Of a stretch of DNA of 64,000 bases, positions 1-64,000 are shown piece by piece. The stretch's first letter is position 1. Each line of letters starts with the position of its first letter. This DNA is from Terracidiphilus sp. (GTDB lineage: Bacteria; Acidobacteriota; Terriglobia; Terriglobales; Acidobacteriaceae): positions 63 through 64,062 of the forward strand of contig JBEKRU010000021.1 in assembly GCA_049518435.1 (NCBI GenBank). Reading direction: 5' to 3'. The notes under the pieces were generated by a model. It did no database searches and was not told the DNA's origin. It saw nothing but the letters and a program-made list of their open reading frames with translations. Made by a program: the position numbers and the translations under genes.

Positions 1-282
1 AAAACAGCAAACGGCAAATGCGCCGATTTTAAACTGTCTCAACTTAGGGGGTCACCCCAATCCAATTAGAAACAGACTCGTGTACCAAAAATGGGGAACT
101 CCAGGCAGAAAAAACATCGTTTTCCTCACTTTGCGCGCTGAATTCCCGATAGAAACCTAACCTCATAAGGTGATGCTTGGGCCTGTTCTCTAACCCTATA
201 AGCAGACTCTTACCTATATAATTCAGCCTCCGATTGAACTTTTAGCACCTGAAAATAAACCACTTCCGGGTTCCTGTTCACC

Positions 283-1836
283 TCACGAAAGCACCCATCC
301 CGCCCGATTCTCCCGCCGAATAAACGGCGCAGCCTCCGGACAATTCTTAGCCACCATCTTCGGCCCATCCCACTCAATCTTCTTGCCCACACGCAAGCTA
401 ACGCACCCCAGCAGCATGATCTCCGTCAGCCGCGAAGTAATCTCAAACCGCGAGTAGCAAAGCTCCGGCTTGTTCTCTTTTACCGCCGTAAGCCACTCCT
501 GCGCATGATTCGACTTACCGTCTAAACCATACTTATTACGCGGGATACGCTCCTCATATTGCGTCATCGCCGGATGCTTCAAGTAGTGCAGATACTTCTC
601 ATCGCCCTTCAGCTTCACAAAGAAACTCGCGCCATAATCATCCGGCGAAAACACCGTTCCGTTCTCGCCAATCAGCAGGCACCCGCTCTCCGGAACCTCC
701 CCACGCAGCGCCACAATGTCCGCCGTCAGTTCAACCGGCGGCTTGTTGCTAAGGTCATGGCCGCCCCGCGCATTTTCATCCACCTGACCCCCGTCATACC
801 AGAACAGTGTCACCGCATCCTGTTCAATCGTCGTATAGTGATGAAACAAATGGGGATGCACCGCCGGAAAATGAGCCTTCCGCGCCGGAAACGCAAACCG
901 AATCTTCGATCCAACCGGATACGACTCCTTGTTCATCACGCTCAACGGCGTAGCCTCAATCTCCGTCGGATACCCCAGATTCAGCGCCCGAAACGGCATA
1001 TTCACCGTGTGGCACGCCATATCCCCCAGCGCTCCCGTCCCAAAATCCTGCCACCCCCGCCACACAAACGGGTTGTACTTGTCCTTCTTGTACGCCCGCA
1101 TGGGCGCCGGACCAATCCAAGTATCCCAATCTAAAGTAGTTGGCACCGGGTCGTCCCCCACCGGCCTATCCATCCCCTGCGGCCACACCGGCCGATTCGT
1201 CCACACATGCACCTGGTGGACCTGCCCAATAAGCCCGTCCTGAATCGTCTCCACCGCCCGCCGCAAGCCATCCGCGGCGCTGCCCTGGTTCCCCATCTGC
1301 GTCACAATCTTGTTCTGCTTGGCCATCTTCCGCAGATACCGCGCCTCATAAATCGTCTGCGTCAACGGCTTCTGGCAATAAACAGCCTTGTGCATCTTCA
1401 TCGCCGCCGACGCAATAATCGCGTGCATATGGTCCGGCGTCGACACCGTCACCGCATCAATCTGCGAGCCCATCTGGTCCAGCATTTGCCGGTAATTTTT
1501 GAAAAATTTCGCATTCGGATATTTCTGCGTCTGCGTCGTATAAATCTCAGAACCCGAGTCCACGTCGCACAGCGCGACAATGTTCTCTGCGGCGCAGGCA
1601 TCGGTGTCGCTGGTGCCTTTGCCGCCGATCCCGATGCAGGCGATGTTCAACTTGCTGTTTAGATTCTGGCCGCGCAAAAGCGTGGGCACGCCAAATGCGA
1701 GCGCACCAGCGGCCAGCGAAGTAGTTCTTAAGAAATCGCGGCGGTTGACTCGGGACGATGGAGCGAATTCCGGAGAATTCGAAAGGGGTATTCTCTTTGG
1801 CTCATTGCGCATCTGCAACAGAATACACCGGCGCAT
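283..1836 (-). CDS. Gfo/Idh/MocA family oxidoreductase with Tat signal
   Basis: 517-aa ORF. The N-terminus has a twin-arginine motif (NRRDFLRTTSLAAGALAFG), followed by a Rossmann segment (LNIACIGIGGKGTSD) typical of Gfo/Idh/MocA enzymes. The true start may be the internal Met at 1812. Confidence 0.85.
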   Translation of the reverse strand: MRRCILLQMRNEPKRIPLSNSPEFAPSSRVNRRDFLRTTSLAAGALAFGVPTLLRGQNLNSKLNIACIGIGGKGTSDTDACAAENIVALCDVDSGSEIYTTQTQKYPNAKFFKNYRQMLDQMGSQIDAVTVSTPDHMHAIIASAAMKMHKAVYCQKPLTQTIYEARYLRKMAKQNKIVTQMGNQGSAADGLRRAVETIQDGLIGQVHQVHVWTNRPVWPQGMDRPVGDDPVPTTLDWDTWIGPAPMRAYKKDKYNPFVWRGWQDFGTGALGDMACHTVNMPFRALNLGYPTEIEATPLSVMNKESYPVGSKIRFAFPARKAHFPAVHPHLFHHYTTIEQDAVTLFWYDGGQVDENARGGHDLSNKPPVELTADIVALRGEVPESGCLLIGENGTVFSPDDYGASFFVKLKGDEKYLHYLKHPAMTQYEERIPRNKYGLDGKSNHAQEWLTAVKENKPELCYSRFEITSRLTEIMLLGCVSLRVGKKIEWDGPKMVAKNCPEAAPFIRRENRAGWVLS

Positions 1837-1884
1837 CGGAGCCTTGTTTTCCCGATCAATTCCCTCTCGCCGCGTGAGCGCGGC

Positions 1885-4443
1885 TCAATCAATGCGCAAG
1901 GCCTTTACTGGGTCGATGGAGGCAGCACGCCTGGCGGGAATGATGCCGGCGATTGCTGCCGCCAGGGTGAGCGTGACGATAGCTCCAATCATAACTGTCG
2001 GGTTCACGGTGGTGATATCAAAGAGCTGCGACTTGACGTACCGGACGCAGAGCATGGCGATAGGCGCACCGATGATAAGTCCTGCGACAGCCTGCAGCAT
2101 GGCGCCGCGCATGACCATGCTAATCACGCGGCTGCGTTCGGCGCCGAGCGCCATGCGGATCCCGATCTCCGGCGTGCGGCGGACGACGGTATACGCCGTG
2201 ACGCCATAGAGTCCGATGGCGGCGAGCAGCAATGCCAGCCCACCGAAGAGCGAAGTAAGGCGCGCGATGAGGCGCTCCTGGATGAACTGGTCGTCAATCT
2301 GCTGCTGGAAGGTTTGGAACTTCACCACGGTGAGGTTGGGATTGATGCCGCCCAGCGTATCGCCAACGATTTTCTCAAAGCCGGGGATGGGGTGAGCGGT
2401 CTGAATGACCAGGGCTCCGGCAAAAAAGGACAGGTCTTTGTCGATGGTGTTGTCAGGGTTGGGATCGCTCGCGCTGCCGGCGCGCTGTGAGAGGGGAAGG
2501 AAGTACATGGCGTGGTCTTTCCAGTAGACGCTGGTGTAGGTTGTGTCTTCTACCACGCCGACAATCTCATGCGCTCCATCCAGGCCGGCCTGCCTGGGCC
2601 CTGAAAAACCAAAGCGATGTCCGATTGGATTGCGCTTGCCGAAGAACTGTTTCACGAACTCCTGGTTGACAACGGCGACGGGCGCGGCATTCAGCGTGTC
2701 CTGCGATGTGAAGCCGCGACCCATCACAACGTGCGTGCCTACAGAATCAAAGTACTCCGGCGTGCCTTTGACCCAGGAAGCTCCTTTATTGATGTCGGCA
2801 TCACCTTGGACTTTTACGCCCGATCCCCAGTTATTGTCTTCCATCGGCGTGTAGGTGGAGAGGCCGACTTTGAGAACGCCGGGAATGGCGTGGAAGCGGT
2901 CTTCGATGGTCTGGTAGAGAGGCTCGACCTCAGTGTTCCTGTAGCCCGCCGCCTGCGGATTGATGTGGGCGATGTAGCGGTTGGTTGCGTCCAGTTTCAT
3001 GTCGACGCTTTGAGCTTTGTTGAGGCTCTGTGCAAAGAGCCCTGCGGCGACCAGCAATACCAGTGACAGCGCGGCCTGCAGAACGACAAGCGCGCGCTGA
3101 ACCCAGGAAGCGCCCTGGGCGGTCGTGCGGGCGTTTGAGCGCAGAGCCTCGGCAGGCTGGGTACGCGCGGCCATCAGTGCCGGCACCAGACCGAAGAGCA
3201 CTCCTGTAAGCAGAGAGAGCAGAAAGGCAAAGCCGATGACCAGAGGCGAAGGCGACGCACTGACCGGCATGTTGTGCTGGTCAGGGAATGCGAGCGCCAG
3301 CAGGGCATGTGCCCCGAGGTAGGAGATAGCCAGCCCCAGCAAGCCTCCCAGGCCGGAAAGAAGCACGCTTTCAGTAAGCAGTTGGCGGACGATGCGGCTG
3401 CGCTGCGCGCCGAGAGCGGAGCGAATGGAGAGTTCCGCGCGGCGGCTCATGCCGCGCACCAGCAGAAGGTTGGCGATGTTGGCGCAGGCGACGAGCAGGA
3501 CGAGCGCGGCGATCCACTGCAGCAACTTGAGATGGTCCTTGTAACCGCTCTGGAGGTTCTGGATGCCGCCGCCGCCGGGCGTCAGCACCACGTGCGTGTT
3601 GGGAAGAACCTTCTGGGCGCGCGGGTCGGTGAATGTCTTGAGCGGCGCATACGTCTGCTTCAGCAGCGTGCTGGCCTTGGCCTGCAGGGACGGGACAGAA
3701 GTTCCTGGCTTTACGCGCCCGATGATGTAGGCCCACTGGGTATCGGGGTCGTTAAAGTAGGGCGCGCCACTGACTGTGTCCATCGCGTTCATGGGCACGA
3801 AGTACTTGGGGGGATTGGTGTCAATTCGGTCGCCGTAGAAGCCCCTCGGAGCGATTCCGATAATGGTGGCCGGCTTAGTGTTGATGTAGAAGGCGCTGCC
3901 GACAACGCTCGGGTCGCCCGCATAATCCTGTTGCCAGGCGTCGTAGCTCATGACGGCGGTAATGGGTGCCCCCTTCTGGTCGTCGGCGTCGGTGAAGAGC
4001 CGACCCGCCGCCGGCGAGAGTCCGAACACGCGAAAGTAATTGCCGGAGACGAAGGTGCCCGTGAACGATTTGGCCACGGTCTGTGCACCCGCGCGGCGAA
4101 CCGTGATCGGCCGCCATGCATAGCCGGACTCCATCGCCGCTAGCTCTTCGAACTCCGGCAGACTCTTCTTGAACATGTAATAGGTGTCTGTGGAGAAGAG
4201 CGAGTAGTCTCCGCTGTCATGCCACCCGCCGTTCACGCAGCAATCATCGTTGTCGCCGATGCGAATGAGGCTCTTAGGGTCTGTAACCGGGAGGTTATGC
4301 AGCAGGATGGCATTCACCAGCGTGAAGATCGCCGAGTTTGCGCCAATGCCGAGCGCCAGTGTGAGCAGAACGGTAATGGTAAACCCGGGCGTTTTCCTAA
4401 GCTGGCGCAGCGCGTAGCTCACATCCTGAAGTAGAATCCGCAT
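1885..4443 (-). CDS. ADOP family duplicated MacB/FtsX-like permease
   Basis: ORF 1885..4500; I prefer the start at MRILLQDVSYALRQLRKTPGFT (4443). It has two FtsX-type modules, each preceded by a large periplasmic domain, and ends ...IPARRAASIDPVKALRID, the usual ADOP/MacB tail. No PadR gene or ATPase is adjacent. Confidence 0.85.
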   Translation of the reverse strand: MRILLQDVSYALRQLRKTPGFTITVLLTLALGIGANSAIFTLVNAILLHNLPVTDPKSLIRIGDNDDCCVNGGWHDSGDYSLFSTDTYYMFKKSLPEFEELAAMESGYAWRPITVRRAGAQTVAKSFTGTFVSGNYFRVFGLSPAAGRLFTDADDQKGAPITAVMSYDAWQQDYAGDPSVVGSAFYINTKPATIIGIAPRGFYGDRIDTNPPKYFVPMNAMDTVSGAPYFNDPDTQWAYIIGRVKPGTSVPSLQAKASTLLKQTYAPLKTFTDPRAQKVLPNTHVVLTPGGGGIQNLQSGYKDHLKLLQWIAALVLLVACANIANLLLVRGMSRRAELSIRSALGAQRSRIVRQLLTESVLLSGLGGLLGLAISYLGAHALLALAFPDQHNMPVSASPSPLVIGFAFLLSLLTGVLFGLVPALMAARTQPAEALRSNARTTAQGASWVQRALVVLQAALSLVLLVAAGLFAQSLNKAQSVDMKLDATNRYIAHINPQAAGYRNTEVEPLYQTIEDRFHAIPGVLKVGLSTYTPMEDNNWGSGVKVQGDADINKGASWVKGTPEYFDSVGTHVVMGRGFTSQDTLNAAPVAVVNQEFVKQFFGKRNPIGHRFGFSGPRQAGLDGAHEIVGVVEDTTYTSVYWKDHAMYFLPLSQRAGSASDPNPDNTIDKDLSFFAGALVIQTAHPIPGFEKIVGDTLGGINPNLTVVKFQTFQQQIDDQFIQERLIARLTSLFGGLALLLAAIGLYGVTAYTVVRRTPEIGIRMALGAERSRVISMVMRGAMLQAVAGLIIGAPIAMLCVRYVKSQLFDITTVNPTVMIGAIVTLTLAAAIAGIIPARRAASIDPVKALRID

Positions 4444-4793
4444 TGAAGATCCTCCACGCACACTTCCGCGTATACCTTCAGCAAGCAAGTCGCGTTCCAC
4501 ATCATCTCTATTTCAGACACTTGAAATCAACAGCTTGGAAACCTCGACCTCGCGGACATGCGTTCATTGCCGAAAAAGAGTGTTCGAAACCGGACGCACC
4601 AGAACGGTGCCGCTAGCGACCGGAATTCCAAATTTACCGGTGCGAAATGTTTCGTCACTTCCCACATCAAAGCCGGCTGAGTCGTCAGACCGCTTAGTTT
4701 CCGTAATGCGCCAAATTAGAAGATTCTTGCGATCTGCTTTGTCCGCGACTCGCCTTCGGCGTTACATGGCGATTCTGACATTATCTTGAAAAT

Positions 4794-6314
4794 CTAGCCT
4801 TGACCTGGGTTCAGGAGCCTATTGAGTTCAGCGACTACCTGAAACGCATCTGCCACATAGACAACGTCGGCCTTCCCGCGCGCCCAATCGCAATTCGGGT
4901 GCAGGGTGATCGCGCGCCGCTCGGATATGAAGCGCCAGCCCACCATGTGCGGCTCCTCGCCGTAGCAGCATGTGGAAAGCCCCTTGCGATGGCGCGGCGC
5001 AGCGTCCGTCTGGCCGATTTGATTCAGGTGCGTAAGGAAAGGAAGCACCTGCTGGTTCTCGCCTGTTTGATCCACGAGCGATTTGCTGCTGCCCAGCGAC
5101 GCACCTCAAGCGGTTAGGAAATCGTGAATTAGATGCGCAGCGTCGTTTGCATGAACCTGTCCATCCGGCTGTTTCTTGGTCCATCTGGCGCCGGCGACGA
5201 AAAGCAACTCTGCATCGGGCCGGATAGTCTCTCCTCTCAGCGCGGGGCTCCGCATGCCGGTCACAGTGGTACGCAGCGCAGGCAGTTCCACCGCGATTTC
5301 CTCGACACTCGGAGACGCGGAATCCGCCGGAGAGGACACCCTTTCATAAGCTGCATGCGTCCCCGGATCGACGATTAGGAACCATGGTCGTTGATCGCGG
5401 CTGATGACCACCTCCACACGCTGGCGATAGAACCAGCGGCTGGCATCAACCTTATCCGTCCCGCCGATTGCGATGATGTGCGTATCGGTCACTCCGCCCA
5501 ACCGGAACACCACGGCCGCAGCCACTCGCGACCTGGCCTGTGCGAAGGCCTCGCCAGACGCGGCCAGCAGGCGCGCCCTTGTCTACGCCAATGCTTGGGT
5601 CTCCGGTTGACGAGAGCTGGTGAACCAGCTTTTTCGTCGGGCTTCCGCGATCAAAAATACCCTCATCCGTGTCTTCCAGAATCACGACGCAACTTCCCTG
5701 GATGCGCGGACCGGCGGAGTTCACCGCGGCGGTAACAAAGTTCGCGGAAGCAATTTTGGTGATGAATCGGCCGCGCTTATCCACCTGAAGCCATGGCTCT
5801 TCACCATCGTTCCATTTGGTCACGCGTATCTTTCCATTCAACATTCCGGTGTCCACACCCACGTAAGGAACCGGTTCAGTCAGCGCGAATGCCCCCCGCC
5901 ACGGCTTGCGGTCTTCCCCCTCAGTTGGCGGCGTGCTCAAGGCCATGTAGTGGTGCGACTGTTCGCGTGTTCCACGCTCTGAATGGGTGAGAGGGCCAGA
6001 AAACTCGCCACTGCTGCTGTTGCAGCGCCGCCGTCCACCAATGCCAGTTCGAACGCCATCAGTGCCAGCGCGAGGTTCTTCAGTCCCGCGTGGTCGAAAT
6101 CCTCCAGCATCGCGGCCTATTCGAGCGTCCACTCATGCGTGTTGCGCAGTCCTGCGGAAACCAGCCTCGCTACGGTCCCCCGCGCCACGCCCCGTGTCGA
6201 TTGCACCAGCATTTGCAGGTCGAACCCGTCCTCAGATCGCCATTGAATCTGGCGCACGGAGTCGCCGGGAAGAGTCAGCATTGCTCGCTGTCCCAGTACC
6301 GAAGCAGCACTCAT
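4794..6314 (-). pseudogene. Degraded electron-transfer-flavoprotein (ETF beta/alpha, etfBA/fixAB-like) remnant
   Basis: ORFs 5106..5525 and 4794..5075 are in the same frame and separated only by an in-frame TGA (5106..5108). Read-through gives ...LFVAGARW..HDFLTA*GASLGSSKSLVDQTG..QIGQTD..YGEEPHMVGW..ADVVYVADAFQVVAEL, which resembles the ETF-alpha C-terminal FAD domain (GxxxxHxxG, QVGQTG-like). Upstream pieces in other frames (5452..6132, 6117..6314) weakly resemble ETF-beta. The similarity is judged by eye and is divergent. Confidence 0.4.
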
Positions 6315-6572
6315 AAGTTGATCCTCGAATCGCGGTCAAATTGTCTCTTAGTGCGGCAACAAAGAGATTTGACCGGCGACACGACGAAAGACGACCAGCT
6401 CTTGGAAAATCCGGCCAAAGTTCTTGAATCAATCCATGATTGTGCCGCTAGACGCCAATCGAGGAGGTCTCGTTTCGCGCCAAAAATCGCCAACGCACTC
6501 ATCCTGCATGGGAGCTCCAGTTGCATTGCATCGAGCCTCGATCCCATTCCTTGGTCCCCGTTCCCTGCTCTT

Positions 6573-7148
6573 TTAAAACTTCCAGACCAACCCACTGGTG
6601 ATACGGGCAAAGCTATGAGGAAGTCCAGGGATCTGGTAGCCGATCAGGGTCGTTTGTCCAAGTGGTTCGAAGCTTGTGTGCTGGTAGCCGCCGGCCACTC
6701 GGAACGCGATGTGTCGCGTAAGCGGTGTATCCAACCCGCCTCCCAGCACCGCGGAAAAAGCGTTGGTCATACCGCGTACCCCGCCCGGCCCCCAATACTC
6801 GTTGATATGCCCGTTCCCTGCTAATCCCTCCAGGTACGCCTTTTCCCTGCCAAACCTCCGTCCGAACTGCGCACCCCCCAGGATGAAGAACGCGTGTTGC
6901 GGCACTCCCTGGTTGGATTCGGGGTAGCTGAACGCATCGAGCACAAATCGCACACCGTGATACTCCGGGAACTCTCCCGCTGCATCCCACCCGTTCAGTC
7001 CTTGCCGCGCTCCGGGCACTCCATTGAAGCTGTTCGAAAGATAGGTATAGCCGCCATAAACCTGGTACCGCTCCTGCGCCGGCGATTCGGCGTGGAGTGC
7101 GGTTGAAAGGCAAAGCATTGCGGCTAAACAGATGAGACGAGACGGCAT
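6573..7148 (-). CDS. Outer-membrane beta-barrel protein (OmpA-like/porin-family fold)
   Basis: 191 aa with signal peptide MPSRLICLAAMLCLSTALHA, alternating Gly/aromatic-rich strands and a C-terminal ...SGLVWKF (terminal Phe typical of BAM substrates). Confidence 0.7.
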   Translation of the reverse strand: MPSRLICLAAMLCLSTALHAESPAQERYQVYGGYTYLSNSFNGVPGARQGLNGWDAAGEFPEYHGVRFVLDAFSYPESNQGVPQHAFFILGGAQFGRRFGREKAYLEGLAGNGHINEYWGPGGVRGMTNAFSAVLGGGLDTPLTRHIAFRVAGGYQHTSFEPLGQTTLIGYQIPGLPHSFARITSGLVWKF

Positions 7149-7382
7149 TCACAGCCTCCGGGCAATGTTGTTCCTTCCATCCTATCTGGTCCATTTGCTT
7201 CTCGGAATCGTCCGGCGAACATTCCCCGCCAGCAATTCTTCCATCCCGGGGGCAATCGGCCACTGCCCACTCCCTCTTTGGAATCCACTTCAGACTGTGC
7301 TATATTCTTCAAGGACAGCAGGGGTATTCTCCTGCACCGCCGGCGTTCAAAACTCCAACCCTCCGGCATATAAAGAACACCT

Positions 7383-7458
7383 GGACGCGTAGCTCAACTG
7401 GCAGAGCATTCGGCTCTTAACCGACAGGTTGTAGGTTCGATTCCTACCGCGTCCACCA
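7383..7458 (+). tRNA. tRNA-Lys (anticodon CTT), CCA encoded
   Basis: Cloverleaf folded by hand. Acceptor GGACGCG/CGCGTCC, D arm GCTC-AACTGGCA-GAGC, anticodon loop CT-CTT-AA, T arm GTAGG-TTCGATT-CCTAC, discriminator A plus CCA at 7456..7458. Confidence 0.9.
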
Positions 7459-7567
7459 ATAGAATCAAGCACTTACAGCCTGTCACTTTTTCCCTCTGGT
7501 CCATGGTGGTCCTGTTGCTTCACGACCCTGAGCGATCTCCGCCATGGAGTCGCAGGATCCGTAGGCG

Positions 7568-8645
7568 CTAAAATTTCCCAGACAGAATGGCGGGGTCTCC
7601 GTCCGTGAAAATCTCCACGGTCCTGGAGTTCGTCGCATTGAGCGCGCTCTTCTCGATAGACTGCGCATCGACATCCCCCGTATTCTGGATGCTCGCGTAG
7701 CGCACTTCCCCTGGTGCATCCAATCCTGAATATCAACATCGGTCATCGGGACGCTGTCTCGAGTGATAAGTTGACAGCGACTCCGCTTGCCGCGTAGTGG
7801 ACACCGTCGAATTTCGCGGTCACCCTGACATGGTCTCCTGGATGAAGATCCTGGCTCGTTGGAATATCGGCCGAATTGAAAAAACCTGGTAGCCCTTGTA
7901 GTCTCGAGGATCGATCAGGACAAATATTCCCTAGTGTACGTCAAGGGTAGAGAGATTCCCGCTGAACACAAACTCGGAGCCCGGCATAGCCAACACCGCG
8001 ATTTGGCTGGCGAGGTCTCGCCCCTTGCCATCTGATTCAAATTTGACCGAAATGAGAGCGCCTTTGACTAGATCTGCAGTTCCAGCCTGTTCAGATGGAA
8101 CCGCCTGCTGTCCCCCGCGAGCGATTCGCGTGTTCTCCGATACCAGCAGTTTGAGAGGTTCACGCGCCAACCTGGAGCTAACGGTCAATTCACGAGTGCC
8201 TGAATTGTAGTTCAGCACCCTGCCGTCGCACTCCCCTTCGGGTGACAGCGACAGCACATGGATGCTGATGGCATAAACGCTTGTTCCGTCCAGGACAGTC
8301 TGCACCGAGGCATGGTCAGCAACCCAGATACCGAAGAGAAGTCCTTTTCCCATCGAGATACACCTGAGTGCGTTCGTCAAACAGGATCTTCATTGGCCGT
8401 TGACCAAAGATCTTCATCGTTATCTGATCCCGTACGGGATCAACCTTCTTCATCTCACCGCGCATGATGGTGCTCTTTCCCCCGGGCACGGGCGGTAACG
8501 CCGGGATATCCACTGCCGCGCTTTCAGAGTCAAGAGAAGGTAGCCGGCCGGCAACTTCTTGTGGCATTGCGCTCGCGAGTGACACTTGTGTCGTTGCCAC
8601 AACGCCAAATAAAACTACCGCGAAGAAACGATCCATTGTGCACAT
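7568..8645 (-). pseudogene. Decayed secreted multi-domain protein (unknown family)
   Basis: A signal-peptide ORF (8316..8645, MDRFFAVVLFGVVATTQVSLASA) continues in another frame (7931..8380). An in-frame TAG (7931..7933) follows, and then a further frame change inside an A6/T6 run (7879..7884). The downstream pieces still read as protein (..SADIPTSQDLHPGDHVRVTAKFDGVHYAASGVAV.. and ..GEVRYASIQNTGDVDAQSIEKSALNATNSRTVEIF..). Confidence 0.5.
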
Positions 8646-8845
8646 CCTTGATCCATTGCAAATGCTAAGTTGTGAGACAGGCAGTTATGGCGTCCAACGA
8701 ATCCAGCGGGCCCGGAACAAGATTCTAAACAACCGGACGACTCTTTGCGTGCTGACAATAGCAACCAGTATTGCGGAATTCAGTCGGCCCCAATTGAGAC
8801 TTACCTTATGCTCAGCCCGCCACGCGGAGAGGTCAAAAGAGCACA

Positions 8846-10030
8846 ATGCTTAAGACGCGACTAAGATTCTTCGCGGCGATAGCGATCATAGCGGTCATGG
8901 GGTCTTATGATGCATGGGCGGGAAGGATTCTGAAAATTACCATCCCGAAGCACAGCGAGCTAACGCTCGTGCAAAAGCTCAATCGCGAAGGCGTGGACGC
9001 AGCTAAGACGCAGCAATACGAAAAGGCCGCGGCGCTCTTCTACAAGGCGTATCTCTATGACCCACCCAATCCATTCACACTGAACAATCTCGGCTACATC
9101 TCCGAGTTACAAGGGGAATTGGATCGTGCGCATAAGTTCTACGCGTTAGCGGAGGAACAAGGCAGCAATGCGAACATCGAGCGGAGCAGTGCGAAGCGGC
9201 TGGAAGGAAAGCCCATGCAGCAAGCATTCGAGGGCCTTCAAGATATCCCTATGCAGGTTAATCGTATGAATGTGGACGCTATGGAGTTCTTGTCACAAGA
9301 TCGAGGAATCGAAGCGATTTCTCTTCTCAATGATGCTCTGGCTTTGGATTCACGGAATCCATTCATGTTTAATAACATTGCGGTGGCCGACGAATCCGTT
9401 GGAGACTATGACAGCGCCTTGAAATCATACGGCGCGGCTGCAGAATTACACTCTACTGAAGTCGTAGTTGTCACGTTGGATCGCTCATGGAGAGGAAAGT
9501 CCGTGAGCACCATGGCGGCCGCGAGCGCCAAGCGACTGGATGACCGGATGAAGAAGATGAACAGCGCAGAGGTAAGCGCTGCCATGTTTGATCTCCGCGG
9601 AGTCTCCGCGACTAATCAGAATGATCCTCTTGGGGCAAGGCGAGACTCCTTGCACGCTTACCTGTTCGATCCGGCGAGCGCATTTTCGCTCAATAATCGC
9701 GGGTACGTTGCAGAGATGGATGGCGATCTTGAGACGGCACAGTTCTTCTACGATAAGGCTCGGAAGGCAGACGATTCAGATGCCCGCGTCGGACTTGCAA
9801 CGCTCTCTTCAGCCGAAGGCAAAAAGCTTTCTGCAGTGGCAACTGAAAGCGACCACCATGTGGATGGCGCGCTCGACAGGTACAGTCAGGGGCGCCGCCG
9901 AGAAACAGCTCCAATTGAACTGATACTTCGCAATAAAGCTGCGGGCGGGGATTCGAGCGTGCAGCCGGCGAAGCCTTCATCTTCCAATGTCCCTCCCGCG
10001 GAAGTTCCATCCGCGACGCAAGCACACTAG
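8846..10030 (+). CDS. Secreted TPR-repeat protein
   Basis: 394 aa with a signal peptide (FFAAIAIIAVMGSYDAWA) and several TPR-like units (YEKAAALFYKAYLYDPPNPFTLNNLGYISELQGELDRAHKFY; AFSLNNRGYVAEMDGDLETAQFFYDKA). Confidence 0.8.
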   Translation: MLKTRLRFFAAIAIIAVMGSYDAWAGRILKITIPKHSELTLVQKLNREGVDAAKTQQYEKAAALFYKAYLYDPPNPFTLNNLGYISELQGELDRAHKFYALAEEQGSNANIERSSAKRLEGKPMQQAFEGLQDIPMQVNRMNVDAMEFLSQDRGIEAISLLNDALALDSRNPFMFNNIAVADESVGDYDSALKSYGAAAELHSTEVVVVTLDRSWRGKSVSTMAAASAKRLDDRMKKMNSAEVSAAMFDLRGVSATNQNDPLGARRDSLHAYLFDPASAFSLNNRGYVAEMDGDLETAQFFYDKARKADDSDARVGLATLSSAEGKKLSAVATESDHHVDGALDRYSQGRRRETAPIELILRNKAAGGDSSVQPAKPSSSNVPPAEVPSATQAH

Positions 10031-10051
10031 TTTTAAGAAGGATCTGTTTCC

Positions 10052-11167
10052 ATGACAAAGCGCGTTGCAGAGTTCGCTTCACTTCAATCGATGACACTTC
10101 TTTCTCGCTTGCTGCTTGCACAGGCAGGCGGCGGGGATTTATCTTCACCGATGCTGGCGGAACTGAACTGGGATGTTAGCAATATAAGCCGCGAACAGTT
10201 CGACAATTTAGTGGCATTGGCAAGCTCGAACCACGTGATCGTGCGCGGACTGGTCATGATTGGTGACATGATGCGCGAGGCGAAGGATGAAGTCCGCGGC
10301 GAATGGGCCAAGACCGCCCTTACAGCTGAGCGAGCGCGCATCACAAAGGCCCTTGGTTTTCTGCACGACATTTGCTGCGCGTTTGAAGACAAGGCATTCG
10401 GGGTTGTGGTGATCAAGTCCCTCGATCACTGGCCCGATCTCGGCAGCGACCTCGACCTCTACACAAGCGCCTCATCGGAAGACGTAATTTACCTTATGAA
10501 GAGGCGCTTCGACGCTCAAATTGCGACACGGAGCTGGGGAGATCGCCTGGCTGGCAAGTGGAATTTTCTCATCGCCGGACTACCGGAAGCTGTCGAGGTC
10601 CACGTGGGTCGCTTGGGGCAAACTGGAGAACAGGTTGAAATTGCATCGCGCCTTCTGGAGCGCTCACGACGGGTTAAGATCGGCCTGCAGTCGTTTCGAG
10701 TTCCATCTGCTTCAGACAGGCTCATGATTTCTTCTTTGCAGCGAATGTACCGGCATTTTTATTTCCGGTTGTGCGATATTGTCGACACGGTTGCGTTGTC
10801 GACAGGTGGGGGCATTGACCACATTGACCTGCGCTCAGCAGCGACGGCAGCCGGCATTTGGGAAGGCGTTGCAACCTATCTTGCGATTGTGTCCGATTAC
10901 GCACAAAGCTATGGCGGTTCGAGTTGTGAACTGCCCCATTTCGTCACGACTACAGCACGTTTTGGTGGCGATGAAGTCTATTACGCCCGGGAATTTTTGC
11001 GTGTCCCGATCATGCCGCAATCCGTCAAGCTTTATGGACAGCAACTCGCAGGCCTGATGCGCAGGCGCGAATTGCAGAACGGCGTGCGGCTCAGCTTATT
11101 GCCATGGCTAGCTACAGCGGCATTGGTGGGGCAAAGAATCACAGGAAGCGATAAGGGCATTTGGTAA
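10052..11167 (+). CDS. Uncharacterised nucleotidyltransferase family protein (NTP_transf_5-like)
   Basis: 371 aa. The segment VVVIKSLDHWPDLGSDLDLYT fits the KG...DxD core of the uncharacterised nucleotidyltransferase family. The gene starts 21 nt after the TPR gene. Confidence 0.6.
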   Translation: MTKRVAEFASLQSMTLLSRLLLAQAGGGDLSSPMLAELNWDVSNISREQFDNLVALASSNHVIVRGLVMIGDMMREAKDEVRGEWAKTALTAERARITKALGFLHDICCAFEDKAFGVVVIKSLDHWPDLGSDLDLYTSASSEDVIYLMKRRFDAQIATRSWGDRLAGKWNFLIAGLPEAVEVHVGRLGQTGEQVEIASRLLERSRRVKIGLQSFRVPSASDRLMISSLQRMYRHFYFRLCDIVDTVALSTGGGIDHIDLRSAATAAGIWEGVATYLAIVSDYAQSYGGSSCELPHFVTTTARFGGDEVYYAREFLRVPIMPQSVKLYGQQLAGLMRRRELQNGVRLSLLPWLATAALVGQRITGSDKGIW

Positions 11168-11239
11168 GTCGGCGTATTGAGCATGGATCGCGTGGAGCTT
11201 GAGCCGGAGAATTCGGATGCGTTTGTTGTTAGTTAACCT

Positions 11240-12283
11240 GTGGTCAACCAAGAGAGGGGACGCCGGGAGTTTTGCCTCCGGCAAATTATTATGGGCGATC
11301 TGGTAACGTCGACATCTACACCAATTTCAGGCAGTGCGGCATCGGCGAATTGGTCCGAGCACACAATGCAGACCGCGAGTGCTGCTACTTTCCCATCGAT
11401 TGGATCAGAGCATGACGGGGGATTCTCTTCGAATGTCCCGGCGCCGACGGCGGAAGCTCAGCGGCCGATTTTCGCATTGGATCCGTTGTCATTCAAGCGC
11501 GACAAAACATCAAGCGCCGTTTCGTTCGTTTTCCACGTAGTGGTAATCGTTCTGGTGCTGACGCTGGCGCTGAAAGCCAGGACAATCGTTGCGTTTCCGG
11601 CAGACACGACTGTTATTCCGGTCGATTTCAAGCCCTACATTCCTCCCGTCATTCTGCCTGTCCCAAAAGCAATGGGAGGGGGCGGTGGTGGCGGCGCTCA
11701 TGACATAGTGGAAGCCGGCAAGGGGCATCTGCCCACAATCGCGAAGGTCCAGCTTATGCCCGCGCAGCTTTCCAGCTTCGATCACCCAAAGTTGGCCGCT
11801 GAGCCTTCAGAACAGGTAACGATTCCGGACAATAACAACCTACCCAGTCTTGGTGTGGCGCAGTCGCCACAGATCGCGATGGCATCTCAGGGAAGCGGCA
11901 GCGGTTCGGGATTCGGGACAGGCAGCGGTGGTGGCATTGGTTCGGGCCGTGGCGGCGGAGTAGGTGCGGGAAGCGGAGGCGCCTACGGAGGAGGTCTGAT
12001 GAGTGTGGGCGGAGGCGTTGCCGCACCGCAGCTTATTCATTCGGTCGAGCCCGAGTTCACGGAGCAGGCTCGCCGCGAGAACTACCAAGGCAGCGTATCA
12101 ATCAAACTCATTGTGGATTCGCAAGGAAACCCGCAGGACGTTCGCCTGGCAAGTCATCTGGGAATGGGGTTGGAGGAAAAAGCCATCGAAGCCGTGAGAC
12201 AGTACAACTTCAAGGCGGCCATGTACCAGGGACATCCTGTATCTGTGCAGATTGTCGTCGAGGTAGATTTCCATCTCCATTGA
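11240..12283 (+). CDS. TonB-family energy transducer (C-terminal TonB domain)
   Basis: The C-terminus VAAPQLIHSVEPEFTEQARRENYQGSVSIKLIVDSQGNPQDVRL...AIEAVRQYNFKAAMYQGHPVSV is a typical TonB_C domain. There is a single TM (VSFVFHVVVIVLVLTLAL) and a Gly-rich rather than Pro-rich linker. The start is uncertain (11240, 11291 or later). Confidence 0.8.
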   Translation: MVNQERGRREFCLRQIIMGDLVTSTSTPISGSAASANWSEHTMQTASAATFPSIGSEHDGGFSSNVPAPTAEAQRPIFALDPLSFKRDKTSSAVSFVFHVVVIVLVLTLALKARTIVAFPADTTVIPVDFKPYIPPVILPVPKAMGGGGGGGAHDIVEAGKGHLPTIAKVQLMPAQLSSFDHPKLAAEPSEQVTIPDNNNLPSLGVAQSPQIAMASQGSGSGSGFGTGSGGGIGSGRGGGVGAGSGGAYGGGLMSVGGGVAAPQLIHSVEPEFTEQARRENYQGSVSIKLIVDSQGNPQDVRLASHLGMGLEEKAIEAVRQYNFKAAMYQGHPVSVQIVVEVDFHLH

Positions 12284-12295
12284 TCTCGAGAGCCG

Positions 12296-12337
12296 CATGA
12301 AGAGAGGGGAGCAAATGGAGGCTCTTCTTTCTTCATG
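12296..12337. terminator. Hairpin between convergent genes (possible bidirectional terminator)
   Basis: CATGAAGAGAGG...CTTCTTTCTTCATG forms a stem of about 12 bp with G-U wobbles, 13 nt after the TonB stop. The U-run is not immediately adjacent, so this is weak. Confidence 0.35.
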
Positions 12338-12483
12338 ACCAACCATTAGTTTTTTCCTGCGAGTGAAGGTCCGATTCTTACTGTTTGCCCGGCGACGAGT
12401 TTGCCGAAGGTTCATTCACGTCCGGCAGAGCGAATGCGTCAAATGCGGCTCCGATGACCTGCTATTGAGAAATTGAACTTATA

Positions 12484-13663
12484 TCAATGGATGACTTTCT
12501 CAGCCGTCTCCGTGTGTTGCGATGCTGGCTTCTTCGCATAATACCCCTTGCGTGTCCTCACGATCAGCTCGCCACGCTTCTGTGCGCTCGCTTCAACCCG
12601 TACAGTCCGATAGCCTCCCAGGCTGGCCGCCTTGGTGGCGCGATAGCCGATTGTGTATTGGTCCCGAATGTCCCGAACGACCTCCGCCGTAATGCTATCG
12701 ACTTCCTGCAAAGAACGCGGGAAATAGGCGATTCCGCCGGTCTCCCGCGACAGCTTCTCAAGTGCGGTTCTCGCTTTCTCGGATTCCTCTTTTTTGTCGT
12801 CGAAGAGTGACCCGATTGTATAAACCACAGGCCCTCCCAGGTTTTGAACGCGGCGAATAGCCTGTTCCAGGTCAGTGCGCGACGCATTGTCCGCTCCATC
12901 GGTGATTACTAATAACACCTGCTTTGGGAGCTTTCCATGATTGGCTAATTCGGCCGCTGAAACAGCCACGGAGTCATACAAGGCAGTGGTGCCCTTGGAA
13001 TCGAAATGTGAAAGTCCCCGATCGAGCTCGCTGTTGTCTGAAATGAGCCCGTGGTCCAGATAGGCCCTATCGGAAAAGTTCACAATGAACGTCTTATCCA
13101 GAGGTTTGAAGCCCTAAAAGATTCAAGGTGGTTGCATTGACCGCCGCACGCTTGTCAAGCATCGAGCCCGAGTTATCCACAAGAATGCCTAAGGAAACTG
13201 GCTGGTCCAGGTGCGCGAAAGAAGTGGTCATCTGCGGAACTCCATCTTCCCAGATTTGGCAGTCGCCGCGGCTCAAATCTGTAACCAGTCGGCCTTTCTC
13301 ATCCACCGCCGCGCAGCTCAACAAAACCTCATCCGTATCCTGATGCATCGTGTAGATGCCGTCTTTGACTTTTTGAATCTCGCCAGGGTGAGCCGGCGCA
13401 GGGGAAGACGACGCAACTATTGCCGGCGCGATTTCCTCATGATCCGGCGAGGGAATCGGGTCGTGGTCTACGTCCAGACGCGGCTGAACTTCAGGGCGGG
13501 TGAGATCCTGCATCGTCGCAACTTGCGCCTGCGAGGGCACGGCAGGCTGCATCTGGCACAGTGACGACAATCCACCGTTGACAAGCAGCAACAAAGACGC
13601 CAGACGAATAGGCCGAATCGTTTGCAGACTAAGAGAACGCGGATCCCAAGACATGATCTCCAC
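12484..13663 (-). pseudogene. VWFA-related Acidobacterial-domain (von Willebrand A) protein, frame-shifted
   Basis: The N-terminal ORF 13094..13663 ends ..GILVDNSGSMLDKRAAVNATTLNLLGLQTSG*. The alternative frame continues GFKPLDKTFIVNFSDRAYL...TALYDSV...LLVITDGADNAS (12484..13083). One base at the CCC/GGG run (13112..13114) separates the frames. It is a paralog of the intact 40107..41159. Confidence 0.75.
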
Positions 13664-13848
13664 TGCCCTTCCCTATCGGTTAGCAGAACTCAATGTTGCT
13701 GCCGTGGGCCCCGTCGCAGGGATGATTTGGTCCATCGGCAATTCCAGCGAGAAGAGAGGAGCAGAACCTTCATCAGCAAACACCCAAATGCCGTGAAAAG
13801 TATCATGCAACTCAGGATGCAATGTCAGCAACATCGTCGTCACCTCGG

Positions 13849-14559
13849 TCACCTGTCTCCGGGCGCTTGGACGATCTGAAGTTGTGCTGTCTCCGCTACG
13901 TCGGGAATGTAATGCACCTCAAGGTCAAACGCGCCCAATGCTGCCGTTGTTTCAATCGAGGTAACCTGAAAAACCGAGCCATGCGCATCAAGCATTAACG
14001 GTTTGGCACCGGGAAGACTGGCGAGGTGTACCTCGTCTTCTTCGCGTTGCAGGTTTTCGAGGTTCGGACTGGACAGGAACTCCACCGGATTCAGAAAATA
14101 AGCTGCAGTTCGATAGTAAAACCATGCATCCCAGTTCTTGCCGTTTTTGGCAAATTGACGTGCCGACGCCCAATACCAAAGCCCATCGTGATCCGCCTCT
14201 GTCATTGGCTTGTTGAAGAAACCGGCAAGGAGGCAGCGATGCTCAACTGACTCCGAGAGAATAAGGGCAACCTGCTGCGGCTTTGCTACGCCCGTTGCAT
14301 GGAGAATGGCCAATGCGTACGAGTCCGGCGGCAGACCGGTAAAGTTCACTACCACAACCGGGTCTCCACAATAGAAATCTGTTCGAGCGACTCCCACTGA
14401 CTCGGCGGATGCATCCAGCGCATAAAGATTGTCGACCGTTATCGCGGCTCCTTGCACAAGTGGCCTCAGGCCTTTGACGGAATCCGCAATCCCACTAAAA
14501 TCAGCTGCCCCTGGAGGAATGGTCATCGCCTGAAGGGTCTGCACATCCCCACGTTGCAC
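13849..14559 (-). CDS. Hypothetical protein (possibly the mature part of a frame-shifted secreted protein)
   Basis: 236-aa ORF with no family recognised. An upstream ORF in a different frame (14523..14735) encodes only a signal peptide (MLLRRCSVARASLFLLAFAFAKLPGAASA). The 13849 frame is open upstream (..SIADDCHERDALSTAARSIANNV..) but has no start codon. Confidence 0.5.
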   Translation of the reverse strand: MQRGDVQTLQAMTIPPGAADFSGIADSVKGLRPLVQGAAITVDNLYALDASAESVGVARTDFYCGDPVVVVNFTGLPPDSYALAILHATGVAKPQQVALILSESVEHRCLLAGFFNKPMTEADHDGLWYWASARQFAKNGKNWDAWFYYRTAAYFLNPVEFLSSPNLENLQREEDEVHLASLPGAKPLMLDAHGSVFQVTSIETTAALGAFDLEVHYIPDVAETAQLQIVQAPGDR

Positions 14560-15442
14560 GTTGTTTGCAATGCTTCGTGCAGCAGTCGACAGGGCATCCC
14601 GCTCATGGCAGTCATCTGCGATTGAGTCTTGAAGGATGCGGCACTGGCGGCTCCGGGCAGCTTTGCGAACGCAAAAGCCAACAGGAACAAGCTAGCTCGC
14701 GCCACACTGCATCGTCTAAGTAACATGAATGCCACTTCTCGTGGTGCTCGTACATGTGGTCCATCACAGATTCCCGCGGCATACTTATATGATGCAAATA
14801 TCTCATCGTGCGATCACATCGCGCAGGAGAAAGGTCCATAATTCTTTGGCGATGTACCAACCCGTGCTCACCAACTGATTACGTCTTCCCTACTATCGCT
14901 ATGTCGTTCGCTTTCCATCCGTAAATGCTTGATGGTACCATTCCTCAGAGACACGGATGTTTAATGCTGATCTCATGGACTAAGTGATCTCTTTTGCTCA
15001 CTTATGATGATTAATGCTCAACACCGAATCAGTCTGTGGATGGTCTGACTCGTCAGGTGAGCAAAAGTGTATATACTTGCCGAGAGACAATTTGATTTAG
15101 ATTCCTTTGATCTGATGCCAAGGTACCAATAGCTCGTGAGTTATGCGGCGACTTTCAGTGGCTAATTCTTAGCAGATGGCCGCCACGACAAGTTCTGCAT
15201 TGCTCTTTGGCTTGAGATGTGATTCTCACGGCGTTTCAAAGATACACGCAATCTATAGCCGCCGAGTCCGCTCGATGTTCAGAGGTTACTGAGCTATCAC
15301 GAGGCACGACGCTTCGGGGCCTCTCAGACCAACCCGTTTGGATAATGAAACCGACTCGAATCGCTCGCCGGAACGGTGCAGTAGTCAGGGCCTTGTGGCA
15401 ATCATACAAGTACGCAATTCAACCTTATTTTGAGGCTAATTC

Positions 15443-16731
15443 ATGAAAACTCTCTTCTCCATTCCGTTCCTCGTACTTGCTCTTACCTTACCAGCATCCG
15501 CAAATGTCGTGGTAAGCACACCGTCGAATCGTGAGACTGTTGGTGCGACAGTAGGCTACTCAGCAACCGCAACGACAAGGACCTGTGCGCGAGGCGTGGC
15601 ATCGATGGGTGTCTATATTGATTCCCAATTGCTCTTTGTCGTTGATGGAAACGACTTGAAGACCACTCTCTCTGTGCCCCCAGGAGCGCACAATACCGTA
15701 ATTGAAGAGTGGGACTACTGTGGAGATGCGACTTTTGTCTCGATGAAGATTACCTCCCCAGGTACGGTCTGCGTTCATGTAACATCCCCGGCAAACGGTA
15801 GCACAGTCAGTTCTCCTGCAAATTATGTTGCAACAGCTACGAGCAGTTGTCCCAAAGGCGTAGCATCTATTGGCATCTACGTGAATAATAAGTTCGTCGT
15901 CTCACAGAACGGAGCAAATCTGAACACTCAGGTTAGCCTCGATGCGGGAACTCAGCACACAGTCGTAGAAGAGTGGGACGAGTGTGGAGGGTCATCCTAC
16001 ACAGCGATCAATGTTACGGCGCAGGCGATGACAGTTTAATCTCCAACCTGCAGGCCAGTGAGGGATGGAAGGACTGGGGCGAATTAACACCGGATTACAA
16101 CATTTGCACTTCGCCATGTTCAGGTGTGACGTGGTCCATGTCGCAGCATGTAAAGTCGCCATCTTTGAGTGGAAATGCAACTCAGTTCAATGTCGGCGGA
16201 ACCGCGCCCTATTCCGATGTTCTGTGGTCGATTCCGCTGCTCGGCCAAGGGACAACACAAGATATTCCCGACACGGGTCACACGCTCATCCCAACCGTTC
16301 GCAATTTCAGCTACGATGCCTACTTCTACGGATCAAATCTGGGACTTACGCAGGTCCTGGAATTTGACGTCAACATGTACATGAATGGACTCGGATTCAT
16401 TTGGGGAACCCAGTGCCGTATTGCGGGTGGAAACGAATGGGATATCTGGGACGACGAGACTTCTAAATGGATCCCAACCGGCGGCGCCTGCAAGCCTGTA
16501 AATGACCAGTGGAATCATGTGACAATTCAGGTGCAACGGGAAGAGGACAACACTCTTCTTTATGAGTCGATATCGCTGAACGGAGTGACTTCCAACATTA
16601 ACAAGACATCTCCGCCGTTCTCCGTTCCATCTGGCTGGTGGGGAGTTACGGCCAACTACCAAATGGATGGAAACTCCAGGCAATCGACAAATAGCACCTA
16701 CCCGGATAATTTCAGCGTCACTTACTGGTAA
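15443..16731 (+). pseudogene. Secreted protein with two Ig-like domains plus a C-terminal beta-sandwich (lectin-like) domain, frame-shifted
   Basis: ORF 15443..16039 carries a signal peptide and two tandem ~85-aa domains, and ends ..SSYTAINVTAQAMTV*. Frame +2 continues ..GDDSLISNLQASEGW... through to ...NFSVTYW (15973..16731). It is a paralog of the intact 38065..39078, sharing SPSLSG, FxYDAxxY and a terminal Y(R)W. Confidence 0.65.
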
Positions 16732-17240
16732 CAAGCTGACGGCCAATTTGTTTGCCGCATTCCGGTAGATCAAGATTGAATCGGCCAAGGCATTCCTCAA
16801 AGCATGTATGGAACTAATTGACACTTTCTGAATCACCGTCAGTTTGTCGATTGAGAAGCCATCGGCCTCTTACCACTTCCAAGGCCGCTCATTCCCCAAC
16901 GCCCAGAACTCTGGCTATTCCTGTCGATTGAAAAAATGCGTTAGGAAGAGATCAAACGGTTCCAAGGGCTCCTTCTGTGCCTCCCTTCTCAGATCGCAAT
17001 TTACGAAAGCGCACTTTGAACTCAACAGAAAGTGTGCAGAATTGGGCAGTAGCACGATTTTGTTGCGGCTAAATTTATGAATTGCACCGAATTGGATCAT
17101 GAAGAGGCCGCATGTTTGTCCGGTCCCAGCCAGCAGATAATCCACAGACCTGAAATGAGTGCTTTCCAAGATTCGATTTTTTTGCGAATCTGTATGAAAA
17201 TTGGAGATGGAGCAGTTAGCCGGGCAGTGCTTGAGGCGGA

Positions 17241-18929
17241 ATGGATTCATCAGACAGGCGCACTTTTCTCAAACTATGTATTAGTTCTGTGCCGGCTTTG
17301 ATGCTTGCCAGGCGCATGGATGCCGACGAGCTAGATACCCGTGTGAGTGCTCAGCAGCTATACCGCACACCTGGCACGGTTGATCGATACATTGATCCAC
17401 TGCCCGTTCCGAAGCCACTGATGTCGGAGAGTACGAGCAAGGATGGGATTGAATATCGCGTTCGCATGTTGGAATTTACGAAACAGCTGCATTCGCAGCT
17501 GCCGCCGACGAGGCTGTGGGGATATGAAGGCCAATTTCCCGGCCCCACCATCGAAGCGCGTCGCGGCAAGCCAATCGTTGTCCGTTGGGAAAATCATCTT
17601 CCCTTGCACCATATGCTCGAAATTGACCCCCGCATACACGGCGCGATGCCTCCGGCCCCGGAGGTCCGAACCGTGCCCCATCTTCACGGAGCACGTACTC
17701 GATCGGAGAGCGACGGGTTACCGGAGAGATGGTTCACCCCCGGAGCTTCGGCTCTCTATGCTTATCCCAATAGCCAGGAGGCTGCAACGCTCTGGTATCA
17801 CGATCATGCGGTAGGAATTACCCGCTTGAATGTGTATGCGGGTTTGTCCGGGTTCTATCTCCTCCGCGACGACGAAGAGCGCGGCATGGGCTTGCCTTTC
17901 GGCGATTACGAAGTCCCACTTGTTCTGCAGGATCGCACGCTGGATGACCAGGGTCAGCTCGCCTACGCACCAACATTCGATGATGGCCAGAGGCCGCCTC
18001 CGCACTGGTGGGCGCCAGAGTTGTTTGGCGACCTTCCAGTCGTGAACGGCGCAATCTACCCTTATCTGCAAGTCGAACCGCGCCGCTATCGACTGCGCCT
18101 CTTAAATGGCGCGAACTCAAGGTTCTTCAATCTTTTCTTCAATCTGTCGAAGTCCCCTACAGATATTCCGTCGCTCGTATCATTCCATCAGATCGGCACC
18201 GACGGTGGTTTTTTACCAGGGCCAGTTGCGTTGCAAAAGCTGTTACTGTCGCCGGCTGAACGCGCCGACGTGATTGTTGATTTTTCCGGACTCGAAGGTA
18301 AAACCGTGACCTTGTCAAACAATGCTTCTGCTCCATTTCCCGGATGGGGCGCGATGGTCAATCCACACCATGCACAGTTATATGAGTTAATGCAGTTTCG
18401 GGTCACTCTCTCGCTCTCCAGCAATCGGATATTCATGGGCATGCGAGGAGTTCAACCGCTCATTAAATTGGATGAAGCTAAATCCGTCGCTACGAGGGAT
18501 TTCATACTGTCCGAAGGGATCTATCATCAAGGGCGAGGAATGTGTGTAGAAATCAACAGCAAGAAATACGACGATCCGGTCACGGAAATTGTGAAATTGG
18601 GATCCACTGAGATATGGAGATTCATCAACAATACTGAGGACGCGCATCCGATGCATTTGCATCTAGTGCAGTTTCAGATTCTGCGCCGTCAGGGTTTTAA
18701 TCCTGTGGCATTGCGGAACGGCACCCTGGAATTGGTGGGGATACCCCGTCTGCCTGCGGCAAATGAGGACGGGTGGAAGGATACAGCGGTGGTCAACCCA
18801 CGAGAGGTGCTCACGATAATCGCTCGATTCGAAGGCTACACCGGTCGCTATGTTTTTCACTGCCACATGTTGGAACATGAGGATAACGACATGATGCGGC
18901 CATTTGAGGTTGTGTCAAATGAGCAGTAA
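17241..18929 (+). CDS. Multicopper oxidase (three-domain, bilirubin oxidase/CotA/CueO-like) with Tat signal
   Basis: Tat motif SDRRTFLKL. Copper-ligand motifs HLHG, WYHDH, HPMHLH and HCHMLEHEDNDMM are all present. Confidence 0.9.
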   Translation: MDSSDRRTFLKLCISSVPALMLARRMDADELDTRVSAQQLYRTPGTVDRYIDPLPVPKPLMSESTSKDGIEYRVRMLEFTKQLHSQLPPTRLWGYEGQFPGPTIEARRGKPIVVRWENHLPLHHMLEIDPRIHGAMPPAPEVRTVPHLHGARTRSESDGLPERWFTPGASALYAYPNSQEAATLWYHDHAVGITRLNVYAGLSGFYLLRDDEERGMGLPFGDYEVPLVLQDRTLDDQGQLAYAPTFDDGQRPPPHWWAPELFGDLPVVNGAIYPYLQVEPRRYRLRLLNGANSRFFNLFFNLSKSPTDIPSLVSFHQIGTDGGFLPGPVALQKLLLSPAERADVIVDFSGLEGKTVTLSNNASAPFPGWGAMVNPHHAQLYELMQFRVTLSLSSNRIFMGMRGVQPLIKLDEAKSVATRDFILSEGIYHQGRGMCVEINSKKYDDPVTEIVKLGSTEIWRFINNTEDAHPMHLHLVQFQILRRQGFNPVALRNGTLELVGIPRLPAANEDGWKDTAVVNPREVLTIIARFEGYTGRYVFHCHMLEHEDNDMMRPFEVVSNEQ

Positions 18930-19011
18930 TCTCCCGTACGCGAGATGGGGTAATCGGCACCTCTCGGATCAGCCCATCAAACAAACCGAAATCCTTGCCG
19001 ACGAACCTCCC

Positions 19012-21162
19012 TTACGGCCCCAAATCTGTAGGAGTGCACGGATTGTAACCCAGTGATTCGGCAGTGACGGGGCTTGGCGGAGTTGGCGGCGTTGCCCAGG
19101 GGATACCACTGAAATCGAAGAACTCGAGAAGGTCGGGCTGCACGGCGTCTCGGGCTGTTAGGTGCGCCGTGCTCCCAATAAACCGGTTTTCAACAAATTT
19201 GATGACTGCCGTATGGTCCATAGGAGTGTGCGAAACATAATGCATTCGCGTAAAGGGCGAGATGATGATGTTCGGCAAGCGGAAGCCGAGCTGTGCACCA
19301 AATCCGCTCAAAGCAGCGGCATCACCCGAGTTAGCCCCAGGGTCAGTCGAGTCGAGATCACAATGCACACTAGGCGTCCCAGGAGTGGCAGGCACGCAGG
19401 GATTGTAGCCGTCCGGATTGACGGCGATCTGGGTAATGTCCGGGATAGCTCCAAGTGAGGCGTCCGTGTAGTCATTTGAGTGGCCGGGCACTGGAGGAAC
19501 GTGGTCGTATGGCCCCCCACCTTCGTCGTAGCTGAAGAAGAACACAGAATCCTTCCATGAAGAACTGCCCATGAACGCGTTCATGACCGTTGCTACTTGC
19601 GCCTGCCCCAAAAGAACCGATTGACCCGACCCTGGATGCTCGTCATTGTTGCCATAGCCGGCCTCAATAAATGCAAAGCTGGGCAAAGTGCCGTTGGTGA
19701 GATCACTGAAATAGGTTGAAAGCGGAGTAATGTGGCTCGGATCTATGCAGAAAGAGTCACCCGCATCGCCGACTACGCTGGATCCCTGGGTAGGTGCAAT
19801 ACAGGGAGCACCGGATGGATTCTCATACAGATACTGGTACGAATATGTCAGGTTAGAAAAGTCGGTCGCGGGATACTCCAGGTTTTCGTCGCCGGGGCAG
19901 TCATCCTCGTCCAGGCAAAACCCCTGGGTCACCGTGTAATAGATTCTCCAGGAGACGTTGGCCTTGTCCAATTCCTGAAAGATATTCGGGATATCGAGCT
20001 GAGGCAGATGATCATCGCCGCCGGGATCCTTTACGAGGCCCTGAGTCGTGCCCCCTGTAAATGTTCCGATTCGATTGTCAATACTCTTGCTCGCCACTGG
20101 CGAGAACCAGCGATCGGACAGGGCAAACTGAGAGGCCATATAGTAGTAGTAATTCAGAAAGCCCTGGTCGTAATACCCCATAGCAAGCTGGCCATTCAGC
20201 GGTTTTGTGAATACGCCCGAACAGATATCTGAGAGGGCGCAGCTCTTGTCATAGCCTTCGGCGGTGTGCACGAAGCCATCCATCAGGATCGGGCGTACTG
20301 CTAGAAAATTGTACCGATTGACGCTACCGTAGCTCGCCAGCCAATCCGAGCTATCATCGTCGATGCAGGTGCTTTTGAACTTGAACAACGGGAATGATGT
20401 GCCTTCATCGTCCTCGTTGCTGATCGTGGCGAGTTTGTCGTCGATGCCATCGACGCTATATGTGTTGCCATCGTCTCCAACGTTCCATTTGTTCGCTATC
20501 CGGTAGGGATTCAGCATCCCAAAGTAGTTGTCGAATGTATGGTTTTCCTGTAGCATGAAGATGACGTGATCGATGGATTGCGAGCTTCCTGCCGCTGTCA
20601 CGGTCACTGTGGCAGTCGCCGTGCCATTGCCTCCGGACCCCGTCGCGGCTGCCGTGTAAGTGGTGGTCGCGGTTGGACTCACCGATTGCGTTCCGCCACT
20701 TGGCTGCAGCGGATACGAGGTGCCATCGGTTCCCGTCACCGTCACTTGGGTAGCATTCATCGCGGTCACAGTTAGAACAGACGGGTTCCCCGCTACGATC
20801 GAGGTTGGATTCGCGACGATAGTGACAGTTGCAGGAGGAATTAACGCTGCAGTCACGCTCACTGTCGCAGTGGCCGAGGCGCTTCCACCCGCACCGATTG
20901 CGGTCGCGGTATAAGTCGTCGTCGCGGCGGGCTTGACGGCCTGCGTTCCACCGCTTGGTTGCAGGGTATACGTGGTTCCATCACTTCCGGCGACCGTCAC
21001 CTGAGTGGATTTGGTCGCAGTCACAGTCAGGGTCGACGAACCTCCCACAGCGACTGAAGTGGGGCTGGCGCTAACGGCCACCGTCGGCATTGGCGATGGA
21101 GCGATCAGGCTACCCCTCACGCATCCGGTGAATATCAGAGGCAAGAACAGACCGGGGGACAT
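19012..21162 (-). CDS. Phosphoesterase family lipoprotein (phospholipase C / acid phosphatase AcpA family) with two N-terminal Ig-like domains
   Basis: The ORF extends to 21261, but the lipoprotein signal MSPGLFLPLIFTGC starts at 21162. The catalytic domain starts IDHVIFMLQENHTFDNYFG and ends ..FRLPNIIISPF..MDHTAVIKFVENRF. Confidence 0.85.
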   Translation of the reverse strand: MSPGLFLPLIFTGCVRGSLIAPSPMPTVAVSASPTSVAVGGSSTLTVTATKSTQVTVAGSDGTTYTLQPSGGTQAVKPAATTTYTATAIGAGGSASATATVSVTAALIPPATVTIVANPTSIVAGNPSVLTVTAMNATQVTVTGTDGTSYPLQPSGGTQSVSPTATTTYTAAATGSGGNGTATATVTVTAAGSSQSIDHVIFMLQENHTFDNYFGMLNPYRIANKWNVGDDGNTYSVDGIDDKLATISNEDDEGTSFPLFKFKSTCIDDDSSDWLASYGSVNRYNFLAVRPILMDGFVHTAEGYDKSCALSDICSGVFTKPLNGQLAMGYYDQGFLNYYYYMASQFALSDRWFSPVASKSIDNRIGTFTGGTTQGLVKDPGGDDHLPQLDIPNIFQELDKANVSWRIYYTVTQGFCLDEDDCPGDENLEYPATDFSNLTYSYQYLYENPSGAPCIAPTQGSSVVGDAGDSFCIDPSHITPLSTYFSDLTNGTLPSFAFIEAGYGNNDEHPGSGQSVLLGQAQVATVMNAFMGSSSWKDSVFFFSYDEGGGPYDHVPPVPGHSNDYTDASLGAIPDITQIAVNPDGYNPCVPATPGTPSVHCDLDSTDPGANSGDAAALSGFGAQLGFRLPNIIISPFTRMHYVSHTPMDHTAVIKFVENRFIGSTAHLTARDAVQPDLLEFFDFSGIPWATPPTPPSPVTAESLGYNPCTPTDLGP
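20593..21084 (-). repeat. Tandem duplication of a ~79-aa Ig-like module (period ~255 nt) inside the phosphoesterase gene
   Basis: aa 60-138 (TVAVSASPTSVAVGGSSTLTVTATKSTQVTVAGSDGTTYTLQPSGGTQAVKPAATTTYTATA..) versus aa 145-223 (TVTIVANPTSIVAGNPSVLTVTAMNATQVTVTGTDGTSYPLQPSGGTQSVSPTATTTYTAAA..). Confidence 0.85.
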
Positions 21163-21257
21163 CAAGGTTAGAATCCGGTAGATTGATTGGCGAATGCGCG
21201 CGGTTGTCAAAATGTCTGCCTTCCTGTCGTGCACAGTTGACTTCCCGATGTGGCGTT

Positions 21258-22733
21258 TCACAAGCTCATGTTCTGCATTGGATTTGGCTGATCACCGACG
21301 TCGTTGCATGGATGCTTGGCGGCGTTTGCGTGTCCCCATGCGAACGCGTCCGATCCGTTGTCGACGTGTCCACGATCTCCCTTCGATGCAATCTCAGGGC
21401 AGTAATCCGGGACATCGCTCCGTTGCGCCGGAAGAGACGGTCGTATGCTCCATTTCGGCGATACTGCCTTGAATCGCAAAGCTCGGGTCCAAAAGCGCCT
21501 GGGTCCCGAGGAAGAGTTTGCCTTCCAGATGTTTTTTTTGCACTTATGTAGTTCAAACCAGCGAAGGTAGTCCTTCACTACATAAGTCATGGTCATCTCG
21601 AGGGCCGCCGCATAGTTTTGTTCGGCCATCTTCCGTTGCAGGGCCGATGACTGCAGGAGGGCGATGAGCTGCTCAGCCAGCTTGGCCGAATCGCCCTTCT
21701 TATAGTAGCGAAGCGCCATGCCTTCAGCTCCCGCCATCTCCCGAAAATCGTCGATGTCGGCGCACACGATCGGAACTCCATATTCACAGGCTTGATGTGC
21801 TGGGCCGCTCGATCCAGTGGCTGAATCGTAGGGCAAAACCAGGATGGATGTCGTCTGAAAGAGCTCAGGGATGGCTCCTTCCGGAACGTATCCGCGAAAG
21901 TCTATCGGCAACCCTGCAGCGTGTTCATCGCGAATCGACTCCCAATAACCCGCTTTCGTGTGGTGATTTGCTCCGGCAATAATCAACCGTGCGTTTGGGA
22001 CCTTCTCGAGCACGGTTGGAAAAGCTTGAATCAGTGTTTCCAAGCGCTTATAGGTTCCCCAATGCCCGATCGCCAGAATGCGCATATCCGGATTACCGCG
22101 CTGGGTAAAATCAGGCGGGATTGGAATCGAACCGAGTGTGCCGTGTGTGCCCAGCAAGACGTTTTGAGCCGAGTACTTTGCGATGAGAGTGTTTCGATAA
22201 TGGGGAAGCAGGACAGAAACTGAATTCGCCCTGAGTAATGCTTTGGTGACCAGATTACTGCCCATTTTGAAGAGCTTTTCCTGCCGAACGCCGGCGGTGG
22301 AAAAATCCACATGCTCGATAATGTTGTGCATGGTGATATGTGTGAAGAATCCCGACGCTCGCGTAAGAGCAGGCGCCGATAGCCCTCCAAAAGCGGCAAC
22401 CGGATTGTTGGGTGTGGCAAAGCTCGAGAATACGAGGTTGAACCACACAACATCGGGCTTCAACTGCCGGATGGTTTTTAGCAGGCGCCGAGGAGTTGTC
22501 AGGCTGCCGAACTTCCAACAGCGAATTACGTTGAACCCGGGCAGCTCTTTGAGTTGATGAGCCTTCAGTGAATCGCCATTCTCGTCGGTCGCGAATTCAT
22601 AGTCACTCAATTCGTCGGCGAGAATCGTCAATTCGACGTCTGGATTGCGAGAAAGCTCGCGTGCGATATGAAACGCGTACTCGTTTAGCTGGCGTCCGCT
22701 GGGAGGAAACGTGGCCACTAGGCAGATTTTCAT
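21258..22733 (-). CDS. GT4-family glycosyltransferase (GT-B fold) with an unusual ~100-aa C-terminal tail
   Basis: The N-terminus MKICLVATFPPSGRQLNEY and the C-terminal half ..RLIIAGANHH..ILVLPYDSATGSSGPAHQACEYGVPIVCADI.. are typical of GT4. Residues after about aa 390 are low-complexity and unrecognised. Confidence 0.85.
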   Translation of the reverse strand: MKICLVATFPPSGRQLNEYAFHIARELSRNPDVELTILADELSDYEFATDENGDSLKAHQLKELPGFNVIRCWKFGSLTTPRRLLKTIRQLKPDVVWFNLVFSSFATPNNPVAAFGGLSAPALTRASGFFTHITMHNIIEHVDFSTAGVRQEKLFKMGSNLVTKALLRANSVSVLLPHYRNTLIAKYSAQNVLLGTHGTLGSIPIPPDFTQRGNPDMRILAIGHWGTYKRLETLIQAFPTVLEKVPNARLIIAGANHHTKAGYWESIRDEHAAGLPIDFRGYVPEGAIPELFQTTSILVLPYDSATGSSGPAHQACEYGVPIVCADIDDFREMAGAEGMALRYYKKGDSAKLAEQLIALLQSSALQRKMAEQNYAAALEMTMTYVVKDYLRWFELHKCKKNIWKANSSSGPRRFWTRALRFKAVSPKWSIRPSLPAQRSDVPDYCPEIASKGDRGHVDNGSDAFAWGHANAAKHPCNDVGDQPNPMQNMSL

Positions 22734-22745
22734 TCGATTCCTCGT

Positions 22746-25700
22746 TCAGAAAAGACTGATGCGCACATACGGTCTGAACTGCTGGTTTTGACCACCGGTG
22801 AAGTTGAAGAAAGTTTCCTGTTGTATGCCTGCCGAAAAGCGAATCGGATAAGCGAGAATGACCGTTCCGGAATCGTCGTGGAATTTGCGGCGAAAGGGCC
22901 TGGCATACGACAGCGAGAATCCATTCTGAATTGCGTCGTAAACGTGGAAGCTCCTGGTGCTTGAATAGGCGCTGGAAAGCTGCATGTCCCAACCATGATT
23001 TGGAGCGAAATTGACTGTTCCGGCCGGGCGCAGGTTCTGTGCATCGCCCCAGCTTGCACCCACGATCCGCCATGCTCGCACATCCTCTGCGACGGCTTTG
23101 ATGTCCAGGCGTTCTCCGAATTTGCGTTCGATGCCTATATACGAAGAGGTGTAGTAAGTTTCGTAGTTCAGTGGCGAGAACTGTTGATCGGTGGCCCCCC
23201 ATCCAGTCACAAGAGCAGTCTTTCCCCATGGCGCCCCGACACGGAAATTAACAGCGGCTGAAGTTGCCAGCGAATGGAGATTGCTTTCAGTAAACGGGCC
23301 TGATTCGCGCATGACATACCCGGTGACAGAAACCGCATTGAAGAAGGAACTTGTAGATATATACGTGAAAATGCGAAAGAGGTTTTGGTTCATATCCACC
23401 GGAGACTCGGAATCGCGTCGGACGGTTGCCTGAATCCCGCTGTTAAAGGTCAACACGTTATTGCCGAGATTGATCGTAGGGTTCAGCCCCACGTTGAAGG
23501 TGAAGTCCGTAGTATTGCGATTGATGACTGAGTTCGTGCTGGGCACCGAGATTTCACCCTGCGCGTTGCGTACCTGGAAAAACCCGCTGGTAGTGGGCAG
23601 TGGGCTGAGATGCAGATGAAATACGTTTGTCGATTGCGTTTGAATGGAGGATCGAGGCGGCGGAAGCAGCGCGATATCAGAACTGGGCACTGGAAAGGAC
23701 GCATCGAGCTTTGCGTCCAGAACATACACAGTCGAATCTTCGAAGACAGGTTCCACCAGGAAATTGGAAAGTACGCTCAGAACGGGCGTGACTCTTAACC
23801 CCTCATCCGCACCCGCCTGGAGAAGATCCTGTTCGACACTTTGATCGTCCCCTTCAGCATTCGAAGCTTGGGCAAAGGAAGTCAGTGCCTCCGCGTTGTG
23901 GTGTTCCTGGCGATCAACGTTGGCTTTCGCCAGCAGATACTGGTAGTCCGTGTCATCACCGTCAGTAGCCTTCACGGCCGAGAGTTCGGCTTGAGCCCTG
24001 GCGGTGTCACCCAGCGCAAGGTAGTTGTCGGCAAAGCCAATCCGCACTTCGGAATCCGGTGCGCCAGCCGCCTTGGCACGTTGAAGATAAGTCTGCGACA
24101 AGTCGTAATCATGCATTGAACGGAGCACGTCGGCCGCTGCGATGAACTGGCTTCCGGTAGTTGGCTCGGTGGTTCCCGCTTCGCCTTCCATTTGCGCCAA
24201 TGCAAGTTGCCTTTCCGAGTCATCAGAATGGCCTTGGTCTGCCATCAGCTGTGCGATAGCCACGCGTATGCCCACGCGATCGCTGCCTGGTTGTGTGAGC
24301 GCGTTACTGAAGCGCTTCATGGCAGCATCGTGGTCTCCAAGAGTGCTGAGAGCCTTTCCCGTGGAGACATATATCTCGCCTAACTTGGATTGGGAGCCCA
24401 GTGTGGAGGCCGGTGCATGAAGGGCGCTCTCCTCAGCCAGTTGCACATACCGCAGTGTTTGACCGCGATCTTGCAGGTTCGCATAGGAGCGTGCAAGCGA
24501 CGCATAGATATCAGCGTTGCCGGGAGAATCCTTCAGCGCGATCTCGAGCTCGACGATCGCCTCGCGGTATTGCCGCAAAGCAAAAAGCGTATTCCCGAGC
24601 CCCAGGTGCAGTGAGCCATCGTCGGGAGCGTACTTCAGGGCAGCTCTATACTCATCGGCCGCCTTTTTCGGCATGTGTTGCCGCCCATACGCGGTTGCAC
24701 GAATCACGTGAATATCCTTTGAGTCGCCCAGGTACCGTTTTGCCAGATCGGCCTCACGCAGGGCTGCCTCCGGTTTTCGCAGATTAAGGCTCGCATAGGC
24801 GAGTCCGAGGTGCGCTTCGCCGTTAGCCGGGTCTCTTTTGAGGGCTGATTCGAAGTCCGTCGCAGCTTCTTTGGGCAGGTGAAGATCGTTCAACATATAG
24901 CCGCGGTTTACGTAGGCGGTCACCACCTCAGGGTCGCGAACAAGAGTCTCTGTAAAGTCCTGGCGCGCCTGCTCGCTCAGTCCTTGATGTTTGTGCACGT
25001 AGCCTTGAAGCAGCGGAATGTCAGGCTCTTTTGGGAAGACATCGAGGTACTTTGATGTCAGATCCAGGAGCTCGTCGTATTTCTCGAGATAGAGCAGATC
25101 GTAACCAAGGTAGACGACCACGTCCCGGTCTCGCGGCAACACTTTAATTGCTTCGTGGCCGACCTCAGCCGATTCCTGGTATTCCTCCTTGAAGCTGAGA
25201 TACCTTTCCTTTTCACGAAGAATTTGAGGTTCGCTATCCATTTCGCTTGTGACACGACTGAGCCAGGTCCAAGCCAAATTGAAGTCATGCGATTCTATTC
25301 CGGCATTCATTCCACCTGCAAGAATCAGGGCTCTCCGGGGAGCCAGCTCATATGCCTTGCCATAGGAGACCTGCGCTCTCTTGAAGTCACGGCGAGCGGT
25401 GTAGAGATCTCCAAGCGCAAGATAGGGTACATACAGCGAAGGGTTACCCTCCTCCAGACGCTGGAAATACTTTTCGGCTTCCAGGTCGCGTCCGGCCGCG
25501 CGCGAAGCATATCCCAGGGAGGTGAGCGCAAACCGGTTGACAGGATCCATCGCGAGAATCTGCTTATATACCGTAATTGCATCTTCGGTGCGGCCAAGCT
25601 TCATCAGGATGTCTCCATCCAGCTGCAAATCATCACGATCATGGGTGTTCATTGCGAGTGCTTCTTTCATGTCTCCCAATGCACCGTCAACGTCACCTAC

Positions 25701-26966
25701 ATTCATTTTGATCAAGGATCTCAGGCGCAGGAACTGTGCTCTCCCCGACACTTTATCGCCAAGCCTGTTGATTTCGGCCTGGGCTTCGTCGAGTTGATGA
25801 TGGGCAGCGCCTTCATCGCCAAGGTTCTTGTAAACATTCATCAGGTCCATATGCAATTGAATGCCATAGAGTGGTCCCTCGGCTGGTTCCGCTGGCAAGT
25901 TCGCAACGGCGGCCGCGTACTCCTGCGCGGCGTCTTGTTCGTGTTCCTGCAAGCTCGCAAGTTGACCTCGAATTGCGTGCAACCGATAGTAGTTTGGATT
26001 AAGCCCCGCAGCATGCTTGAGAAAGGGACTCGCCTTCTCGATGGAACCACTGGCGATCTCGGCCTCCGCGGCGGAGAGTTGTAGCCCCAGATCCTTCGGC
26101 GCCGCACTGGCCGCCTGCGCGTAAAGCCTGGCAGAATCATTCAGCTTGCCATTCAGCTGGAATGTGTACGCGAGTTCCGCCATGACGTCCGGTTTAGGCA
26201 TGCGAATGGACTGGAGTGCGGCAATCGCGTCAGGATAGTTTCCGGCCTCGCGGTAATAACCCGCCATGGACCGCTGCACTTCCGGGTTGTTCGGGTCGCG
26301 CCGCTTGGCCATCTCAAGATAATGGCTTGCCAGTTCCATTTGGTTCAGGTGCTGGTAGGAGAGCGCCATCAGCAGCTCCGACCGTGCACTTGGCTGGTTA
26401 CGTTCCGCCCGGCCCAGCCAATCGAGTGCTTCGGCGTAATTTGCCGACCTCATGTAGAGATCTCCGAGTAACAACGCGTCATCTCTACGCCTGGAGTCGG
26501 ACGCAACCGCCTGTTTGAGCAGACGCACAGCGTCTTCGGTCCGGCCCATCTGGCTATAGGTCTGCCCAAGACCGGAAAGTCCGTCGAGTGCCGTGGGGGC
26601 CAGGCGAAGACCACGGGTGTAAGCATCCACAGACTCCTGAAACTTTGCGTTGAGCCGCGCTGCGTATCCAAGCAGGAACCATAAGTGCGGATCATTTGGA
26701 GCAGTTTCCGCGGCGCGGCGTGCAAAACCAAGTGCGAGGGCGTGATCCCCGTGCTGCAAAGCCAATTCCGCTGCGCGACCAAGACGCGCATTCTGAATGT
26801 TCGATCCCCATCCAAGAGATTGGTCCGGAGACAGGGTTGCGGCAGCCGTCTTCGAGTTCTTTGAAGCGTCAGGTCCCACGTCATACACCTGCGCATCGGC
26901 GACGCAGGTTAGCGCGCCCAGTGCGAGTACCAGCGCAGCCTTCAGGAATTGAGGTCTAGCGATCAA
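22746..26966 (-). CDS. TPR-repeat protein with C-terminal outer-membrane beta-barrel (PelB/BcsC/PgaA-like export scaffold architecture)
   Basis: 1406 aa with signal peptide ..LVLALGALTCVADAQ. About 1000 aa of TPR-like repeats are followed by about 380 aa rich in alternating beta-strand patterns, ending ...FRPYVRISLF (terminal Phe). Confidence 0.8.
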   Translation of the reverse strand: MIARPQFLKAALVLALGALTCVADAQVYDVGPDASKNSKTAAATLSPDQSLGWGSNIQNARLGRAAELALQHGDHALALGFARRAAETAPNDPHLWFLLGYAARLNAKFQESVDAYTRGLRLAPTALDGLSGLGQTYSQMGRTEDAVRLLKQAVASDSRRRDDALLLGDLYMRSANYAEALDWLGRAERNQPSARSELLMALSYQHLNQMELASHYLEMAKRRDPNNPEVQRSMAGYYREAGNYPDAIAALQSIRMPKPDVMAELAYTFQLNGKLNDSARLYAQAASAAPKDLGLQLSAAEAEIASGSIEKASPFLKHAAGLNPNYYRLHAIRGQLASLQEHEQDAAQEYAAAVANLPAEPAEGPLYGIQLHMDLMNVYKNLGDEGAAHHQLDEAQAEINRLGDKVSGRAQFLRLRSLIKMNVGDVDGALGDMKEALAMNTHDRDDLQLDGDILMKLGRTEDAITVYKQILAMDPVNRFALTSLGYASRAAGRDLEAEKYFQRLEEGNPSLYVPYLALGDLYTARRDFKRAQVSYGKAYELAPRRALILAGGMNAGIESHDFNLAWTWLSRVTSEMDSEPQILREKERYLSFKEEYQESAEVGHEAIKVLPRDRDVVVYLGYDLLYLEKYDELLDLTSKYLDVFPKEPDIPLLQGYVHKHQGLSEQARQDFTETLVRDPEVVTAYVNRGYMLNDLHLPKEAATDFESALKRDPANGEAHLGLAYASLNLRKPEAALREADLAKRYLGDSKDIHVIRATAYGRQHMPKKAADEYRAALKYAPDDGSLHLGLGNTLFALRQYREAIVELEIALKDSPGNADIYASLARSYANLQDRGQTLRYVQLAEESALHAPASTLGSQSKLGEIYVSTGKALSTLGDHDAAMKRFSNALTQPGSDRVGIRVAIAQLMADQGHSDDSERQLALAQMEGEAGTTEPTTGSQFIAAADVLRSMHDYDLSQTYLQRAKAAGAPDSEVRIGFADNYLALGDTARAQAELSAVKATDGDDTDYQYLLAKANVDRQEHHNAEALTSFAQASNAEGDDQSVEQDLLQAGADEGLRVTPVLSVLSNFLVEPVFEDSTVYVLDAKLDASFPVPSSDIALLPPPRSSIQTQSTNVFHLHLSPLPTTSGFFQVRNAQGEISVPSTNSVINRNTTDFTFNVGLNPTINLGNNVLTFNSGIQATVRRDSESPVDMNQNLFRIFTYISTSSFFNAVSVTGYVMRESGPFTESNLHSLATSAAVNFRVGAPWGKTALVTGWGATDQQFSPLNYETYYTSSYIGIERKFGERLDIKAVAEDVRAWRIVGASWGDAQNLRPAGTVNFAPNHGWDMQLSSAYSSTRSFHVYDAIQNGFSLSYARPFRRKFHDDSGTVILAYPIRFSAGIQQETFFNFTGGQNQQFRPYVRISLF

Positions 26967-27554
26967 AGGTGCACCAGGGTGGAATCATTTGTTGCAGTTG
27001 GATCCGGATTCGGTCGTATAGAGGCGGCATTTGTCTCTTGCGCCTTCCAAATTGAATTGCGAGTTCGGATGCTCCGTTTTCTTTGCCGCAATTACCCGTT
27101 CCGCATTGATACGGGCGGACTGCGGCAGCAAACACATGGGATATCTCCATTGAGAGACTTGCGTGACTTGACCGTACGCCCCCGGACTTTTGATTCCTGT
27201 GCACTATTGATCAAATTCAGGACGCCTGAAATGAATCAGTTGTTGCTGTGCAAATTAGCGGAAGGCCGGGAATCAAAGCTGCAATTTCAGGACCAGGATC
27301 AGTGAAGCCACCACCCGAAAGGCCATCGCGCATCAACTTCCGCCGGAGGCAGCCTTTGGGCTACTAGCCAGAAGGGCATGCCACGACGATGCGATCAATG
27401 AGGATTACCCGGCGAGAGTGTTCGAAATTGGTCAGACTGAGAATCTTCGTATTGAGAAACTCGGCTTAATGGCTGAGCAGTGGCCACACAGCGTGCCAAG
27501 CAACATCGCGAAGTGTGTGCTGGTTGAACTCTGCGATTTATTGGAGAGGTAATC

Positions 27555-29306
27555 GTGCAGAACCTTGAGTCGACCGCACCGGCAGCACGGCCAATACCGA
27601 TGAGCTTCCTGTTGATGGCGGTTGTCGTGGTTCACCTTCCGCTTCTCCTGATGGAATTGCCATTGAAGTCGTACGACACAAACTTCCACATTCTCTTTGC
27701 TTCGCATTATGTCCACCAATGGTTCGACCCCTGGAATTCGAAGTGGTATGCGGGCTTTTCCCAGACAACCTATCCGCCGCTGACACAGCAGTGGGTGGCG
27801 TTGGTCTCCAAGGTTCTTGGTTTGGACATGGCATACATGGCTGTCCAGTTCGCCGCCATTTTGCTTCTCGTGGTGGGCGTCTATCGATTCTCGTTGCTAT
27901 GGGTCAGTCCCCGTGCTGCATCGATTGCCGCATTGGCGAGCGTCTTTCTCGGCTCGGAGAGCTTTCTGATCTATTCGGCCGGGCAACTGGGCACCACCTG
28001 CGCGGCGCCAATCTATTTGAACGCGCTGCCATTTTTGTTCGAGTGGGTCCGGCATGGCAAGTGGCGATCGTTCCTTAGAGCCACCGTGCTTTTCTCCGCC
28101 GCTGCCGCTGCTCACCATGCCACACTTCTATTCGGTTCAATCCTCTTTGCAGTGCCGGTCCTCGCGCTTGTCCTCCTTGACCGCGAGAATGGCGAGCGCA
28201 TTACCATGCCGGCCTTTTTGGGCAGGACCGTCATGATTGCCGTAGTGGTCGGAGTCGCTATTGCAATCGTGCTTCTTCCATTTTGGATAGCGTTGATTCA
28301 TTATCCCGTCACGCAAACTCCTATCCCTCACCCCTCTCGGGCAAATTACATCCTGAATCCGCGGTGGGGCCTCAATTACTTTATCGTTCCGTATGGAGCG
28401 TTGATTCTGGCCCTGCCGTTCATCTTCCTGCGTGGATCAATGGTCGCTCGGCTCCGCCCCTTGTTGTTTGGCTTCTGGGTAGCCTTTCTCGTGGGACTCG
28501 GCGGCACAACACCGGTTGGACACCTTCTCCTTGGTCGTGCATTCGACGTGCTGACCATGGAGCGTTTCAGCTACTGGGCTACATTGCTTGCGCTTCCATT
28601 CGTGGGGCTACTTGCCGCCGAGCTCGTCGATCGCTATCGAGCGTCCGCGGTCGTCGGTTTGACCACATTAGCAGCTCTCACTTGTGCAATGGCTGTAGGC
28701 TGGGCTACCTATCGGCCAGCGGATGCGGAGGACTTCAACGTCGATACGGTCGCCTCGTGGCTGAATCGCGATGGACACGATCAGTATCGCTATGTCACCC
28801 TCGGATTTGGCAACAAGATCGCGCGCCTGGCGATGATGACGAATGCCAGCAGCGTCGATGGCGAGTGGAATTCCGGAAGATTGTTGCCGGAACTGACGCA
28901 ATTCGGTGCCGGTGCAGTCACTAGTTCAAAATACTTTGGTGAGCCGGGACTTGATGCCCTTCGCGCAATGTTGATGCACGCCGACCATTATGGTCTGAAG
29001 TGGGTCTTTGTGCGGGATCACTATTATGATCCGCTGCTGTCGTTCGCCGGCTGGCGGCAGGTGGATAGCCTTGAAGACAAAACCATCAGCGTGTGGGGCA
29101 AGGATGGCATACCCCCGGCAACCCCAGTGAATGCGCCGCAAATTCCTGCCCGTTGGGAAGGTCTCATGTGGGGAATCCTACCCTTCGGCAGCAGCCTGCT
29201 TGCGATATTGGTAATTCTCATTCCAGAGAAGAAAAGGCATGAGCGCCGGGCGGAGGCTCCTGTCTCGTCCGGTGAGAACCTCATACATGGGAGGTTAGTT
29301 TCGTGA
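27555..29306 (+). CDS. Polytopic membrane protein, GT-C-like (YfhO/ArnT/PMT-like topology), family unassigned
   Basis: 583 aa. At least 10 hydrophobic helices are followed by a ~150-aa soluble domain and a final TM helix. Divergent from the TPR-barrel gene. The stop overlaps the next start (GTGA at 29303..29306). Confidence 0.55.
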   Translation: MQNLESTAPAARPIPMSFLLMAVVVVHLPLLLMELPLKSYDTNFHILFASHYVHQWFDPWNSKWYAGFSQTTYPPLTQQWVALVSKVLGLDMAYMAVQFAAILLLVVGVYRFSLLWVSPRAASIAALASVFLGSESFLIYSAGQLGTTCAAPIYLNALPFLFEWVRHGKWRSFLRATVLFSAAAAAHHATLLFGSILFAVPVLALVLLDRENGERITMPAFLGRTVMIAVVVGVAIAIVLLPFWIALIHYPVTQTPIPHPSRANYILNPRWGLNYFIVPYGALILALPFIFLRGSMVARLRPLLFGFWVAFLVGLGGTTPVGHLLLGRAFDVLTMERFSYWATLLALPFVGLLAAELVDRYRASAVVGLTTLAALTCAMAVGWATYRPADAEDFNVDTVASWLNRDGHDQYRYVTLGFGNKIARLAMMTNASSVDGEWNSGRLLPELTQFGAGAVTSSKYFGEPGLDALRAMLMHADHYGLKWVFVRDHYYDPLLSFAGWRQVDSLEDKTISVWGKDGIPPATPVNAPQIPARWEGLMWGILPFGSSLLAILVILIPEKKRHERRAEAPVSSGENLIHGRLVS

Positions 29307-30430
29307 ACAAGGGACCTCTACTCGCGGTGATTCTTGCTGGCGCTACCGTGGCGCTCGTTGTGATTGGAACCGTGTGGCCGGTGCCTTCTGCGGCCGCCTA
29401 TGCCGGGGCTGGAACTCTGTTGCACTCGTCATCGACCCCGGAGGAAGCGACCGCGACCCTCGGTGACAACATTCGAACACAATCCTGGGATAAGGCGTAC
29501 GCCAGTTTCGCGAACAAGGCTGAGTTTACTGAGGCAGATTTTGTGCATGACGTGACTGGATATTACCCGAGCCTTCTCACCTACACTACTTTGGACAAGT
29601 TTGAAGTGCGATCCCTACACGCATCCCAGAATGAAGCGGAGATGCAACTCACATTGCATTGGGCGACCGTGGTTGGCAGTTCCGCAACAACGCGCGACTT
29701 GCACCTGGTAAAGAACGGAGATCGCTGGGAACCGGAATGGCCCATCATCAAGCAGCAGGCGGTTCCACCGCAGGTGATTCCAGTCAATTACTTGCGCTGG
29801 GACGTGATTTACCGCGGCCCCGGGGATGACTGGGGCGCTCAGGACGTGGAAGCTCCTCACGTTCGAATTGTGGATATGCACCCCGTCGAACGGGCCGACG
29901 GCGTGGTAATCCTCGGTGAACTTCTCAACGAAGACGTTGTGCCTGCCTATGTGTCCGTCACCGCGACTCTGATTTCAAAGAATCAATCGACCATCGGGAC
30001 CGAAGGCAGCTTTGACAAGATCTCTCACCTGTTGCTGCCCAAGCAGGTCACGCCGTTTCTCATCAAGTTTCCTAATGCGTCGTTGTCTGACATTGGAAGC
30101 ATCCGCATGACTCCTCTGTCTGCTCTCATCGCCGCCTCGGCAGACCCAGTAATTGAGATCGGCGACGAACAGTTGCATCCGAATCCAGGAGCCTCGTTGA
30201 CGGGGAAGCTCATAAATCAAAGTGGCCAGGTCGTCAACGTGGCGCATGTCCTTGGAACGTTTTACGACAAGAGTGGCAAGGTGGTTTGGGTTGCCGATCA
30301 GTATGTCGATCAGGCCCTCCCGCCCGAGACACCTGTTCCCTTCGAAATTCATATCCCCGAGGATCTCGCAAGAGACATCAGCACCCAGCGCACAGTGGTT
30401 GCCACGTACAGTTCCGGAAGCGCGCAGTGA
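29303..30430 (+). CDS. Membrane-anchored periplasmic protein with two FxLYD-like beta-sandwich repeats
   Basis: An N-terminal TM anchor (LLAVILAGATVALVVIGTVW) is followed by two similar modules (..VVILGELLNEDVVPAYVSVTATLI.. and ..LTGKLINQSGQVVNVAHVLGTFYDKSGKVVWV..). Its start and stop both overlap the neighbouring genes. Confidence 0.55.
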   Translation: MNKGPLLAVILAGATVALVVIGTVWPVPSAAAYAGAGTLLHSSSTPEEATATLGDNIRTQSWDKAYASFANKAEFTEADFVHDVTGYYPSLLTYTTLDKFEVRSLHASQNEAEMQLTLHWATVVGSSATTRDLHLVKNGDRWEPEWPIIKQQAVPPQVIPVNYLRWDVIYRGPGDDWGAQDVEAPHVRIVDMHPVERADGVVILGELLNEDVVPAYVSVTATLISKNQSTIGTEGSFDKISHLLLPKQVTPFLIKFPNASLSDIGSIRMTPLSALIAASADPVIEIGDEQLHPNPGASLTGKLINQSGQVVNVAHVLGTFYDKSGKVVWVADQYVDQALPPETPVPFEIHIPEDLARDISTQRTVVATYSSGSAQ

Positions 30431-31296
30431 AGCCAGGTTTTGTCTTACTGGTCAGTGGAATGGCAATCGCCACGATGCAGTCAGCTTGTGCGCAAGCTGG
30501 GAACTTGAGTTTGCCCAAATCCGTTGGAGCTGGAGAAGGGTTTTCAATTAAGAGCGCAGGGAGCGGGAAAGCGACCCTTTACATAATAGGACTGGGACAG
30601 GTGATGAAGCGGGATGTCGAACTGGGACAGACGGTGTACTTTCCCGCCGGATCGCTATACAACGCCGGTCGCTATCTGGCCGTTCTCGCGGGAGACGCGT
30701 CCACGCAGAGTGGGGCATTCGATGTCTTGCCAGCAACCAAACCAGTTAATCTGACCTTTCTCGCAAGACCTTCTCGTCTTCCGGTGAGCTTGCACGATGG
30801 CATAACCGGCGCCGTCTATGTCTTTGACGCTTATCACAATTTGATCACTGCCCCCACCCAGGTTTCCTTTGAATTGACGACGCCATCTGGAACCGTGCAG
30901 AAGCGCATAGTAGCGACACGTGACGGCACTGCCTGGACCGCAATGGATTCCACCGCGCAACAAGGCATGGATAGATTTGAAGCGCGGATCGGTGAGGTTT
31001 TCAGCGCCCGCGTAGTAGCCCAAGTTCCAGGCGATCCGTGCGGTCTGAAGATGAACGCAAGTCAATCGGGGCAAGAGGTTCAGTTGGTAACGGATCCCGT
31101 GCGCGATTGCAACGGCAATGCGGTACCTGACGGAACGGTCGTGACGTTCACCGAGGCCTACAACGGCGCCCAGACAAACGTTGATGTGCCTTTGAAGCGT
31201 GGCATTGCAGAAGTACGGATGGCAAGCCATAATGGTGCAATTATTTCCGCAGCGAGCGGTGTTGTCCTGGGGAACCAGATTCGTTGGGAGAAGTAG
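30427..31296 (+). CDS. Secreted hypothetical protein (Ig-like beta-rich)
   Basis: A GTG start at 30427 overlaps the upstream TGA. Signal peptide VKPGFVLLVSGMAIATMQSACAQA. No family recognised. Confidence 0.5.
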   Translation: MKPGFVLLVSGMAIATMQSACAQAGNLSLPKSVGAGEGFSIKSAGSGKATLYIIGLGQVMKRDVELGQTVYFPAGSLYNAGRYLAVLAGDASTQSGAFDVLPATKPVNLTFLARPSRLPVSLHDGITGAVYVFDAYHNLITAPTQVSFELTTPSGTVQKRIVATRDGTAWTAMDSTAQQGMDRFEARIGEVFSARVVAQVPGDPCGLKMNASQSGQEVQLVTDPVRDCNGNAVPDGTVVTFTEAYNGAQTNVDVPLKRGIAEVRMASHNGAIISAASGVVLGNQIRWEK

Positions 31297-31298
31297 AC

Positions 31299-31796
31299 AT
31301 GCTGAAGTCTCCGCTGATTCTATGGATATTTCTTGCCGCTGCCTCGAGCATTGGATCCGCCGAGGCTGCCGTGCGCGTGGAACCATCGAATTTACAGGGT
31401 CTGCGGCCACTACCAGAACAGACCGGGAAAGCAGCGGTTCGTGATTATCTGCAGGCATGGCAAAGTTTCAGCGCCGCCTTTGAGCAAAATCGCTCAGATC
31501 TTCTCGATCCGGCTTTCGTGGGAACTGCAAGAGACAAGCTCGCGCAAACGATTCAGCAGCAGGCTGCGTTGGGGCTTTGTACGCATTATCAGGATCTATC
31601 GCACGATCTGCAAATCGTCTTCTACTCGCCCGACGGATTGTCAATCGAGTTGATCGATAAGGTCGAATACGACCTTCAACTCCTCGATCACGACAGGGTC
31701 AAAACGACACAGCATATAAATGCGAGATACGTCATAGTACTTACACCTGCAGAAGTGCGCTGGCGGGCGAGAGTCTTCCAGGCCGTGTCCGAATAA
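31299..31796 (+). CDS. Secreted hypothetical protein (NTF2/Tim44-like suspected)
   Basis: The ATG lies 2 nt after the upstream stop. Signal peptide MLKSPLILWIFLAAASSIGSAEA. The size and pattern suggest an NTF2-like fold, but this is not verified. Confidence 0.5.
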   Translation: MLKSPLILWIFLAAASSIGSAEAAVRVEPSNLQGLRPLPEQTGKAAVRDYLQAWQSFSAAFEQNRSDLLDPAFVGTARDKLAQTIQQQAALGLCTHYQDLSHDLQIVFYSPDGLSIELIDKVEYDLQLLDHDRVKTTQHINARYVIVLTPAEVRWRARVFQAVSE

Positions 31797-31907
31797 GTCA
31801 CAAATTCGAACGTGAACGTGCGAGTTCTTGCCCTGAGGATAAGAACTGATCGAGCAGGAGAACGAATGTCCGAATGAATGCAAAACTAGATCCCCAGGAG
31901 CCACAAA

Positions 31908-32903
31908 ATGATATCCGTTGTCGTACCCATTTATAACGAAGAAGAGATCATTGTGCGCTTCCATGAGGCGCTGGTAAGTGCTCTGAACGGTGCTCACATA
32001 AGCTGGGAAGTAATTTATGTAAACGATGGCTCCACAGATGTCTCTCTCGATATGCTCAAGGAGTTGCACGCAATGGATTCGCGTGTAGTGGTTGTTGAAC
32101 TGTCGCGCAATTGGGGCCACATGGGCGCAATCTCGGCCGGCATTCTGTCCGCACGTGGTGACGCTGTCATCCTGATGGATGGCGATTTTCAGGATCCGCC
32201 GGAAGTCCTACCTAAATTGATCGACGCCTGGCGCCAAGGCGCTGAGGTTGTAGTCGCGGTAAGAAGGAGCAGGAAAGAACGGCGCAAAATCCTGGCCAAG
32301 CTCTTTCCCCTTTTCTATCGTGTTTTGGGAGCTCTCTCTGATTATCCAATACCGCTGAACGCTGGTGTCTTCAGCCTCATGGATCGAAAGGCCGTCGACT
32401 CCGTCAATGCGCTGGGAGAGAAGAACCGCTACTTGCCAGGCCTGCGCGCCTGGGTTGGCTTCAGGAACCAGGTGGTTCTTTACGATCGGCAGGATCGACT
32501 GGCCGGCGAGGGCAAGCTCTCGTTCTTGAGCCGAATCAAATACGCAATGGACGCGATCTTGAGTTTCAGTTACAAACCTTTGCGGCTCAGTTTCGCGCTT
32601 TTTGCTTTCGCAAGCCTCGTAGCCGCCATTTTATATGGATTTATGCTTCTCTCGAAGTCTTCCGTGTTGACTATGGGGTTTGGTATTGCGGCTTCAGTGT
32701 TCCTTGTCGGAGGCCTGCTTCTGCTATGCATGGGCGTGCTTGGCGAGTATCTTGGACGTGTCTACGACGAGGTGCGAAGCCGGCCCCTTTCGATCATCAG
32801 CACGGTTCTCCGTTCTCCTGCCGCCATGGAACAGCCCCAACTCGCTGTCATCGCCAAACAATCCAATGGCCAGAAAAGGAAAGACGTCATTGACGCGGCG
32901 TAG
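31908..32903 (+). CDS. GT2 polyprenyl-phosphate glycosyltransferase (GtrB/ArnC/DPM1-like) with C-terminal TM helices
   Basis: MISVVVPIYNEEE..VIYVNDGSTD..VVELSRNWGHMGAISAG..AVILMDGDFQDPPE. Two C-terminal TM helices (LSFALFAFASLVAAILYGF; FGIAASVFLVGGLLLLCMGVLG) fit the family. Confidence 0.85.
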   Translation: MISVVVPIYNEEEIIVRFHEALVSALNGAHISWEVIYVNDGSTDVSLDMLKELHAMDSRVVVVELSRNWGHMGAISAGILSARGDAVILMDGDFQDPPEVLPKLIDAWRQGAEVVVAVRRSRKERRKILAKLFPLFYRVLGALSDYPIPLNAGVFSLMDRKAVDSVNALGEKNRYLPGLRAWVGFRNQVVLYDRQDRLAGEGKLSFLSRIKYAMDAILSFSYKPLRLSFALFAFASLVAAILYGFMLLSKSSVLTMGFGIAASVFLVGGLLLLCMGVLGEYLGRVYDEVRSRPLSIISTVLRSPAAMEQPQLAVIAKQSNGQKRKDVIDAA

Positions 32904-33007
32904 AAATGAGCGACATTCTCCTGTGCGCCGCGGAGAGTGCCACTGGCTATCTTCTTCTCTAACGATGTTCGTCTTCTCCCCCAAATCCTCCAGTAATTAT
33001 GGGGCGT

Positions 33008-33964
33008 CTACTGTGTCGGAGGACAAGATGGAATGCCGTCTTCAATCGCTGTTCCCTCTTCGTGGTCGTTCCATGTCTCGACCATTACAAATGGCAGCAG
33101 ATCGTCAGGCGGAAAATATTTGTGCCACAGACTAGAGGTGTCAGCAAATGTCTGACCGCATCGCGCTGATATATGTCGGTTCAGGCTCCACGAAGCCTTG
33201 CTGTCGTCGAAGCTGGCCCACTCCGCACCGACAATGATCTTGTCCGGATACTTCGAGCGCATCGTTTCATAAAACTCGCTTAGATACTGCTCGCCCCAGT
33301 TGCTGCCGTCCGCCGCCCATCCCTTTTCTCCTGGACTGACCCAGGCATAGAAGCCATCGAATGCGTCTGCATCGGGGCCGGGAAGATTTTCTTCAATCAA
33401 CAACGGAGGAGTACTCCACTTGCTGACGAGCTCACGCACCCTTTTCCAGTCGGTGTGCTTGCCCTTTGGAAAAATGAAGATTAGAGGGCGGCCATCGTAG
33501 GTGAGATAGTTCTGATGTCCGGGCGCATTGGATGCAAGATACGTCTCGTGAAACATCGTAAAGTCCGCAAGAGCCTCGTCGGTTGCTCCGTCTTCCGCAT
33601 CGGTTTCGTCATACATCATCGCAACCTGGAACTTGCTTTCGGCGGCTATCTTCTGCATCAGTGCATAGTTCCGATCGATGAAGGGCTCCCGGTCCCCATA
33701 CCAGTCCACTACAAACGCGGAAATACCCATCGCCTTCGCGTGTTGGATTTGACTCTTTATCTCAGTGGGATCCTGTGAGGAATAGCCAACGGAAATGTGG
33801 TTTGGGTGCCCAAACCAGGCTTCATACAAGGCAATTGTCTCCGGTGAACTCCCTGTCGCTCGATGTTTCAACGGCAGAGCACTTCCCTCTCCGGGGCCGG
33901 AGCAGCCGTGAGGTAGCAAAAGAAAAAATAGGGCAGAAGTGATCGTTCGAGTAAACATAGACAT
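33008..33964 (-). CDS. Lipoprotein glycoside hydrolase (TIM-barrel, GH99/GH71-like; family tentative)
   Basis: Lipobox ..LLLPHGCSG. Also YEAWFGHP..., GISAFVVDWYGD... and a C-terminal VMVETWNDHEEGTAIE that resembles the NEWxEGT motif of GH99-like enzymes. Confidence 0.6.
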   Translation of the reverse strand: MSMFTRTITSALFFLLLPHGCSGPGEGSALPLKHRATGSSPETIALYEAWFGHPNHISVGYSSQDPTEIKSQIQHAKAMGISAFVVDWYGDREPFIDRNYALMQKIAAESKFQVAMMYDETDAEDGATDEALADFTMFHETYLASNAPGHQNYLTYDGRPLIFIFPKGKHTDWKRVRELVSKWSTPPLLIEENLPGPDADAFDGFYAWVSPGEKGWAADGSNWGEQYLSEFYETMRSKYPDKIIVGAEWASFDDSKASWSLNRHISARCGQTFADTSSLWHKYFPPDDLLPFVMVETWNDHEEGTAIEDGIPSCPPTQ

Positions 33965-34124
33965 TGTCTTATCTGTTAGAGGCCAATGGAATGCTTTAGG
34001 TTGTCGCGAATGTACCACCGCACAGCATTACTTTCATATCCAGAGCAGCCTGACTCTGCATGGTCGCATCATACCAATATCGGTGCGAAACAACCTTGGC
34101 TTTCGCCTAGGTGCGAATCCCTAA

Positions 34125-36122
34125 TTGCATTTTGAATCGGCGTTCCGGGTGATGGTGGACGGGTTGACCCCAAAAACGAAAACACTGCAGGCTCGCATCC
34201 TCTCAGGAAGCGTTGTATTGCTCTCGGGATCCGGCCTGACGACCGCGATCAACCTCGGCTACAACATTGTAGTCGCGCGGTTCCTGGGCCCAAACGGCTT
34301 TGGGCAGGCGACGGTCGTCTACACGATTCTCACTCTTATTTCCGCAGTCACACTCTCCTTTCAACTAATCTCCGCAAAGATGGTTGTACAACAGGGCTCT
34401 CCCGAAGGAAAGGCTGCGGTTTACAGGGGATTTCATCGCGGCGCGTGGGGATGCGGGATCTTCGTTGCGGTCATTTTAGTATCGTTTCAAAAGGCGATTG
34501 CGGGTTACCTCAATCTGTCTGCTCCGGCGCTCGTTGCCATCCTGGCAATGGGAGCAGCTTTCTACATTCCCCTCGGATGCCGCCGGGGCTACATTCAAGG
34601 CACCTACGGCTTTCGCCGCCTTGCAACCAACCTCGTAATCGAAGGAACATTCCGGCTCGGCGGATCGATATTGTTGATGATCGCGGGCTTTGGCGTTGCA
34701 GGCGTGATTGCTGCCAATTCTGCAGCAGTCGTGATAGCGTATTTCACTTCCGCACCTGCGCGGACTGCGCGGATTCCAAACCCCCTCCACCTTTCCAATG
34801 TCTTTCGCGAAATCTCCCAAGCTCTGGTCTTTTTCTCCGGCCAGGTACTTATCAACAACTGTGACATTGTTCTAGTGAAGCATTTTTTCCTTGCGAGAGA
34901 GGCGGGGATCTATGCGGCAGTAGCGATGGTTGGCCGAGTGATCTTCGCCTTTTCATCAGCGGTTGTAAACAGCATGTTTCCGCATGTAGCGGGCACTCGG
35001 CCCGAAGACCGAAGAGATCTCAAGGTTATCGCAACCTCGCTGCTGCTGGTCCTGTTTACTGGCGCTTGCTTGGGCCTTTGTCTGCGGATTGCGCCTGCCT
35101 GGATATGGACAACATTCTTTGGATCCGGCTTTGAGATTGCAGGCACCCACAACCTCCCCTATCTTCTCGCACTGTATGCCATCACGACGATAATATTCTC
35201 CCTAAGCGTCGTGATTATCGCGTTCGAGATGTCGTACAAGATAGCCAACACAAGCTGGATACAATTAGCGTTCAGTGGCGTAGTAATCGTGGCCATTTGC
35301 CGCCTTCATTCCTCCTTACGCGAAGTCATCCTTGTGCAACTCGTCTTGATGGCCGCTCTGCTGGTTTGCGTGGCAGTACCATTCCTCGTGGATTTGCGTA
35401 CCACCCCAAGAGAACTACTGCGGCCTGGCGTTGTACCGGCCGCCAGGTTAATTCGGAGCGTGGCTGAAGACGAAGTTATTTCGGAATTCCTGAAGAGCGA
35501 CTTTGACGCTCAGGAGTTTCAGTCGTATCAGGAGAGCTTTCGTAACATTGTTCGCGCGCCGGATTTGGGCAACGCGAATGACAACGCAAAACGGCGAGCT
35601 CTACTGTTCCTCAGGCATCTTGCCCTTTGGAAAGAGTTACCCACCGATACAAAGTGGTATGAAGTGGAAATCAAGGAAGCGGACCTGGCGCAGATACGGG
35701 CATTTCCACGAGCGCATTGGCGAAAGCTCGCGCATGGTAATTTCGCGATGACCGAAGTGACCCAGGGAATGCGAACCCGTCAACACTTGGTCGACGCTCC
35801 ATTTCTGACAAAGATGGCGTCCATAGGCGATCAACTTAATCGCGAGGATCATGGTTTCAATGCCGTGATTCTGATCGGACTTAACGAACGGGAACCTCTC
35901 ACGGTCCTAGACGGAAATCATCGGCTGCTAGCCGCGACACTCGCATCTCCCATTGGCCTCAACAAATTGAAGTTCCTTTGTGGGTTGTCGCCTCGCATGA
36001 CTGAATGCTGTTGGTATAACACCAACTTCATGACTCTTTTTCGATATGCGAGAAGCAAGCTGGCGCGGTCAATTCGCAATCCGGAAGCAGAGCTTGCACG
36101 CACCTTGCAAAGCCCTGGATGA
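34125..36122 (+). CDS. MOP/PST-type polysaccharide flippase-like membrane domain fused to a ~240-aa soluble C-terminal domain (DGNHR motif, ParB/Srx-like suspected)
   Basis: aa 1-430 have about 12-14 TM helices of Wzx/PelG-like character (..LLSGSGLTTAINLGYNIVVARFLGPNGFGQ..). aa 430-665 are hydrophilic and include ..AVILIGLNEREPLTVLDGNHRLLAATLA... The start is uncertain (TTG 34125 or GTG/ATG near 34150). Confidence 0.7.
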   Translation: MHFESAFRVMVDGLTPKTKTLQARILSGSVVLLSGSGLTTAINLGYNIVVARFLGPNGFGQATVVYTILTLISAVTLSFQLISAKMVVQQGSPEGKAAVYRGFHRGAWGCGIFVAVILVSFQKAIAGYLNLSAPALVAILAMGAAFYIPLGCRRGYIQGTYGFRRLATNLVIEGTFRLGGSILLMIAGFGVAGVIAANSAAVVIAYFTSAPARTARIPNPLHLSNVFREISQALVFFSGQVLINNCDIVLVKHFFLAREAGIYAAVAMVGRVIFAFSSAVVNSMFPHVAGTRPEDRRDLKVIATSLLLVLFTGACLGLCLRIAPAWIWTTFFGSGFEIAGTHNLPYLLALYAITTIIFSLSVVIIAFEMSYKIANTSWIQLAFSGVVIVAICRLHSSLREVILVQLVLMAALLVCVAVPFLVDLRTTPRELLRPGVVPAARLIRSVAEDEVISEFLKSDFDAQEFQSYQESFRNIVRAPDLGNANDNAKRRALLFLRHLALWKELPTDTKWYEVEIKEADLAQIRAFPRAHWRKLAHGNFAMTEVTQGMRTRQHLVDAPFLTKMASIGDQLNREDHGFNAVILIGLNEREPLTVLDGNHRLLAATLASPIGLNKLKFLCGLSPRMTECCWYNTNFMTLFRYARSKLARSIRNPEAELARTLQSPG

Positions 36123-36234
36123 TTCGGATGAAGATGCATTCGCCAGGGACGAAAGAATCGCCTTCCTTCAACCGCCACGGGAACTGCTGAATTTAATGCC
36201 TGACAACGGACTCCACGAAAAATGGGACGGGAAT

Positions 36235-36609
36235 ATGACACTTCGAGCAACTCTTGCCGTAGTGAGGTACTTGCCGGAAACAATGACAGCCAGACAGCAA
36301 AAGCTGTTTTTCGCGGAGGTGGAGAGTTGCTTCAATATTGATCGGCCTTGCATCGTGCTTGAGTGCTCAAAAGTGGGAAAGATGGACACGTCTGTGATTC
36401 ACCTTTTGCTTTGTTGCCTGGAAGAAGCCATGAAGCGCAATGGCGACGTAAAGCTTGCAGCACTCCCTCCGGCATCAAGAGCTCTTTTGGAGGTCACGGG
36501 AGTAGACCGGATCCTTGAGGTGTTTGACACGGCTGAGGAAGCGGTTGAAAGCTTCCGTCGGCCCCGGGTCGGAGTTGCTCCCCAACTGAATATGAGCGAT
36601 AGCTTCTAG
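36235..36609 (+). CDS. STAS-domain protein (anti-sigma-factor antagonist, SpoIIAA/RsbV-like)
   Basis: ..RPCIVLECSKVGKMDTSVIHLLLCCLEEAMKRNGDVKLAALPPASRALLEVTGVDRILEVFDTAEEAVESF is a typical STAS C-terminal half. The longer ORF starts at 36046, and ATG 36196 is an alternative start. Confidence 0.75.
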   Translation: MTLRATLAVVRYLPETMTARQQKLFFAEVESCFNIDRPCIVLECSKVGKMDTSVIHLLLCCLEEAMKRNGDVKLAALPPASRALLEVTGVDRILEVFDTAEEAVESFRRPRVGVAPQLNMSDSF

Positions 36610-36691
36610 CGGGAGTCGGAGAATGAAGCGCAATCGCTTCAGGATGGTCATTCTGAGGTTCCCTGCAATTACGAGGAAGGGGAGGAAATCA

Positions 36692-37207
36692 ATGAGAATA
36701 GCAAGTAGTTTGGTAGGAAGGCAGATCGCGAGCAGCCTTGTACTGTTCATGGCGTTGACGTGCATTGGATCAGCCGCGGCGCAGGAGCCGGTAACATTTC
36801 CCAGTCAGCAGCCTCAAATCGGGTCGTCTATCCCGGATCAGTCGAAAGACTCGGATCGCCGCGCTGGAAATCTGGATCTCGATTCCATCCGGTCTGAAGA
36901 AGCCTACCCGGACAACCCAGTCCCTGCGCGCCCCCAAGTTGATGATCAGGGTGGACGGCCTGGGACTTCATCATCCTCCGCCCAACAGGCACAAGATGGC
37001 ACGCCGAAACCGGTTGGCACCGCTGCAGCACCGTACGAGAAGACCACCGGTGTTGCGGCCTCCAGGCCCGTTGGAGCCGCGATCGCGCCGGCAAAGCAAC
37101 GGCGTGCGCGCTTAATCCTGATCCGTGTTGGCGTGATCGTGGGGGGCGCGGTCGCAATCGGAACAGTCGTGGCACTCTCCCACGGGAGCCCAAGTCGACC
37201 GAATTAG
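36692..37207 (+). CDS. Hypothetical Pro/Gly/Ala-rich protein with signal peptide and C-terminal TM anchor
   Basis: MRIASSLVGRQIASSLVLFMALTCIGSAAAQ is followed by a low-complexity stretch and then ..LILIRVGVIVGGAVAIGTVVAL. Confidence 0.45.
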   Translation: MRIASSLVGRQIASSLVLFMALTCIGSAAAQEPVTFPSQQPQIGSSIPDQSKDSDRRAGNLDLDSIRSEEAYPDNPVPARPQVDDQGGRPGTSSSSAQQAQDGTPKPVGTAAAPYEKTTGVAASRPVGAAIAPAKQRRARLILIRVGVIVGGAVAIGTVVALSHGSPSRPN

Positions 37208-37247
37208 GATTTGGCCCAGGACACTAAGAGGATCGAGGGGAACAGCG

Positions 37248-38012
37248 ATGCGAGCACTTCGAAATAGCAGTCGAGCCAAGTTTGTAAGCTTTTCCGGTAT
37301 TGACGGCGCTGGAAAAAGCACGCAGATCGAATCATTGTGCACTCGGCTGAAAGAAGACGGTCATAGAGTGCTGTTGATTAGGTTTTGGGATGATATCGCG
37401 AAGCTGACACAGCTCAGGGAAGGCACAGGGCACCGAATATTTAAAGGGGATAAGGGGATTGGAAGTCCGGCCGCACCGATTAACCGGCGAGACAAGAATG
37501 TCAGATCATGGTTCATGACCGGAGTGCGGTTGTGCCTTTATTTCATCGACGCAATCTCGGTCCGGTTCGTAGTGAAAAAAGCATTGCGCTCTGAAGCTGA
37601 TCTCGTGGTCTTTGATCGATACATTTATGACGAGCTTGCGAACCTGCCATTGCGCAAGCCATTCATTCGCGCATACGTTCGACTGATTATCAAGTTAGTT
37701 CCCACGCCTGATACCAGCTACTTACTGGATGCGGATCCGGTCAAGGCTCGCGCGCGAAAGCCTGAGTACCCGCTCGAGTTTCTCCATTCAAACCGTCAGT
37801 CCTATCTGGATCTATGCAAGCTGATTGGTGGGATAACTGTCATACCTCCGATGTCCATCCAGGAGGTCGAGCGAGCCGTTCTCAAGCACGCTCAACGCGC
37901 GTTATCATTCGGAACTGCACAACAAGCAAGCAACGGCGCCATAGAGTTGAGGGATTACGGCGATGAACTGGCTGAGTTAGAGAGCCAGCGAACACGCCCC
38001 ACTGCTTCCTGA
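37248..38012 (+). CDS. Thymidylate-kinase-like P-loop protein
   Basis: FVSFSGIDGAGKSTQIESLCTRLKEDGHRVLLI (Tmk-type P-loop) and VFDRYIYDELANL (DRY-like motif). It lies within the polysaccharide locus, so it is probably not the housekeeping tmk. Confidence 0.65.
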   Translation: MRALRNSSRAKFVSFSGIDGAGKSTQIESLCTRLKEDGHRVLLIRFWDDIAKLTQLREGTGHRIFKGDKGIGSPAAPINRRDKNVRSWFMTGVRLCLYFIDAISVRFVVKKALRSEADLVVFDRYIYDELANLPLRKPFIRAYVRLIIKLVPTPDTSYLLDADPVKARARKPEYPLEFLHSNRQSYLDLCKLIGGITVIPPMSIQEVERAVLKHAQRALSFGTAQQASNGAIELRDYGDELAELESQRTRPTAS

Positions 38013-38064
38013 CGCCACGCAACTCCAGCCGGTTCCAGTGAAAGCGCGTTGCACATGTCATTCC

Positions 38065-39078
38065 CTACCAACGATAGATCGTCACATCGTCCAGATAAGC
38101 AGTGGCGGTACCATTCCCCGCCAAATATCCGTCCAGTTGAAAATTCGTCAACAGCGTAGGGGCCCATCCGAGCGCAAAGGCAGACGGTACGGTGATGTTC
38201 AAAACCTGTTCTGAGCCGTCAAGCCAAACAGAGTTATATGTAACGTTGCCGGAGTCGTCGCGCGAATAATTGACCTCAATGTGGTGCCAGGTGTTGGTGG
38301 CCCACAGATGCGGGTTACATCCAGCCTTTGAGTGCAGCCAAGCATCCACCGGTCTCTCCGGAGTACCCTTGTTCGCGGTGTAATCCCAGGTACCCGACCA
38401 CCCATCGCACTGGAATCCGAAGATCACCGTCTGCCCATTCGCCATTACCTGGTTCAAATCCATCTCAACGTTAGCAATAGAAGTGGAGGGGGACGGCAGG
38501 TAGATCCATGCGTCATAAAAGAAGTTCGTTGAAGTCGTATCGTCTCCAAAGGAGGCGTAGAACCGCTGGTCGCCATAATTCGAGTAATTGCTCTGAAACT
38601 TCCGTGCGCTCCCACTAAGTGAAGGCGAGTTGACGAGGTTCGTCACTCCAGCCGAACCGCCGGCAGAGGCGGTGTCCCTCTGTCCTACCCATCCGCTCAA
38701 GACTTGCAAACCGCCAACTCGGATCGCATCCGAAGGAATTCCGTTCGTCACAGCGGCTGCCCCGATTGTGATTCCAACATCCGTGACGCACGAGGAACCT
38801 GCTTCACCCCATGCCTTGACGTGCAGGGTATGCGCTCCCGCTCCAGCCGCAACCATCGCCTGTACTGATGTGCTATGCACGATGGTCGTATCAGCGCTGT
38901 TGTCGAGCGAATAGCCCATGGCTGAAGTATTTTGCGATGAGCAGTTCGCGGCATTAGCGGAGAGAGCGAATGGTGATCCGACTTCGGCGCCATTTGAAGG
39001 GCTGCTCACAATGACCGTCGCGAACGCAGGGACTGCGAAGATCGCAAAAATCAATGGACTGTAGCATAACATTTTCAT
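38065..39078 (-). CDS. Secreted protein with one Ig-like domain plus a C-terminal beta-sandwich (lectin-like) domain
   Basis: Signal peptide MKMLCYSPLIFAIFAVPAFA. Intact paralog of 15443..16731. Ends ..AYLDDVTIYRW. Confidence 0.7.
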   Translation of the reverse strand: MKMLCYSPLIFAIFAVPAFATVIVSSPSNGAEVGSPFALSANAANCSSQNTSAMGYSLDNSADTTIVHSTSVQAMVAAGAGAHTLHVKAWGEAGSSCVTDVGITIGAAAVTNGIPSDAIRVGGLQVLSGWVGQRDTASAGGSAGVTNLVNSPSLSGSARKFQSNYSNYGDQRFYASFGDDTTSTNFFYDAWIYLPSPSTSIANVEMDLNQVMANGQTVIFGFQCDGWSGTWDYTANKGTPERPVDAWLHSKAGCNPHLWATNTWHHIEVNYSRDDSGNVTYNSVWLDGSEQVLNITVPSAFALGWAPTLLTNFQLDGYLAGNGTATAYLDDVTIYRW

Positions 39079-40106
39079 AGGTTTATCCTTTTGTGATTTC
39101 TTCGATCCAGAATTGCGGCCGTCGAAAGAAGTGATCTTCAGGTTTTACCCAGCTTGTTGTCAGCGCGCAGCCAACGTGGGCGCGGAGTAGAATAGACAAC
39201 TGAAACAGGCGTCATGAATGGCGTGTGATTGCGCAGTTTTTTCCCGTCACCATGGCAATAGCGAACGAGATTCCCATTTTTGAGCTAAATGGTGAACTAA
39301 GCGCGACAAGAATTCGATGGCATTTCGGTTACCCGGTCCCGTTGCCGTAAAGGCTTTGCGTCTAGCAATTTCGGGCGTTAGTTCTGACTAAGCGCACATC
39401 GAGGAGAGGATGCACGCCTGCGTAATCGCATATGGCGCGACCTTCTGCACTATGTGATCACTTAGGTCTCGAACCTTTGACCTTGATCCAGACAATGCAA
39501 CTGGTGTCTGTGTAAAACAGTACACTTATTACAGGTAAATATCATCCTTTATTTCGGAATAAGTCAGAATTAGCGTGAATAATGAGGAACTAATTAGCTA
39601 GTTGTATGATTGGTGCTTGTATTTATGAAGCCGATGTAGTTATTTGGTAGCTACTTATCTTGAAAACGTTGGCTTCTCTAATTCAACAAAGTGCTGTAGT
39701 TTTAGTTGCTTGCACCGAATTGCTGGGCGAAGCAGACAGTACGTTCGGCCATGCAAAGCGACAGGCCGAAGTTTGGCGCAAGGAGAGACTGATTGAGCGA
39801 GGCGCGTAGCGCCTTGGCAAGAATAATGAAATGGCCGTCTGTTTGAGGGTAAACGCCCCCGAAACCGCAAAAGTCACGGAGCCCTTGTTTCCAAAGAACT
39901 CCGTGACTCAAGTCCAGAAGCTGTGTAACCTGAACGTTGACACTACGCGCTTTGCGTCAATGGTCTTGGCCGGCTTTGACTAATGACGGGAATTCCATCA
40001 TCGATCGAGTGAGATTCCTGACGCGATGCTAATTGCGAATGCTTCTTCATTGCGTACTTCGTTTTCGCGCTGCCGATGTTCCCACTCTGGCGAAGATCAT
40101 CCAAGG

Positions 40107-41159
40107 CTACTTTGCTGCCGACATCGCGCTCTCCGATGGCATTGAATAGCCGGCTCTTGTGCGCACAGACAATTGGTCTAGCCCGGGCTCGCTCGCTTTC
40201 ACTTGGATCACACGATATCTATCATCACGCTTCGCACTCGTGGGAACGTATGACAAGGTGTACTGACTGCGGATCCTGCGAGCAACCTCCTCGCAGATTG
40301 GCACAATGTCGTTGGATGACCGCGGAAAGAAAGCCTCGCCGCCTGTCTCCGCAGCAAGGCGTCTCAGCACTCCTGGGTTGCGGTCGCCGTCTAAGGTATC
40401 GTAGATGCCGATCGTGTATATCATTACCCCGGAGTGCCGGGCCAAATCGATAAGGTCGACAAAAGTGTGTTGACTTGCATTGTCGCCACCGTCACTGATC
40501 AGGATCAGGACTTTCTTCTCTCGATCGCCCTGTTTGAGATGGTCGAGACCGACAGCGACTCCATCGAAGAGAGCGGTTGGACCATTCGCCGTGATTTCTG
40601 AAAGGGCGAGTTGCAATTGATCGCGCCTGTCTGTAAATGGTATGTCTGCGGGAAGTCCAAGAGATGCGTGGTCACCGAAATTTACTACGAACATCTGGTC
40701 GTGGGGATTGCTGGTGCGAGCAAATGCCAGGGCCGCCACAATGGCGTCCGAGTGCGTGGATCTCATACTCCCACTGTTATCCACAAGAATGCCGACAGTC
40801 ACCGGGATATCGTCGTGACTGAAGGTCGCGATCTGTTGAAGGACGCCATCTTCGTATACCTGAAAGTCACCTTGATTGAGACCGGCCACAACCAAATCGT
40901 AGGGATCAACGACGGTTGCGTTCAGAATCACCAGGTCGCCATCCATTTTGAGCGTATATGCGGCTGTGGCGCCAGAGGACGCTTGAGACGCCTGTGAACT
41001 CCCTATCATTGGAACAAGGATAGCGAGAATTAGAGCCGCCAGCCGCCGCAATGCGGAAGCATTCCTCAGCTGATGTCGCGATTGAGTAAGGAAAAGTGCA
41101 AATAGTTGCAACTTCTCTGTTCTCTCGATGGCTGTAATGAGTGAAGTCATCTTAGTCAT
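40107..41159 (-). CDS. VWFA-related Acidobacterial-domain (von Willebrand A) protein
   Basis: MIDAS-type VDNSGSM, ..GPTALFDGV.., ..VLILISDGGDNAS.., ..ETGGEAFFP.. and ..SQYTLSY.. match the TIGR03436-type architecture as I remember it. Confidence 0.8.
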   Translation of the reverse strand: MTKMTSLITAIERTEKLQLFALFLTQSRHQLRNASALRRLAALILAILVPMIGSSQASQASSGATAAYTLKMDGDLVILNATVVDPYDLVVAGLNQGDFQVYEDGVLQQIATFSHDDIPVTVGILVDNSGSMRSTHSDAIVAALAFARTSNPHDQMFVVNFGDHASLGLPADIPFTDRRDQLQLALSEITANGPTALFDGVAVGLDHLKQGDREKKVLILISDGGDNASQHTFVDLIDLARHSGVMIYTIGIYDTLDGDRNPGVLRRLAAETGGEAFFPRSSNDIVPICEEVARRIRSQYTLSYVPTSAKRDDRYRVIQVKASEPGLDQLSVRTRAGYSMPSESAMSAAK

Positions 41160-41809
41160 CTATCCTCTCCTCCACCTCAAGGTGGAAGCGACCAATTATC
41201 GTGCGCAAACGTACGATTGAGCGGACAACGGCAGCGATTCGGGCACATGCTTTATGCTGTCCATCGTTTGCGCGTCGCCTCAGACGACTCGCGACTCACT
41301 TCTCAATTGACTCGCGCCCGCCGCCTCAAGGACCGAACAACATATGACCGGATGAAAGCGACAGCAGTACTGCAGCAGTGCTTTGACACAGTTTCATTTG
41401 TCTGTGCTCTTTTGCCCGCCTCGCATCCTCTGCGCTTCTAACCCGGGCTCTTCCTGCCGTCCTGTAACTGGGAATCTCATGTCCGGACTTTGCACGGCGT
41501 TGTACCCGTGTCATGTCCTTCAAGAAGCAGTGTTACTTAAGCATTTGATTATTGCTGGCTAATATTGACCTGAGCATTTACCGGTAATTGAGACACGGGA
41601 TAGTCTGGACCAGATTCGGTCGAGTCGCCGAGAGCATCTCAGCGACGATGTTCAAACATTCCCCTGCGTCGCGAGGCAGGCAGCCATTTTATTCATAAGT
41701 AGAGACCCCCTTGAATATCAGTTACATATCTCGCGCACAAGAGTTATCTCCTTACGCGGACGTGCGGGAACTTGCATCCAAGTGACCATTGAACATCTTG
41801 GGGGATTTG

Positions 41810-43323
41810 ATGCGAGTCAAACTATACACTCTTTCAAGCCTTGGCCCTCTGTTGCTTCTCGTCGGTTGCACCGGTTCTAGCATCCAACCAGCGCCGACTC
41901 CCATGCCTACACCCACGCCTGTCGCAACCATATCGTCCATCAACCATGTCATCATCCTGGTGCAGGAGAACCGGTCGCTTGATAACTACCTGGGTCAACT
42001 GCGCCAGTACTGGGCGCAGAACGGATATCCTGACCAAGCGTTCGACGGCCTGCCGCAGTTCAATCCGACTTCGGGCGCAGCTCCCCTGCAGGGGCCTGCG
42101 CCTTCGAACACAGGATGCAATCCCAACGACCCGGCGCCAAGTGATTGCATTCCCGATACCACCAATCCGGTCACATCGTTTCATCTGAAAACCATGTGCA
42201 CTGAGAACACCAGCCCTTCATGGGACGAAGCGCATAATGATTGGGATATCAACGACAACTTGGGAAACAATCCGGCGGCCAATAATGGCTTTGTCTATAC
42301 CGCCGCTTACGACGGCCGAGCCCTCGACTACTACGATACCAACGGGACTCGCGCTATGGGTTATTACGATGGCACCGACTTGAATTTCCTCTATTTCATG
42401 GCCTCGAATTTCGCCACGTCCGACCGCTTTTCAATCCTGTTATGGACCGCACAAACATCAGCCGCGAATACCTGCTGGGAGCTACCTCAGGGGGATACGC
42501 CTATCCCAACGGAACCGACGCCGCGGACACGCCCCAGCTCACAACCATGACCATATTCCAGGACATGCAGAATGCCGGCGTTACGTGGAAGATTTACGTC
42601 GATCCCACAGGCACTGGTTGCGCGAGCCCATACCAGGCTTCGTGCCTGATGAAGGCGAGCTATTTATCGAACTTCACCTACGCGCAGACAGTAGTAAGCA
42701 CCTATCCGCAAAATATTCAGCCCATCTCGCAATACCTTACCGATGTGCAGAATGGCACGCTGCCACAGGTTGCCGAGATTGAACCGGCCTCAGCCGCTGG
42801 ATTGGACGAACATGGAACCGATACGGACTCGGACGGGCCCACAAACCTTCAGACGGGCGAGGCCTGCGTCGAGTCGCTCATCAACCCGCTAATGAAGAGC
42901 CCTTCGTGGAGCAGTTCGGTGCTGTTCTGGACCTACGACGAATCCGGCGGCCTTTACGATCATGTTTCGCCACAGCCTATGCCAAGCCCAGACGGTATCG
43001 CTCCGAAGGACCTGATGTCCGGCGACATCTGCACCACTTCCACTGGGCCAACCTGCAACTTCACATGGACTGGTTATCGCATCCCCCTCGTGGTAGTTTC
43101 ACCGTACGAGAAGAAGAATTACGTCGACCACACCGTTGCGGATTACACCGCGATTCTGAAGTTCATTGAGACACGATGGAGTTTGCCCGCGCTGAGCGCG
43201 CGCGATGCGGCACAGATGGATATGACGGAGTTTTTTGACTTCAGCAATCCGCCGTGGACGACGCCGCCCACCCCGCCGGCGCAAAACACCAGCGGAGCGT
43301 GCTATCTTAACCAACTGCCGTAA
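41810..43323 (+). pseudogene. Phosphoesterase family lipoprotein (phospholipase C / AcpA family), frame-shifted
   Basis: Lipobox LLLLVGCTG and INHVIILVQENRSLDNYLG. The frame breaks at ..NFATSDRF / FNPVMDRTNISREYLLG, inside a T4 run (42428..42431). The second ORF 42442..43323 carries the conserved C-terminus (..YRIPLVVVSPY..DYTAILKFIETRW..). Confidence 0.75.
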
Positions 43324-43548
43324 TGCCGGAGCGTCCTCTCCCCGATCTTCTACACAACGTCGGGTCTTAATCGGCCTTCTGCGACGGCAGATATTAAACG
43401 CAACAATTGACCCGCCGCACCTGATGCAGGTGTCGGTCGAATGTGCTCAGACAATCGTCTGAGCCAGCCCTAGGATCATGTTCAGAGAAGAAGTGGGACA
43501 GTCGTTATAAGGGCAGGTCCGCTTCGTCATTGCAAATGAGGTTACAAC

Positions 43549-43629
43549 ATGTCAACAATCCTGATCGTTCTATTGGTACTTTTTCTGCTCGGAGGCGGGG
43601 GCTGGGGATATTCGCGGTGGCGTCGTTAA
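43549..43629 (+). CDS. 26-aa hydrophobic micro-protein (DUF3309-like character)
   Basis: MSTILIVLLVLFLLGGGGWGYSRWRR. GAGG lies 7 nt upstream of the ATG. Small and unverified. Confidence 0.4.
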   Translation: MSTILIVLLVLFLLGGGGWGYSRWRR

Positions 43630-43967
43630 CCCGACTGGGGGATAAACCGATATGTGTGCGGGTTGATCTTTCTTGCTGGACGCATGAAGAAAGATCGCCT
43701 GCGAGTTCGATACGGAGATTCACTGCTCGTTGTTCGAAGAAGGATCACTTCATGAAAAAGAAGAGCCGGATCGAGATAGCAAGAGAGATTGTCGCCTATG
43801 TTAAAAGAGAGATGGATCAGCCGCGACTAACCGAGTCGGTCCGCAACAGTCTCCGTGACCAGGCCACACTGACCCAGGATAAGCCTGCGACCAATTCTAT
43901 GCGAGCGTGATTCCTGGTCCTTTGAGTGCCACCACACTCAGCTCTAATTTTCCCAATTGTTCCCATG

Positions 43968-44508
43968 CTAGGCGGTGCTGGTAGGCTTCGATCGAGTTTG
44001 CGCAGAGGCCGAAGCTGGAGGCCTCTCGGGGCTAACCTCGGGTAATCGATCAAGCAGGACCGCATTTAGCAGCGACTTGTGAACCTTGATGCGTCCGTTG
44101 TATTCAATAAACCCGAGTTTGCGAAATATATTCCTGAAGAAACACACGCGGGAACGTGTGGTGCCAACCATTTCCGCAAGGGTCTCTTGCGATATCTTCG
44201 GTATGTATTGTTCCGGATCGTCCGGCTTGCCCAATTCCGTCATCATCAGGAGTATTCGCGCCATGCGCTTTTCACTGGAGTTGAAAAAGCTGATCGATCA
44301 GATCAGCCTGAATGCGCATGCTTCTTTCCAGAATGACCTTCAAAAAGAGGTCAGAACAACTATGCTCCACATGCATTCAATTTCTCCAGGGATAGCGGAG
44401 CTTCTTCTTTCCACCAGCATCCCTTGCGGACTGCGCAGGCGCACATCTCAATCAAACTTCACCGCGGGATTCCTCGAGCGGCGGGATGATCTGTTCAAGT
44501 TTGCTCAT
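43968..44508 (-). pseudogene. Crp/Fnr-family transcriptional regulator, decayed
   Basis: An intact C-terminal HTH ORF (43968..44264) reads ..ISQETLAEMVGTTRSRVCFFRNIFRKLGFIEYNGRIKV... The upstream sequence still reads ..RIQADLIDQLF / NSSEKRMARILL.. and ..SSAIPGEIECMWSIVVLTSF / LKVILERS.., but with frame changes in two A5/T5 runs (44284..44288, 44342..44346) and further stops. The cNMP-binding domain appears truncated. Confidence 0.6.
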
Positions 44509-44672
44509 TTTTCCCGAGATACTTCAAGTACTTTTGGATCGCATGACCGCAAATTGAGTATGATGAACCTCGTCGGAAATCCGACTACAGAAGCAATCGC
44601 CATCAGGGCCTCATCCCGATGAAAGTCTGGCGCCCAAGGCGAGGCGTAGCGTGCAATGAAAGAACGGAACCG

Positions 44673-45365
44673 ATGCTTCCTCCACAAAAGACGCGTGAAT
44701 TGGCCCGCAGCCTCGTTGCCAGTGAGGAAGATGCAAGTACGACGTCCCTGCAAACTGAACCTGCAACTGTGCGCGTCTACGAGCGTCTGCGCCGACAACT
44801 TGGAGCCCCCGTGGGGACTGACGCTTTTCAAGCACTCGCTTCCCGTGCTTTGGCTCTTGCCAAGTCAGAATCTCCCCGGCTTAGCGCTGTGCAGTTCACG
44901 GCGAATGGAGGCTTGCGCGGACTCGGCGAAGTTGAATCCCAGACGGATGCGGACGAGGATGGCGAGGCCGGAACTATTCTGATTGCTCAACTGCTCGGAC
45001 TGTTCCTGACGTTTCTCGGTGAGGCAACAACGCTGCGTTTGATAGAAGACTTACGCCTTCAGTCTGACATCGGGGCTGAGTCGGTTGCGACCTCAGTCGA
45101 CCCTGGAGAACTGGAGTCCGATGGACCGGTAATGGCCGCGGCTTTCGAGGACCTTCTGCTGGAGATTGACAGGCTGCGAAGTGTGAGTGACCATGTTGAA
45201 GCCCTGGCGGAGATGCATCCCGGCATGGAAGATGGACTCGTGAGTGTTGCTGGAAACATTCGCAGTATTGCCACGGTTCTGGACGTTTTTACTCTTATCC
45301 GAAGCAAGGCTGGCGGTTCACAGGAAGACGGACCTGACCCGGAAACGAATCTCTTTATGAATTGA
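44673..45365 (+). CDS. Hypothetical protein P1, paralog of P2 (KaiC-like-associated)
   Basis: 230 aa from ATG 44673 (the ORF opens at 44619). It shares about 130 aa with the next gene (..VRVYERLRRQLGAPVGTDAFQALASRALALAKSESPRLS...GTILIAQLLGLFLTFLGEATTLRLIEDL) and has an extra ~100-aa helical tail. Confidence 0.6.
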   Translation: MLPPQKTRELARSLVASEEDASTTSLQTEPATVRVYERLRRQLGAPVGTDAFQALASRALALAKSESPRLSAVQFTANGGLRGLGEVESQTDADEDGEAGTILIAQLLGLFLTFLGEATTLRLIEDLRLQSDIGAESVATSVDPGELESDGPVMAAAFEDLLLEIDRLRSVSDHVEALAEMHPGMEDGLVSVAGNIRSIATVLDVFTLIRSKAGGSQEDGPDPETNLFMN

Positions 45366-45500
45366 GATCCACGAGCGCTACACCGAGAGCCGTGGGTTGC
45401 GCACCGGATGAGAAACGCCGCAGCTCCAGGTAGGATTCCGAAAAAACGGAATCACACCCCTACCCTCTTACAATGGGTTGAACGGCAATCGAAATCTGTA

Positions 45501-45953
45501 ATGAAGAGTTACATGACGGCTAACCCAGGAATGCGAAACTTGGCTCATCGTCTTCTTATTTATGAAGCCGATGCCGGCAAATCCTCCGAACCAGGGGAGT
45601 CGCCGACCATTCGTGTCTATGAGAAGCTCCGCAAGAGTCTTGGTGAGTTTGTTGGAGCGACCGGTTTTCACTCGCTGGCTTATCGTGCGTTGACGCTGGC
45701 TAGGCCGGAAGCGCCTATTCTTCGCTCAGCGCGGATTGCCGCGGATGGATCTTTACAGGGCCTGGGCGAAATGGACACTCAATTCGACACGGACACGGAT
45801 CCGGCCGGCAATGGAGAAATCATTCTCATCGCCCGCTTACTCGGACTGCTTCGTCTCTTCCTGGGCGAAGCCTTAACACTCAGCCTTCTGCGCAATGCGT
45901 GGCCAGGTGAAGTCTTTGACGATCGCAATTCGGTCCACGGGAGAAAAGCGTGA
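45501..45953 (+). CDS. Hypothetical protein P2, paralog of P1 (KaiC-like-associated)
   Basis: 150 aa from ATG 45501 (the ORF opens at 45408). ..IRVYEKLRKSLGEFVGATGFHSLAYRALTLARPEAPILR...GEIILIARLLGLLRLFLGEALTLSLLRNAWPG. Its stop overlaps the KaiC-like GTG start (GTGA at 45950..45953). Confidence 0.6.
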   Translation: MKSYMTANPGMRNLAHRLLIYEADAGKSSEPGESPTIRVYEKLRKSLGEFVGATGFHSLAYRALTLARPEAPILRSARIAADGSLQGLGEMDTQFDTDTDPAGNGEIILIARLLGLLRLFLGEALTLSLLRNAWPGEVFDDRNSVHGRKA

Positions 45954-47464
45954 GCACCCAAGACAAAGTGAAGATCAACAAACTGCCCACTGGAGTTCCG
46001 GGCCTTGATGAGATTGTGGGCGGTGGTCTCCCGGAATTCTCATTCAACATCATTGCGGGTGCACCCGGAAGTGGGAAGACGACGCTGGCACACCAGTTTG
46101 TGTTTGCGAATGCGACCCCGGAACGTCCTGCTCTCTACTTCACCGTCCTCGGCGAGTCCGCAATAAAAATGTTGCGATATCAGCAACAGTACACATTCTT
46201 CGATCCGTCAAAGCTGCACGGCTCCATTCGCTTTGTCAACCTGAGCCAGGTTGTCCTCGAGAAGGACCTAGGCGCGGTTTTGGAGGAGATTACCAGGGAA
46301 GTTGAAAAGGCCAATCCCGCCGTCGTGGTTGTGGATTCCTTCCGCACCATGGTAAGGAAACCGGAGAGTGACATGGACCTGCAATCCTTCATTCAGCGGT
46401 TAGCCCTGTTTCTGGCGAGTTGGCAGGCTACAACTTTCCTCATCGGCGAATATGCTGAGGAGGAACTACGCGATAATCCCATCTTTACCGTCGCCGATGG
46501 CCTGCTCTGGCTGCGCCAGACGACGGAGCGAAATTCAATTGTTCGGAAGTTGCAGATCATCAAACTGCGCGGGCAGGATTCTGTGCCGGGGTTGCACACC
46601 TTCCGCATTACCGACGCCGGCGTGCAAGCCTTCTCGCGCACGTTTGGTTTGACCGCACGCAAGAGGAATCCGCCCGGCGGTCGGCGCCTTTGCTTCGGTA
46701 TTCCGGAATTGGACAAGATGCTGGATGGAGGCGTGCCCGAGGGCGATAGCATACTCGTGGCAGGGTCTTCGGGAACCGGGAAATCTGTTCTGGCAACCCA
46801 ATTCATTGCAGATGGCATAAGCAAGGGGGACCCGGCAATCATAGCGGTTTTTGAGGAACGTCCGGAAGCGTATGCGTTGCGGGCCACTAATTTAGGCCTG
46901 GATTTGGAAACACCGCAGAAAGACGGGAAACTGACGATCCTGTATCTCCGTCCCCTCGACCTGTCAGTGGATGAAACCATGCAGTCGATCCTCGATGCCG
47001 TGCAGCAGATCGGCGCCAAGCGCCTGGTGATCGATTCCCTGGCCGGCTTTGAGATGGCTCTGTCGCCGGGCTTCCGCGCCGACTTTCGCGAATCGCTCTA
47101 CCGGATGATCTTCGCTTTGACAGGAATCGGGGTGACGATTCTGAGCACAGTTGAAGTGGATGAGTCTTTCACGGATTTTCCGTTCAGCACCTACTCGATT
47201 TCTTTCCTTTGCGATGACATCATCCGGATGCGCTACGTATCCATCGATGGGCAGCTTCGCAAGATCATGGTTGTCATCAAGATGCGGGGCGGAAACCATG
47301 CCAAGGATATCCGCGAATATGAAATCACATCCAAAGGCGTAGTTATCCTCGGCAAACGCCTCACAAACTTTCAAGGTCTTATCAGCGGAGTTCCCGTCCA
47401 TTCGGACCGTTCCAGCCTGAAGGAAGAACCCGCGCCGGAGCCTGGAATCGGGAGTAAGAGCTGA
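45950..47464 (+). CDS. KaiC-like double-domain RecA-superfamily ATPase
   Basis: There are two KaiC-type domains, each with Walker A (GAPGSGKTTLAHQF; GSSGTGKSVLATQF) and Walker B (VVVVDSF; RLVIDSL). Domain 2 has FEERPE. The C-terminus ..IKMRGGNHAKDIREYEITSKGV is typical of KaiC/RadA-like proteins. Confidence 0.85.
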   Translation: MSTQDKVKINKLPTGVPGLDEIVGGGLPEFSFNIIAGAPGSGKTTLAHQFVFANATPERPALYFTVLGESAIKMLRYQQQYTFFDPSKLHGSIRFVNLSQVVLEKDLGAVLEEITREVEKANPAVVVVDSFRTMVRKPESDMDLQSFIQRLALFLASWQATTFLIGEYAEEELRDNPIFTVADGLLWLRQTTERNSIVRKLQIIKLRGQDSVPGLHTFRITDAGVQAFSRTFGLTARKRNPPGGRRLCFGIPELDKMLDGGVPEGDSILVAGSSGTGKSVLATQFIADGISKGDPAIIAVFEERPEAYALRATNLGLDLETPQKDGKLTILYLRPLDLSVDETMQSILDAVQQIGAKRLVIDSLAGFEMALSPGFRADFRESLYRMIFALTGIGVTILSTVEVDESFTDFPFSTYSISFLCDDIIRMRYVSIDGQLRKIMVVIKMRGGNHAKDIREYEITSKGVVILGKRLTNFQGLISGVPVHSDRSSLKEEPAPEPGIGSKS

Positions 47465-47780
47465 AGAAACTCTTTGCCGCGTTGCGCGGCCGTGTCGCGC
47501 AGAAGGACCGAGGGTGGTTTCCGGGCAATTCGAGACTTGTAGAAATCTCTGCCTCAAGTTGAACCCGTCGGCAAACGCCCTACCCAGACCTGAGTTCCTG
47601 GACGTATTCGCCGCTCATCCTTCAACTCCTAAACCGGCAAATTGGACTTGAGGGTGTCCTAAAGGGGACAGACATCCGCATGCGTCTTTCTTAATATTGC
47701 TCCTCTGGTGCCTTATGTAGCGGTCCCGCAGATCAGCCGCCCAGCGCCGGAATTGAGATCAACACAGAGGAGCCAACAAA

Positions 47781-47963
47781 ATGAAGCCAAGCACTGAGAA
47801 CGAAGTCGAAGGTAAAATCCACGAAGTGAAGGGCAAGATCAAGGAGAAGGTGGGTCATCTGACGAACGACCCTAACCTGGAAGGCGAGGGTGCTGGCGAG
47901 AATCTAGCTGGGAAGATCCAAAATAAGGTTGGCCAGGTGCAAAAGGTCATCGAAAAACCCTGA
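47781..47963 (+). CDS. CsbD-family stress-response protein
   Basis: 60 aa: ..EVEGKIHEVKGKIKEKVGHLTNDPNLEGEGAGENLAGKIQNKVGQ.. is the canonical CsbD repeat pattern. GAGGAG lies upstream of the ATG. Confidence 0.85.
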   Translation: MKPSTENEVEGKIHEVKGKIKEKVGHLTNDPNLEGEGAGENLAGKIQNKVGQVQKVIEKP

Positions 47964-48024
47964 GTCAGAACTCTGATTGAAGTCTTTCCATCCCAGTGCT
48001 GGCCATTGAAAGCCCACGGAAAAT

Positions 48025-49740
48025 CTAGAATGTAAAAGCCAGCCCGCCCTGAATTCCACGCTGGTTCTGCGCAAAAACCACGACCGAGCCATCGCTCAGC
48101 ACATAAGGCCGGTAACCCTCGGCCAACAGGTTGCGCAGATCCAGCAGAGCTTCAAAACCGCTAACTCCGTCGTGCCGCCTATGAATCGGCTGACAAAGAT
48201 GCAGGTTCAGATACGGCGCAACCGCGTCGGCCGAATACGGCGCCACTCGCGTTACAATCTCGTCGGGCTGCCAGCGGTAGCTCGCTCGCCAGCGCGTTCC
48301 TGTGCCTTCAAGCGTTCCAGAGAGCGACAACGCGTATGTTTGTGTGCGTCGCGGGTGGGCGGTGGCCAGTGCCTGCTCCAACGAGGCGCCCCGCGAGTTC
48401 GCCGCCATGGCCAGCGCATCGCCGGTGGCGTAGCTTACCCGCACCACGTTGCCGCCAGGCAGTTGACGCACCAACGTAGCCGTCATTCCGGCGCTCGTGT
48501 AGTTAGATCCTGCCGCGCGCAGCAATCCACTGGCTGGGTCGAACAACACTGCCCGATTACGAGACTCTGCCGGACGCGTGCCGTTTGTTGCAAAATGGTC
48601 GCTTGCCTCAAGAACAGGGTTCTCGATCCTGTCGGCAAACACCAGCACAGTCATCCCGGTGCGGTCCGTCTGGTGCTGCCAGCCAATCTCCTGATGCATG
48701 CCGCGCTCAACCACCAGGCTGCCATTGCGCAAAGCCATCTTTGGCATCCAGTTTTGCGCTTGCGACTCATCGGCGTCAGAGTCGTGCGCGAAAGTGGCCA
48801 TCCTGTAGCGAACCGTCGAGTCTCCTTCGCGCCAGCCCACTTCCGCAAACGGAAGTACCGCCGCCAGCGTGCTCGGCGAATCTCCCGCCAGGTGCGCCAC
48901 CACCTGCGTCGAGCCCACTTCGGCCTCGAGCTCATCGCCCAGATTCAAATCTTCCCAACTGCGGAAGGCAGCCTCATCCAGCCCAGCGGCTCCATCGCCC
49001 CCCGCCAATTCGTTCTCAATCTCGGGATGGATTGCAATGGCGGCAACCGATTGAACGGAGCCGGCAAATCCAAGGTCCTGCCGAAAACCCAGCATAGACT
49101 CCATGCCCGCGTCGCTGTCTGGCGCAAAATCCACATGGGCAAGCAGTTCGCGGCTGTTGCTCGGCGTTTCTTCCACTGCCGCTGAAATGCGCTCGCCGCT
49201 CTCGCCGAAAGTGCCCTGTTGCCCGGTTGCCATCAGCCGCGCCTTCAACCTGGGCGCGGCTCCCGAACCGTCGGAGACTACTACCAGCGGCCCATCTTCC
49301 AGCCATCGCAACAGAGGCCGGTTCGCCGCGGAGCGAAGCGTCCATTTCCAGTCGTCCTGTTGCGCATTCACTTGCCGAGGCTCGGAAGGAAGCCATTGCA
49401 TCGCTTCATAAAGCGTGCTGAGCGTCAGGTTCACCACCGTGGCCGCACGTACCCGTATATTCTCGCGCAGAGAGGGCAGAAATGAAGTGTTCATCGCCTT
49501 CAACGAGTACTGGCCCGGAGCCAGTGACGCAATCAGGAAACGCCCTTCGCTGTTGGTGTAAACGCTCGTAATGACTGAGAGATCGGGGCGCAGAAGCAGC
49601 ACCTCGGCGCCAATCTGCGGAACACCGGCAGAGTCGCGCACGACCCCCGAAACCGATCCAGGAGCGGCTCCGCGGACCGGAGTGGTGCTCAGGGCAATCA
49701 GCACGACGAAAACAACGAGATGGAGCCTGCGCATGATCAC
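48025..49740 (-). CDS. Carboxypeptidase-regulatory-like domain protein with outer-membrane beta-barrel
   Basis: A signal peptide is followed by SVSGVVRDSAGVPQIGAEVLLL..TNSEGRFLIASLAPGQYSLKA (CarboxypepD_reg). The protein ends ..GGLAFTF. Confidence 0.7.
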   Translation of the reverse strand: MIMRRLHLVVFVVLIALSTTPVRGAAPGSVSGVVRDSAGVPQIGAEVLLLRPDLSVITSVYTNSEGRFLIASLAPGQYSLKAMNTSFLPSLRENIRVRAATVVNLTLSTLYEAMQWLPSEPRQVNAQQDDWKWTLRSAANRPLLRWLEDGPLVVVSDGSGAAPRLKARLMATGQQGTFGESGERISAAVEETPSNSRELLAHVDFAPDSDAGMESMLGFRQDLGFAGSVQSVAAIAIHPEIENELAGGDGAAGLDEAAFRSWEDLNLGDELEAEVGSTQVVAHLAGDSPSTLAAVLPFAEVGWREGDSTVRYRMATFAHDSDADESQAQNWMPKMALRNGSLVVERGMHQEIGWQHQTDRTGMTVLVFADRIENPVLEASDHFATNGTRPAESRNRAVLFDPASGLLRAAGSNYTSAGMTATLVRQLPGGNVVRVSYATGDALAMAANSRGASLEQALATAHPRRTQTYALSLSGTLEGTGTRWRASYRWQPDEIVTRVAPYSADAVAPYLNLHLCQPIHRRHDGVSGFEALLDLRNLLAEGYRPYVLSDGSVVVFAQNQRGIQGGLAFTF

Positions 49741-49842
49741 AATGGGTGACTTTGTGCGGCGTCCCTGGCAATGAACCTGCGAAATGAGCCCGCGCAGTTT
49801 TTCCGATCTTCCGTCAGATAAACCATGTGCGCGGTGTACTTC

Positions 49843-51573
49843 CTATTCCACGACAAAAGGTGCCGATTGCGCAATCTCTTGTTTCGAGATTACGTCATTT
49901 ATTTTGATCGTCACCTTGTACTTTCCCGGTTGCAGCCCCGCCATCGGCAGAGATTTCTCCACCGTCAACTGGTCGCTGTGCTGGCCAAGATCCTTCGAGG
50001 CCAGCTCCTTTTCAAAGATCACCGAGTTTGTCGTTGTGTCGATGATCTGGTATGTCACTGTCGCCGAATTGCTCTTGGTAGCTTCGTCAATGCCCAGGTT
50101 GTACACCTGCATCCAGAAATTCAGCTCCTGGCTTCGTTTGAAGTTCACTGGGGTCGCCGGATTCGCAGCCACTCGCGGGCAAATGTGGGTATTGCCAATC
50201 ACGCAACTCCCCGCGCCAATTTCGCGCGAAGAAACGATGTTCATCTCGTCCCCGAGGATCAGCGACGACGTCGCCAGCTTCTCGTCGTGGAATGTCGGCA
50301 CCTCAAACCCTTTGCCGTAATAACCCAGATGGTCGGGATTGTTCACATCCTTGATGGCGATATCCAACCGGTAGAGCCCGGGCAGCAGCGGAAGCGCCTT
50401 CCAGTATACCGACTTGCGGTCCAGCTGCTTTTCCAGCAACTCCGCCGGCTCCTCCACTGAAACCGTGTCCTCCTGGCTCTGTACCACCTTGTGCGTCAGC
50501 GTGGTCACCTTTACCAGGATGTTCACAAATCCCTTCGAAACGCCGTCTTTGGTTACGAATGTGATGTCGCGGTTCCTCAATTGAATTGTGATCGGAACCA
50601 TGACCGTGCTATCGGTCACCTTCACAAAATCCGTCCGGACATCGAACGGGAATACCGGGCCGCTAAGAATCTTGTGCTCCGAGATAAACGAGTCGAGATC
50701 GGTGAATTTGATCGGCGGAGGCGCAAACAGCTTGGCTGCCATATCGATGCGGTCGAACTGCTTCGACTGGTTCTGCGAAGACATCGGCCCCGCTCCCAGT
50801 GCCTCCATGCCGCCCTTGAAACGGTCTGCCTTCTTGGTCTGGCCCGTCTCTTCCGATTGCGTCAGGCCCGCGCCCGGAACCCGCAGCAAAGCGTCCTTCT
50901 CGCTGCGGTCGATCGTGTAGTGGTAATCGCCGCACTGGCAGGTGTCCACGAACTCAAGGTCAATGTTCTCACCAATGCCCTCAAGATAGCGGTAGTGCCA
51001 TATCTCGAACGGAAACGTCGAGGTCTCGCCGCCGCCCTCTTCAATGGGCCGCTGGTAAGCGCCTCCGGAGGGGTGGGAGTCAATCGAATCCGGCTTGCCG
51101 AAGGATATATAGATATGCCCACGGTCGGTCTTCCAACCCGGCTTGCCAGCGGCAAAGCGCTCGTTTGCATATTGAATGCGCCTGTAATGCTCCTCGCGGA
51201 ACTCGTTTTCCGGCGAATCCGGATTCGGGTTGCGCCGCAACCAGAAATTCTCAATGAACGCGTCCCGCTCCTCATCGTTACTCAGGCTCTTGAACGCCTT
51301 CGACTCTTCGTCGGTAATGATCCAGACCACATCCTGGTTGAGCCAGGTCTTGTAGGCGCCCTTCAACTCCTGCCGAACCGCCTTTTGGGCCGCGATTTTC
51401 TCCTTGTCGGAGCGTTCGCGCTTCAGGGGGTCAACTTCCTGGTCCTGCTTCTGAGCTGAGGCGGCTGGGGTGGATGCCTGCTGGGCAACCATACCGCGTC
51501 CGGGAACCATTGCCAGGCCGCAACCCAGTGCGACGGCGAGAAAAGTGCGTCTGTTGAACGTCATTGCCTTCAA
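49843..51573 (-). CDS. GWxTD-domain protein
   Basis: ..EERDAFIENFWLRRNPNPDSPENEFREEHYRRIQYANERFAAGKPGWKTDRGHIYISFGKPD.. matches the GWxTD signature. A signal peptide is present. Confidence 0.8.
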   Translation of the reverse strand: MKAMTFNRRTFLAVALGCGLAMVPGRGMVAQQASTPAASAQKQDQEVDPLKRERSDKEKIAAQKAVRQELKGAYKTWLNQDVVWIITDEESKAFKSLSNDEERDAFIENFWLRRNPNPDSPENEFREEHYRRIQYANERFAAGKPGWKTDRGHIYISFGKPDSIDSHPSGGAYQRPIEEGGGETSTFPFEIWHYRYLEGIGENIDLEFVDTCQCGDYHYTIDRSEKDALLRVPGAGLTQSEETGQTKKADRFKGGMEALGAGPMSSQNQSKQFDRIDMAAKLFAPPPIKFTDLDSFISEHKILSGPVFPFDVRTDFVKVTDSTVMVPITIQLRNRDITFVTKDGVSKGFVNILVKVTTLTHKVVQSQEDTVSVEEPAELLEKQLDRKSVYWKALPLLPGLYRLDIAIKDVNNPDHLGYYGKGFEVPTFHDEKLATSSLILGDEMNIVSSREIGAGSCVIGNTHICPRVAANPATPVNFKRSQELNFWMQVYNLGIDEATKSNSATVTYQIIDTTTNSVIFEKELASKDLGQHSDQLTVEKSLPMAGLQPGKYKVTIKINDVISKQEIAQSAPFVVE

Positions 51574-51988
51574 AACTCCTGCGAACCTCTATTCTACGGG
51601 TCCCGATAAGGCTGGGCAAGATTCCAATTGGAGCCGGCTTGCGTTTTGGACGCGCAATCGACCCCAAGGTAAGCCGAAAAGTACTTCGACCCTCCAAGAA
51701 ATCCAATCGAAACCCCCGCGAATCCGACCCCCACCTCGAATTTTGAGACCCTTAAGGCTCCTTTAACGTCAAAAAGCCAAGCGCAAATCTTCTGCCACTT
51801 TGATTCCAAGACGCTTCCTCGGTTTTTCTGCCGCTCGGCCTTTGCCGACGGCCGGGTTTCCCCGGAATTGCCCAACCAGCCTTCGGGCCGGAACTGCCCG
51901 CTTGTGAATCGATTTTGCAGAGAGCGGGAACCGTAACCGCTGGAATTGCGTACACTGAAATCGGGGAGACCTGGAGCACGCACCCATC

Positions 51989-53368
51989 ATGAAAAAGATA
52001 ATTTTGATCGTACTCGCCGTTCTGGTGGCCGCCGGCCTCGTGTCGTTTTTCATCTACAGGCAGCAATCTGGCTACACCAAGGTCCTGACCGCCAAGCTGG
52101 TCAAGCAGGATCTGGCCACGGTCGTCAGCGGAACCGGCCAGATCAAGGCCAAGAATTACGTCAATCTCGGCGCCACCGCCATGGGCCGTGTCACCCACTT
52201 CTTTGTGAAGGAGGGAGACATGGTCAAGAAGGGCGAGACCGTCGCTACGATCGAGCACGTGCAACAGGAAGCGAACGTCACCGGCCAGCAGGCCGCCATC
52301 GCTGCTGCCAAGACGGATATCGCCTCTGACATCGCCGCCGAAAAGACCCAGGAAGCCAATGTCGATCATGCCAAGGCCGACCTTGAGCAGAAAAAGCTCG
52401 ATTGGGATCGTGCCCAGGCTCTGTATAAAGACGGCATCATGGCGAAGCAGGACTATGACGCCAAGAAGGCCGCCTACGACCTTGATGTCGCGTCCGTTGC
52501 CCAGGCAGTGGCCCAGCTCAACCAGGCCAAGGCACAGACAGACTCTGCTCGCGGACACCTCGGCACCGCTGTCGCCAGCCTCACCTTCAATCAGGATCTG
52601 CTCGACAGAACCGTCGCCATCGCCCCATTTGACGGCATCGTCACCAACGAGCCCATCCGCGAAGGCGAAACCGTGGTTGAGGGAATTCAGAACGCGGAAG
52701 GCTCCACGCTGATGACTATCGCCGACATGAGCGTGGTCACCGCCGAAGTCAAGGTCGATGAAACCGACATCGTCAATATTTCCATCGGCCAACCCGCCGA
52801 GGTCACCGTAGACGCCATTCCCGGCAAGGTCTTCAAGGGACATGTGACCCTCGTCGGCGACCAGGCCCTGCTCCGCTCCACCGGCCAGGCCACCTCCACA
52901 TCGACCACCGGAACCGAGGAAGCCAAGGACTTCAAAGTCGTGGTTACCCTGGACACAGTCTCGAACGAACTTCGCCCCGGCCTCTCCACGACCGCCAAAA
53001 TCACCACGGCGCACAAGCCCAATGTGCTCTCGCTGCCCATTCAGGCCCTAACCATGCACAACCCCGACGACGACAAGCCAAAGACCGCGGGTAACGTGCA
53101 GGCCGCCTCCACTTCCACCCCCAAGACCGCTCCCATCCAGGGTGTCTACGTGCTGGAAACCGACAAGTCCGGCAAGCTCCGTGCCAGGTTCGTTCCTGTT
53201 ACCACAGGGATTACCGGCGCAACCGACATAGAAGTTCTCTCCGGTCTCAACGAAGGCCAGGAGATCGTTACCGGGCCCTTCAAGACCCTGCGCGCCCTCA
53301 AATCCGGCTCGCTCGTCAAGCGGGACACCGAAAAGCCCGTGGTTCCGGCGTCCGGCTCGTCCTCGTAA
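51989..53368 (+). CDS. Periplasmic adaptor (HlyD/MacA-type membrane fusion protein)
   Basis: An N-terminal TM is followed by a lipoyl-like segment (GRVTHFFVKEGDMVKKGETVATIE), long coiled-coil hairpin repeats and a beta-barrel segment (..IAPFDGIVTNEPIREGE..). Confidence 0.85.
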   Translation: MKKIILIVLAVLVAAGLVSFFIYRQQSGYTKVLTAKLVKQDLATVVSGTGQIKAKNYVNLGATAMGRVTHFFVKEGDMVKKGETVATIEHVQQEANVTGQQAAIAAAKTDIASDIAAEKTQEANVDHAKADLEQKKLDWDRAQALYKDGIMAKQDYDAKKAAYDLDVASVAQAVAQLNQAKAQTDSARGHLGTAVASLTFNQDLLDRTVAIAPFDGIVTNEPIREGETVVEGIQNAEGSTLMTIADMSVVTAEVKVDETDIVNISIGQPAEVTVDAIPGKVFKGHVTLVGDQALLRSTGQATSTSTTGTEEAKDFKVVVTLDTVSNELRPGLSTTAKITTAHKPNVLSLPIQALTMHNPDDDKPKTAGNVQAASTSTPKTAPIQGVYVLETDKSGKLRARFVPVTTGITGATDIEVLSGLNEGQEIVTGPFKTLRALKSGSLVKRDTEKPVVPASGSSS

Positions 53369-53483
53369 TCGAGTTCACCCCATTCCCGGCGAACCGCATT
53401 GGCGCTTCGCCCATCACTGAGGGTTCTCTTCTCCCGAGATTCGGGCAGGAACCCTCAAACCCCTGGCAAAGGAAGAAACTCGG

Positions 53484-54233
53484 ATGGCTTTGGAAACCAG
53501 CAGCGCAGCAGTCGCACAGCCCACGGTCCGCCCCACCGGCGATGTCATTGTTGTCGAAGACCTTTGGCGCACATACGATATGGGGTCCGAGCAGCAGGTC
53601 CAGGCCCTGCGCGGCGTCTCCATGCGCATCAAGCACAATGAGTACGTCGCCATCATGGGCCCCTCCGGTTCGGGTAAATCCACCCTCATGAACTTGATCG
53701 GCTGCCTCGACACGCCCTCCAAAGGCAAATACTGGCTCAACGGCCAGCTCGTTTCCGAGCTCGACGACGACCAGCTCGCGCGCATCCGCAACAAGGAAAT
53801 CGGCTTCGTCTTCCAGACCTTCAACCTGCTCGCCCGCGCCACTTCGCTCCACAACGTCGAGCTGCCCCTCATCTATAACGGAACCCCCACCGCCGCCCGC
53901 ATCGCCCGCGCCAAGGAGTCCCTCACCGACGTCGGCCTCGAGTCGCGGATGAACCACAAGCCCAACGAGCTCTCCGGCGGCCAGCGCCAGCGCGTCGCCA
54001 TCGCCCGTGCCCTCGTCAATCGGCCCTCCATCATCCTCGCCGACGAGCCTACCGGCAATCTCGACTCAAAGACCGGCGACGAAATCATGGCCCTTTTTGA
54101 CTCCCTCCACGCCAACGGAAACACCATCGTCCTCGTCACCCACGAGCCTGACATCGCCGAATACGCACATCGCATCATTCACATCCGCGACGGCCAGATC
54201 TTTTCTGACACCCCCTCCAAGCGCGCCCGGTAG
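53484..54233 (+). CDS. ABC transporter ATP-binding protein (MacB/LolD-type)
   Basis: Walker [10 protein letters not shown], signature [15 protein letters not shown], Walker [13 protein letters not shown]-loop VTHEP. Confidence 0.9.
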
Positions 54234-54510
54234 CAAATATCCTCCTCTGCTGCCCGCGAAATACTCAGCATCCGAATGGCGATTTCCTCAGGGAGTCGTC
54301 ATCCGATGCTTCATGGCCCGGGCTATACCGGAATGAGAACCACCATTAAACCGGTATAAATCCCGACGATTCTCCCGCAATTCACGAAGAGATTTCCTGG
54401 TCTCTCCCGTTCATGCTTTTCCTACTGTCGCCGATAACTCAACTGTTGGCCCACTACACCTAATCGGGCCGCTACATGAGCCGTCGCATCGGCCCAGGAG
54501 GCAAGGCACC

Positions 54511-55476
54511 GTGAGATCGATCCAGAATGCCGCTCAATTCCCGGCCCCGCCCCACGTTTCCCATCTGGGCCGCTCCACTCTCGGCCCCGCCCTCCTTGAA
54601 CTCGACCCGCCGGCCCTCCAACTCGCGGGTATCAGCGCCGCATGGCGCAAGCTCCTGATGCAGGCCGAGATGGCCGCGCCCCACATCCAGGTCGCCGCAA
54701 TTGAGGGCGAGCACGGCGCCGGTAAGCAAACCCTGGCCCACTACTTATTCAGCCGTTCGCCGCTGGCTAATTCCACTTTTCAGCGGCGGGACGCGCGGGA
54801 GTGGCTGGTGACGGACGCTGATCCTTCGTCGCTTGGCGGGTTCACTTATCTTGATCGGGTGGATCTGCTCGCGCCTCCGGGGCAGGGGCTTTTGTTGCGT
54901 GTTTTGAAGGCTTTACAGGACCGTCCCATGGGCCGTGCCGTGCTTCTGGCGGGTTCGCAGACGTCGCTGCGGCAGATGGCGGGGCAGGGGTTGCTGATGC
55001 CGGATCTGGCGTTCCGGCTGACGGCGGTGCGGCTGGCGATTCCTCCGTTGCGGCAGCGCAGGGAGGATATCGCGCCGATCGCGCAGTGTCTACTGGACCG
55101 GATCTGCGAGCGCTATCAGCAGCGGCCGGTTGCGCTGGGGCCGGGGGCGCTGGCGCGCCTGCTGCAGCACAACTGGCCAGGGAACGTGCGGGAGCTGGGT
55201 TCGGTGCTGGAAACGGCGTTGCTGGAGGCGGAGAACGGGGTGATTCGCGCTGCGGATCTTGCTCTGCCGTCAGGGCTTAGTGAGCCGGAGTCACGGGCCG
55301 CGGCACAGCCGGAGCCTAGCCCGGAGAGTCTGAATCTGGACTCGGTAATACGGCACCATGTGCAGCAGGTGCTGGAGCTGAACCGGGGCAATAAACTGCG
55401 TGCGGCGCGGCAATTGGGCATCAGCCGGTCGACGCTTTACCGGCTTCTCGGGACCGAAGAAGTGCAGGAAAATTGA
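54511..55476 (+). CDS. Sigma54-activator-like AAA+ / Fis-HTH regulator lacking receiver domain and GAFTGA segment
   Basis: Degenerate Walker A GEHGAGKQ and a Walker B-like FTYLDRVD. Also LLLRVL, RLAIPPLRQRREDI, NWPGNVREL and a C-terminal NRGNKLRAARQLGISRSTLYRLL. The roughly 30 aa that normally carry ELFGHxxGAFTGA are absent. Confidence 0.7.
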   Translation: MRSIQNAAQFPAPPHVSHLGRSTLGPALLELDPPALQLAGISAAWRKLLMQAEMAAPHIQVAAIEGEHGAGKQTLAHYLFSRSPLANSTFQRRDAREWLVTDADPSSLGGFTYLDRVDLLAPPGQGLLLRVLKALQDRPMGRAVLLAGSQTSLRQMAGQGLLMPDLAFRLTAVRLAIPPLRQRREDIAPIAQCLLDRICERYQQRPVALGPGALARLLQHNWPGNVRELGSVLETALLEAENGVIRAADLALPSGLSEPESRAAAQPEPSPESLNLDSVIRHHVQQVLELNRGNKLRAARQLGISRSTLYRLLGTEEVQEN

Positions 55477-55905
55477 CCGCAAAATCGAGTCCGCATTGTT
55501 CAATCGGAGGGTGAAATCAGAGGCCAAAAGTCTGCTTACAAGGTGACAAATCGGGGCGGGGCTCACCCTATGAGGTTACATATCTTGCAGAAACTAACCT
55601 CACAAAGTGAGCGATCGCGCGTTTTTTCTGCCCGCACATGGATGAATATGACCAGCGAGTTTGCCTGCAATTACCCATTTTCCCGCAAAAACGGATTTAA
55701 ACACATCGAGATGCAGCGTAACCTCCTGATTTCAAGTGGGTTTTTGTGTTTTTTGGTGTGTGCGGGGTGAAAGTTCATAGTTCATAGTGTCATCTGAGGT
55801 GGGACAGACGCTCGGCCTGCGTTGCTCGAGGGCTCGGTTGAATTGTTATACCATTGGACGTACAATCGGAGGGCACGGGAGCGAATTTCGACGGGAGGGC
55901 TTGCT

Positions 55906-56211
55906 ATGCCACAGACCGCAGGAGCAGAAACGAGTGAGCGCCGCACACGCGGTACGCGGCTTGGGTTTCGCGTGGATGCCGAGACAAAGAGGCTGGTGGA
56001 ACGCGCCGCCGCGCTGGAGCGGAGGAGCCTGACCGATTTTTGCCTTACAGCGCTGACCGAGGCGACGCGGGAGACAATCACGCGGCATGAAAGCCTCTCG
56101 CTTTCCGAACGCGACCGCGCGGTTTTCTTCGATGCTTTGATTCACGCTCCAAAGCCCAATGCACGTTTGCGGCGCGCGTTTCGGTCGGCTGAGGAGCGGG
56201 TGGTCTCCTAG
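55906..56211 (+). CDS. DUF1778 (TacA-like) antitoxin
   Basis: ..RLGFRVDAETKRLVERAAALERRSLTDFCLTALTEATRETI..LSERDRAVFFDALIHAPKPN.. is an RHH/DUF1778 pattern. GGGAGGG lies upstream of ATG 55906. The stop overlaps the toxin start. Confidence 0.8.
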   Translation: MPQTAGAETSERRTRGTRLGFRVDAETKRLVERAAALERRSLTDFCLTALTEATRETITRHESLSLSERDRAVFFDALIHAPKPNARLRRAFRSAEERVVS

Positions 56212-56738
56212 TGGAGCTTGCGCCCGAACGGCGTTACCGGATAGAGCCGTTGGGGAAACAGCACGACCGGGCCGGTTTCTGCTGCGCAGTGGAAAGTCTC
56301 GACAGTTATCTGAAAACGCAGGCATCGCAGGACATGCGCCGCAAGGCCAATGCTGTTTTTGTATTGGTTGCGGAAGAATCCCCGGAAAGAATTGTGGGGT
56401 ATTTCACATTGTGCGCTTACGGGCTTGCGCCGGGAGACGTTCCCGAAGAGGCCCGGAAACATATTCCCCGGTACCCGCAGGTGAGCGCGACTCTACTCGG
56501 CCGGTTGGCAGTGAGTTTGGAATTTCAAGGGCAACGGCTGGGCGCGGTTCTATTAGCCGAAGCACTGCGCAAGGCTTACGAAAATGCCGCCGTTGTGGGG
56601 TCATCGATGGTCGTAGTGGACGCAATCGACGATCGAGCGGCGCGGTTCTACCGGGCCCATGGATTCATTCCGTTGCCCGATTCAACGCGGCTGGTGTTGC
56701 CAATGCGGACGATTGGTGCGGTGGTAATCAGTTCATAG
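56211..56738 (+). CDS. GNAT-family acetyltransferase toxin (TacT/AtaT-like)
   Basis: 175 aa with ..VGYFTLCAYGL.., ..LGRLAVSLEFQGQRLGAVLLAEAL.. (acetyl-CoA pocket) and ..DAIDDRAARFYRAHGFIPLP... The GTG start overlaps the antitoxin TAG by 1 nt. Confidence 0.8.
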   Translation: MELAPERRYRIEPLGKQHDRAGFCCAVESLDSYLKTQASQDMRRKANAVFVLVAEESPERIVGYFTLCAYGLAPGDVPEEARKHIPRYPQVSATLLGRLAVSLEFQGQRLGAVLLAEALRKAYENAAVVGSSMVVVDAIDDRAARFYRAHGFIPLPDSTRLVLPMRTIGAVVISS

Positions 56739-56787
56739 TTCTTAGTTCTTAGTTCTTAGTTCATAGTTCTTAGTTCATAGTTCTTAG
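56732..56787. repeat. Heptanucleotide microsatellite (TTCWTAG) x 8
   Basis: ttcatag ttcttag ttcttag ttcttag ttcatag ttcttag ttcatag ttcttag. A 2-unit copy (ttcatag x 2) lies at 55774..55787, upstream of the TA pair. Confidence 0.9.
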
Positions 56788-57147
56788 TTTTGAAGGGCGG
56801 GCGAGGACGGCAAGGGTGGCGGCAAGGAGGGTCATTACGAGCGGGAAGATCGGGTTGTAGAGGGGCAGGGTGAAACAGAGCCAGGTTCCCAGGCCCACGG
56901 TGCAGGTGATGATGATGGCGCCGTAGAAGGTGTGGCGCGGGATGAGGATGAGGATGGCCCCGGCGGTGTCGGCGGCTCCGGAGACGTAGCGGAACCACTG
57001 GCCCCAGCCGATGGCGTCGAAGAATGGAATCGTGCCCATGGTTCCGGTCAGCTTTTCTATGCCGATGCCGAGAAAGAGCAGGCCGAGAAGGATTCGGAGG
57101 ATCCAGGTTAGGATTAGGCGGGGTTTGCCAGTGGGTTGTGGGGTCAT
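56770..57147 (-). CDS. DoxX-family membrane protein
   Basis: ..ILRILLGLLFLGIGIEKLTG.., four hydrophobic helices and about 125 aa from ATG 57147. The last residues (KLRTMN) and the stop are encoded by the heptamer repeat. Confidence 0.75.
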   Translation of the reverse strand: MTPQPTGKPRLILTWILRILLGLLFLGIGIEKLTGTMGTIPFFDAIGWGQWFRYVSGAADTAGAILILIPRHTFYGAIIITCTVGLGTWLCFTLPLYNPIFPLVMTLLAATLAVLARPSKLRTMN

Positions 57148-57184
57148 GATTTGGCTCCTGGATGGAGAATACCCGACCAACTGC

Positions 57185-58040
57185 GCGCGGCTTGCGCCGC
57201 GTACTTGATCTTTCGATTTTTTGTGGGTGGGATTGTGCCGGGGATGAAGCCCCGGCCTACCGTGCGAAAGAGCCCGCAGGGGCTAAAGCCCGGGGCTTCT
57301 TATGGGCACTATCGGCACGGCTAAAGCCATGCCCTGATACAAAACTCTGGCCTTGAAATAAAGCTCGGGCGCGTTGCGGGCGCGTTTCCGCTTGCAGCGG
57401 GTTTGTGCTACCATGCGTAGGGCCCGCAGGGGCTAAAGCCCGGGGCTTCTTATGGGCACTATCGGCACGGCTAAAGCCATGCCCTGATACAAAGCTCTGG
57501 CCTTGAAATAAAGCTCCGGCGCGTTGCGGGCTCGTTTCCGCTTGCAGTGGAAACAAGCACGCGGCTTGCGCCGCGTGCTTGATCTTTCGATTTTTTGTGG
57601 GCGGGTTGGTGCCGGGGATGAAGCCCCGGCCTACCGGTAGAGCCCGTTGTGGGCGCGCGGAACGGAGATGGCAGGGGCTAAAGCCCGGGGGATTTTTTGT
57701 GTTCTTTCGGCACGACTGAAGTCGTGCCCTGTTACAAAACCTTCCCGAGATGGCGTTTTCCAGCGCCTGTAAAGTCGTGCCCCTTCACACATCTACCCTT
57801 CGTGCCGGGGATGAAGCCCCGGCCTACCGATAAGACCCGCGGTGCCGGGGATGAAGCCCCGGCCTACCGATAAGACCCGCGGTGCCGGGGATGAAGCCCC
57901 GGCCTACCGATAAAACCCGCGGCTAAAGCCGGCCTTCCTTAAGGCCGTATTCAGGGGCCTCAAGGCCCCTGCTCCCTCCAACGGCGGCTTGTTGCCGGGG
58001 ATGAAGCTCCGGCCTACCGGTAGAGCCCGTTGTGGGCGGG
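57185..58040. repeat. Mosaic of hairpin-forming (REP/BIME-like) intergenic repeats
   Basis: 126-nt unit x 2 (57272..57397, 57422..57547; 3 mismatches). 78-nt unit x 2 (57185..57262, 57559..57636). The core TGCCGGGGATGAAGCCCCGGCCTACCG occurs 6 times. A 40-nt tandem x 3 lies at 57802..57921. Many short GC stems carry TAAA/TGAA loops. Confidence 0.85.
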
Positions 58041-58050
58041 TGGACTTTGC

Positions 58051-59682
58051 TTATTTGGCCGTGGGAGCAGGGGTTTCGATGCGGGGAAGCATGTCTTGGC
58101 GGGTGGCGGCGTTGTAGGCGAACCAGGCTTCAATCATCGATCCCTGCATGACGTCGCCGGCTTGCACGCGGTCATACAAATCCATATTGGAATGATGCGT
58201 GCGGGTGCCGTATTCAAGCGGGTCCTGCATGAAGCCGATGCCGTCGAGGCCGATCCAGGAGAAGCTGGTGGAGTCGGTTCCACCGGGTTGCAATGTGGGG
58301 CCGGCGGTGAGACCAGTGACCGCCTCGATGCCGAGATCTTTGATGGGCGCGATCCAGGACTGAAAGATTGCTGCCAGCTCGGAGTTGCCGAGGGCCGACA
58401 CGCCGCGGAATTTGCCGGAGCCTGAGTCGTCGTTGAAGTAGACATCGAGCTTGTCGTATTCGGGGGTCTTCTTCATGGTGTCGCGCGGGGCGAAGTGCTG
58501 CTGCACATAGGCGAGCGAACCGTAGAGGCCTTCCTCTTCGCCTCCCCAGAGAGCGACGCGGACGGTGCGGGCCATGGGCTTGTGGAGGGTGGCGAGAATG
58601 CGGACAGCTTCCATGGCGACGGACGAGCCGGTGCCGTTGTCGGTTGCGCCGGTGCCGCCCTGCCAGCTATCAAAATGGCCGCCGACCATGACGACTTCGT
58701 CGGGCCTGGTTGTGCCGGGAATTTCTCCGATTACGTTGAAGGCCATCTGATCATCCTTCTGGTATTCGGTATCGATATCGAACGTAAGCTTGGGGGTGAT
58801 GCCGTGCTGGAGCAGCCGGCAGATGCGGTTGTACTGCTCGGGCGTGATGGCGGCCATGGGCGGACCGATGGGATCCTTGGGATCTTGCGATCCGCCATAG
58901 GTGGCAAAGACGGTGCCGCCGTCGCCGTTGTAACCGGGAGTGAGGGCGACGGCTACGCCTTCAGCCTTGAGGAAGGCATTGACCTGGTTGCGGAGAATGC
59001 GGCCGGTGGGTGCGGCGGTGGTGAGGGTGGCGGGCGTGTACTCGCCGGGGCGAGGCGCGGGGGGCGCGGGGCGGCCGCCAAAGTTGAAGCCGGTGTGCGA
59101 TGGGTCAGGAGTTTTGGTGCGCGCGGCTAACTCTTCGTCAGTGAGGCGGTGGGCGTCGGGATCGGTGTGGAGGGTTAGCTCGCGGGGATCGAAGATGAGG
59201 ACGATTTTGCCTTTGAGCTTGCCTTTGTATTTGGCGAAGTCGTCTTGCGAATGGAGAGGGGCGAGGACGGCTTCAGCGGTGATGGAGCCGTTGGTGCCGG
59301 GGGTCCACGCAAGGGGGAAGCCGATGAGCGGGGCGTAGGCGGGGGACTCGAGTGCGCCGTAGAATTTCTTGATCTGCCATCCGTCGCCGAAGGGACCCCA
59401 TTTTTCGAGATGGACGTTTTGCAGGCCCCAGGACTTGAGTTGCTGCATGGCCCACTCGGCGGCGGCGCGATGATTGCGGCTGTTGGTGATGCGTGGGCCG
59501 TAGACCTCAGAAATGTAAAAGAGGTTCTCCATGACCTGAGAGTGTTGGAAGGCTTCGTTCTTGATCTGGGTGAGAGCGGCGAGATCGACTTTGTCGGCGC
59601 CTGCCTCTTGCGAGGGCGCGGAGGAGAGGAACAGGAGAGCAGCAGTGCACGCGGCGGCAAGCCTGATGGGGGGCAGATTCAT
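58051..59682 (-). CDS. M28-family peptidase with PA domain (secreted aminopeptidase-like)
   Basis: A signal peptide is present. ..VVMVGGHFDSWQGGTGATDNGTGSSVAMEAVRIL.. and ..VALWGGEEEGLYGSLAY.. are the M28 zinc-ligand motifs. Confidence 0.85.
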   Translation of the reverse strand: MNLPPIRLAAACTAALLFLSSAPSQEAGADKVDLAALTQIKNEAFQHSQVMENLFYISEVYGPRITNSRNHRAAAEWAMQQLKSWGLQNVHLEKWGPFGDGWQIKKFYGALESPAYAPLIGFPLAWTPGTNGSITAEAVLAPLHSQDDFAKYKGKLKGKIVLIFDPRELTLHTDPDAHRLTDEELAARTKTPDPSHTGFNFGGRPAPPAPRPGEYTPATLTTAAPTGRILRNQVNAFLKAEGVAVALTPGYNGDGGTVFATYGGSQDPKDPIGPPMAAITPEQYNRICRLLQHGITPKLTFDIDTEYQKDDQMAFNVIGEIPGTTRPDEVVMVGGHFDSWQGGTGATDNGTGSSVAMEAVRILATLHKPMARTVRVALWGGEEEGLYGSLAYVQQHFAPRDTMKKTPEYDKLDVYFNDDSGSGKFRGVSALGNSELAAIFQSWIAPIKDLGIEAVTGLTAGPTLQPGGTDSTSFSWIGLDGIGFMQDPLEYGTRTHHSNMDLYDRVQAGDVMQGSMIEAWFAYNAATRQDMLPRIETPAPTAK

Positions 59683-59991
59683 TGTTTTCTCGCTTTCACG
59701 ATGAAGTTGAGCTGGGAGTGGGGTTTGGCCCCCGCTCCTTTAAAGACGGGTTGGTCGAGACGAGCTGGTCGAGACGGGTTGGCGGAGATGGGTTGGTCGA
59801 GACGAGTTGTGTGCCTGAGCAGGGGAATTTCGCGCTGAAACAAAAGTATTGAATTTGCTTCGACAACGCAACACAAATTGGCTGCTGAGCGGGACGGGCA
59901 GGCTGAAGTTGTCCCAGGCATCTGTGAGTTTACCGATTGCCTGACGCCTTGACCTTCTACATATCGACGTGTATATGTAGAAGTAACAGGT

Positions 59992-60342
59992 ATGAAGAAG
60001 CCAACCAAATTCGATCTTCCTCAAGGCACTCTTGACCTCCTGATTCTGCGGGTGGTTGCGCTGGGACCAATACATGGCTACGCGATAGCACAAAGGATTC
60101 AGCAGATGTCGCAGGATGCGCTCCAGGTTCAGCAGGGATCGCTGTATCCGGCATTGCACCGGCTGGAGTACAAGAAGTTTCTTGCCGCGGACTGGAGGCC
60201 ATCGGAGACCGGGCGCGAGGCAAAGTTCTATCGGCTCACGGCCAGGGGAAAGCATCAGCTTGAAAATGAGGCCGCGAGTTGGGCCCGGCTCACGGAAGTG
60301 GTGGGAATGATTCTTCAAGGTCCGCAGGAGGAGCTGTCATGA
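59992..60342 (+). CDS. PadR-family transcriptional regulator
   Basis: ..LDLLILRVVALGPIHGYAIAQRIQQMS..VQQGSLYPALHRLEYKKFL..GREAKFYRLTARG.. is a canonical PadR winged helix. The stop overlaps the next ATG (ATGA). Confidence 0.9.
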   Translation: MKKPTKFDLPQGTLDLLILRVVALGPIHGYAIAQRIQQMSQDALQVQQGSLYPALHRLEYKKFLAADWRPSETGREAKFYRLTARGKHQLENEAASWARLTEVVGMILQGPQEELS

Positions 60343-63008
60343 GCTGGTTGCAGAGGCTTTTCGCCGGTAAACGCATGGAGCGAGATCTCGACTCCGAGAT
60401 TCGGTTTCACCTGGAGCAGCAGATTGCCGACAAGGTGCGCGCGGGCATTTCAGAGGACGAAGCGCGACGAACGACTCGTCTGGAGTTCGGCGGCATGGCG
60501 CAGATCAAGGAGGATTGCCGCGAAAGCCGGGGCACGTTGTGGGTCGCCTCCGTGCTTCAGGATCTTCGTTTTGCCCTGCGGCAATTGCGCAACTCGCCGG
60601 GGTTTGCGATCACGGCGATTGTGACGCTGTCGCTTGGCATTGGCGCATCCTCAGCCATTTTCAACGTGATTGATGCGGTGCTGTTGCGGCCGCTGCCCTA
60701 CGCGGATCAGGAGCGCCTTGTTTACCCGGTGATGATCTCGCGTACCGGGGATACCTTGCCGTCGTCCTACCTGAGCTATCTCGATGTTCGCGCGCAGCAG
60801 CGGACACTCGATGCACTGGCCGCCTATTCCATGTTCGGCAGGGTCAACCTTGAAGGGCCCAGTGGACCTGTGGCGCTGAAAGCAGTCAAGAGCACGGACA
60901 ATTTCTTCGATGTGTTTGGAGTGAAGCCGCTGCTTGGCCGCACCTTTCTTCCTGGAGAAGATCTGCCGGGCAAAGACAACGTGGTGGTGCTGAGCTATGA
61001 GGTTTGGCAAAGCAGTTTTGGCGGACGGACCGACGTAGTCGGCAAGGATGTGCAACTCGATGGAACCGCGTATACGGTGATCGGCGTGATGCCCGCGGGA
61101 TTCCGCTTTCCGCTGGAAGCAAGAGGAGCTGTCTACACGCCACTGCACACAAATCCAGCCTGGGCAAAGGCGCGCGGCATGCATTGGATGCGGACCGTTG
61201 GCAAACTGAAACAGGGAGTGAGCAACGAACAGGCGCGCACCGATTTGAATCGCGTGATGGCCGACCTTGCCCGTGCGTATCCGGAGCAGGAAACCGGGCA
61301 TACTGTGTCTCGTTTATTGCCATTGGACGTGGCGGCAAACAGCCTTGACCGGTTTGGCAACCGCACGATTGCCGGCCCGCTTGGCACATTGGCCATGGCT
61401 GTGCTCGCGCTGCTGGCCATTGCCTGCGTCAACGTGGCTGGATTGCTGATGGCGCGCGGCGTGAAGCGCGAGCGAGAGATGGCGCTACGCTCCGCAGTCG
61501 GCGCCAGCCGTTCGCGGTTGATGCGGCAACTTGTCAACGAGAGTCTTGTGCTTTGCTTTGCGGGGTTGGTGGGCGGCGTATTGGTGGGCTGGGCGGTGCT
61601 GAAGTCGATGAATGTGTTTCTGGTGCAGGCCATGTCGCGCGGCGCGGACATACACCTCAACCTTGCCGTGGTTGCTGTGGCGGCTGCGCTTTCGCTGTTC
61701 GCCAGTATGCTTGCATCACTCTCCCCTGCCCTGCGGCTCTCGGGTGCAGACCCCAATCGCGCGTTGCGTGCGGGCAGCGCGGGAGCAGGCACAGGACGCA
61801 GCCAGCATCGGCTTCGGTCCGCGTTCGTCATTACGCAGGTCGCGCTCTCGCTTGTTTTGCTGGTTGTCTCGGGGCTGCTGCTCAAGAACCTGCAAGGCCT
61901 GCTGCACACCGATCTCGGGATCGATTCGGCCAGGATTCTGACCACCCGTCTTGAGCTCTCCAAAGGCCACTACGCAGGACGCGATCCTATCGCCACGTTT
62001 TACAACCCACTACTGGCAAAGGTAGCCAGCCTCCCGGGAGTGCAGGGCGTGGGCGTCATCGATTTGCTCCCTGTGCAGGCCTTTGGAGACGGATATGGCA
62101 TCCACATCACCGGGCAGCCGCCGTACCCGCCAAATCTGGATATGGGCGCTGAGACCCGCTATGTCTCCGCGGGATACTTCAATGCGATGGGGCTTCAACT
62201 CACCGACGGACGGCTGCTGTCACCCTCGCTCGACAAGGCGGAAAATCTTGCCGGGACGATGGTCGTGAATCGGGCCTTTCAACACAAGTTCTTTCCAGCG
62301 GGTGGCGATCCGGTGGGCGCACATATCGACGATGCACCCAAACCGGAACTGAAAAGCGGTATTGTGGGCGTCGTGACCAACGTGCGGCAGGCGCTGCGCG
62401 AACCGCAGATGGCGGAGATGGATTGGCTCATGGACGAGATCGATCCCAAGGACCGGATGCAAAACCTGAACAGCATGGCGTTGATTGTGCGTTCCAATGG
62501 CGACCTGAGCACGCTTGTGCCTGCGCTTCGCAATGCCGTGCATGAGGTCGATCCAACTGTTCCCTTCAGGACTCCGGAAACGATGAACGACATCGTCAGC
62601 AACAGCATCACGCTTGACCGGCTGGAAGGATGGCTATTCGGCATCTTCGCGGCTCTCGCGCTTCTGCTGGCCATCGTTGGGCTTTACGGCCTGGTCAACC
62701 ATGAAGTTGAACTGCGCACGCGCGAAATCGGCATCCGCATGGCACTCGGTTCAACCCGCATGCAGGTGACAAAACTGCTTCTCGGCAAAGTGGCGCTGCT
62801 TATGGTGTCTGGTCTCACTATTGGATGGATACTTACGCTTGCCCTGAGAAACGTGTTGCAGTCGGTCGTGGAAATGCACGCCAGGCACGACTTTGTGTTG
62901 CTGGCTGGGGTCACAGCGGGCTTGGCGTTGGTTGGCATCCTGGCCAGTCTCATCCCTGCGCGCCGTGCTGCTTCTGTCGAGCCCGTTCAAGCGTTGCGAA
63001 CGGACTAG
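60339..63008 (+). CDS. ADOP family duplicated MacB/FtsX-like permease (PadR-associated)
   Basis: The start MSWLQRLFAGKRMERDLDSEIRFHLEQ.. is a typical ADOP N-terminal extension. There are two FtsX modules, and the protein ends ..IPARRAASVEPVQALRTD. Confidence 0.85.
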   Translation: MSWLQRLFAGKRMERDLDSEIRFHLEQQIADKVRAGISEDEARRTTRLEFGGMAQIKEDCRESRGTLWVASVLQDLRFALRQLRNSPGFAITAIVTLSLGIGASSAIFNVIDAVLLRPLPYADQERLVYPVMISRTGDTLPSSYLSYLDVRAQQRTLDALAAYSMFGRVNLEGPSGPVALKAVKSTDNFFDVFGVKPLLGRTFLPGEDLPGKDNVVVLSYEVWQSSFGGRTDVVGKDVQLDGTAYTVIGVMPAGFRFPLEARGAVYTPLHTNPAWAKARGMHWMRTVGKLKQGVSNEQARTDLNRVMADLARAYPEQETGHTVSRLLPLDVAANSLDRFGNRTIAGPLGTLAMAVLALLAIACVNVAGLLMARGVKREREMALRSAVGASRSRLMRQLVNESLVLCFAGLVGGVLVGWAVLKSMNVFLVQAMSRGADIHLNLAVVAVAAALSLFASMLASLSPALRLSGADPNRALRAGSAGAGTGRSQHRLRSAFVITQVALSLVLLVVSGLLLKNLQGLLHTDLGIDSARILTTRLELSKGHYAGRDPIATFYNPLLAKVASLPGVQGVGVIDLLPVQAFGDGYGIHITGQPPYPPNLDMGAETRYVSAGYFNAMGLQLTDGRLLSPSLDKAENLAGTMVVNRAFQHKFFPAGGDPVGAHIDDAPKPELKSGIVGVVTNVRQALREPQMAEMDWLMDEIDPKDRMQNLNSMALIVRSNGDLSTLVPALRNAVHEVDPTVPFRTPETMNDIVSNSITLDRLEGWLFGIFAALALLLAIVGLYGLVNHEVELRTREIGIRMALGSTRMQVTKLLLGKVALLMVSGLTIGWILTLALRNVLQSVVEMHARHDFVLLAGVTAGLALVGILASLIPARRAASVEPVQALRTD

Positions 63009-63072
63009 CCGGATCGCAAGGGCGGGTTGGTGAGGCCCGGGCAGGGAGCGGTAGACTGATCGCACAAGGGGG

Positions 63073-63507
63073 ATGAATATGAATGACAATCCCGGAATTG
63101 TGCGGAGCGGGGGAGAGGGAAAAACAGGGGAAGAACAAATACGCGAAGCGCTGAATGCGCACTGGCACGCGTCGGCGGCCGGGGACCTGGACGCGGAGCA
63201 CGCTATTTACGAGGACGATGCCATTTGCGACTATCCGCAGTCAGGCGAGCGCATCCTGGGGAGGAGCAATCTGCAGGCGCTGCGGGGACATCATCCTGGG
63301 AAGCCGTCAGGGTTCCAGGTGCGGCGCATGATCGGGGCGGGCGATTTGTGGATTACCGAATACACGATCACTTACCAGGGGCGGCCAGCATTCACGGTCA
63401 GCATTATGGAATTCCGCAACGGCAAGGTGGTGCACGAGACACAGTATTTCGCGGATCCCTTCGAGGCGCCGGCCTGGCGGCGCCAATGGGTTCAGCTGAC
63501 GGCGTGA
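63073..63507 (+). CDS. SnoaL/NTF2-like fold protein
   Basis: 144 aa with ..EEQIREALNAHWHASAAGDLDAEHAIYEDDAICDYPQSGERI..GDLWITEYTITYQGRPAFTVSIMEFRNGKVVHETQYF... AAGGGGG lies upstream of the ATG. Confidence 0.7.
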   Translation: MNMNDNPGIVRSGGEGKTGEEQIREALNAHWHASAAGDLDAEHAIYEDDAICDYPQSGERILGRSNLQALRGHHPGKPSGFQVRRMIGAGDLWITEYTITYQGRPAFTVSIMEFRNGKVVHETQYFADPFEAPAWRRQWVQLTA

Positions 63508-63819
63508 CGGGTAATGGTCATGCGATGAATAACGACCGTGGTCTGAAAAGAAACAGAATGAAAAATCGAAGGGCCCGATGGCCGACGGTCGGCATTTGCG
63601 GTCTCCCACCCATCGAGCGATGAAACTGCTCGATGGATGGGGCACCCGGCGGATGGCGTGACGGCCGAATGGACATGCGACGTCGACCGACCTTGCCCCA
63701 ATGCAAGGCGACTGCGGCCTGGATCGGCTAACCTTAAACTACGTCATGTCTGATCGGTTCTTCTCCCTCTCGAATTGGATCTTCTTCTTCTGCTGCGCCG
63801 CGCGCAGGGCCGGGGCGCG

Positions 63820-64000
63820 ATGAAAGCGCGCGTCTCCGATTTAACCGCGATTTTTTTTGCTTGCTTCGGGTTCACCTGCTGGGTGCTGGGCGACAGCTGC
63901 ATCAAGTGGATTGGACAGTTCGGGCTGCCACCGGAAGAGGTGGTCGCGTTCATGGGCTTGTTCATGGCGCTGACGCTTGCTTTACAGGGGGCGGTGCGGC
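63820..64000 (+). CDS. Partial (5' end) membrane protein, DMT/EamA-like suspected
   Basis: MKARVSDLTAIFFACFGFTCWVLGDSCIKWIGQFGLPPEEVVAFMGLFMALTL.. runs off the window. The family guess rests only on the N-terminal pattern. Confidence 0.4.
   Translation, partial: MKARVSDLTAIFFACFGFTCWVLGDSCIKWIGQFGLPPEEVVAFMGLFMALTLALQGAVR

Follow-up and report, generated by a model that had tools for sequence, protein, structure and literature searches.

A GT-C membrane glycosyltransferase family at the centre of a predicted sugar-polymer machine in Terracidiphilus and other bacteria

Results

We analysed a 64,000-nt stretch of Terracidiphilus sp. DNA (the window; Acidobacteriota, contig JBEKRU010000021.1). 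Judged from sequence, a block of genes in it appears to be one copy of an undescribed sugar-polymer machine that is spread over several bacterial phyla. At the centre of the system is a new family of membrane GT-C glycosyltransferases, which a TPR-plus-porin outer-membrane exporter joins in double-membrane bacteria. The invariant core comprises the GT-C enzyme and three periplasmic partners: a 375-aa anchored protein, an Ig-like repeat protein and a small hydrolase-associated domain. A GT2, a MOP-superfamily protein and the GT-C enzyme make up a three-component lipid-carrier glycosylation set, and a GT4, a hydrolase and the porin complete the core. It is very probable that the locus encodes a single system dedicated to glycan assembly and export. 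The reading we favour, at somewhat better than even odds, is that the Acidobacteriaceae have in the block 19012/21258-38012 their own version of an uncharacterised, multi-phylum system for envelope-glycan assembly and export. The further proposal, that the GT-C enzyme is the main chain-builder of the periplasm, is tentative and falls a little short of even. The most likely product would be an exported glycan put together in the periplasm, possibly containing mannose.

Table 1. Features of the block, by position in the window
Feature	Coordinates	Strand	Remarks
PLC/AcpA-like phosphoesterase lipoprotein, 749 aa	19012..21261	-	PF04185 3.2e-54
Cytoplasmic GT4 (GT-B fold), 491 aa	21258..22733	-	Glycos_transf_1 8.8e-16, Glyco_trans_1_4 6.3e-17
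Exported TPR scaffold with C-terminal outer-membrane beta-barrel, 1406 aa	22746..26966	-	signal peptide, TPR_19 5.8e-42
Divergent intergenic region	26967..27554	.	588 bp, between TPR/GT4 operon and GT-C operon; promoters presumed
GT-C-fold (class A) membrane glycosyltransferase, 583 aa	27555..29306	+	unmodelled family; central enzyme
Membrane-anchored periplasmic partner, 375 aa	29303..30430	+	start overlaps GT-C stop codon
Exported Ig-like (Big_1/Invasin_D3-like) repeat protein, 289 aa	30427..31296	+	signal peptide; weak Invasin_D3 match
Exported 165-aa domain protein	31299..31796	+	signal peptide
GT2 polyprenyl-phosphate glycosyltransferase, GtrB/ArnC/PgfS/DPM1 type	31908..32903	+	Glycos_transf_2 1.2e-33
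Periplasmic GH99-like (GH71/GH99 clan) lipoprotein glycoside hydrolase	33008..33964	-	ORF reaches 34018
MOP-superfamily (Wzx/PST-like) membrane protein	34125..36122	+	Polysacc_synt_3 7.8e-8, Polysacc_synt 2.7e-5
STAS-domain protein, anti-sigma-antagonist-like	36046..36609	+	STAS 1.1e-11
194-aa bitopic protein	36623..37207	+	between STAS and P-loop genes
Tmk-like P-loop NTPase or kinase-like protein, 254 aa	37248..38012	+	Thymidylate_kin 2.1e-9, residues 16-43 only

Gene content of the block

An earlier, sequence-only reading had listed genes at 21258-38012. All are present at the positions it gave; it missed the phosphoesterase lipoprotein and the 194-aa bitopic protein. The block probably starts at 19012, because the start of the phosphoesterase gene (19012-21261) shares 4 nt with the end of the GT4 gene, stop codon included, and the two genes are probably in the same operon. 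The GT4 gene lies directly downstream of the TPR gene, with a gap of 12 nt. The divergent operon runs, as had been read, from the GT-C gene through three exported proteins, and is translationally coupled, its start and stop codons overlapping or abutting. Family matches likewise bore out the GT4, the GtrB/ArnC-like GT2, the MOP/PST flippase-like protein, the lipoprotein glycoside hydrolase and the STAS and Tmk-like P-loop proteins. The intergenic region matched no Rfam family and had no nucleotide conservation across species; a 118-aa ORF inside it had no tblastn match in related loci.

Family searches returned no PilZ, GGDEF or EAL domain for any locus product, in agreement with the earlier remark that a c-di-GMP receptor and a processive GT2 synthase are absent. 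Neither a BcsA/PgaC-type synthase nor Wzy, PCP/OPX or phosphoglycosyl-transferase domains were returned, and the locus holds no initiating phosphoglycosyl transferase or lipid-primer enzyme. No characterised capsule or O-antigen pathway proved orthologous to the locus, and the literature, as the sequence-only reading had anticipated, yielded no description of a system with such a parts list.

Conservation across genomes

We compared the block among 57 full-flank species loci of Acidobacteriaceae. Each gene from GT4 to P-loop is kept in 52-57 of these, whereas flanking genes drop to 8-18. The three periplasmic partners of the GT-C enzyme occur in all 57 loci, the GT4 and the TPR-porin in 56, the hydrolase, STAS, 194-aa and P-loop proteins in 54, the GT2 in 52 and the phosphoesterase in 42; the 194-aa protein was detectable over at least 40% of its length in 43. 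Conservation of the block ends with the P-loop gene; the gene after it (38065-39078) was found in only 18 loci. The best-conserved gene is that of the GT-C enzyme, with a median identity of 77%.

The distant set comprised 36 full-flank loci from marine and freshwater metagenomes, picked through the GT-C gene; their named relatives are Bacteroidota, Rhodobacteraceae and Chloroflexota. These loci hold a GT2 (35), a GT4 (34), a MOP protein (33), an Ig-like protein (33), a hydrolase (32) and a TPR-porin (22); many are from related marine genomes, and the counts are not independent events. The genes occur in at least 10 orders or orientations, with GT4 and MOP travelling together and usually adjacent. 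Within 10 kb, no components other than the GT-C enzyme, the Ig-like protein and a hydrolase lie in the Chloroploca locus.

The GT-C homologues fall into 834 clusters at the 50% level, and most of them are 900-1160 aa in length. The commonest form elsewhere is a fusion of the GT-C enzyme to the 375-aa protein; a GT-C::GT4 fusion (P0242) is a single metagenomic case. These co-occurrence counts and fusion proteins, like the folds and families of the parts, were directly established, and because of them the grouping is more than chance adjacency. They agree with the earlier view of a single, coherent, conserved glycan assembly and export locus of atypical composition whose genes travel together in related genomes. 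Its evolutionary core is nevertheless the GT-C enzyme with its three partners, treated earlier as an add-on, instead of GT4 plus TPR. Nor is the system confined to Acidobacteriota; it also occurs in other phyla, and the additions found in Acidobacteriaceae alone are the MOP extension and the STAS and P-loop proteins.

The GT-C enzyme and its periplasmic partners

The window GT-C protein matched no family in Pfam or NCBIfam. It has ~13 TM helices and a small periplasmic alpha/beta domain at ~390-530, and its final TM helix brings the C-terminus back to the cytoplasm. According to the AF2 model (pLDDT 89.2, pTM 0.90) and Foldseek, it has the GT-C fold: all 33 PDB matches with E < 0.2 were GT-C enzymes. 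AftD was the top match, and STT3/AglB/PglB, AftA, ArnT, DPY19, ALG9/12 and Emb were also found; matches at E <= 1e-3 had TMq values of ~0.37-0.52. Distant homologues match PMT_2 (3.1e-8) and PTPS_related. Residues D41, H45 and H51, in the first periplasmic loop, are near-invariant.

The 375-aa protein is built from an N-terminal helix-plus-sheet module and two beta-sandwich (FxLYD-like) modules, its FxLYD_dom match being weak (8e-4). In most other lineages its counterpart is fused onto the C-terminus of the GT-C enzyme. Its identity to the C-terminal half of P0241, a fusion of 965 aa, is 40% (3e-87), and the same half of P0256 is a distant relative (7e-13).

The real start of the Ig-like gene is a GTG that overlaps the preceding stop codon, not the ORF start at 30286. 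The protein matched a 481-aa protein at the same position in Fibrisoma (BLASTP 1e-7), whose relatives match Big_1/Invasin_D3. Elsewhere, the 165-aa domain is the N-terminal part of a hydrolase of clan GH-A (GH5-like); the window protein matched residues 71-155 of a 525-aa GH5-like protein of Fibrisoma (BLASTP 8e-9). The domain had tblastn matches in 35 distant loci, always directly downstream of the Ig-like gene.

Cytoplasmic, flipping and accessory proteins

The catalytic part of the GT4 spans ~residues 1-395 and is followed by a poorly conserved tail. Full-length orthologues in the distant loci gave E values of ~1e-52 to 1e-59, and the window enzyme is 44% identical to the GT4 half of P0242 (4e-105). 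A profile of orthologues matched generic GT4 enzymes in the PDB (sucrose-phosphate-synthase-like, MshA, PimA, GlgA); the best match, PimA, was weak.

The GT2, which carries two C-terminal TM helices, aligned over its length with PgfS (6.5e-73, residues 2-298 on 3-303 of 308) and ArnC (6.5e-42, residues 2-302 on 8-313 of 316), both under the equivalog cut-off. Its predicted role is synthesis of the lipid-linked sugar that the GT-C enzyme uses as donor. With the GT-C enzyme it forms the lipid-carrier glycosylation pair proposed earlier. The GT2 enzymes of the distant loci resemble it only over the N-terminal ~80-170 aa and appear to be of the same class, their orthology being unclear.

The MOP protein consists of a membrane part of ~430 aa and a cytoplasmic extension of ~235 aa found only in Acidobacteriaceae, where 65 of 67 loci keep it. 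The extension had no match in Pfam or the PDB. Homologues in the distant loci (E 1e-19 to 1e-25) are ~420 aa long and lack it.

The likely start of the hydrolase is Met19, ahead of the lipobox Cys39. Single-sequence matches were weak (Glyco_hydro_71 1.6e-7, Glyco_hydro_99 1.1e-3). A profile of nine acidobacterial orthologues, by comparison, matched the Bacteroides GH99 endo-alpha-mannosidase (4acy/4acz) over nearly its full length (2.3e-6), pairing WNDYEEGT with NEWHEGT.

The phosphoesterase, which has a lipobox followed by two tandem Ig-like repeats, matched the PC_PLC model TIGR03396 at 2.3e-40, under the cut-off. No homologue was found in the distant loci, and it is probably an accessory member of acidobacterial loci only. 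The STAS protein, which probably begins only after the stretch shared with the MOP gene, is a putative lineage-specific regulator; neither it nor the P-loop protein has a counterpart in the distant loci. Likeness of the latter to dTMP kinase is limited to the surroundings of the P-loop. The 194-aa protein matched no family and has hydrophobic N- and C-terminal segments flanking a Ser/Pro/Ala/Gln-rich middle.

The TPR-porin exporter

The 1406-aa protein has ~1000 aa of TPR repeats, and its last ~350 aa matched no Pfam family. The PgaA, BcsC and PrsT models matched the TPR part alone. The C-terminal barrel (~residues 1058-1406, ~22749-23795) ends in Phe (...RISLF), as had been noted. An AF2 model of residues 1000-1406, of moderate confidence (pLDDT 64, pTM 0.64), has ~16 long antiparallel strands, and Foldseek matched it to outer-membrane barrels only, including PgaA 4y25 (TMt 0.56) and AlgE (TMq 0.42). 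The barrel showed no sequence relation to those of BcsC, PgaA and PelB, nor detectable homology to the PgaA-like barrels of other lineages. In the homologous Fibrisoma locus, the TPR protein matched the PgaA model through the porin (1.1e-18, residues 245-627 on 372-753 of 800).

Discussion

From these parts we infer a donor, an acceptor, an order of steps, a sugar and a polymerising, as opposed to decorating, role for the GT-C enzyme. The GT2 would put a hexose on polyprenyl phosphate at the cytoplasmic face, and the GT4, tethered to or fused with the GT-C enzyme, would build a lipid-linked primer or short backbone. The MOP protein would flip the lipid-linked species. The GT-C enzyme and its carbohydrate-handling partners would then extend or build the glycan from the polyprenyl-phosphate sugar. 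Mycobacterial lipomannan and arabinan synthesis follow the same logic. The GH99-like lipoprotein could trim or release chains, and the TPR scaffold would lead the polymer to the porin at its own C-terminus, through which it would be secreted as with PgaA, BcsC and PelB. Regulation in Acidobacteriaceae may involve the STAS protein, the P-loop protein and the MOP extension; receiver domains or a hybrid kinase would take their place in other lineages.

The sugar may be mannose. The acidobacterial hydrolase profile matches an endo-alpha-mannosidase, distant loci have beta-mannanase-like clan GH-A matches, and ManC, ManB or PMI genes adjoin 11 of the 36. Sugar and linkage are nonetheless indicated weakly, because the hydrolase family is alpha-specific in Acidobacteria, whereas the hydrolases elsewhere are of a mostly beta-specific clan.

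In the strongest alternative, which we consider unlikely, the GT4 and MOP proteins, in the roles of PelF and PelG, polymerise and translocate a backbone, the GT2/GT-C pair contributes no more than side-chain sugars in the periplasm, as in the GtrB/Gtr*, GacI/GacL and GT136 systems, and the hydrolase and TPR-porin process and export the product, as for Pel and PNAG. A GT4, a MOP protein, a hydrolase and a TPR-porin are all in the locus, and GT4 and MOP co-travel in distant loci. Moreover, the Gram-negative GT-C three-component systems characterised to date all decorate glycans of another pathway and none polymerise (PMC11127046). On the other hand, the MOP and GT4 proteins match no family named PelG or PelF, and the locus has no PelD-, PelE-, PelC- or PelA-like protein and no c-di-GMP receptor. 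Conservation is highest and linkage tightest for the GT-C enzyme and not for the GT4. The GT-C enzyme also comes with three periplasmic partners dedicated to it, persists in Chloroploca without a nearby GT4 or MOP gene, and has a chain-building enzyme, AftD, as its top structural match.

It is improbable that the GT-C enzyme is instead an oligosaccharyl- or mannosyl-transferase that modifies exported proteins (or lipids), such as the Ig-like protein, with a lipid-linked glycan made by GT4 and GT2 and flipped by a Wzx-like MOP protein, the TPR protein being a chaperone or an unrelated outer-membrane protein. Structural matches to STT3, AglB, PglB, DPY19 and PMT-type enzymes fit this role, as do the PMT_2 matches of relatives and the Ig-like gene always beside that of the GT-C enzyme. 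The best GT2 match is PgfS, a component of a streptococcal protein-glycosylation machine. By contrast, the dedicated periplasmic hydrolase (32/36 distant loci) and the TPR-porin (PgaA-like in 22/36 distant loci; 56/57 in Acidobacteriaceae) are hallmarks of polymer secretion rather than of protein glycosylation, and informal inspection of the sequence revealed no WWDYG-type OST motif in the small periplasmic domain.

Very improbably, the block is a set of unrelated envelope operons (TPR/GT4/phosphoesterase; GT-C, exported proteins and GT2; MOP/STAS/P-loop) held together by close kinship: the 80 genome loci are of one family, with GT-C identities of 71-87%, so that synteny alone is weak evidence, and the STAS, P-loop and phosphoesterase genes lack distant counterparts, but the block is conserved where its flanks are not, fusions link the GT-C enzyme to the 375-aa protein and to GT4, and GT4, MOP, GT2, hydrolase, Ig-like protein and TPR-porin recur with it across phyla in reshuffled orders. 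This largely refutes separate operons for the core genes alone; the phosphoesterase, STAS, 194-aa and P-loop genes fall outside the argument.

Comparison with known systems

The favoured reading, a GT-C-centred assembly and export system, retains the coherent locus, the GT-C fold, the barrel and the GT2/GT-C pair of the sequence-only reading and drops its Pel-like skeleton and its GT4-TPR core. Like Pel of Pseudomonas aeruginosa (PelA-G), the locus has a cytoplasmic GT4, a MOP inner-membrane protein, a periplasmic hydrolase and a TPR-plus-porin exporter, and both lack a BcsA-type processive GT2. The likeness is nevertheless analogy, not homology: the MOP protein matched no PelG family and the GT4 no PelF-named one, the hydrolase is GH99-like, unlike the PelA hydrolase/deacetylase, and no relation of the barrel to that of PelB was seen in sequence. 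The locus also differs in lacking PelC, PelE and PelD, the c-di-GMP receptor, and in adding, as its conserved core, the GT-C enzyme, its three partners and the polyprenyl-phosphate GT2.

Three-component systems (GtrA/GtrB/Gtr*, ArnC/ArnEF/ArnT, GacI/GacK/GacL, Citrobacter GT136) share with the locus a GT2 polyprenyl-phosphate sugar synthase, a putative flippase and a periplasm-acting GT-C transferase; in the GT136 system, the proposed polyprenyl-phosphate sugar flippase is a MOP-superfamily (MATE) protein (PMC11127046). However, they decorate a separate O-antigen, teichoic-acid or lipid A product and have no exporter of their own (PMC11127046), whereas the locus comes with a GT4, a hydrolase, a TPR-porin and periplasmic partners, the Ig-like protein among them, of its own, and its GT-C enzyme is from a family without a Pfam model.

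With PgaA (PNAG), BcsC, AlgK/AlgE and NfrA, the exporter shares an N-terminal TPR scaffold and a ~16-strand C-terminal barrel with an aromatic terminus. PgaA 4y25 and AlgE can both be superposed on the model of the window barrel, and the match of the Fibrisoma counterpart to the PgaA model takes in the porin region. In sequence, however, no homology of the window barrel to those of PgaA or BcsC was detectable, and the TPR part of the window protein, with ~1000 aa, is far longer; nor is the partner synthase PgaC/D, BcsA, Alg8/44 or NfrB.

The assembly of lipomannan, lipoarabinomannan and arabinan in mycobacteria and corynebacteria likewise combines a cytoplasmic GT4 (PimA/PimB), a polyprenyl-phosphate-sugar GT2 (Ppm1) and GT-C chain-builders acting outside the cytoplasm with periplasmic carbohydrate-binding modules (MptA/B, EmbA-C, AftA-D). 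The GT-C model tops at AftD and the GT4 matches PimA weakly, a functional analogy only at 12-15% identity. By contrast, the present carriers are classical diderms (plus Chloroflexota), the genes form one cluster that includes a MOP flippase, and the product would leave via the TPR-porin and not stay in a mycolate envelope.

Gene content of the locus

Every gene that the sequence-only reading had listed for the locus was found in the window, and one that it had missed, encoding a phosphoesterase lipoprotein, was added. The start and stop codons of the three exported-protein genes overlap or abut. According to family searches, no locus product contains a PilZ, GGDEF, Wzy, PCP/OPX, phosphoglycosyl-transferase or processive GT2 synthase domain, and no Rfam family was found in 18000-40000. 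Compared with related loci, neither the divergent intergenic region nor its 118-aa ORF is conserved, so this region revealed neither a regulatory element common to the loci nor an overlooked small gene, for example one for GtrA. No GtrA or SMR-type protein is encoded in the locus.

Features of the locus and its surroundings, with their occurrence in 57 acidobacterial and 36 distant full-flank loci
Feature	Coordinates	Strand	Acidobacterial loci	Distant loci	Remark
Multicopper oxidase gene, upstream	17241-18929		8/57
PLC/AcpA-like phosphoesterase lipoprotein	19012-21261	-	42/57		start overlaps GT4 stop
GT4	21258-22733	-	56/57	34/36 (orthologue)	stop codon overlaps phosphoesterase start by 4 nt
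TPR protein, 1406 aa	22746-26966	-	56/57 (TPR-barrel)	22/36	GT4 gene begins 12 nt after
Polytopic membrane protein (GT-C), 583 aa	27555-29306	+			588-bp gap from minus-strand genes
Exported protein 1, 375 aa	29303-30430	+	57/57
Exported protein 2, Ig-like, 289 aa	30427-31296	+	57/57	33/36
Exported protein 3, 165 aa	31299-31796	+	57/57
GT2, 331 aa	31908-32903	+	52/57	35/36
Lipoprotein hydrolase	33008-33964	-	54/57	32/36	between GT2 and MOP genes
MOP-type protein	34125-36122	+	54/57	33/36
C-terminal extension of MOP protein, ~235 aa	35415-36119	+
STAS protein, then 194-aa bitopic protein, then P-loop protein	block end 38012	+	54/57 (STAS); 54/57 (P-loop)
Next downstream gene	38065-39078		18/57
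Acidobacterial-type VWA protein	40107-41159	-	3/57		TIGR03436, 3e-57
Overlapping ORFs, one PF04185 phosphoesterase	41789-42550; 42442-43323	+			profile 1-123, 131-356
Several small co-oriented ORFs	43443-45953				precede KaiC-like gene
KaiC-like double-domain ATPase	45950-47464	+			PF06745, 1.5e-77
CarboxypepD_reg-domain protein	48025-49740	-
GWxTD-domain protein	49843-51573	-

Beyond the block, the PF04185 ORF pair, which results from a frameshift in the gene or from faulty assembly, is a second PLC/AcpA-like gene near the locus. The VWA, CarboxypepD_reg and GWxTD proteins have no link to the locus.

Evidence that the genes belong together

Three independent lines of evidence (gene fusions, synteny and recurrence in distant loci) indicate that these genes belong together, in agreement with the sequence-only reading, which had treated them as one locus. 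Most homologues of the GT-C enzyme at the 50% clustering level comprise 900-1160 aa. In P0241 (965 aa), the membrane protein is fused to a copy of the 375-aa protein (40% identical, 3e-87), and in P0256 it is fused to a distant copy. P0242 (1007 aa) combines the membrane protein with a GT4 that is 44% identical to that of the window (4e-105), a fusion seen once, on a single 12-kb metagenomic contig. The topologies of the fusions are self-consistent: the last TM helix of the GT-C enzyme leaves the C-terminus in the cytoplasm, where the fused GT4 must sit, and the 375-aa module carries its own TM helix, leading back into the periplasm. On the contig of P0242 (L081, 587-12214), the fusion gene is followed by genes for an NAD-dependent epimerase/dehydratase, an ArnC/DPM1-like GT2, two DegT-type aminotransferases and a DedA/VTT protein, a set that points to a possible amino-sugar form of the system.

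Synteny was evaluated in 57 Acidobacteriaceae species loci with full 10-kb flanks, in which the block is kept while its flanks change. Searching metagenomes with an alignment of the GT-C forms of 1000 aa yielded 80 loci. The GT-C enzymes of these distant loci are ~35% identical to that of the window, and the counts cover the 36 loci with full flanks. Their components are arranged in no fewer than ten different orders and orientations. Because the GT-C gene was the entry point for sampling and many of the loci belong to related marine genomes, the counts exceed the number of independent events, a bias that the diversity of the gene orders and of the phyla balances in part.

Named relatives, all annotated as hypothetical, occur in Bacteroidota (Fibrisoma limi and Spirosoma soli), a Rhodobacteraceae MAG, other Pseudomonadota and several Chloroflexota. 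The Fibrisoma genes are ordered GT2, GT-C::375-aa homologue, Ig-like, P170-like::GH5-like, GT4, MOP and TPR protein. The 289-aa protein of the window is homologous to the Ig-like protein of Fibrisoma, and the 165-aa protein to the N-terminal domain of its GH5-like protein. Within 10 kb, the components of the Chloroploca (Chloroflexota) locus are limited to the GT-C fusion, an Ig-like protein and a hydrolase. The lack of a TPR-porin in this single locus would be in keeping with an organism that has no classical outer membrane.

In the distant loci, we found no counterparts of the STAS, 194-aa, P-loop and phosphoesterase proteins or of the MOP extension of the Acidobacteriaceae. In other lineages there is instead either a GT2 fused to a receiver domain or a hybrid histidine kinase accompanied by a GerE-type regulator. 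The PAS/HisKA/receiver/Hpt hybrid kinase, present in 9 of the 36 distant loci, adjoins the GT-C gene in L167 (5927-9927), L082 (5955-9989) and the Fibrisoma locus L164 (21182-23093). The first two, which are Rhodobacteraceae-type loci, also encode a GerE-type response regulator.

The GT-C enzyme

The GT-C protein of the window matched no Pfam or NCBIfam family. A model built with 38 homologues was confident (pLDDT 89.2, pTM 0.90), and all 33 of its PDB fold matches with E < 0.2 were GT-C enzymes (AftD, STT3/AglB/PglB, AftA, ArnT, DPY19, ALG9/12 and Emb). The best was AftD, a chain-building enzyme. In GT-C enzymes, the catalytic acid sits in the first periplasmic loop; Asp41, His45 and His51, at the start of this loop, are near-invariant. 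The Pfam families considered were PMT_2, PTPS_related, DUF2723/TMEM260-like and YfhO, judged by family gathering thresholds. Remote homologues reached PMT_2 (34.4 bits) and fell just under the threshold of PTPS_related, and UniRef names one relative a DUF2723 protein. The enzyme thus belongs to the GT-C clan, outside any modelled family. Its median identity across the Acidobacteriaceae, 77%, is unusually high, and no other component of the locus is as well conserved or as tightly linked.

The GT2, GT4, MOP protein and hydrolases

The GT2 of the window was matched end to end by PgfS (6.5e-73) and ArnC (6.5e-42), below the equivalog cut-offs, and the PgaC and NodC models aligned only with its N-terminal ~95-112 residues. 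Because the PgfS and ArnC matches are full-length and include two C-terminal TM helices, we assign the GT2 to the class of GtrB/DPM1-type polyprenyl-phosphate sugar synthases, as a predicted member with no named orthologue. With the fold of the GT-C enzyme, these matches bear out the earlier proposal of a lipid-carrier glycosylation pair. In five loci (L033, L040, L045, L063 and L073), the block is whole but the 10-kb flank contains no detectable homologue of the GtrB-type GT2, perhaps because the gene moved elsewhere or was replaced. In the marine-type locus L119 (8648-9832, minus strand) and its marine relatives, the GT2 carries an N-terminal response-regulator receiver domain, a fusion through which phosphorylation might directly control the synthesis of the lipid-sugar donor.

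For the GT4, family searches returned generic GT4 families and a profile search generic GT4 structures. The MOP protein matched the Wzx-type families Polysacc_synt_3 (7.8e-8) and Polysacc_synt (2.7e-5). It matched no PelG family at E <= 0.01 and nothing in NCBIfam. Its C-terminal extension is cytoplasmic and conserved in 65 of 67 Acidobacteriaceae loci; the MOP proteins of other phyla comprise ~420 aa and lack it. The extension has no Pfam or PDB sequence match and belongs to no recognisable family. Its VLDGNHRLLAA motif is reminiscent of the DGxHR motifs of ParB/Srx-type proteins, to which the extension might be related.

A hydrolase profile built from nine acidobacterial orthologues matched a Bacteroides GH99 endo-alpha-mannosidase over almost its full length (2.3e-6). 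The informative PDB comparisons were those with profiles and the fold search: single-sequence PDB searches with the GT-C, GT4, MOP, hydrolase and MOP extension sequences gave no significant match. The phosphoesterase comprises a lipobox, two tandem Thr/Ala/Ser-rich Ig-like repeats of ~85 aa each and a catalytic domain. Its gene is probably co-operonic with that of the GT4, yet is less widely kept in related loci. One possible role of the enzyme is to free a glycan linked by phosphate to its lipid carrier; alternatively, it may have no part in the system.

The TPR protein and its predicted porin

In the TPR protein, ~1000 residues form TPR repeats, and the PgaA, BcsC and PrsT models match these repeats only. 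Residues 1000-1406, modelled with 29 homologues at moderate confidence (pLDDT 64, pTM 0.64), form a barrel of ~16 long strands ending in Phe. A fold search with this model returned outer-membrane barrels only, including the PNAG secretin PgaA (4y25, TMt 0.56) and AlgE. The C-terminal porin proposed from sequence is therefore supported at the level of architecture, as a predicted barrel. The PgaA model also matched the TPR protein of Fibrisoma, there with an alignment that extends through the porin (1.1e-18). When the profile of the acidobacterial barrel was compared with that of the TPR protein of L119, no relation emerged (probability 1%), so these two porins cannot be called homologous.

Proposed mechanism

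Whichever of the readings below holds, the locus very probably encodes one dedicated glycan assembly and export system. Its own GT4, hydrolase and exporter argue that this system would be self-contained rather than dependent on a glycan from a separate primary pathway. In the reading that we tentatively prefer, the GT-C complex would be a periplasmic chain-builder, by analogy with the logic of mycobacterial lipomannan and arabinan assembly. Each functional step of this scheme is one that we infer: the GT4 would produce a lipid-linked primer; the MOP protein would flip lipid-linked species; the GT-C complex would grow the chain in the periplasm from a polyprenyl-phosphate sugar; the hydrolase would trim or release the chain; and the TPR-porin would secrete it. 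We favour chain-building by the GT-C complex because the enzyme is the most conserved and linked component, its top match is AftD and its periplasmic partner modules are large.

In the main alternative, which we consider less likely, the GT4 and MOP protein might make a Pel-like backbone, with the GT-C enzyme only decorating it. The sequence-only reading had seen the skeleton of a Pel system, and one part of that likeness persists: the TPR scaffold with its C-terminal porin is PelB-like in architecture, although not in sequence homology. By contrast, the searches for PelG, PelD, PelE, PelC and PelA were negative, the absence of PelC-, PelD- and PelE-like proteins among the locus products being as first reported. 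The GT4, whose family and structure matches were generic, may or may not be of the PelF type. The MOP protein falls in Wzx-type families rather than that of PelG. No GGDEF, GAF, PilZ or deacetylase domain occurs in the locus, and its hydrolase is GH99/GH71-like, unlike the hydrolase/deacetylase PelA. Judged by these sequence comparisons, the locus is not a member of the Pel family. A protein glycosylation system is improbable: it would agree with the OST/PMT-like fold and with PgfS being the best match of the GT2, but would leave the hydrolase and the porin unexplained.

If the GT-C complex is the chain-builder, the locus could represent a new EPS route, a possibility of which we are slightly less confident than of chain-building itself. 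A GT-C polymerase complex would build the polymer in the periplasm from polyprenyl-phosphate-linked monosaccharides and feed it to a PgaA/BcsC-type TPR-porin; with periplasmic polymerisation, the polymer need not cross the inner membrane. Such a route would stand apart from the Wzx/Wzy, ABC-transporter and synthase-dependent classes, and would be common to Acidobacteriota, Bacteroidota and Alphaproteobacteria and, without the porin, Chloroflexota.

As for the sugar, mannose is hinted at by the GH99-like hydrolase of the window, by beta-mannanase-like clan GH-A domains elsewhere, by neighbouring GDP-mannose pathway genes (ManC, ManB or PMI) in 11 of the 36 distant loci, and by weak PMT_2 and PimA similarities. 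Because the alpha-specific and beta-specific hydrolase families conflict, we give a mannose-containing product roughly even chances.

In soils, the Acidobacteriaceae rank with the most abundant bacteria, and their persistence, like the aggregation of soil, has been attributed to their extracellular polymers. To our knowledge, there is hardly any information on the genetics behind these polymers. The locus is conserved in essentially every sampled Acidobacteriaceae species genome. This near-universality and the unusual conservation of the central enzyme make it a strong candidate for specifying a core envelope or matrix glycan. The system has many relatives in marine and freshwater metagenomes, and others occur in cultured Bacteroidota. 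Were the GT-C enzyme a chain-builder, it would constitute a new GT-C family for CAZy and would join lipid-carrier periplasmic glycosylation to TPR-porin secretion, which have so far been treated separately.

Comparison with known systems

A full-text literature search found no published description of the gene set; its coverage was incomplete and an earlier account is possible. The clusters of an Actinoplanes paper considered as a prior description are unrelated.

The locus contains no processive synthase, Wzy or ABC transporter. Of a Wzx/Wzy capsule, EPS or O-antigen pathway, it has only the Wzx-like MOP protein: no PGT, Wzy, PCP (Wzz/Wzc) or OPX (Wza) was found in it or in the examined distant loci, and the orthology to a characterised capsule or O-antigen pathway that would have spoken against the initial proposal was not seen. 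The PEP-CTERM/PrsT system was also rejected, as the PrsT match covers TPR repeats only, below cut-off, and no exosortase is present in the locus.

Synthase-dependent EPS systems likewise have a TPR plus beta-barrel exporter and a periplasmic hydrolase. However, the membrane-embedded processive GT2 synthase of the cellulose, PNAG, alginate and NGR systems is absent here, the only GT2 being of the GtrB/ArnC/PgfS type, and in place of a c-di-GMP receptor (PilZ, GGDEF I-site or MshEN) there are STAS and P-loop proteins. Family searches thus upheld the observation, made from sequence, that the locus has neither a processive GT2 nor a c-di-GMP receptor, and for these reasons it is not one of these four systems.

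With three-component extracytoplasmic glycosylation systems, the locus shares a GT-C-fold transferase, whose model matches GT-C enzymes only and which has a conserved acidic loop residue, and, by class and predicted activity, a GtrB/ArnC/DPM1-type GT2. The MOP-superfamily protein, found in most distant loci, is the candidate flippase, a role that has been proposed for a MATE/MOP protein of the Citrobacter GT136 system (PMC11127046). The GtrB-type GT2, MOP protein and GT-C enzyme make up the classic three-component scheme, to which the window locus adds its own cytoplasmic GT4, three periplasmic partners, a hydrolase and a TPR-porin. By analogy, then, the locus resembles a hybrid of a three-component GT-C system, lipomannan-type periplasmic assembly and a synthase-dependent TPR-porin exporter.
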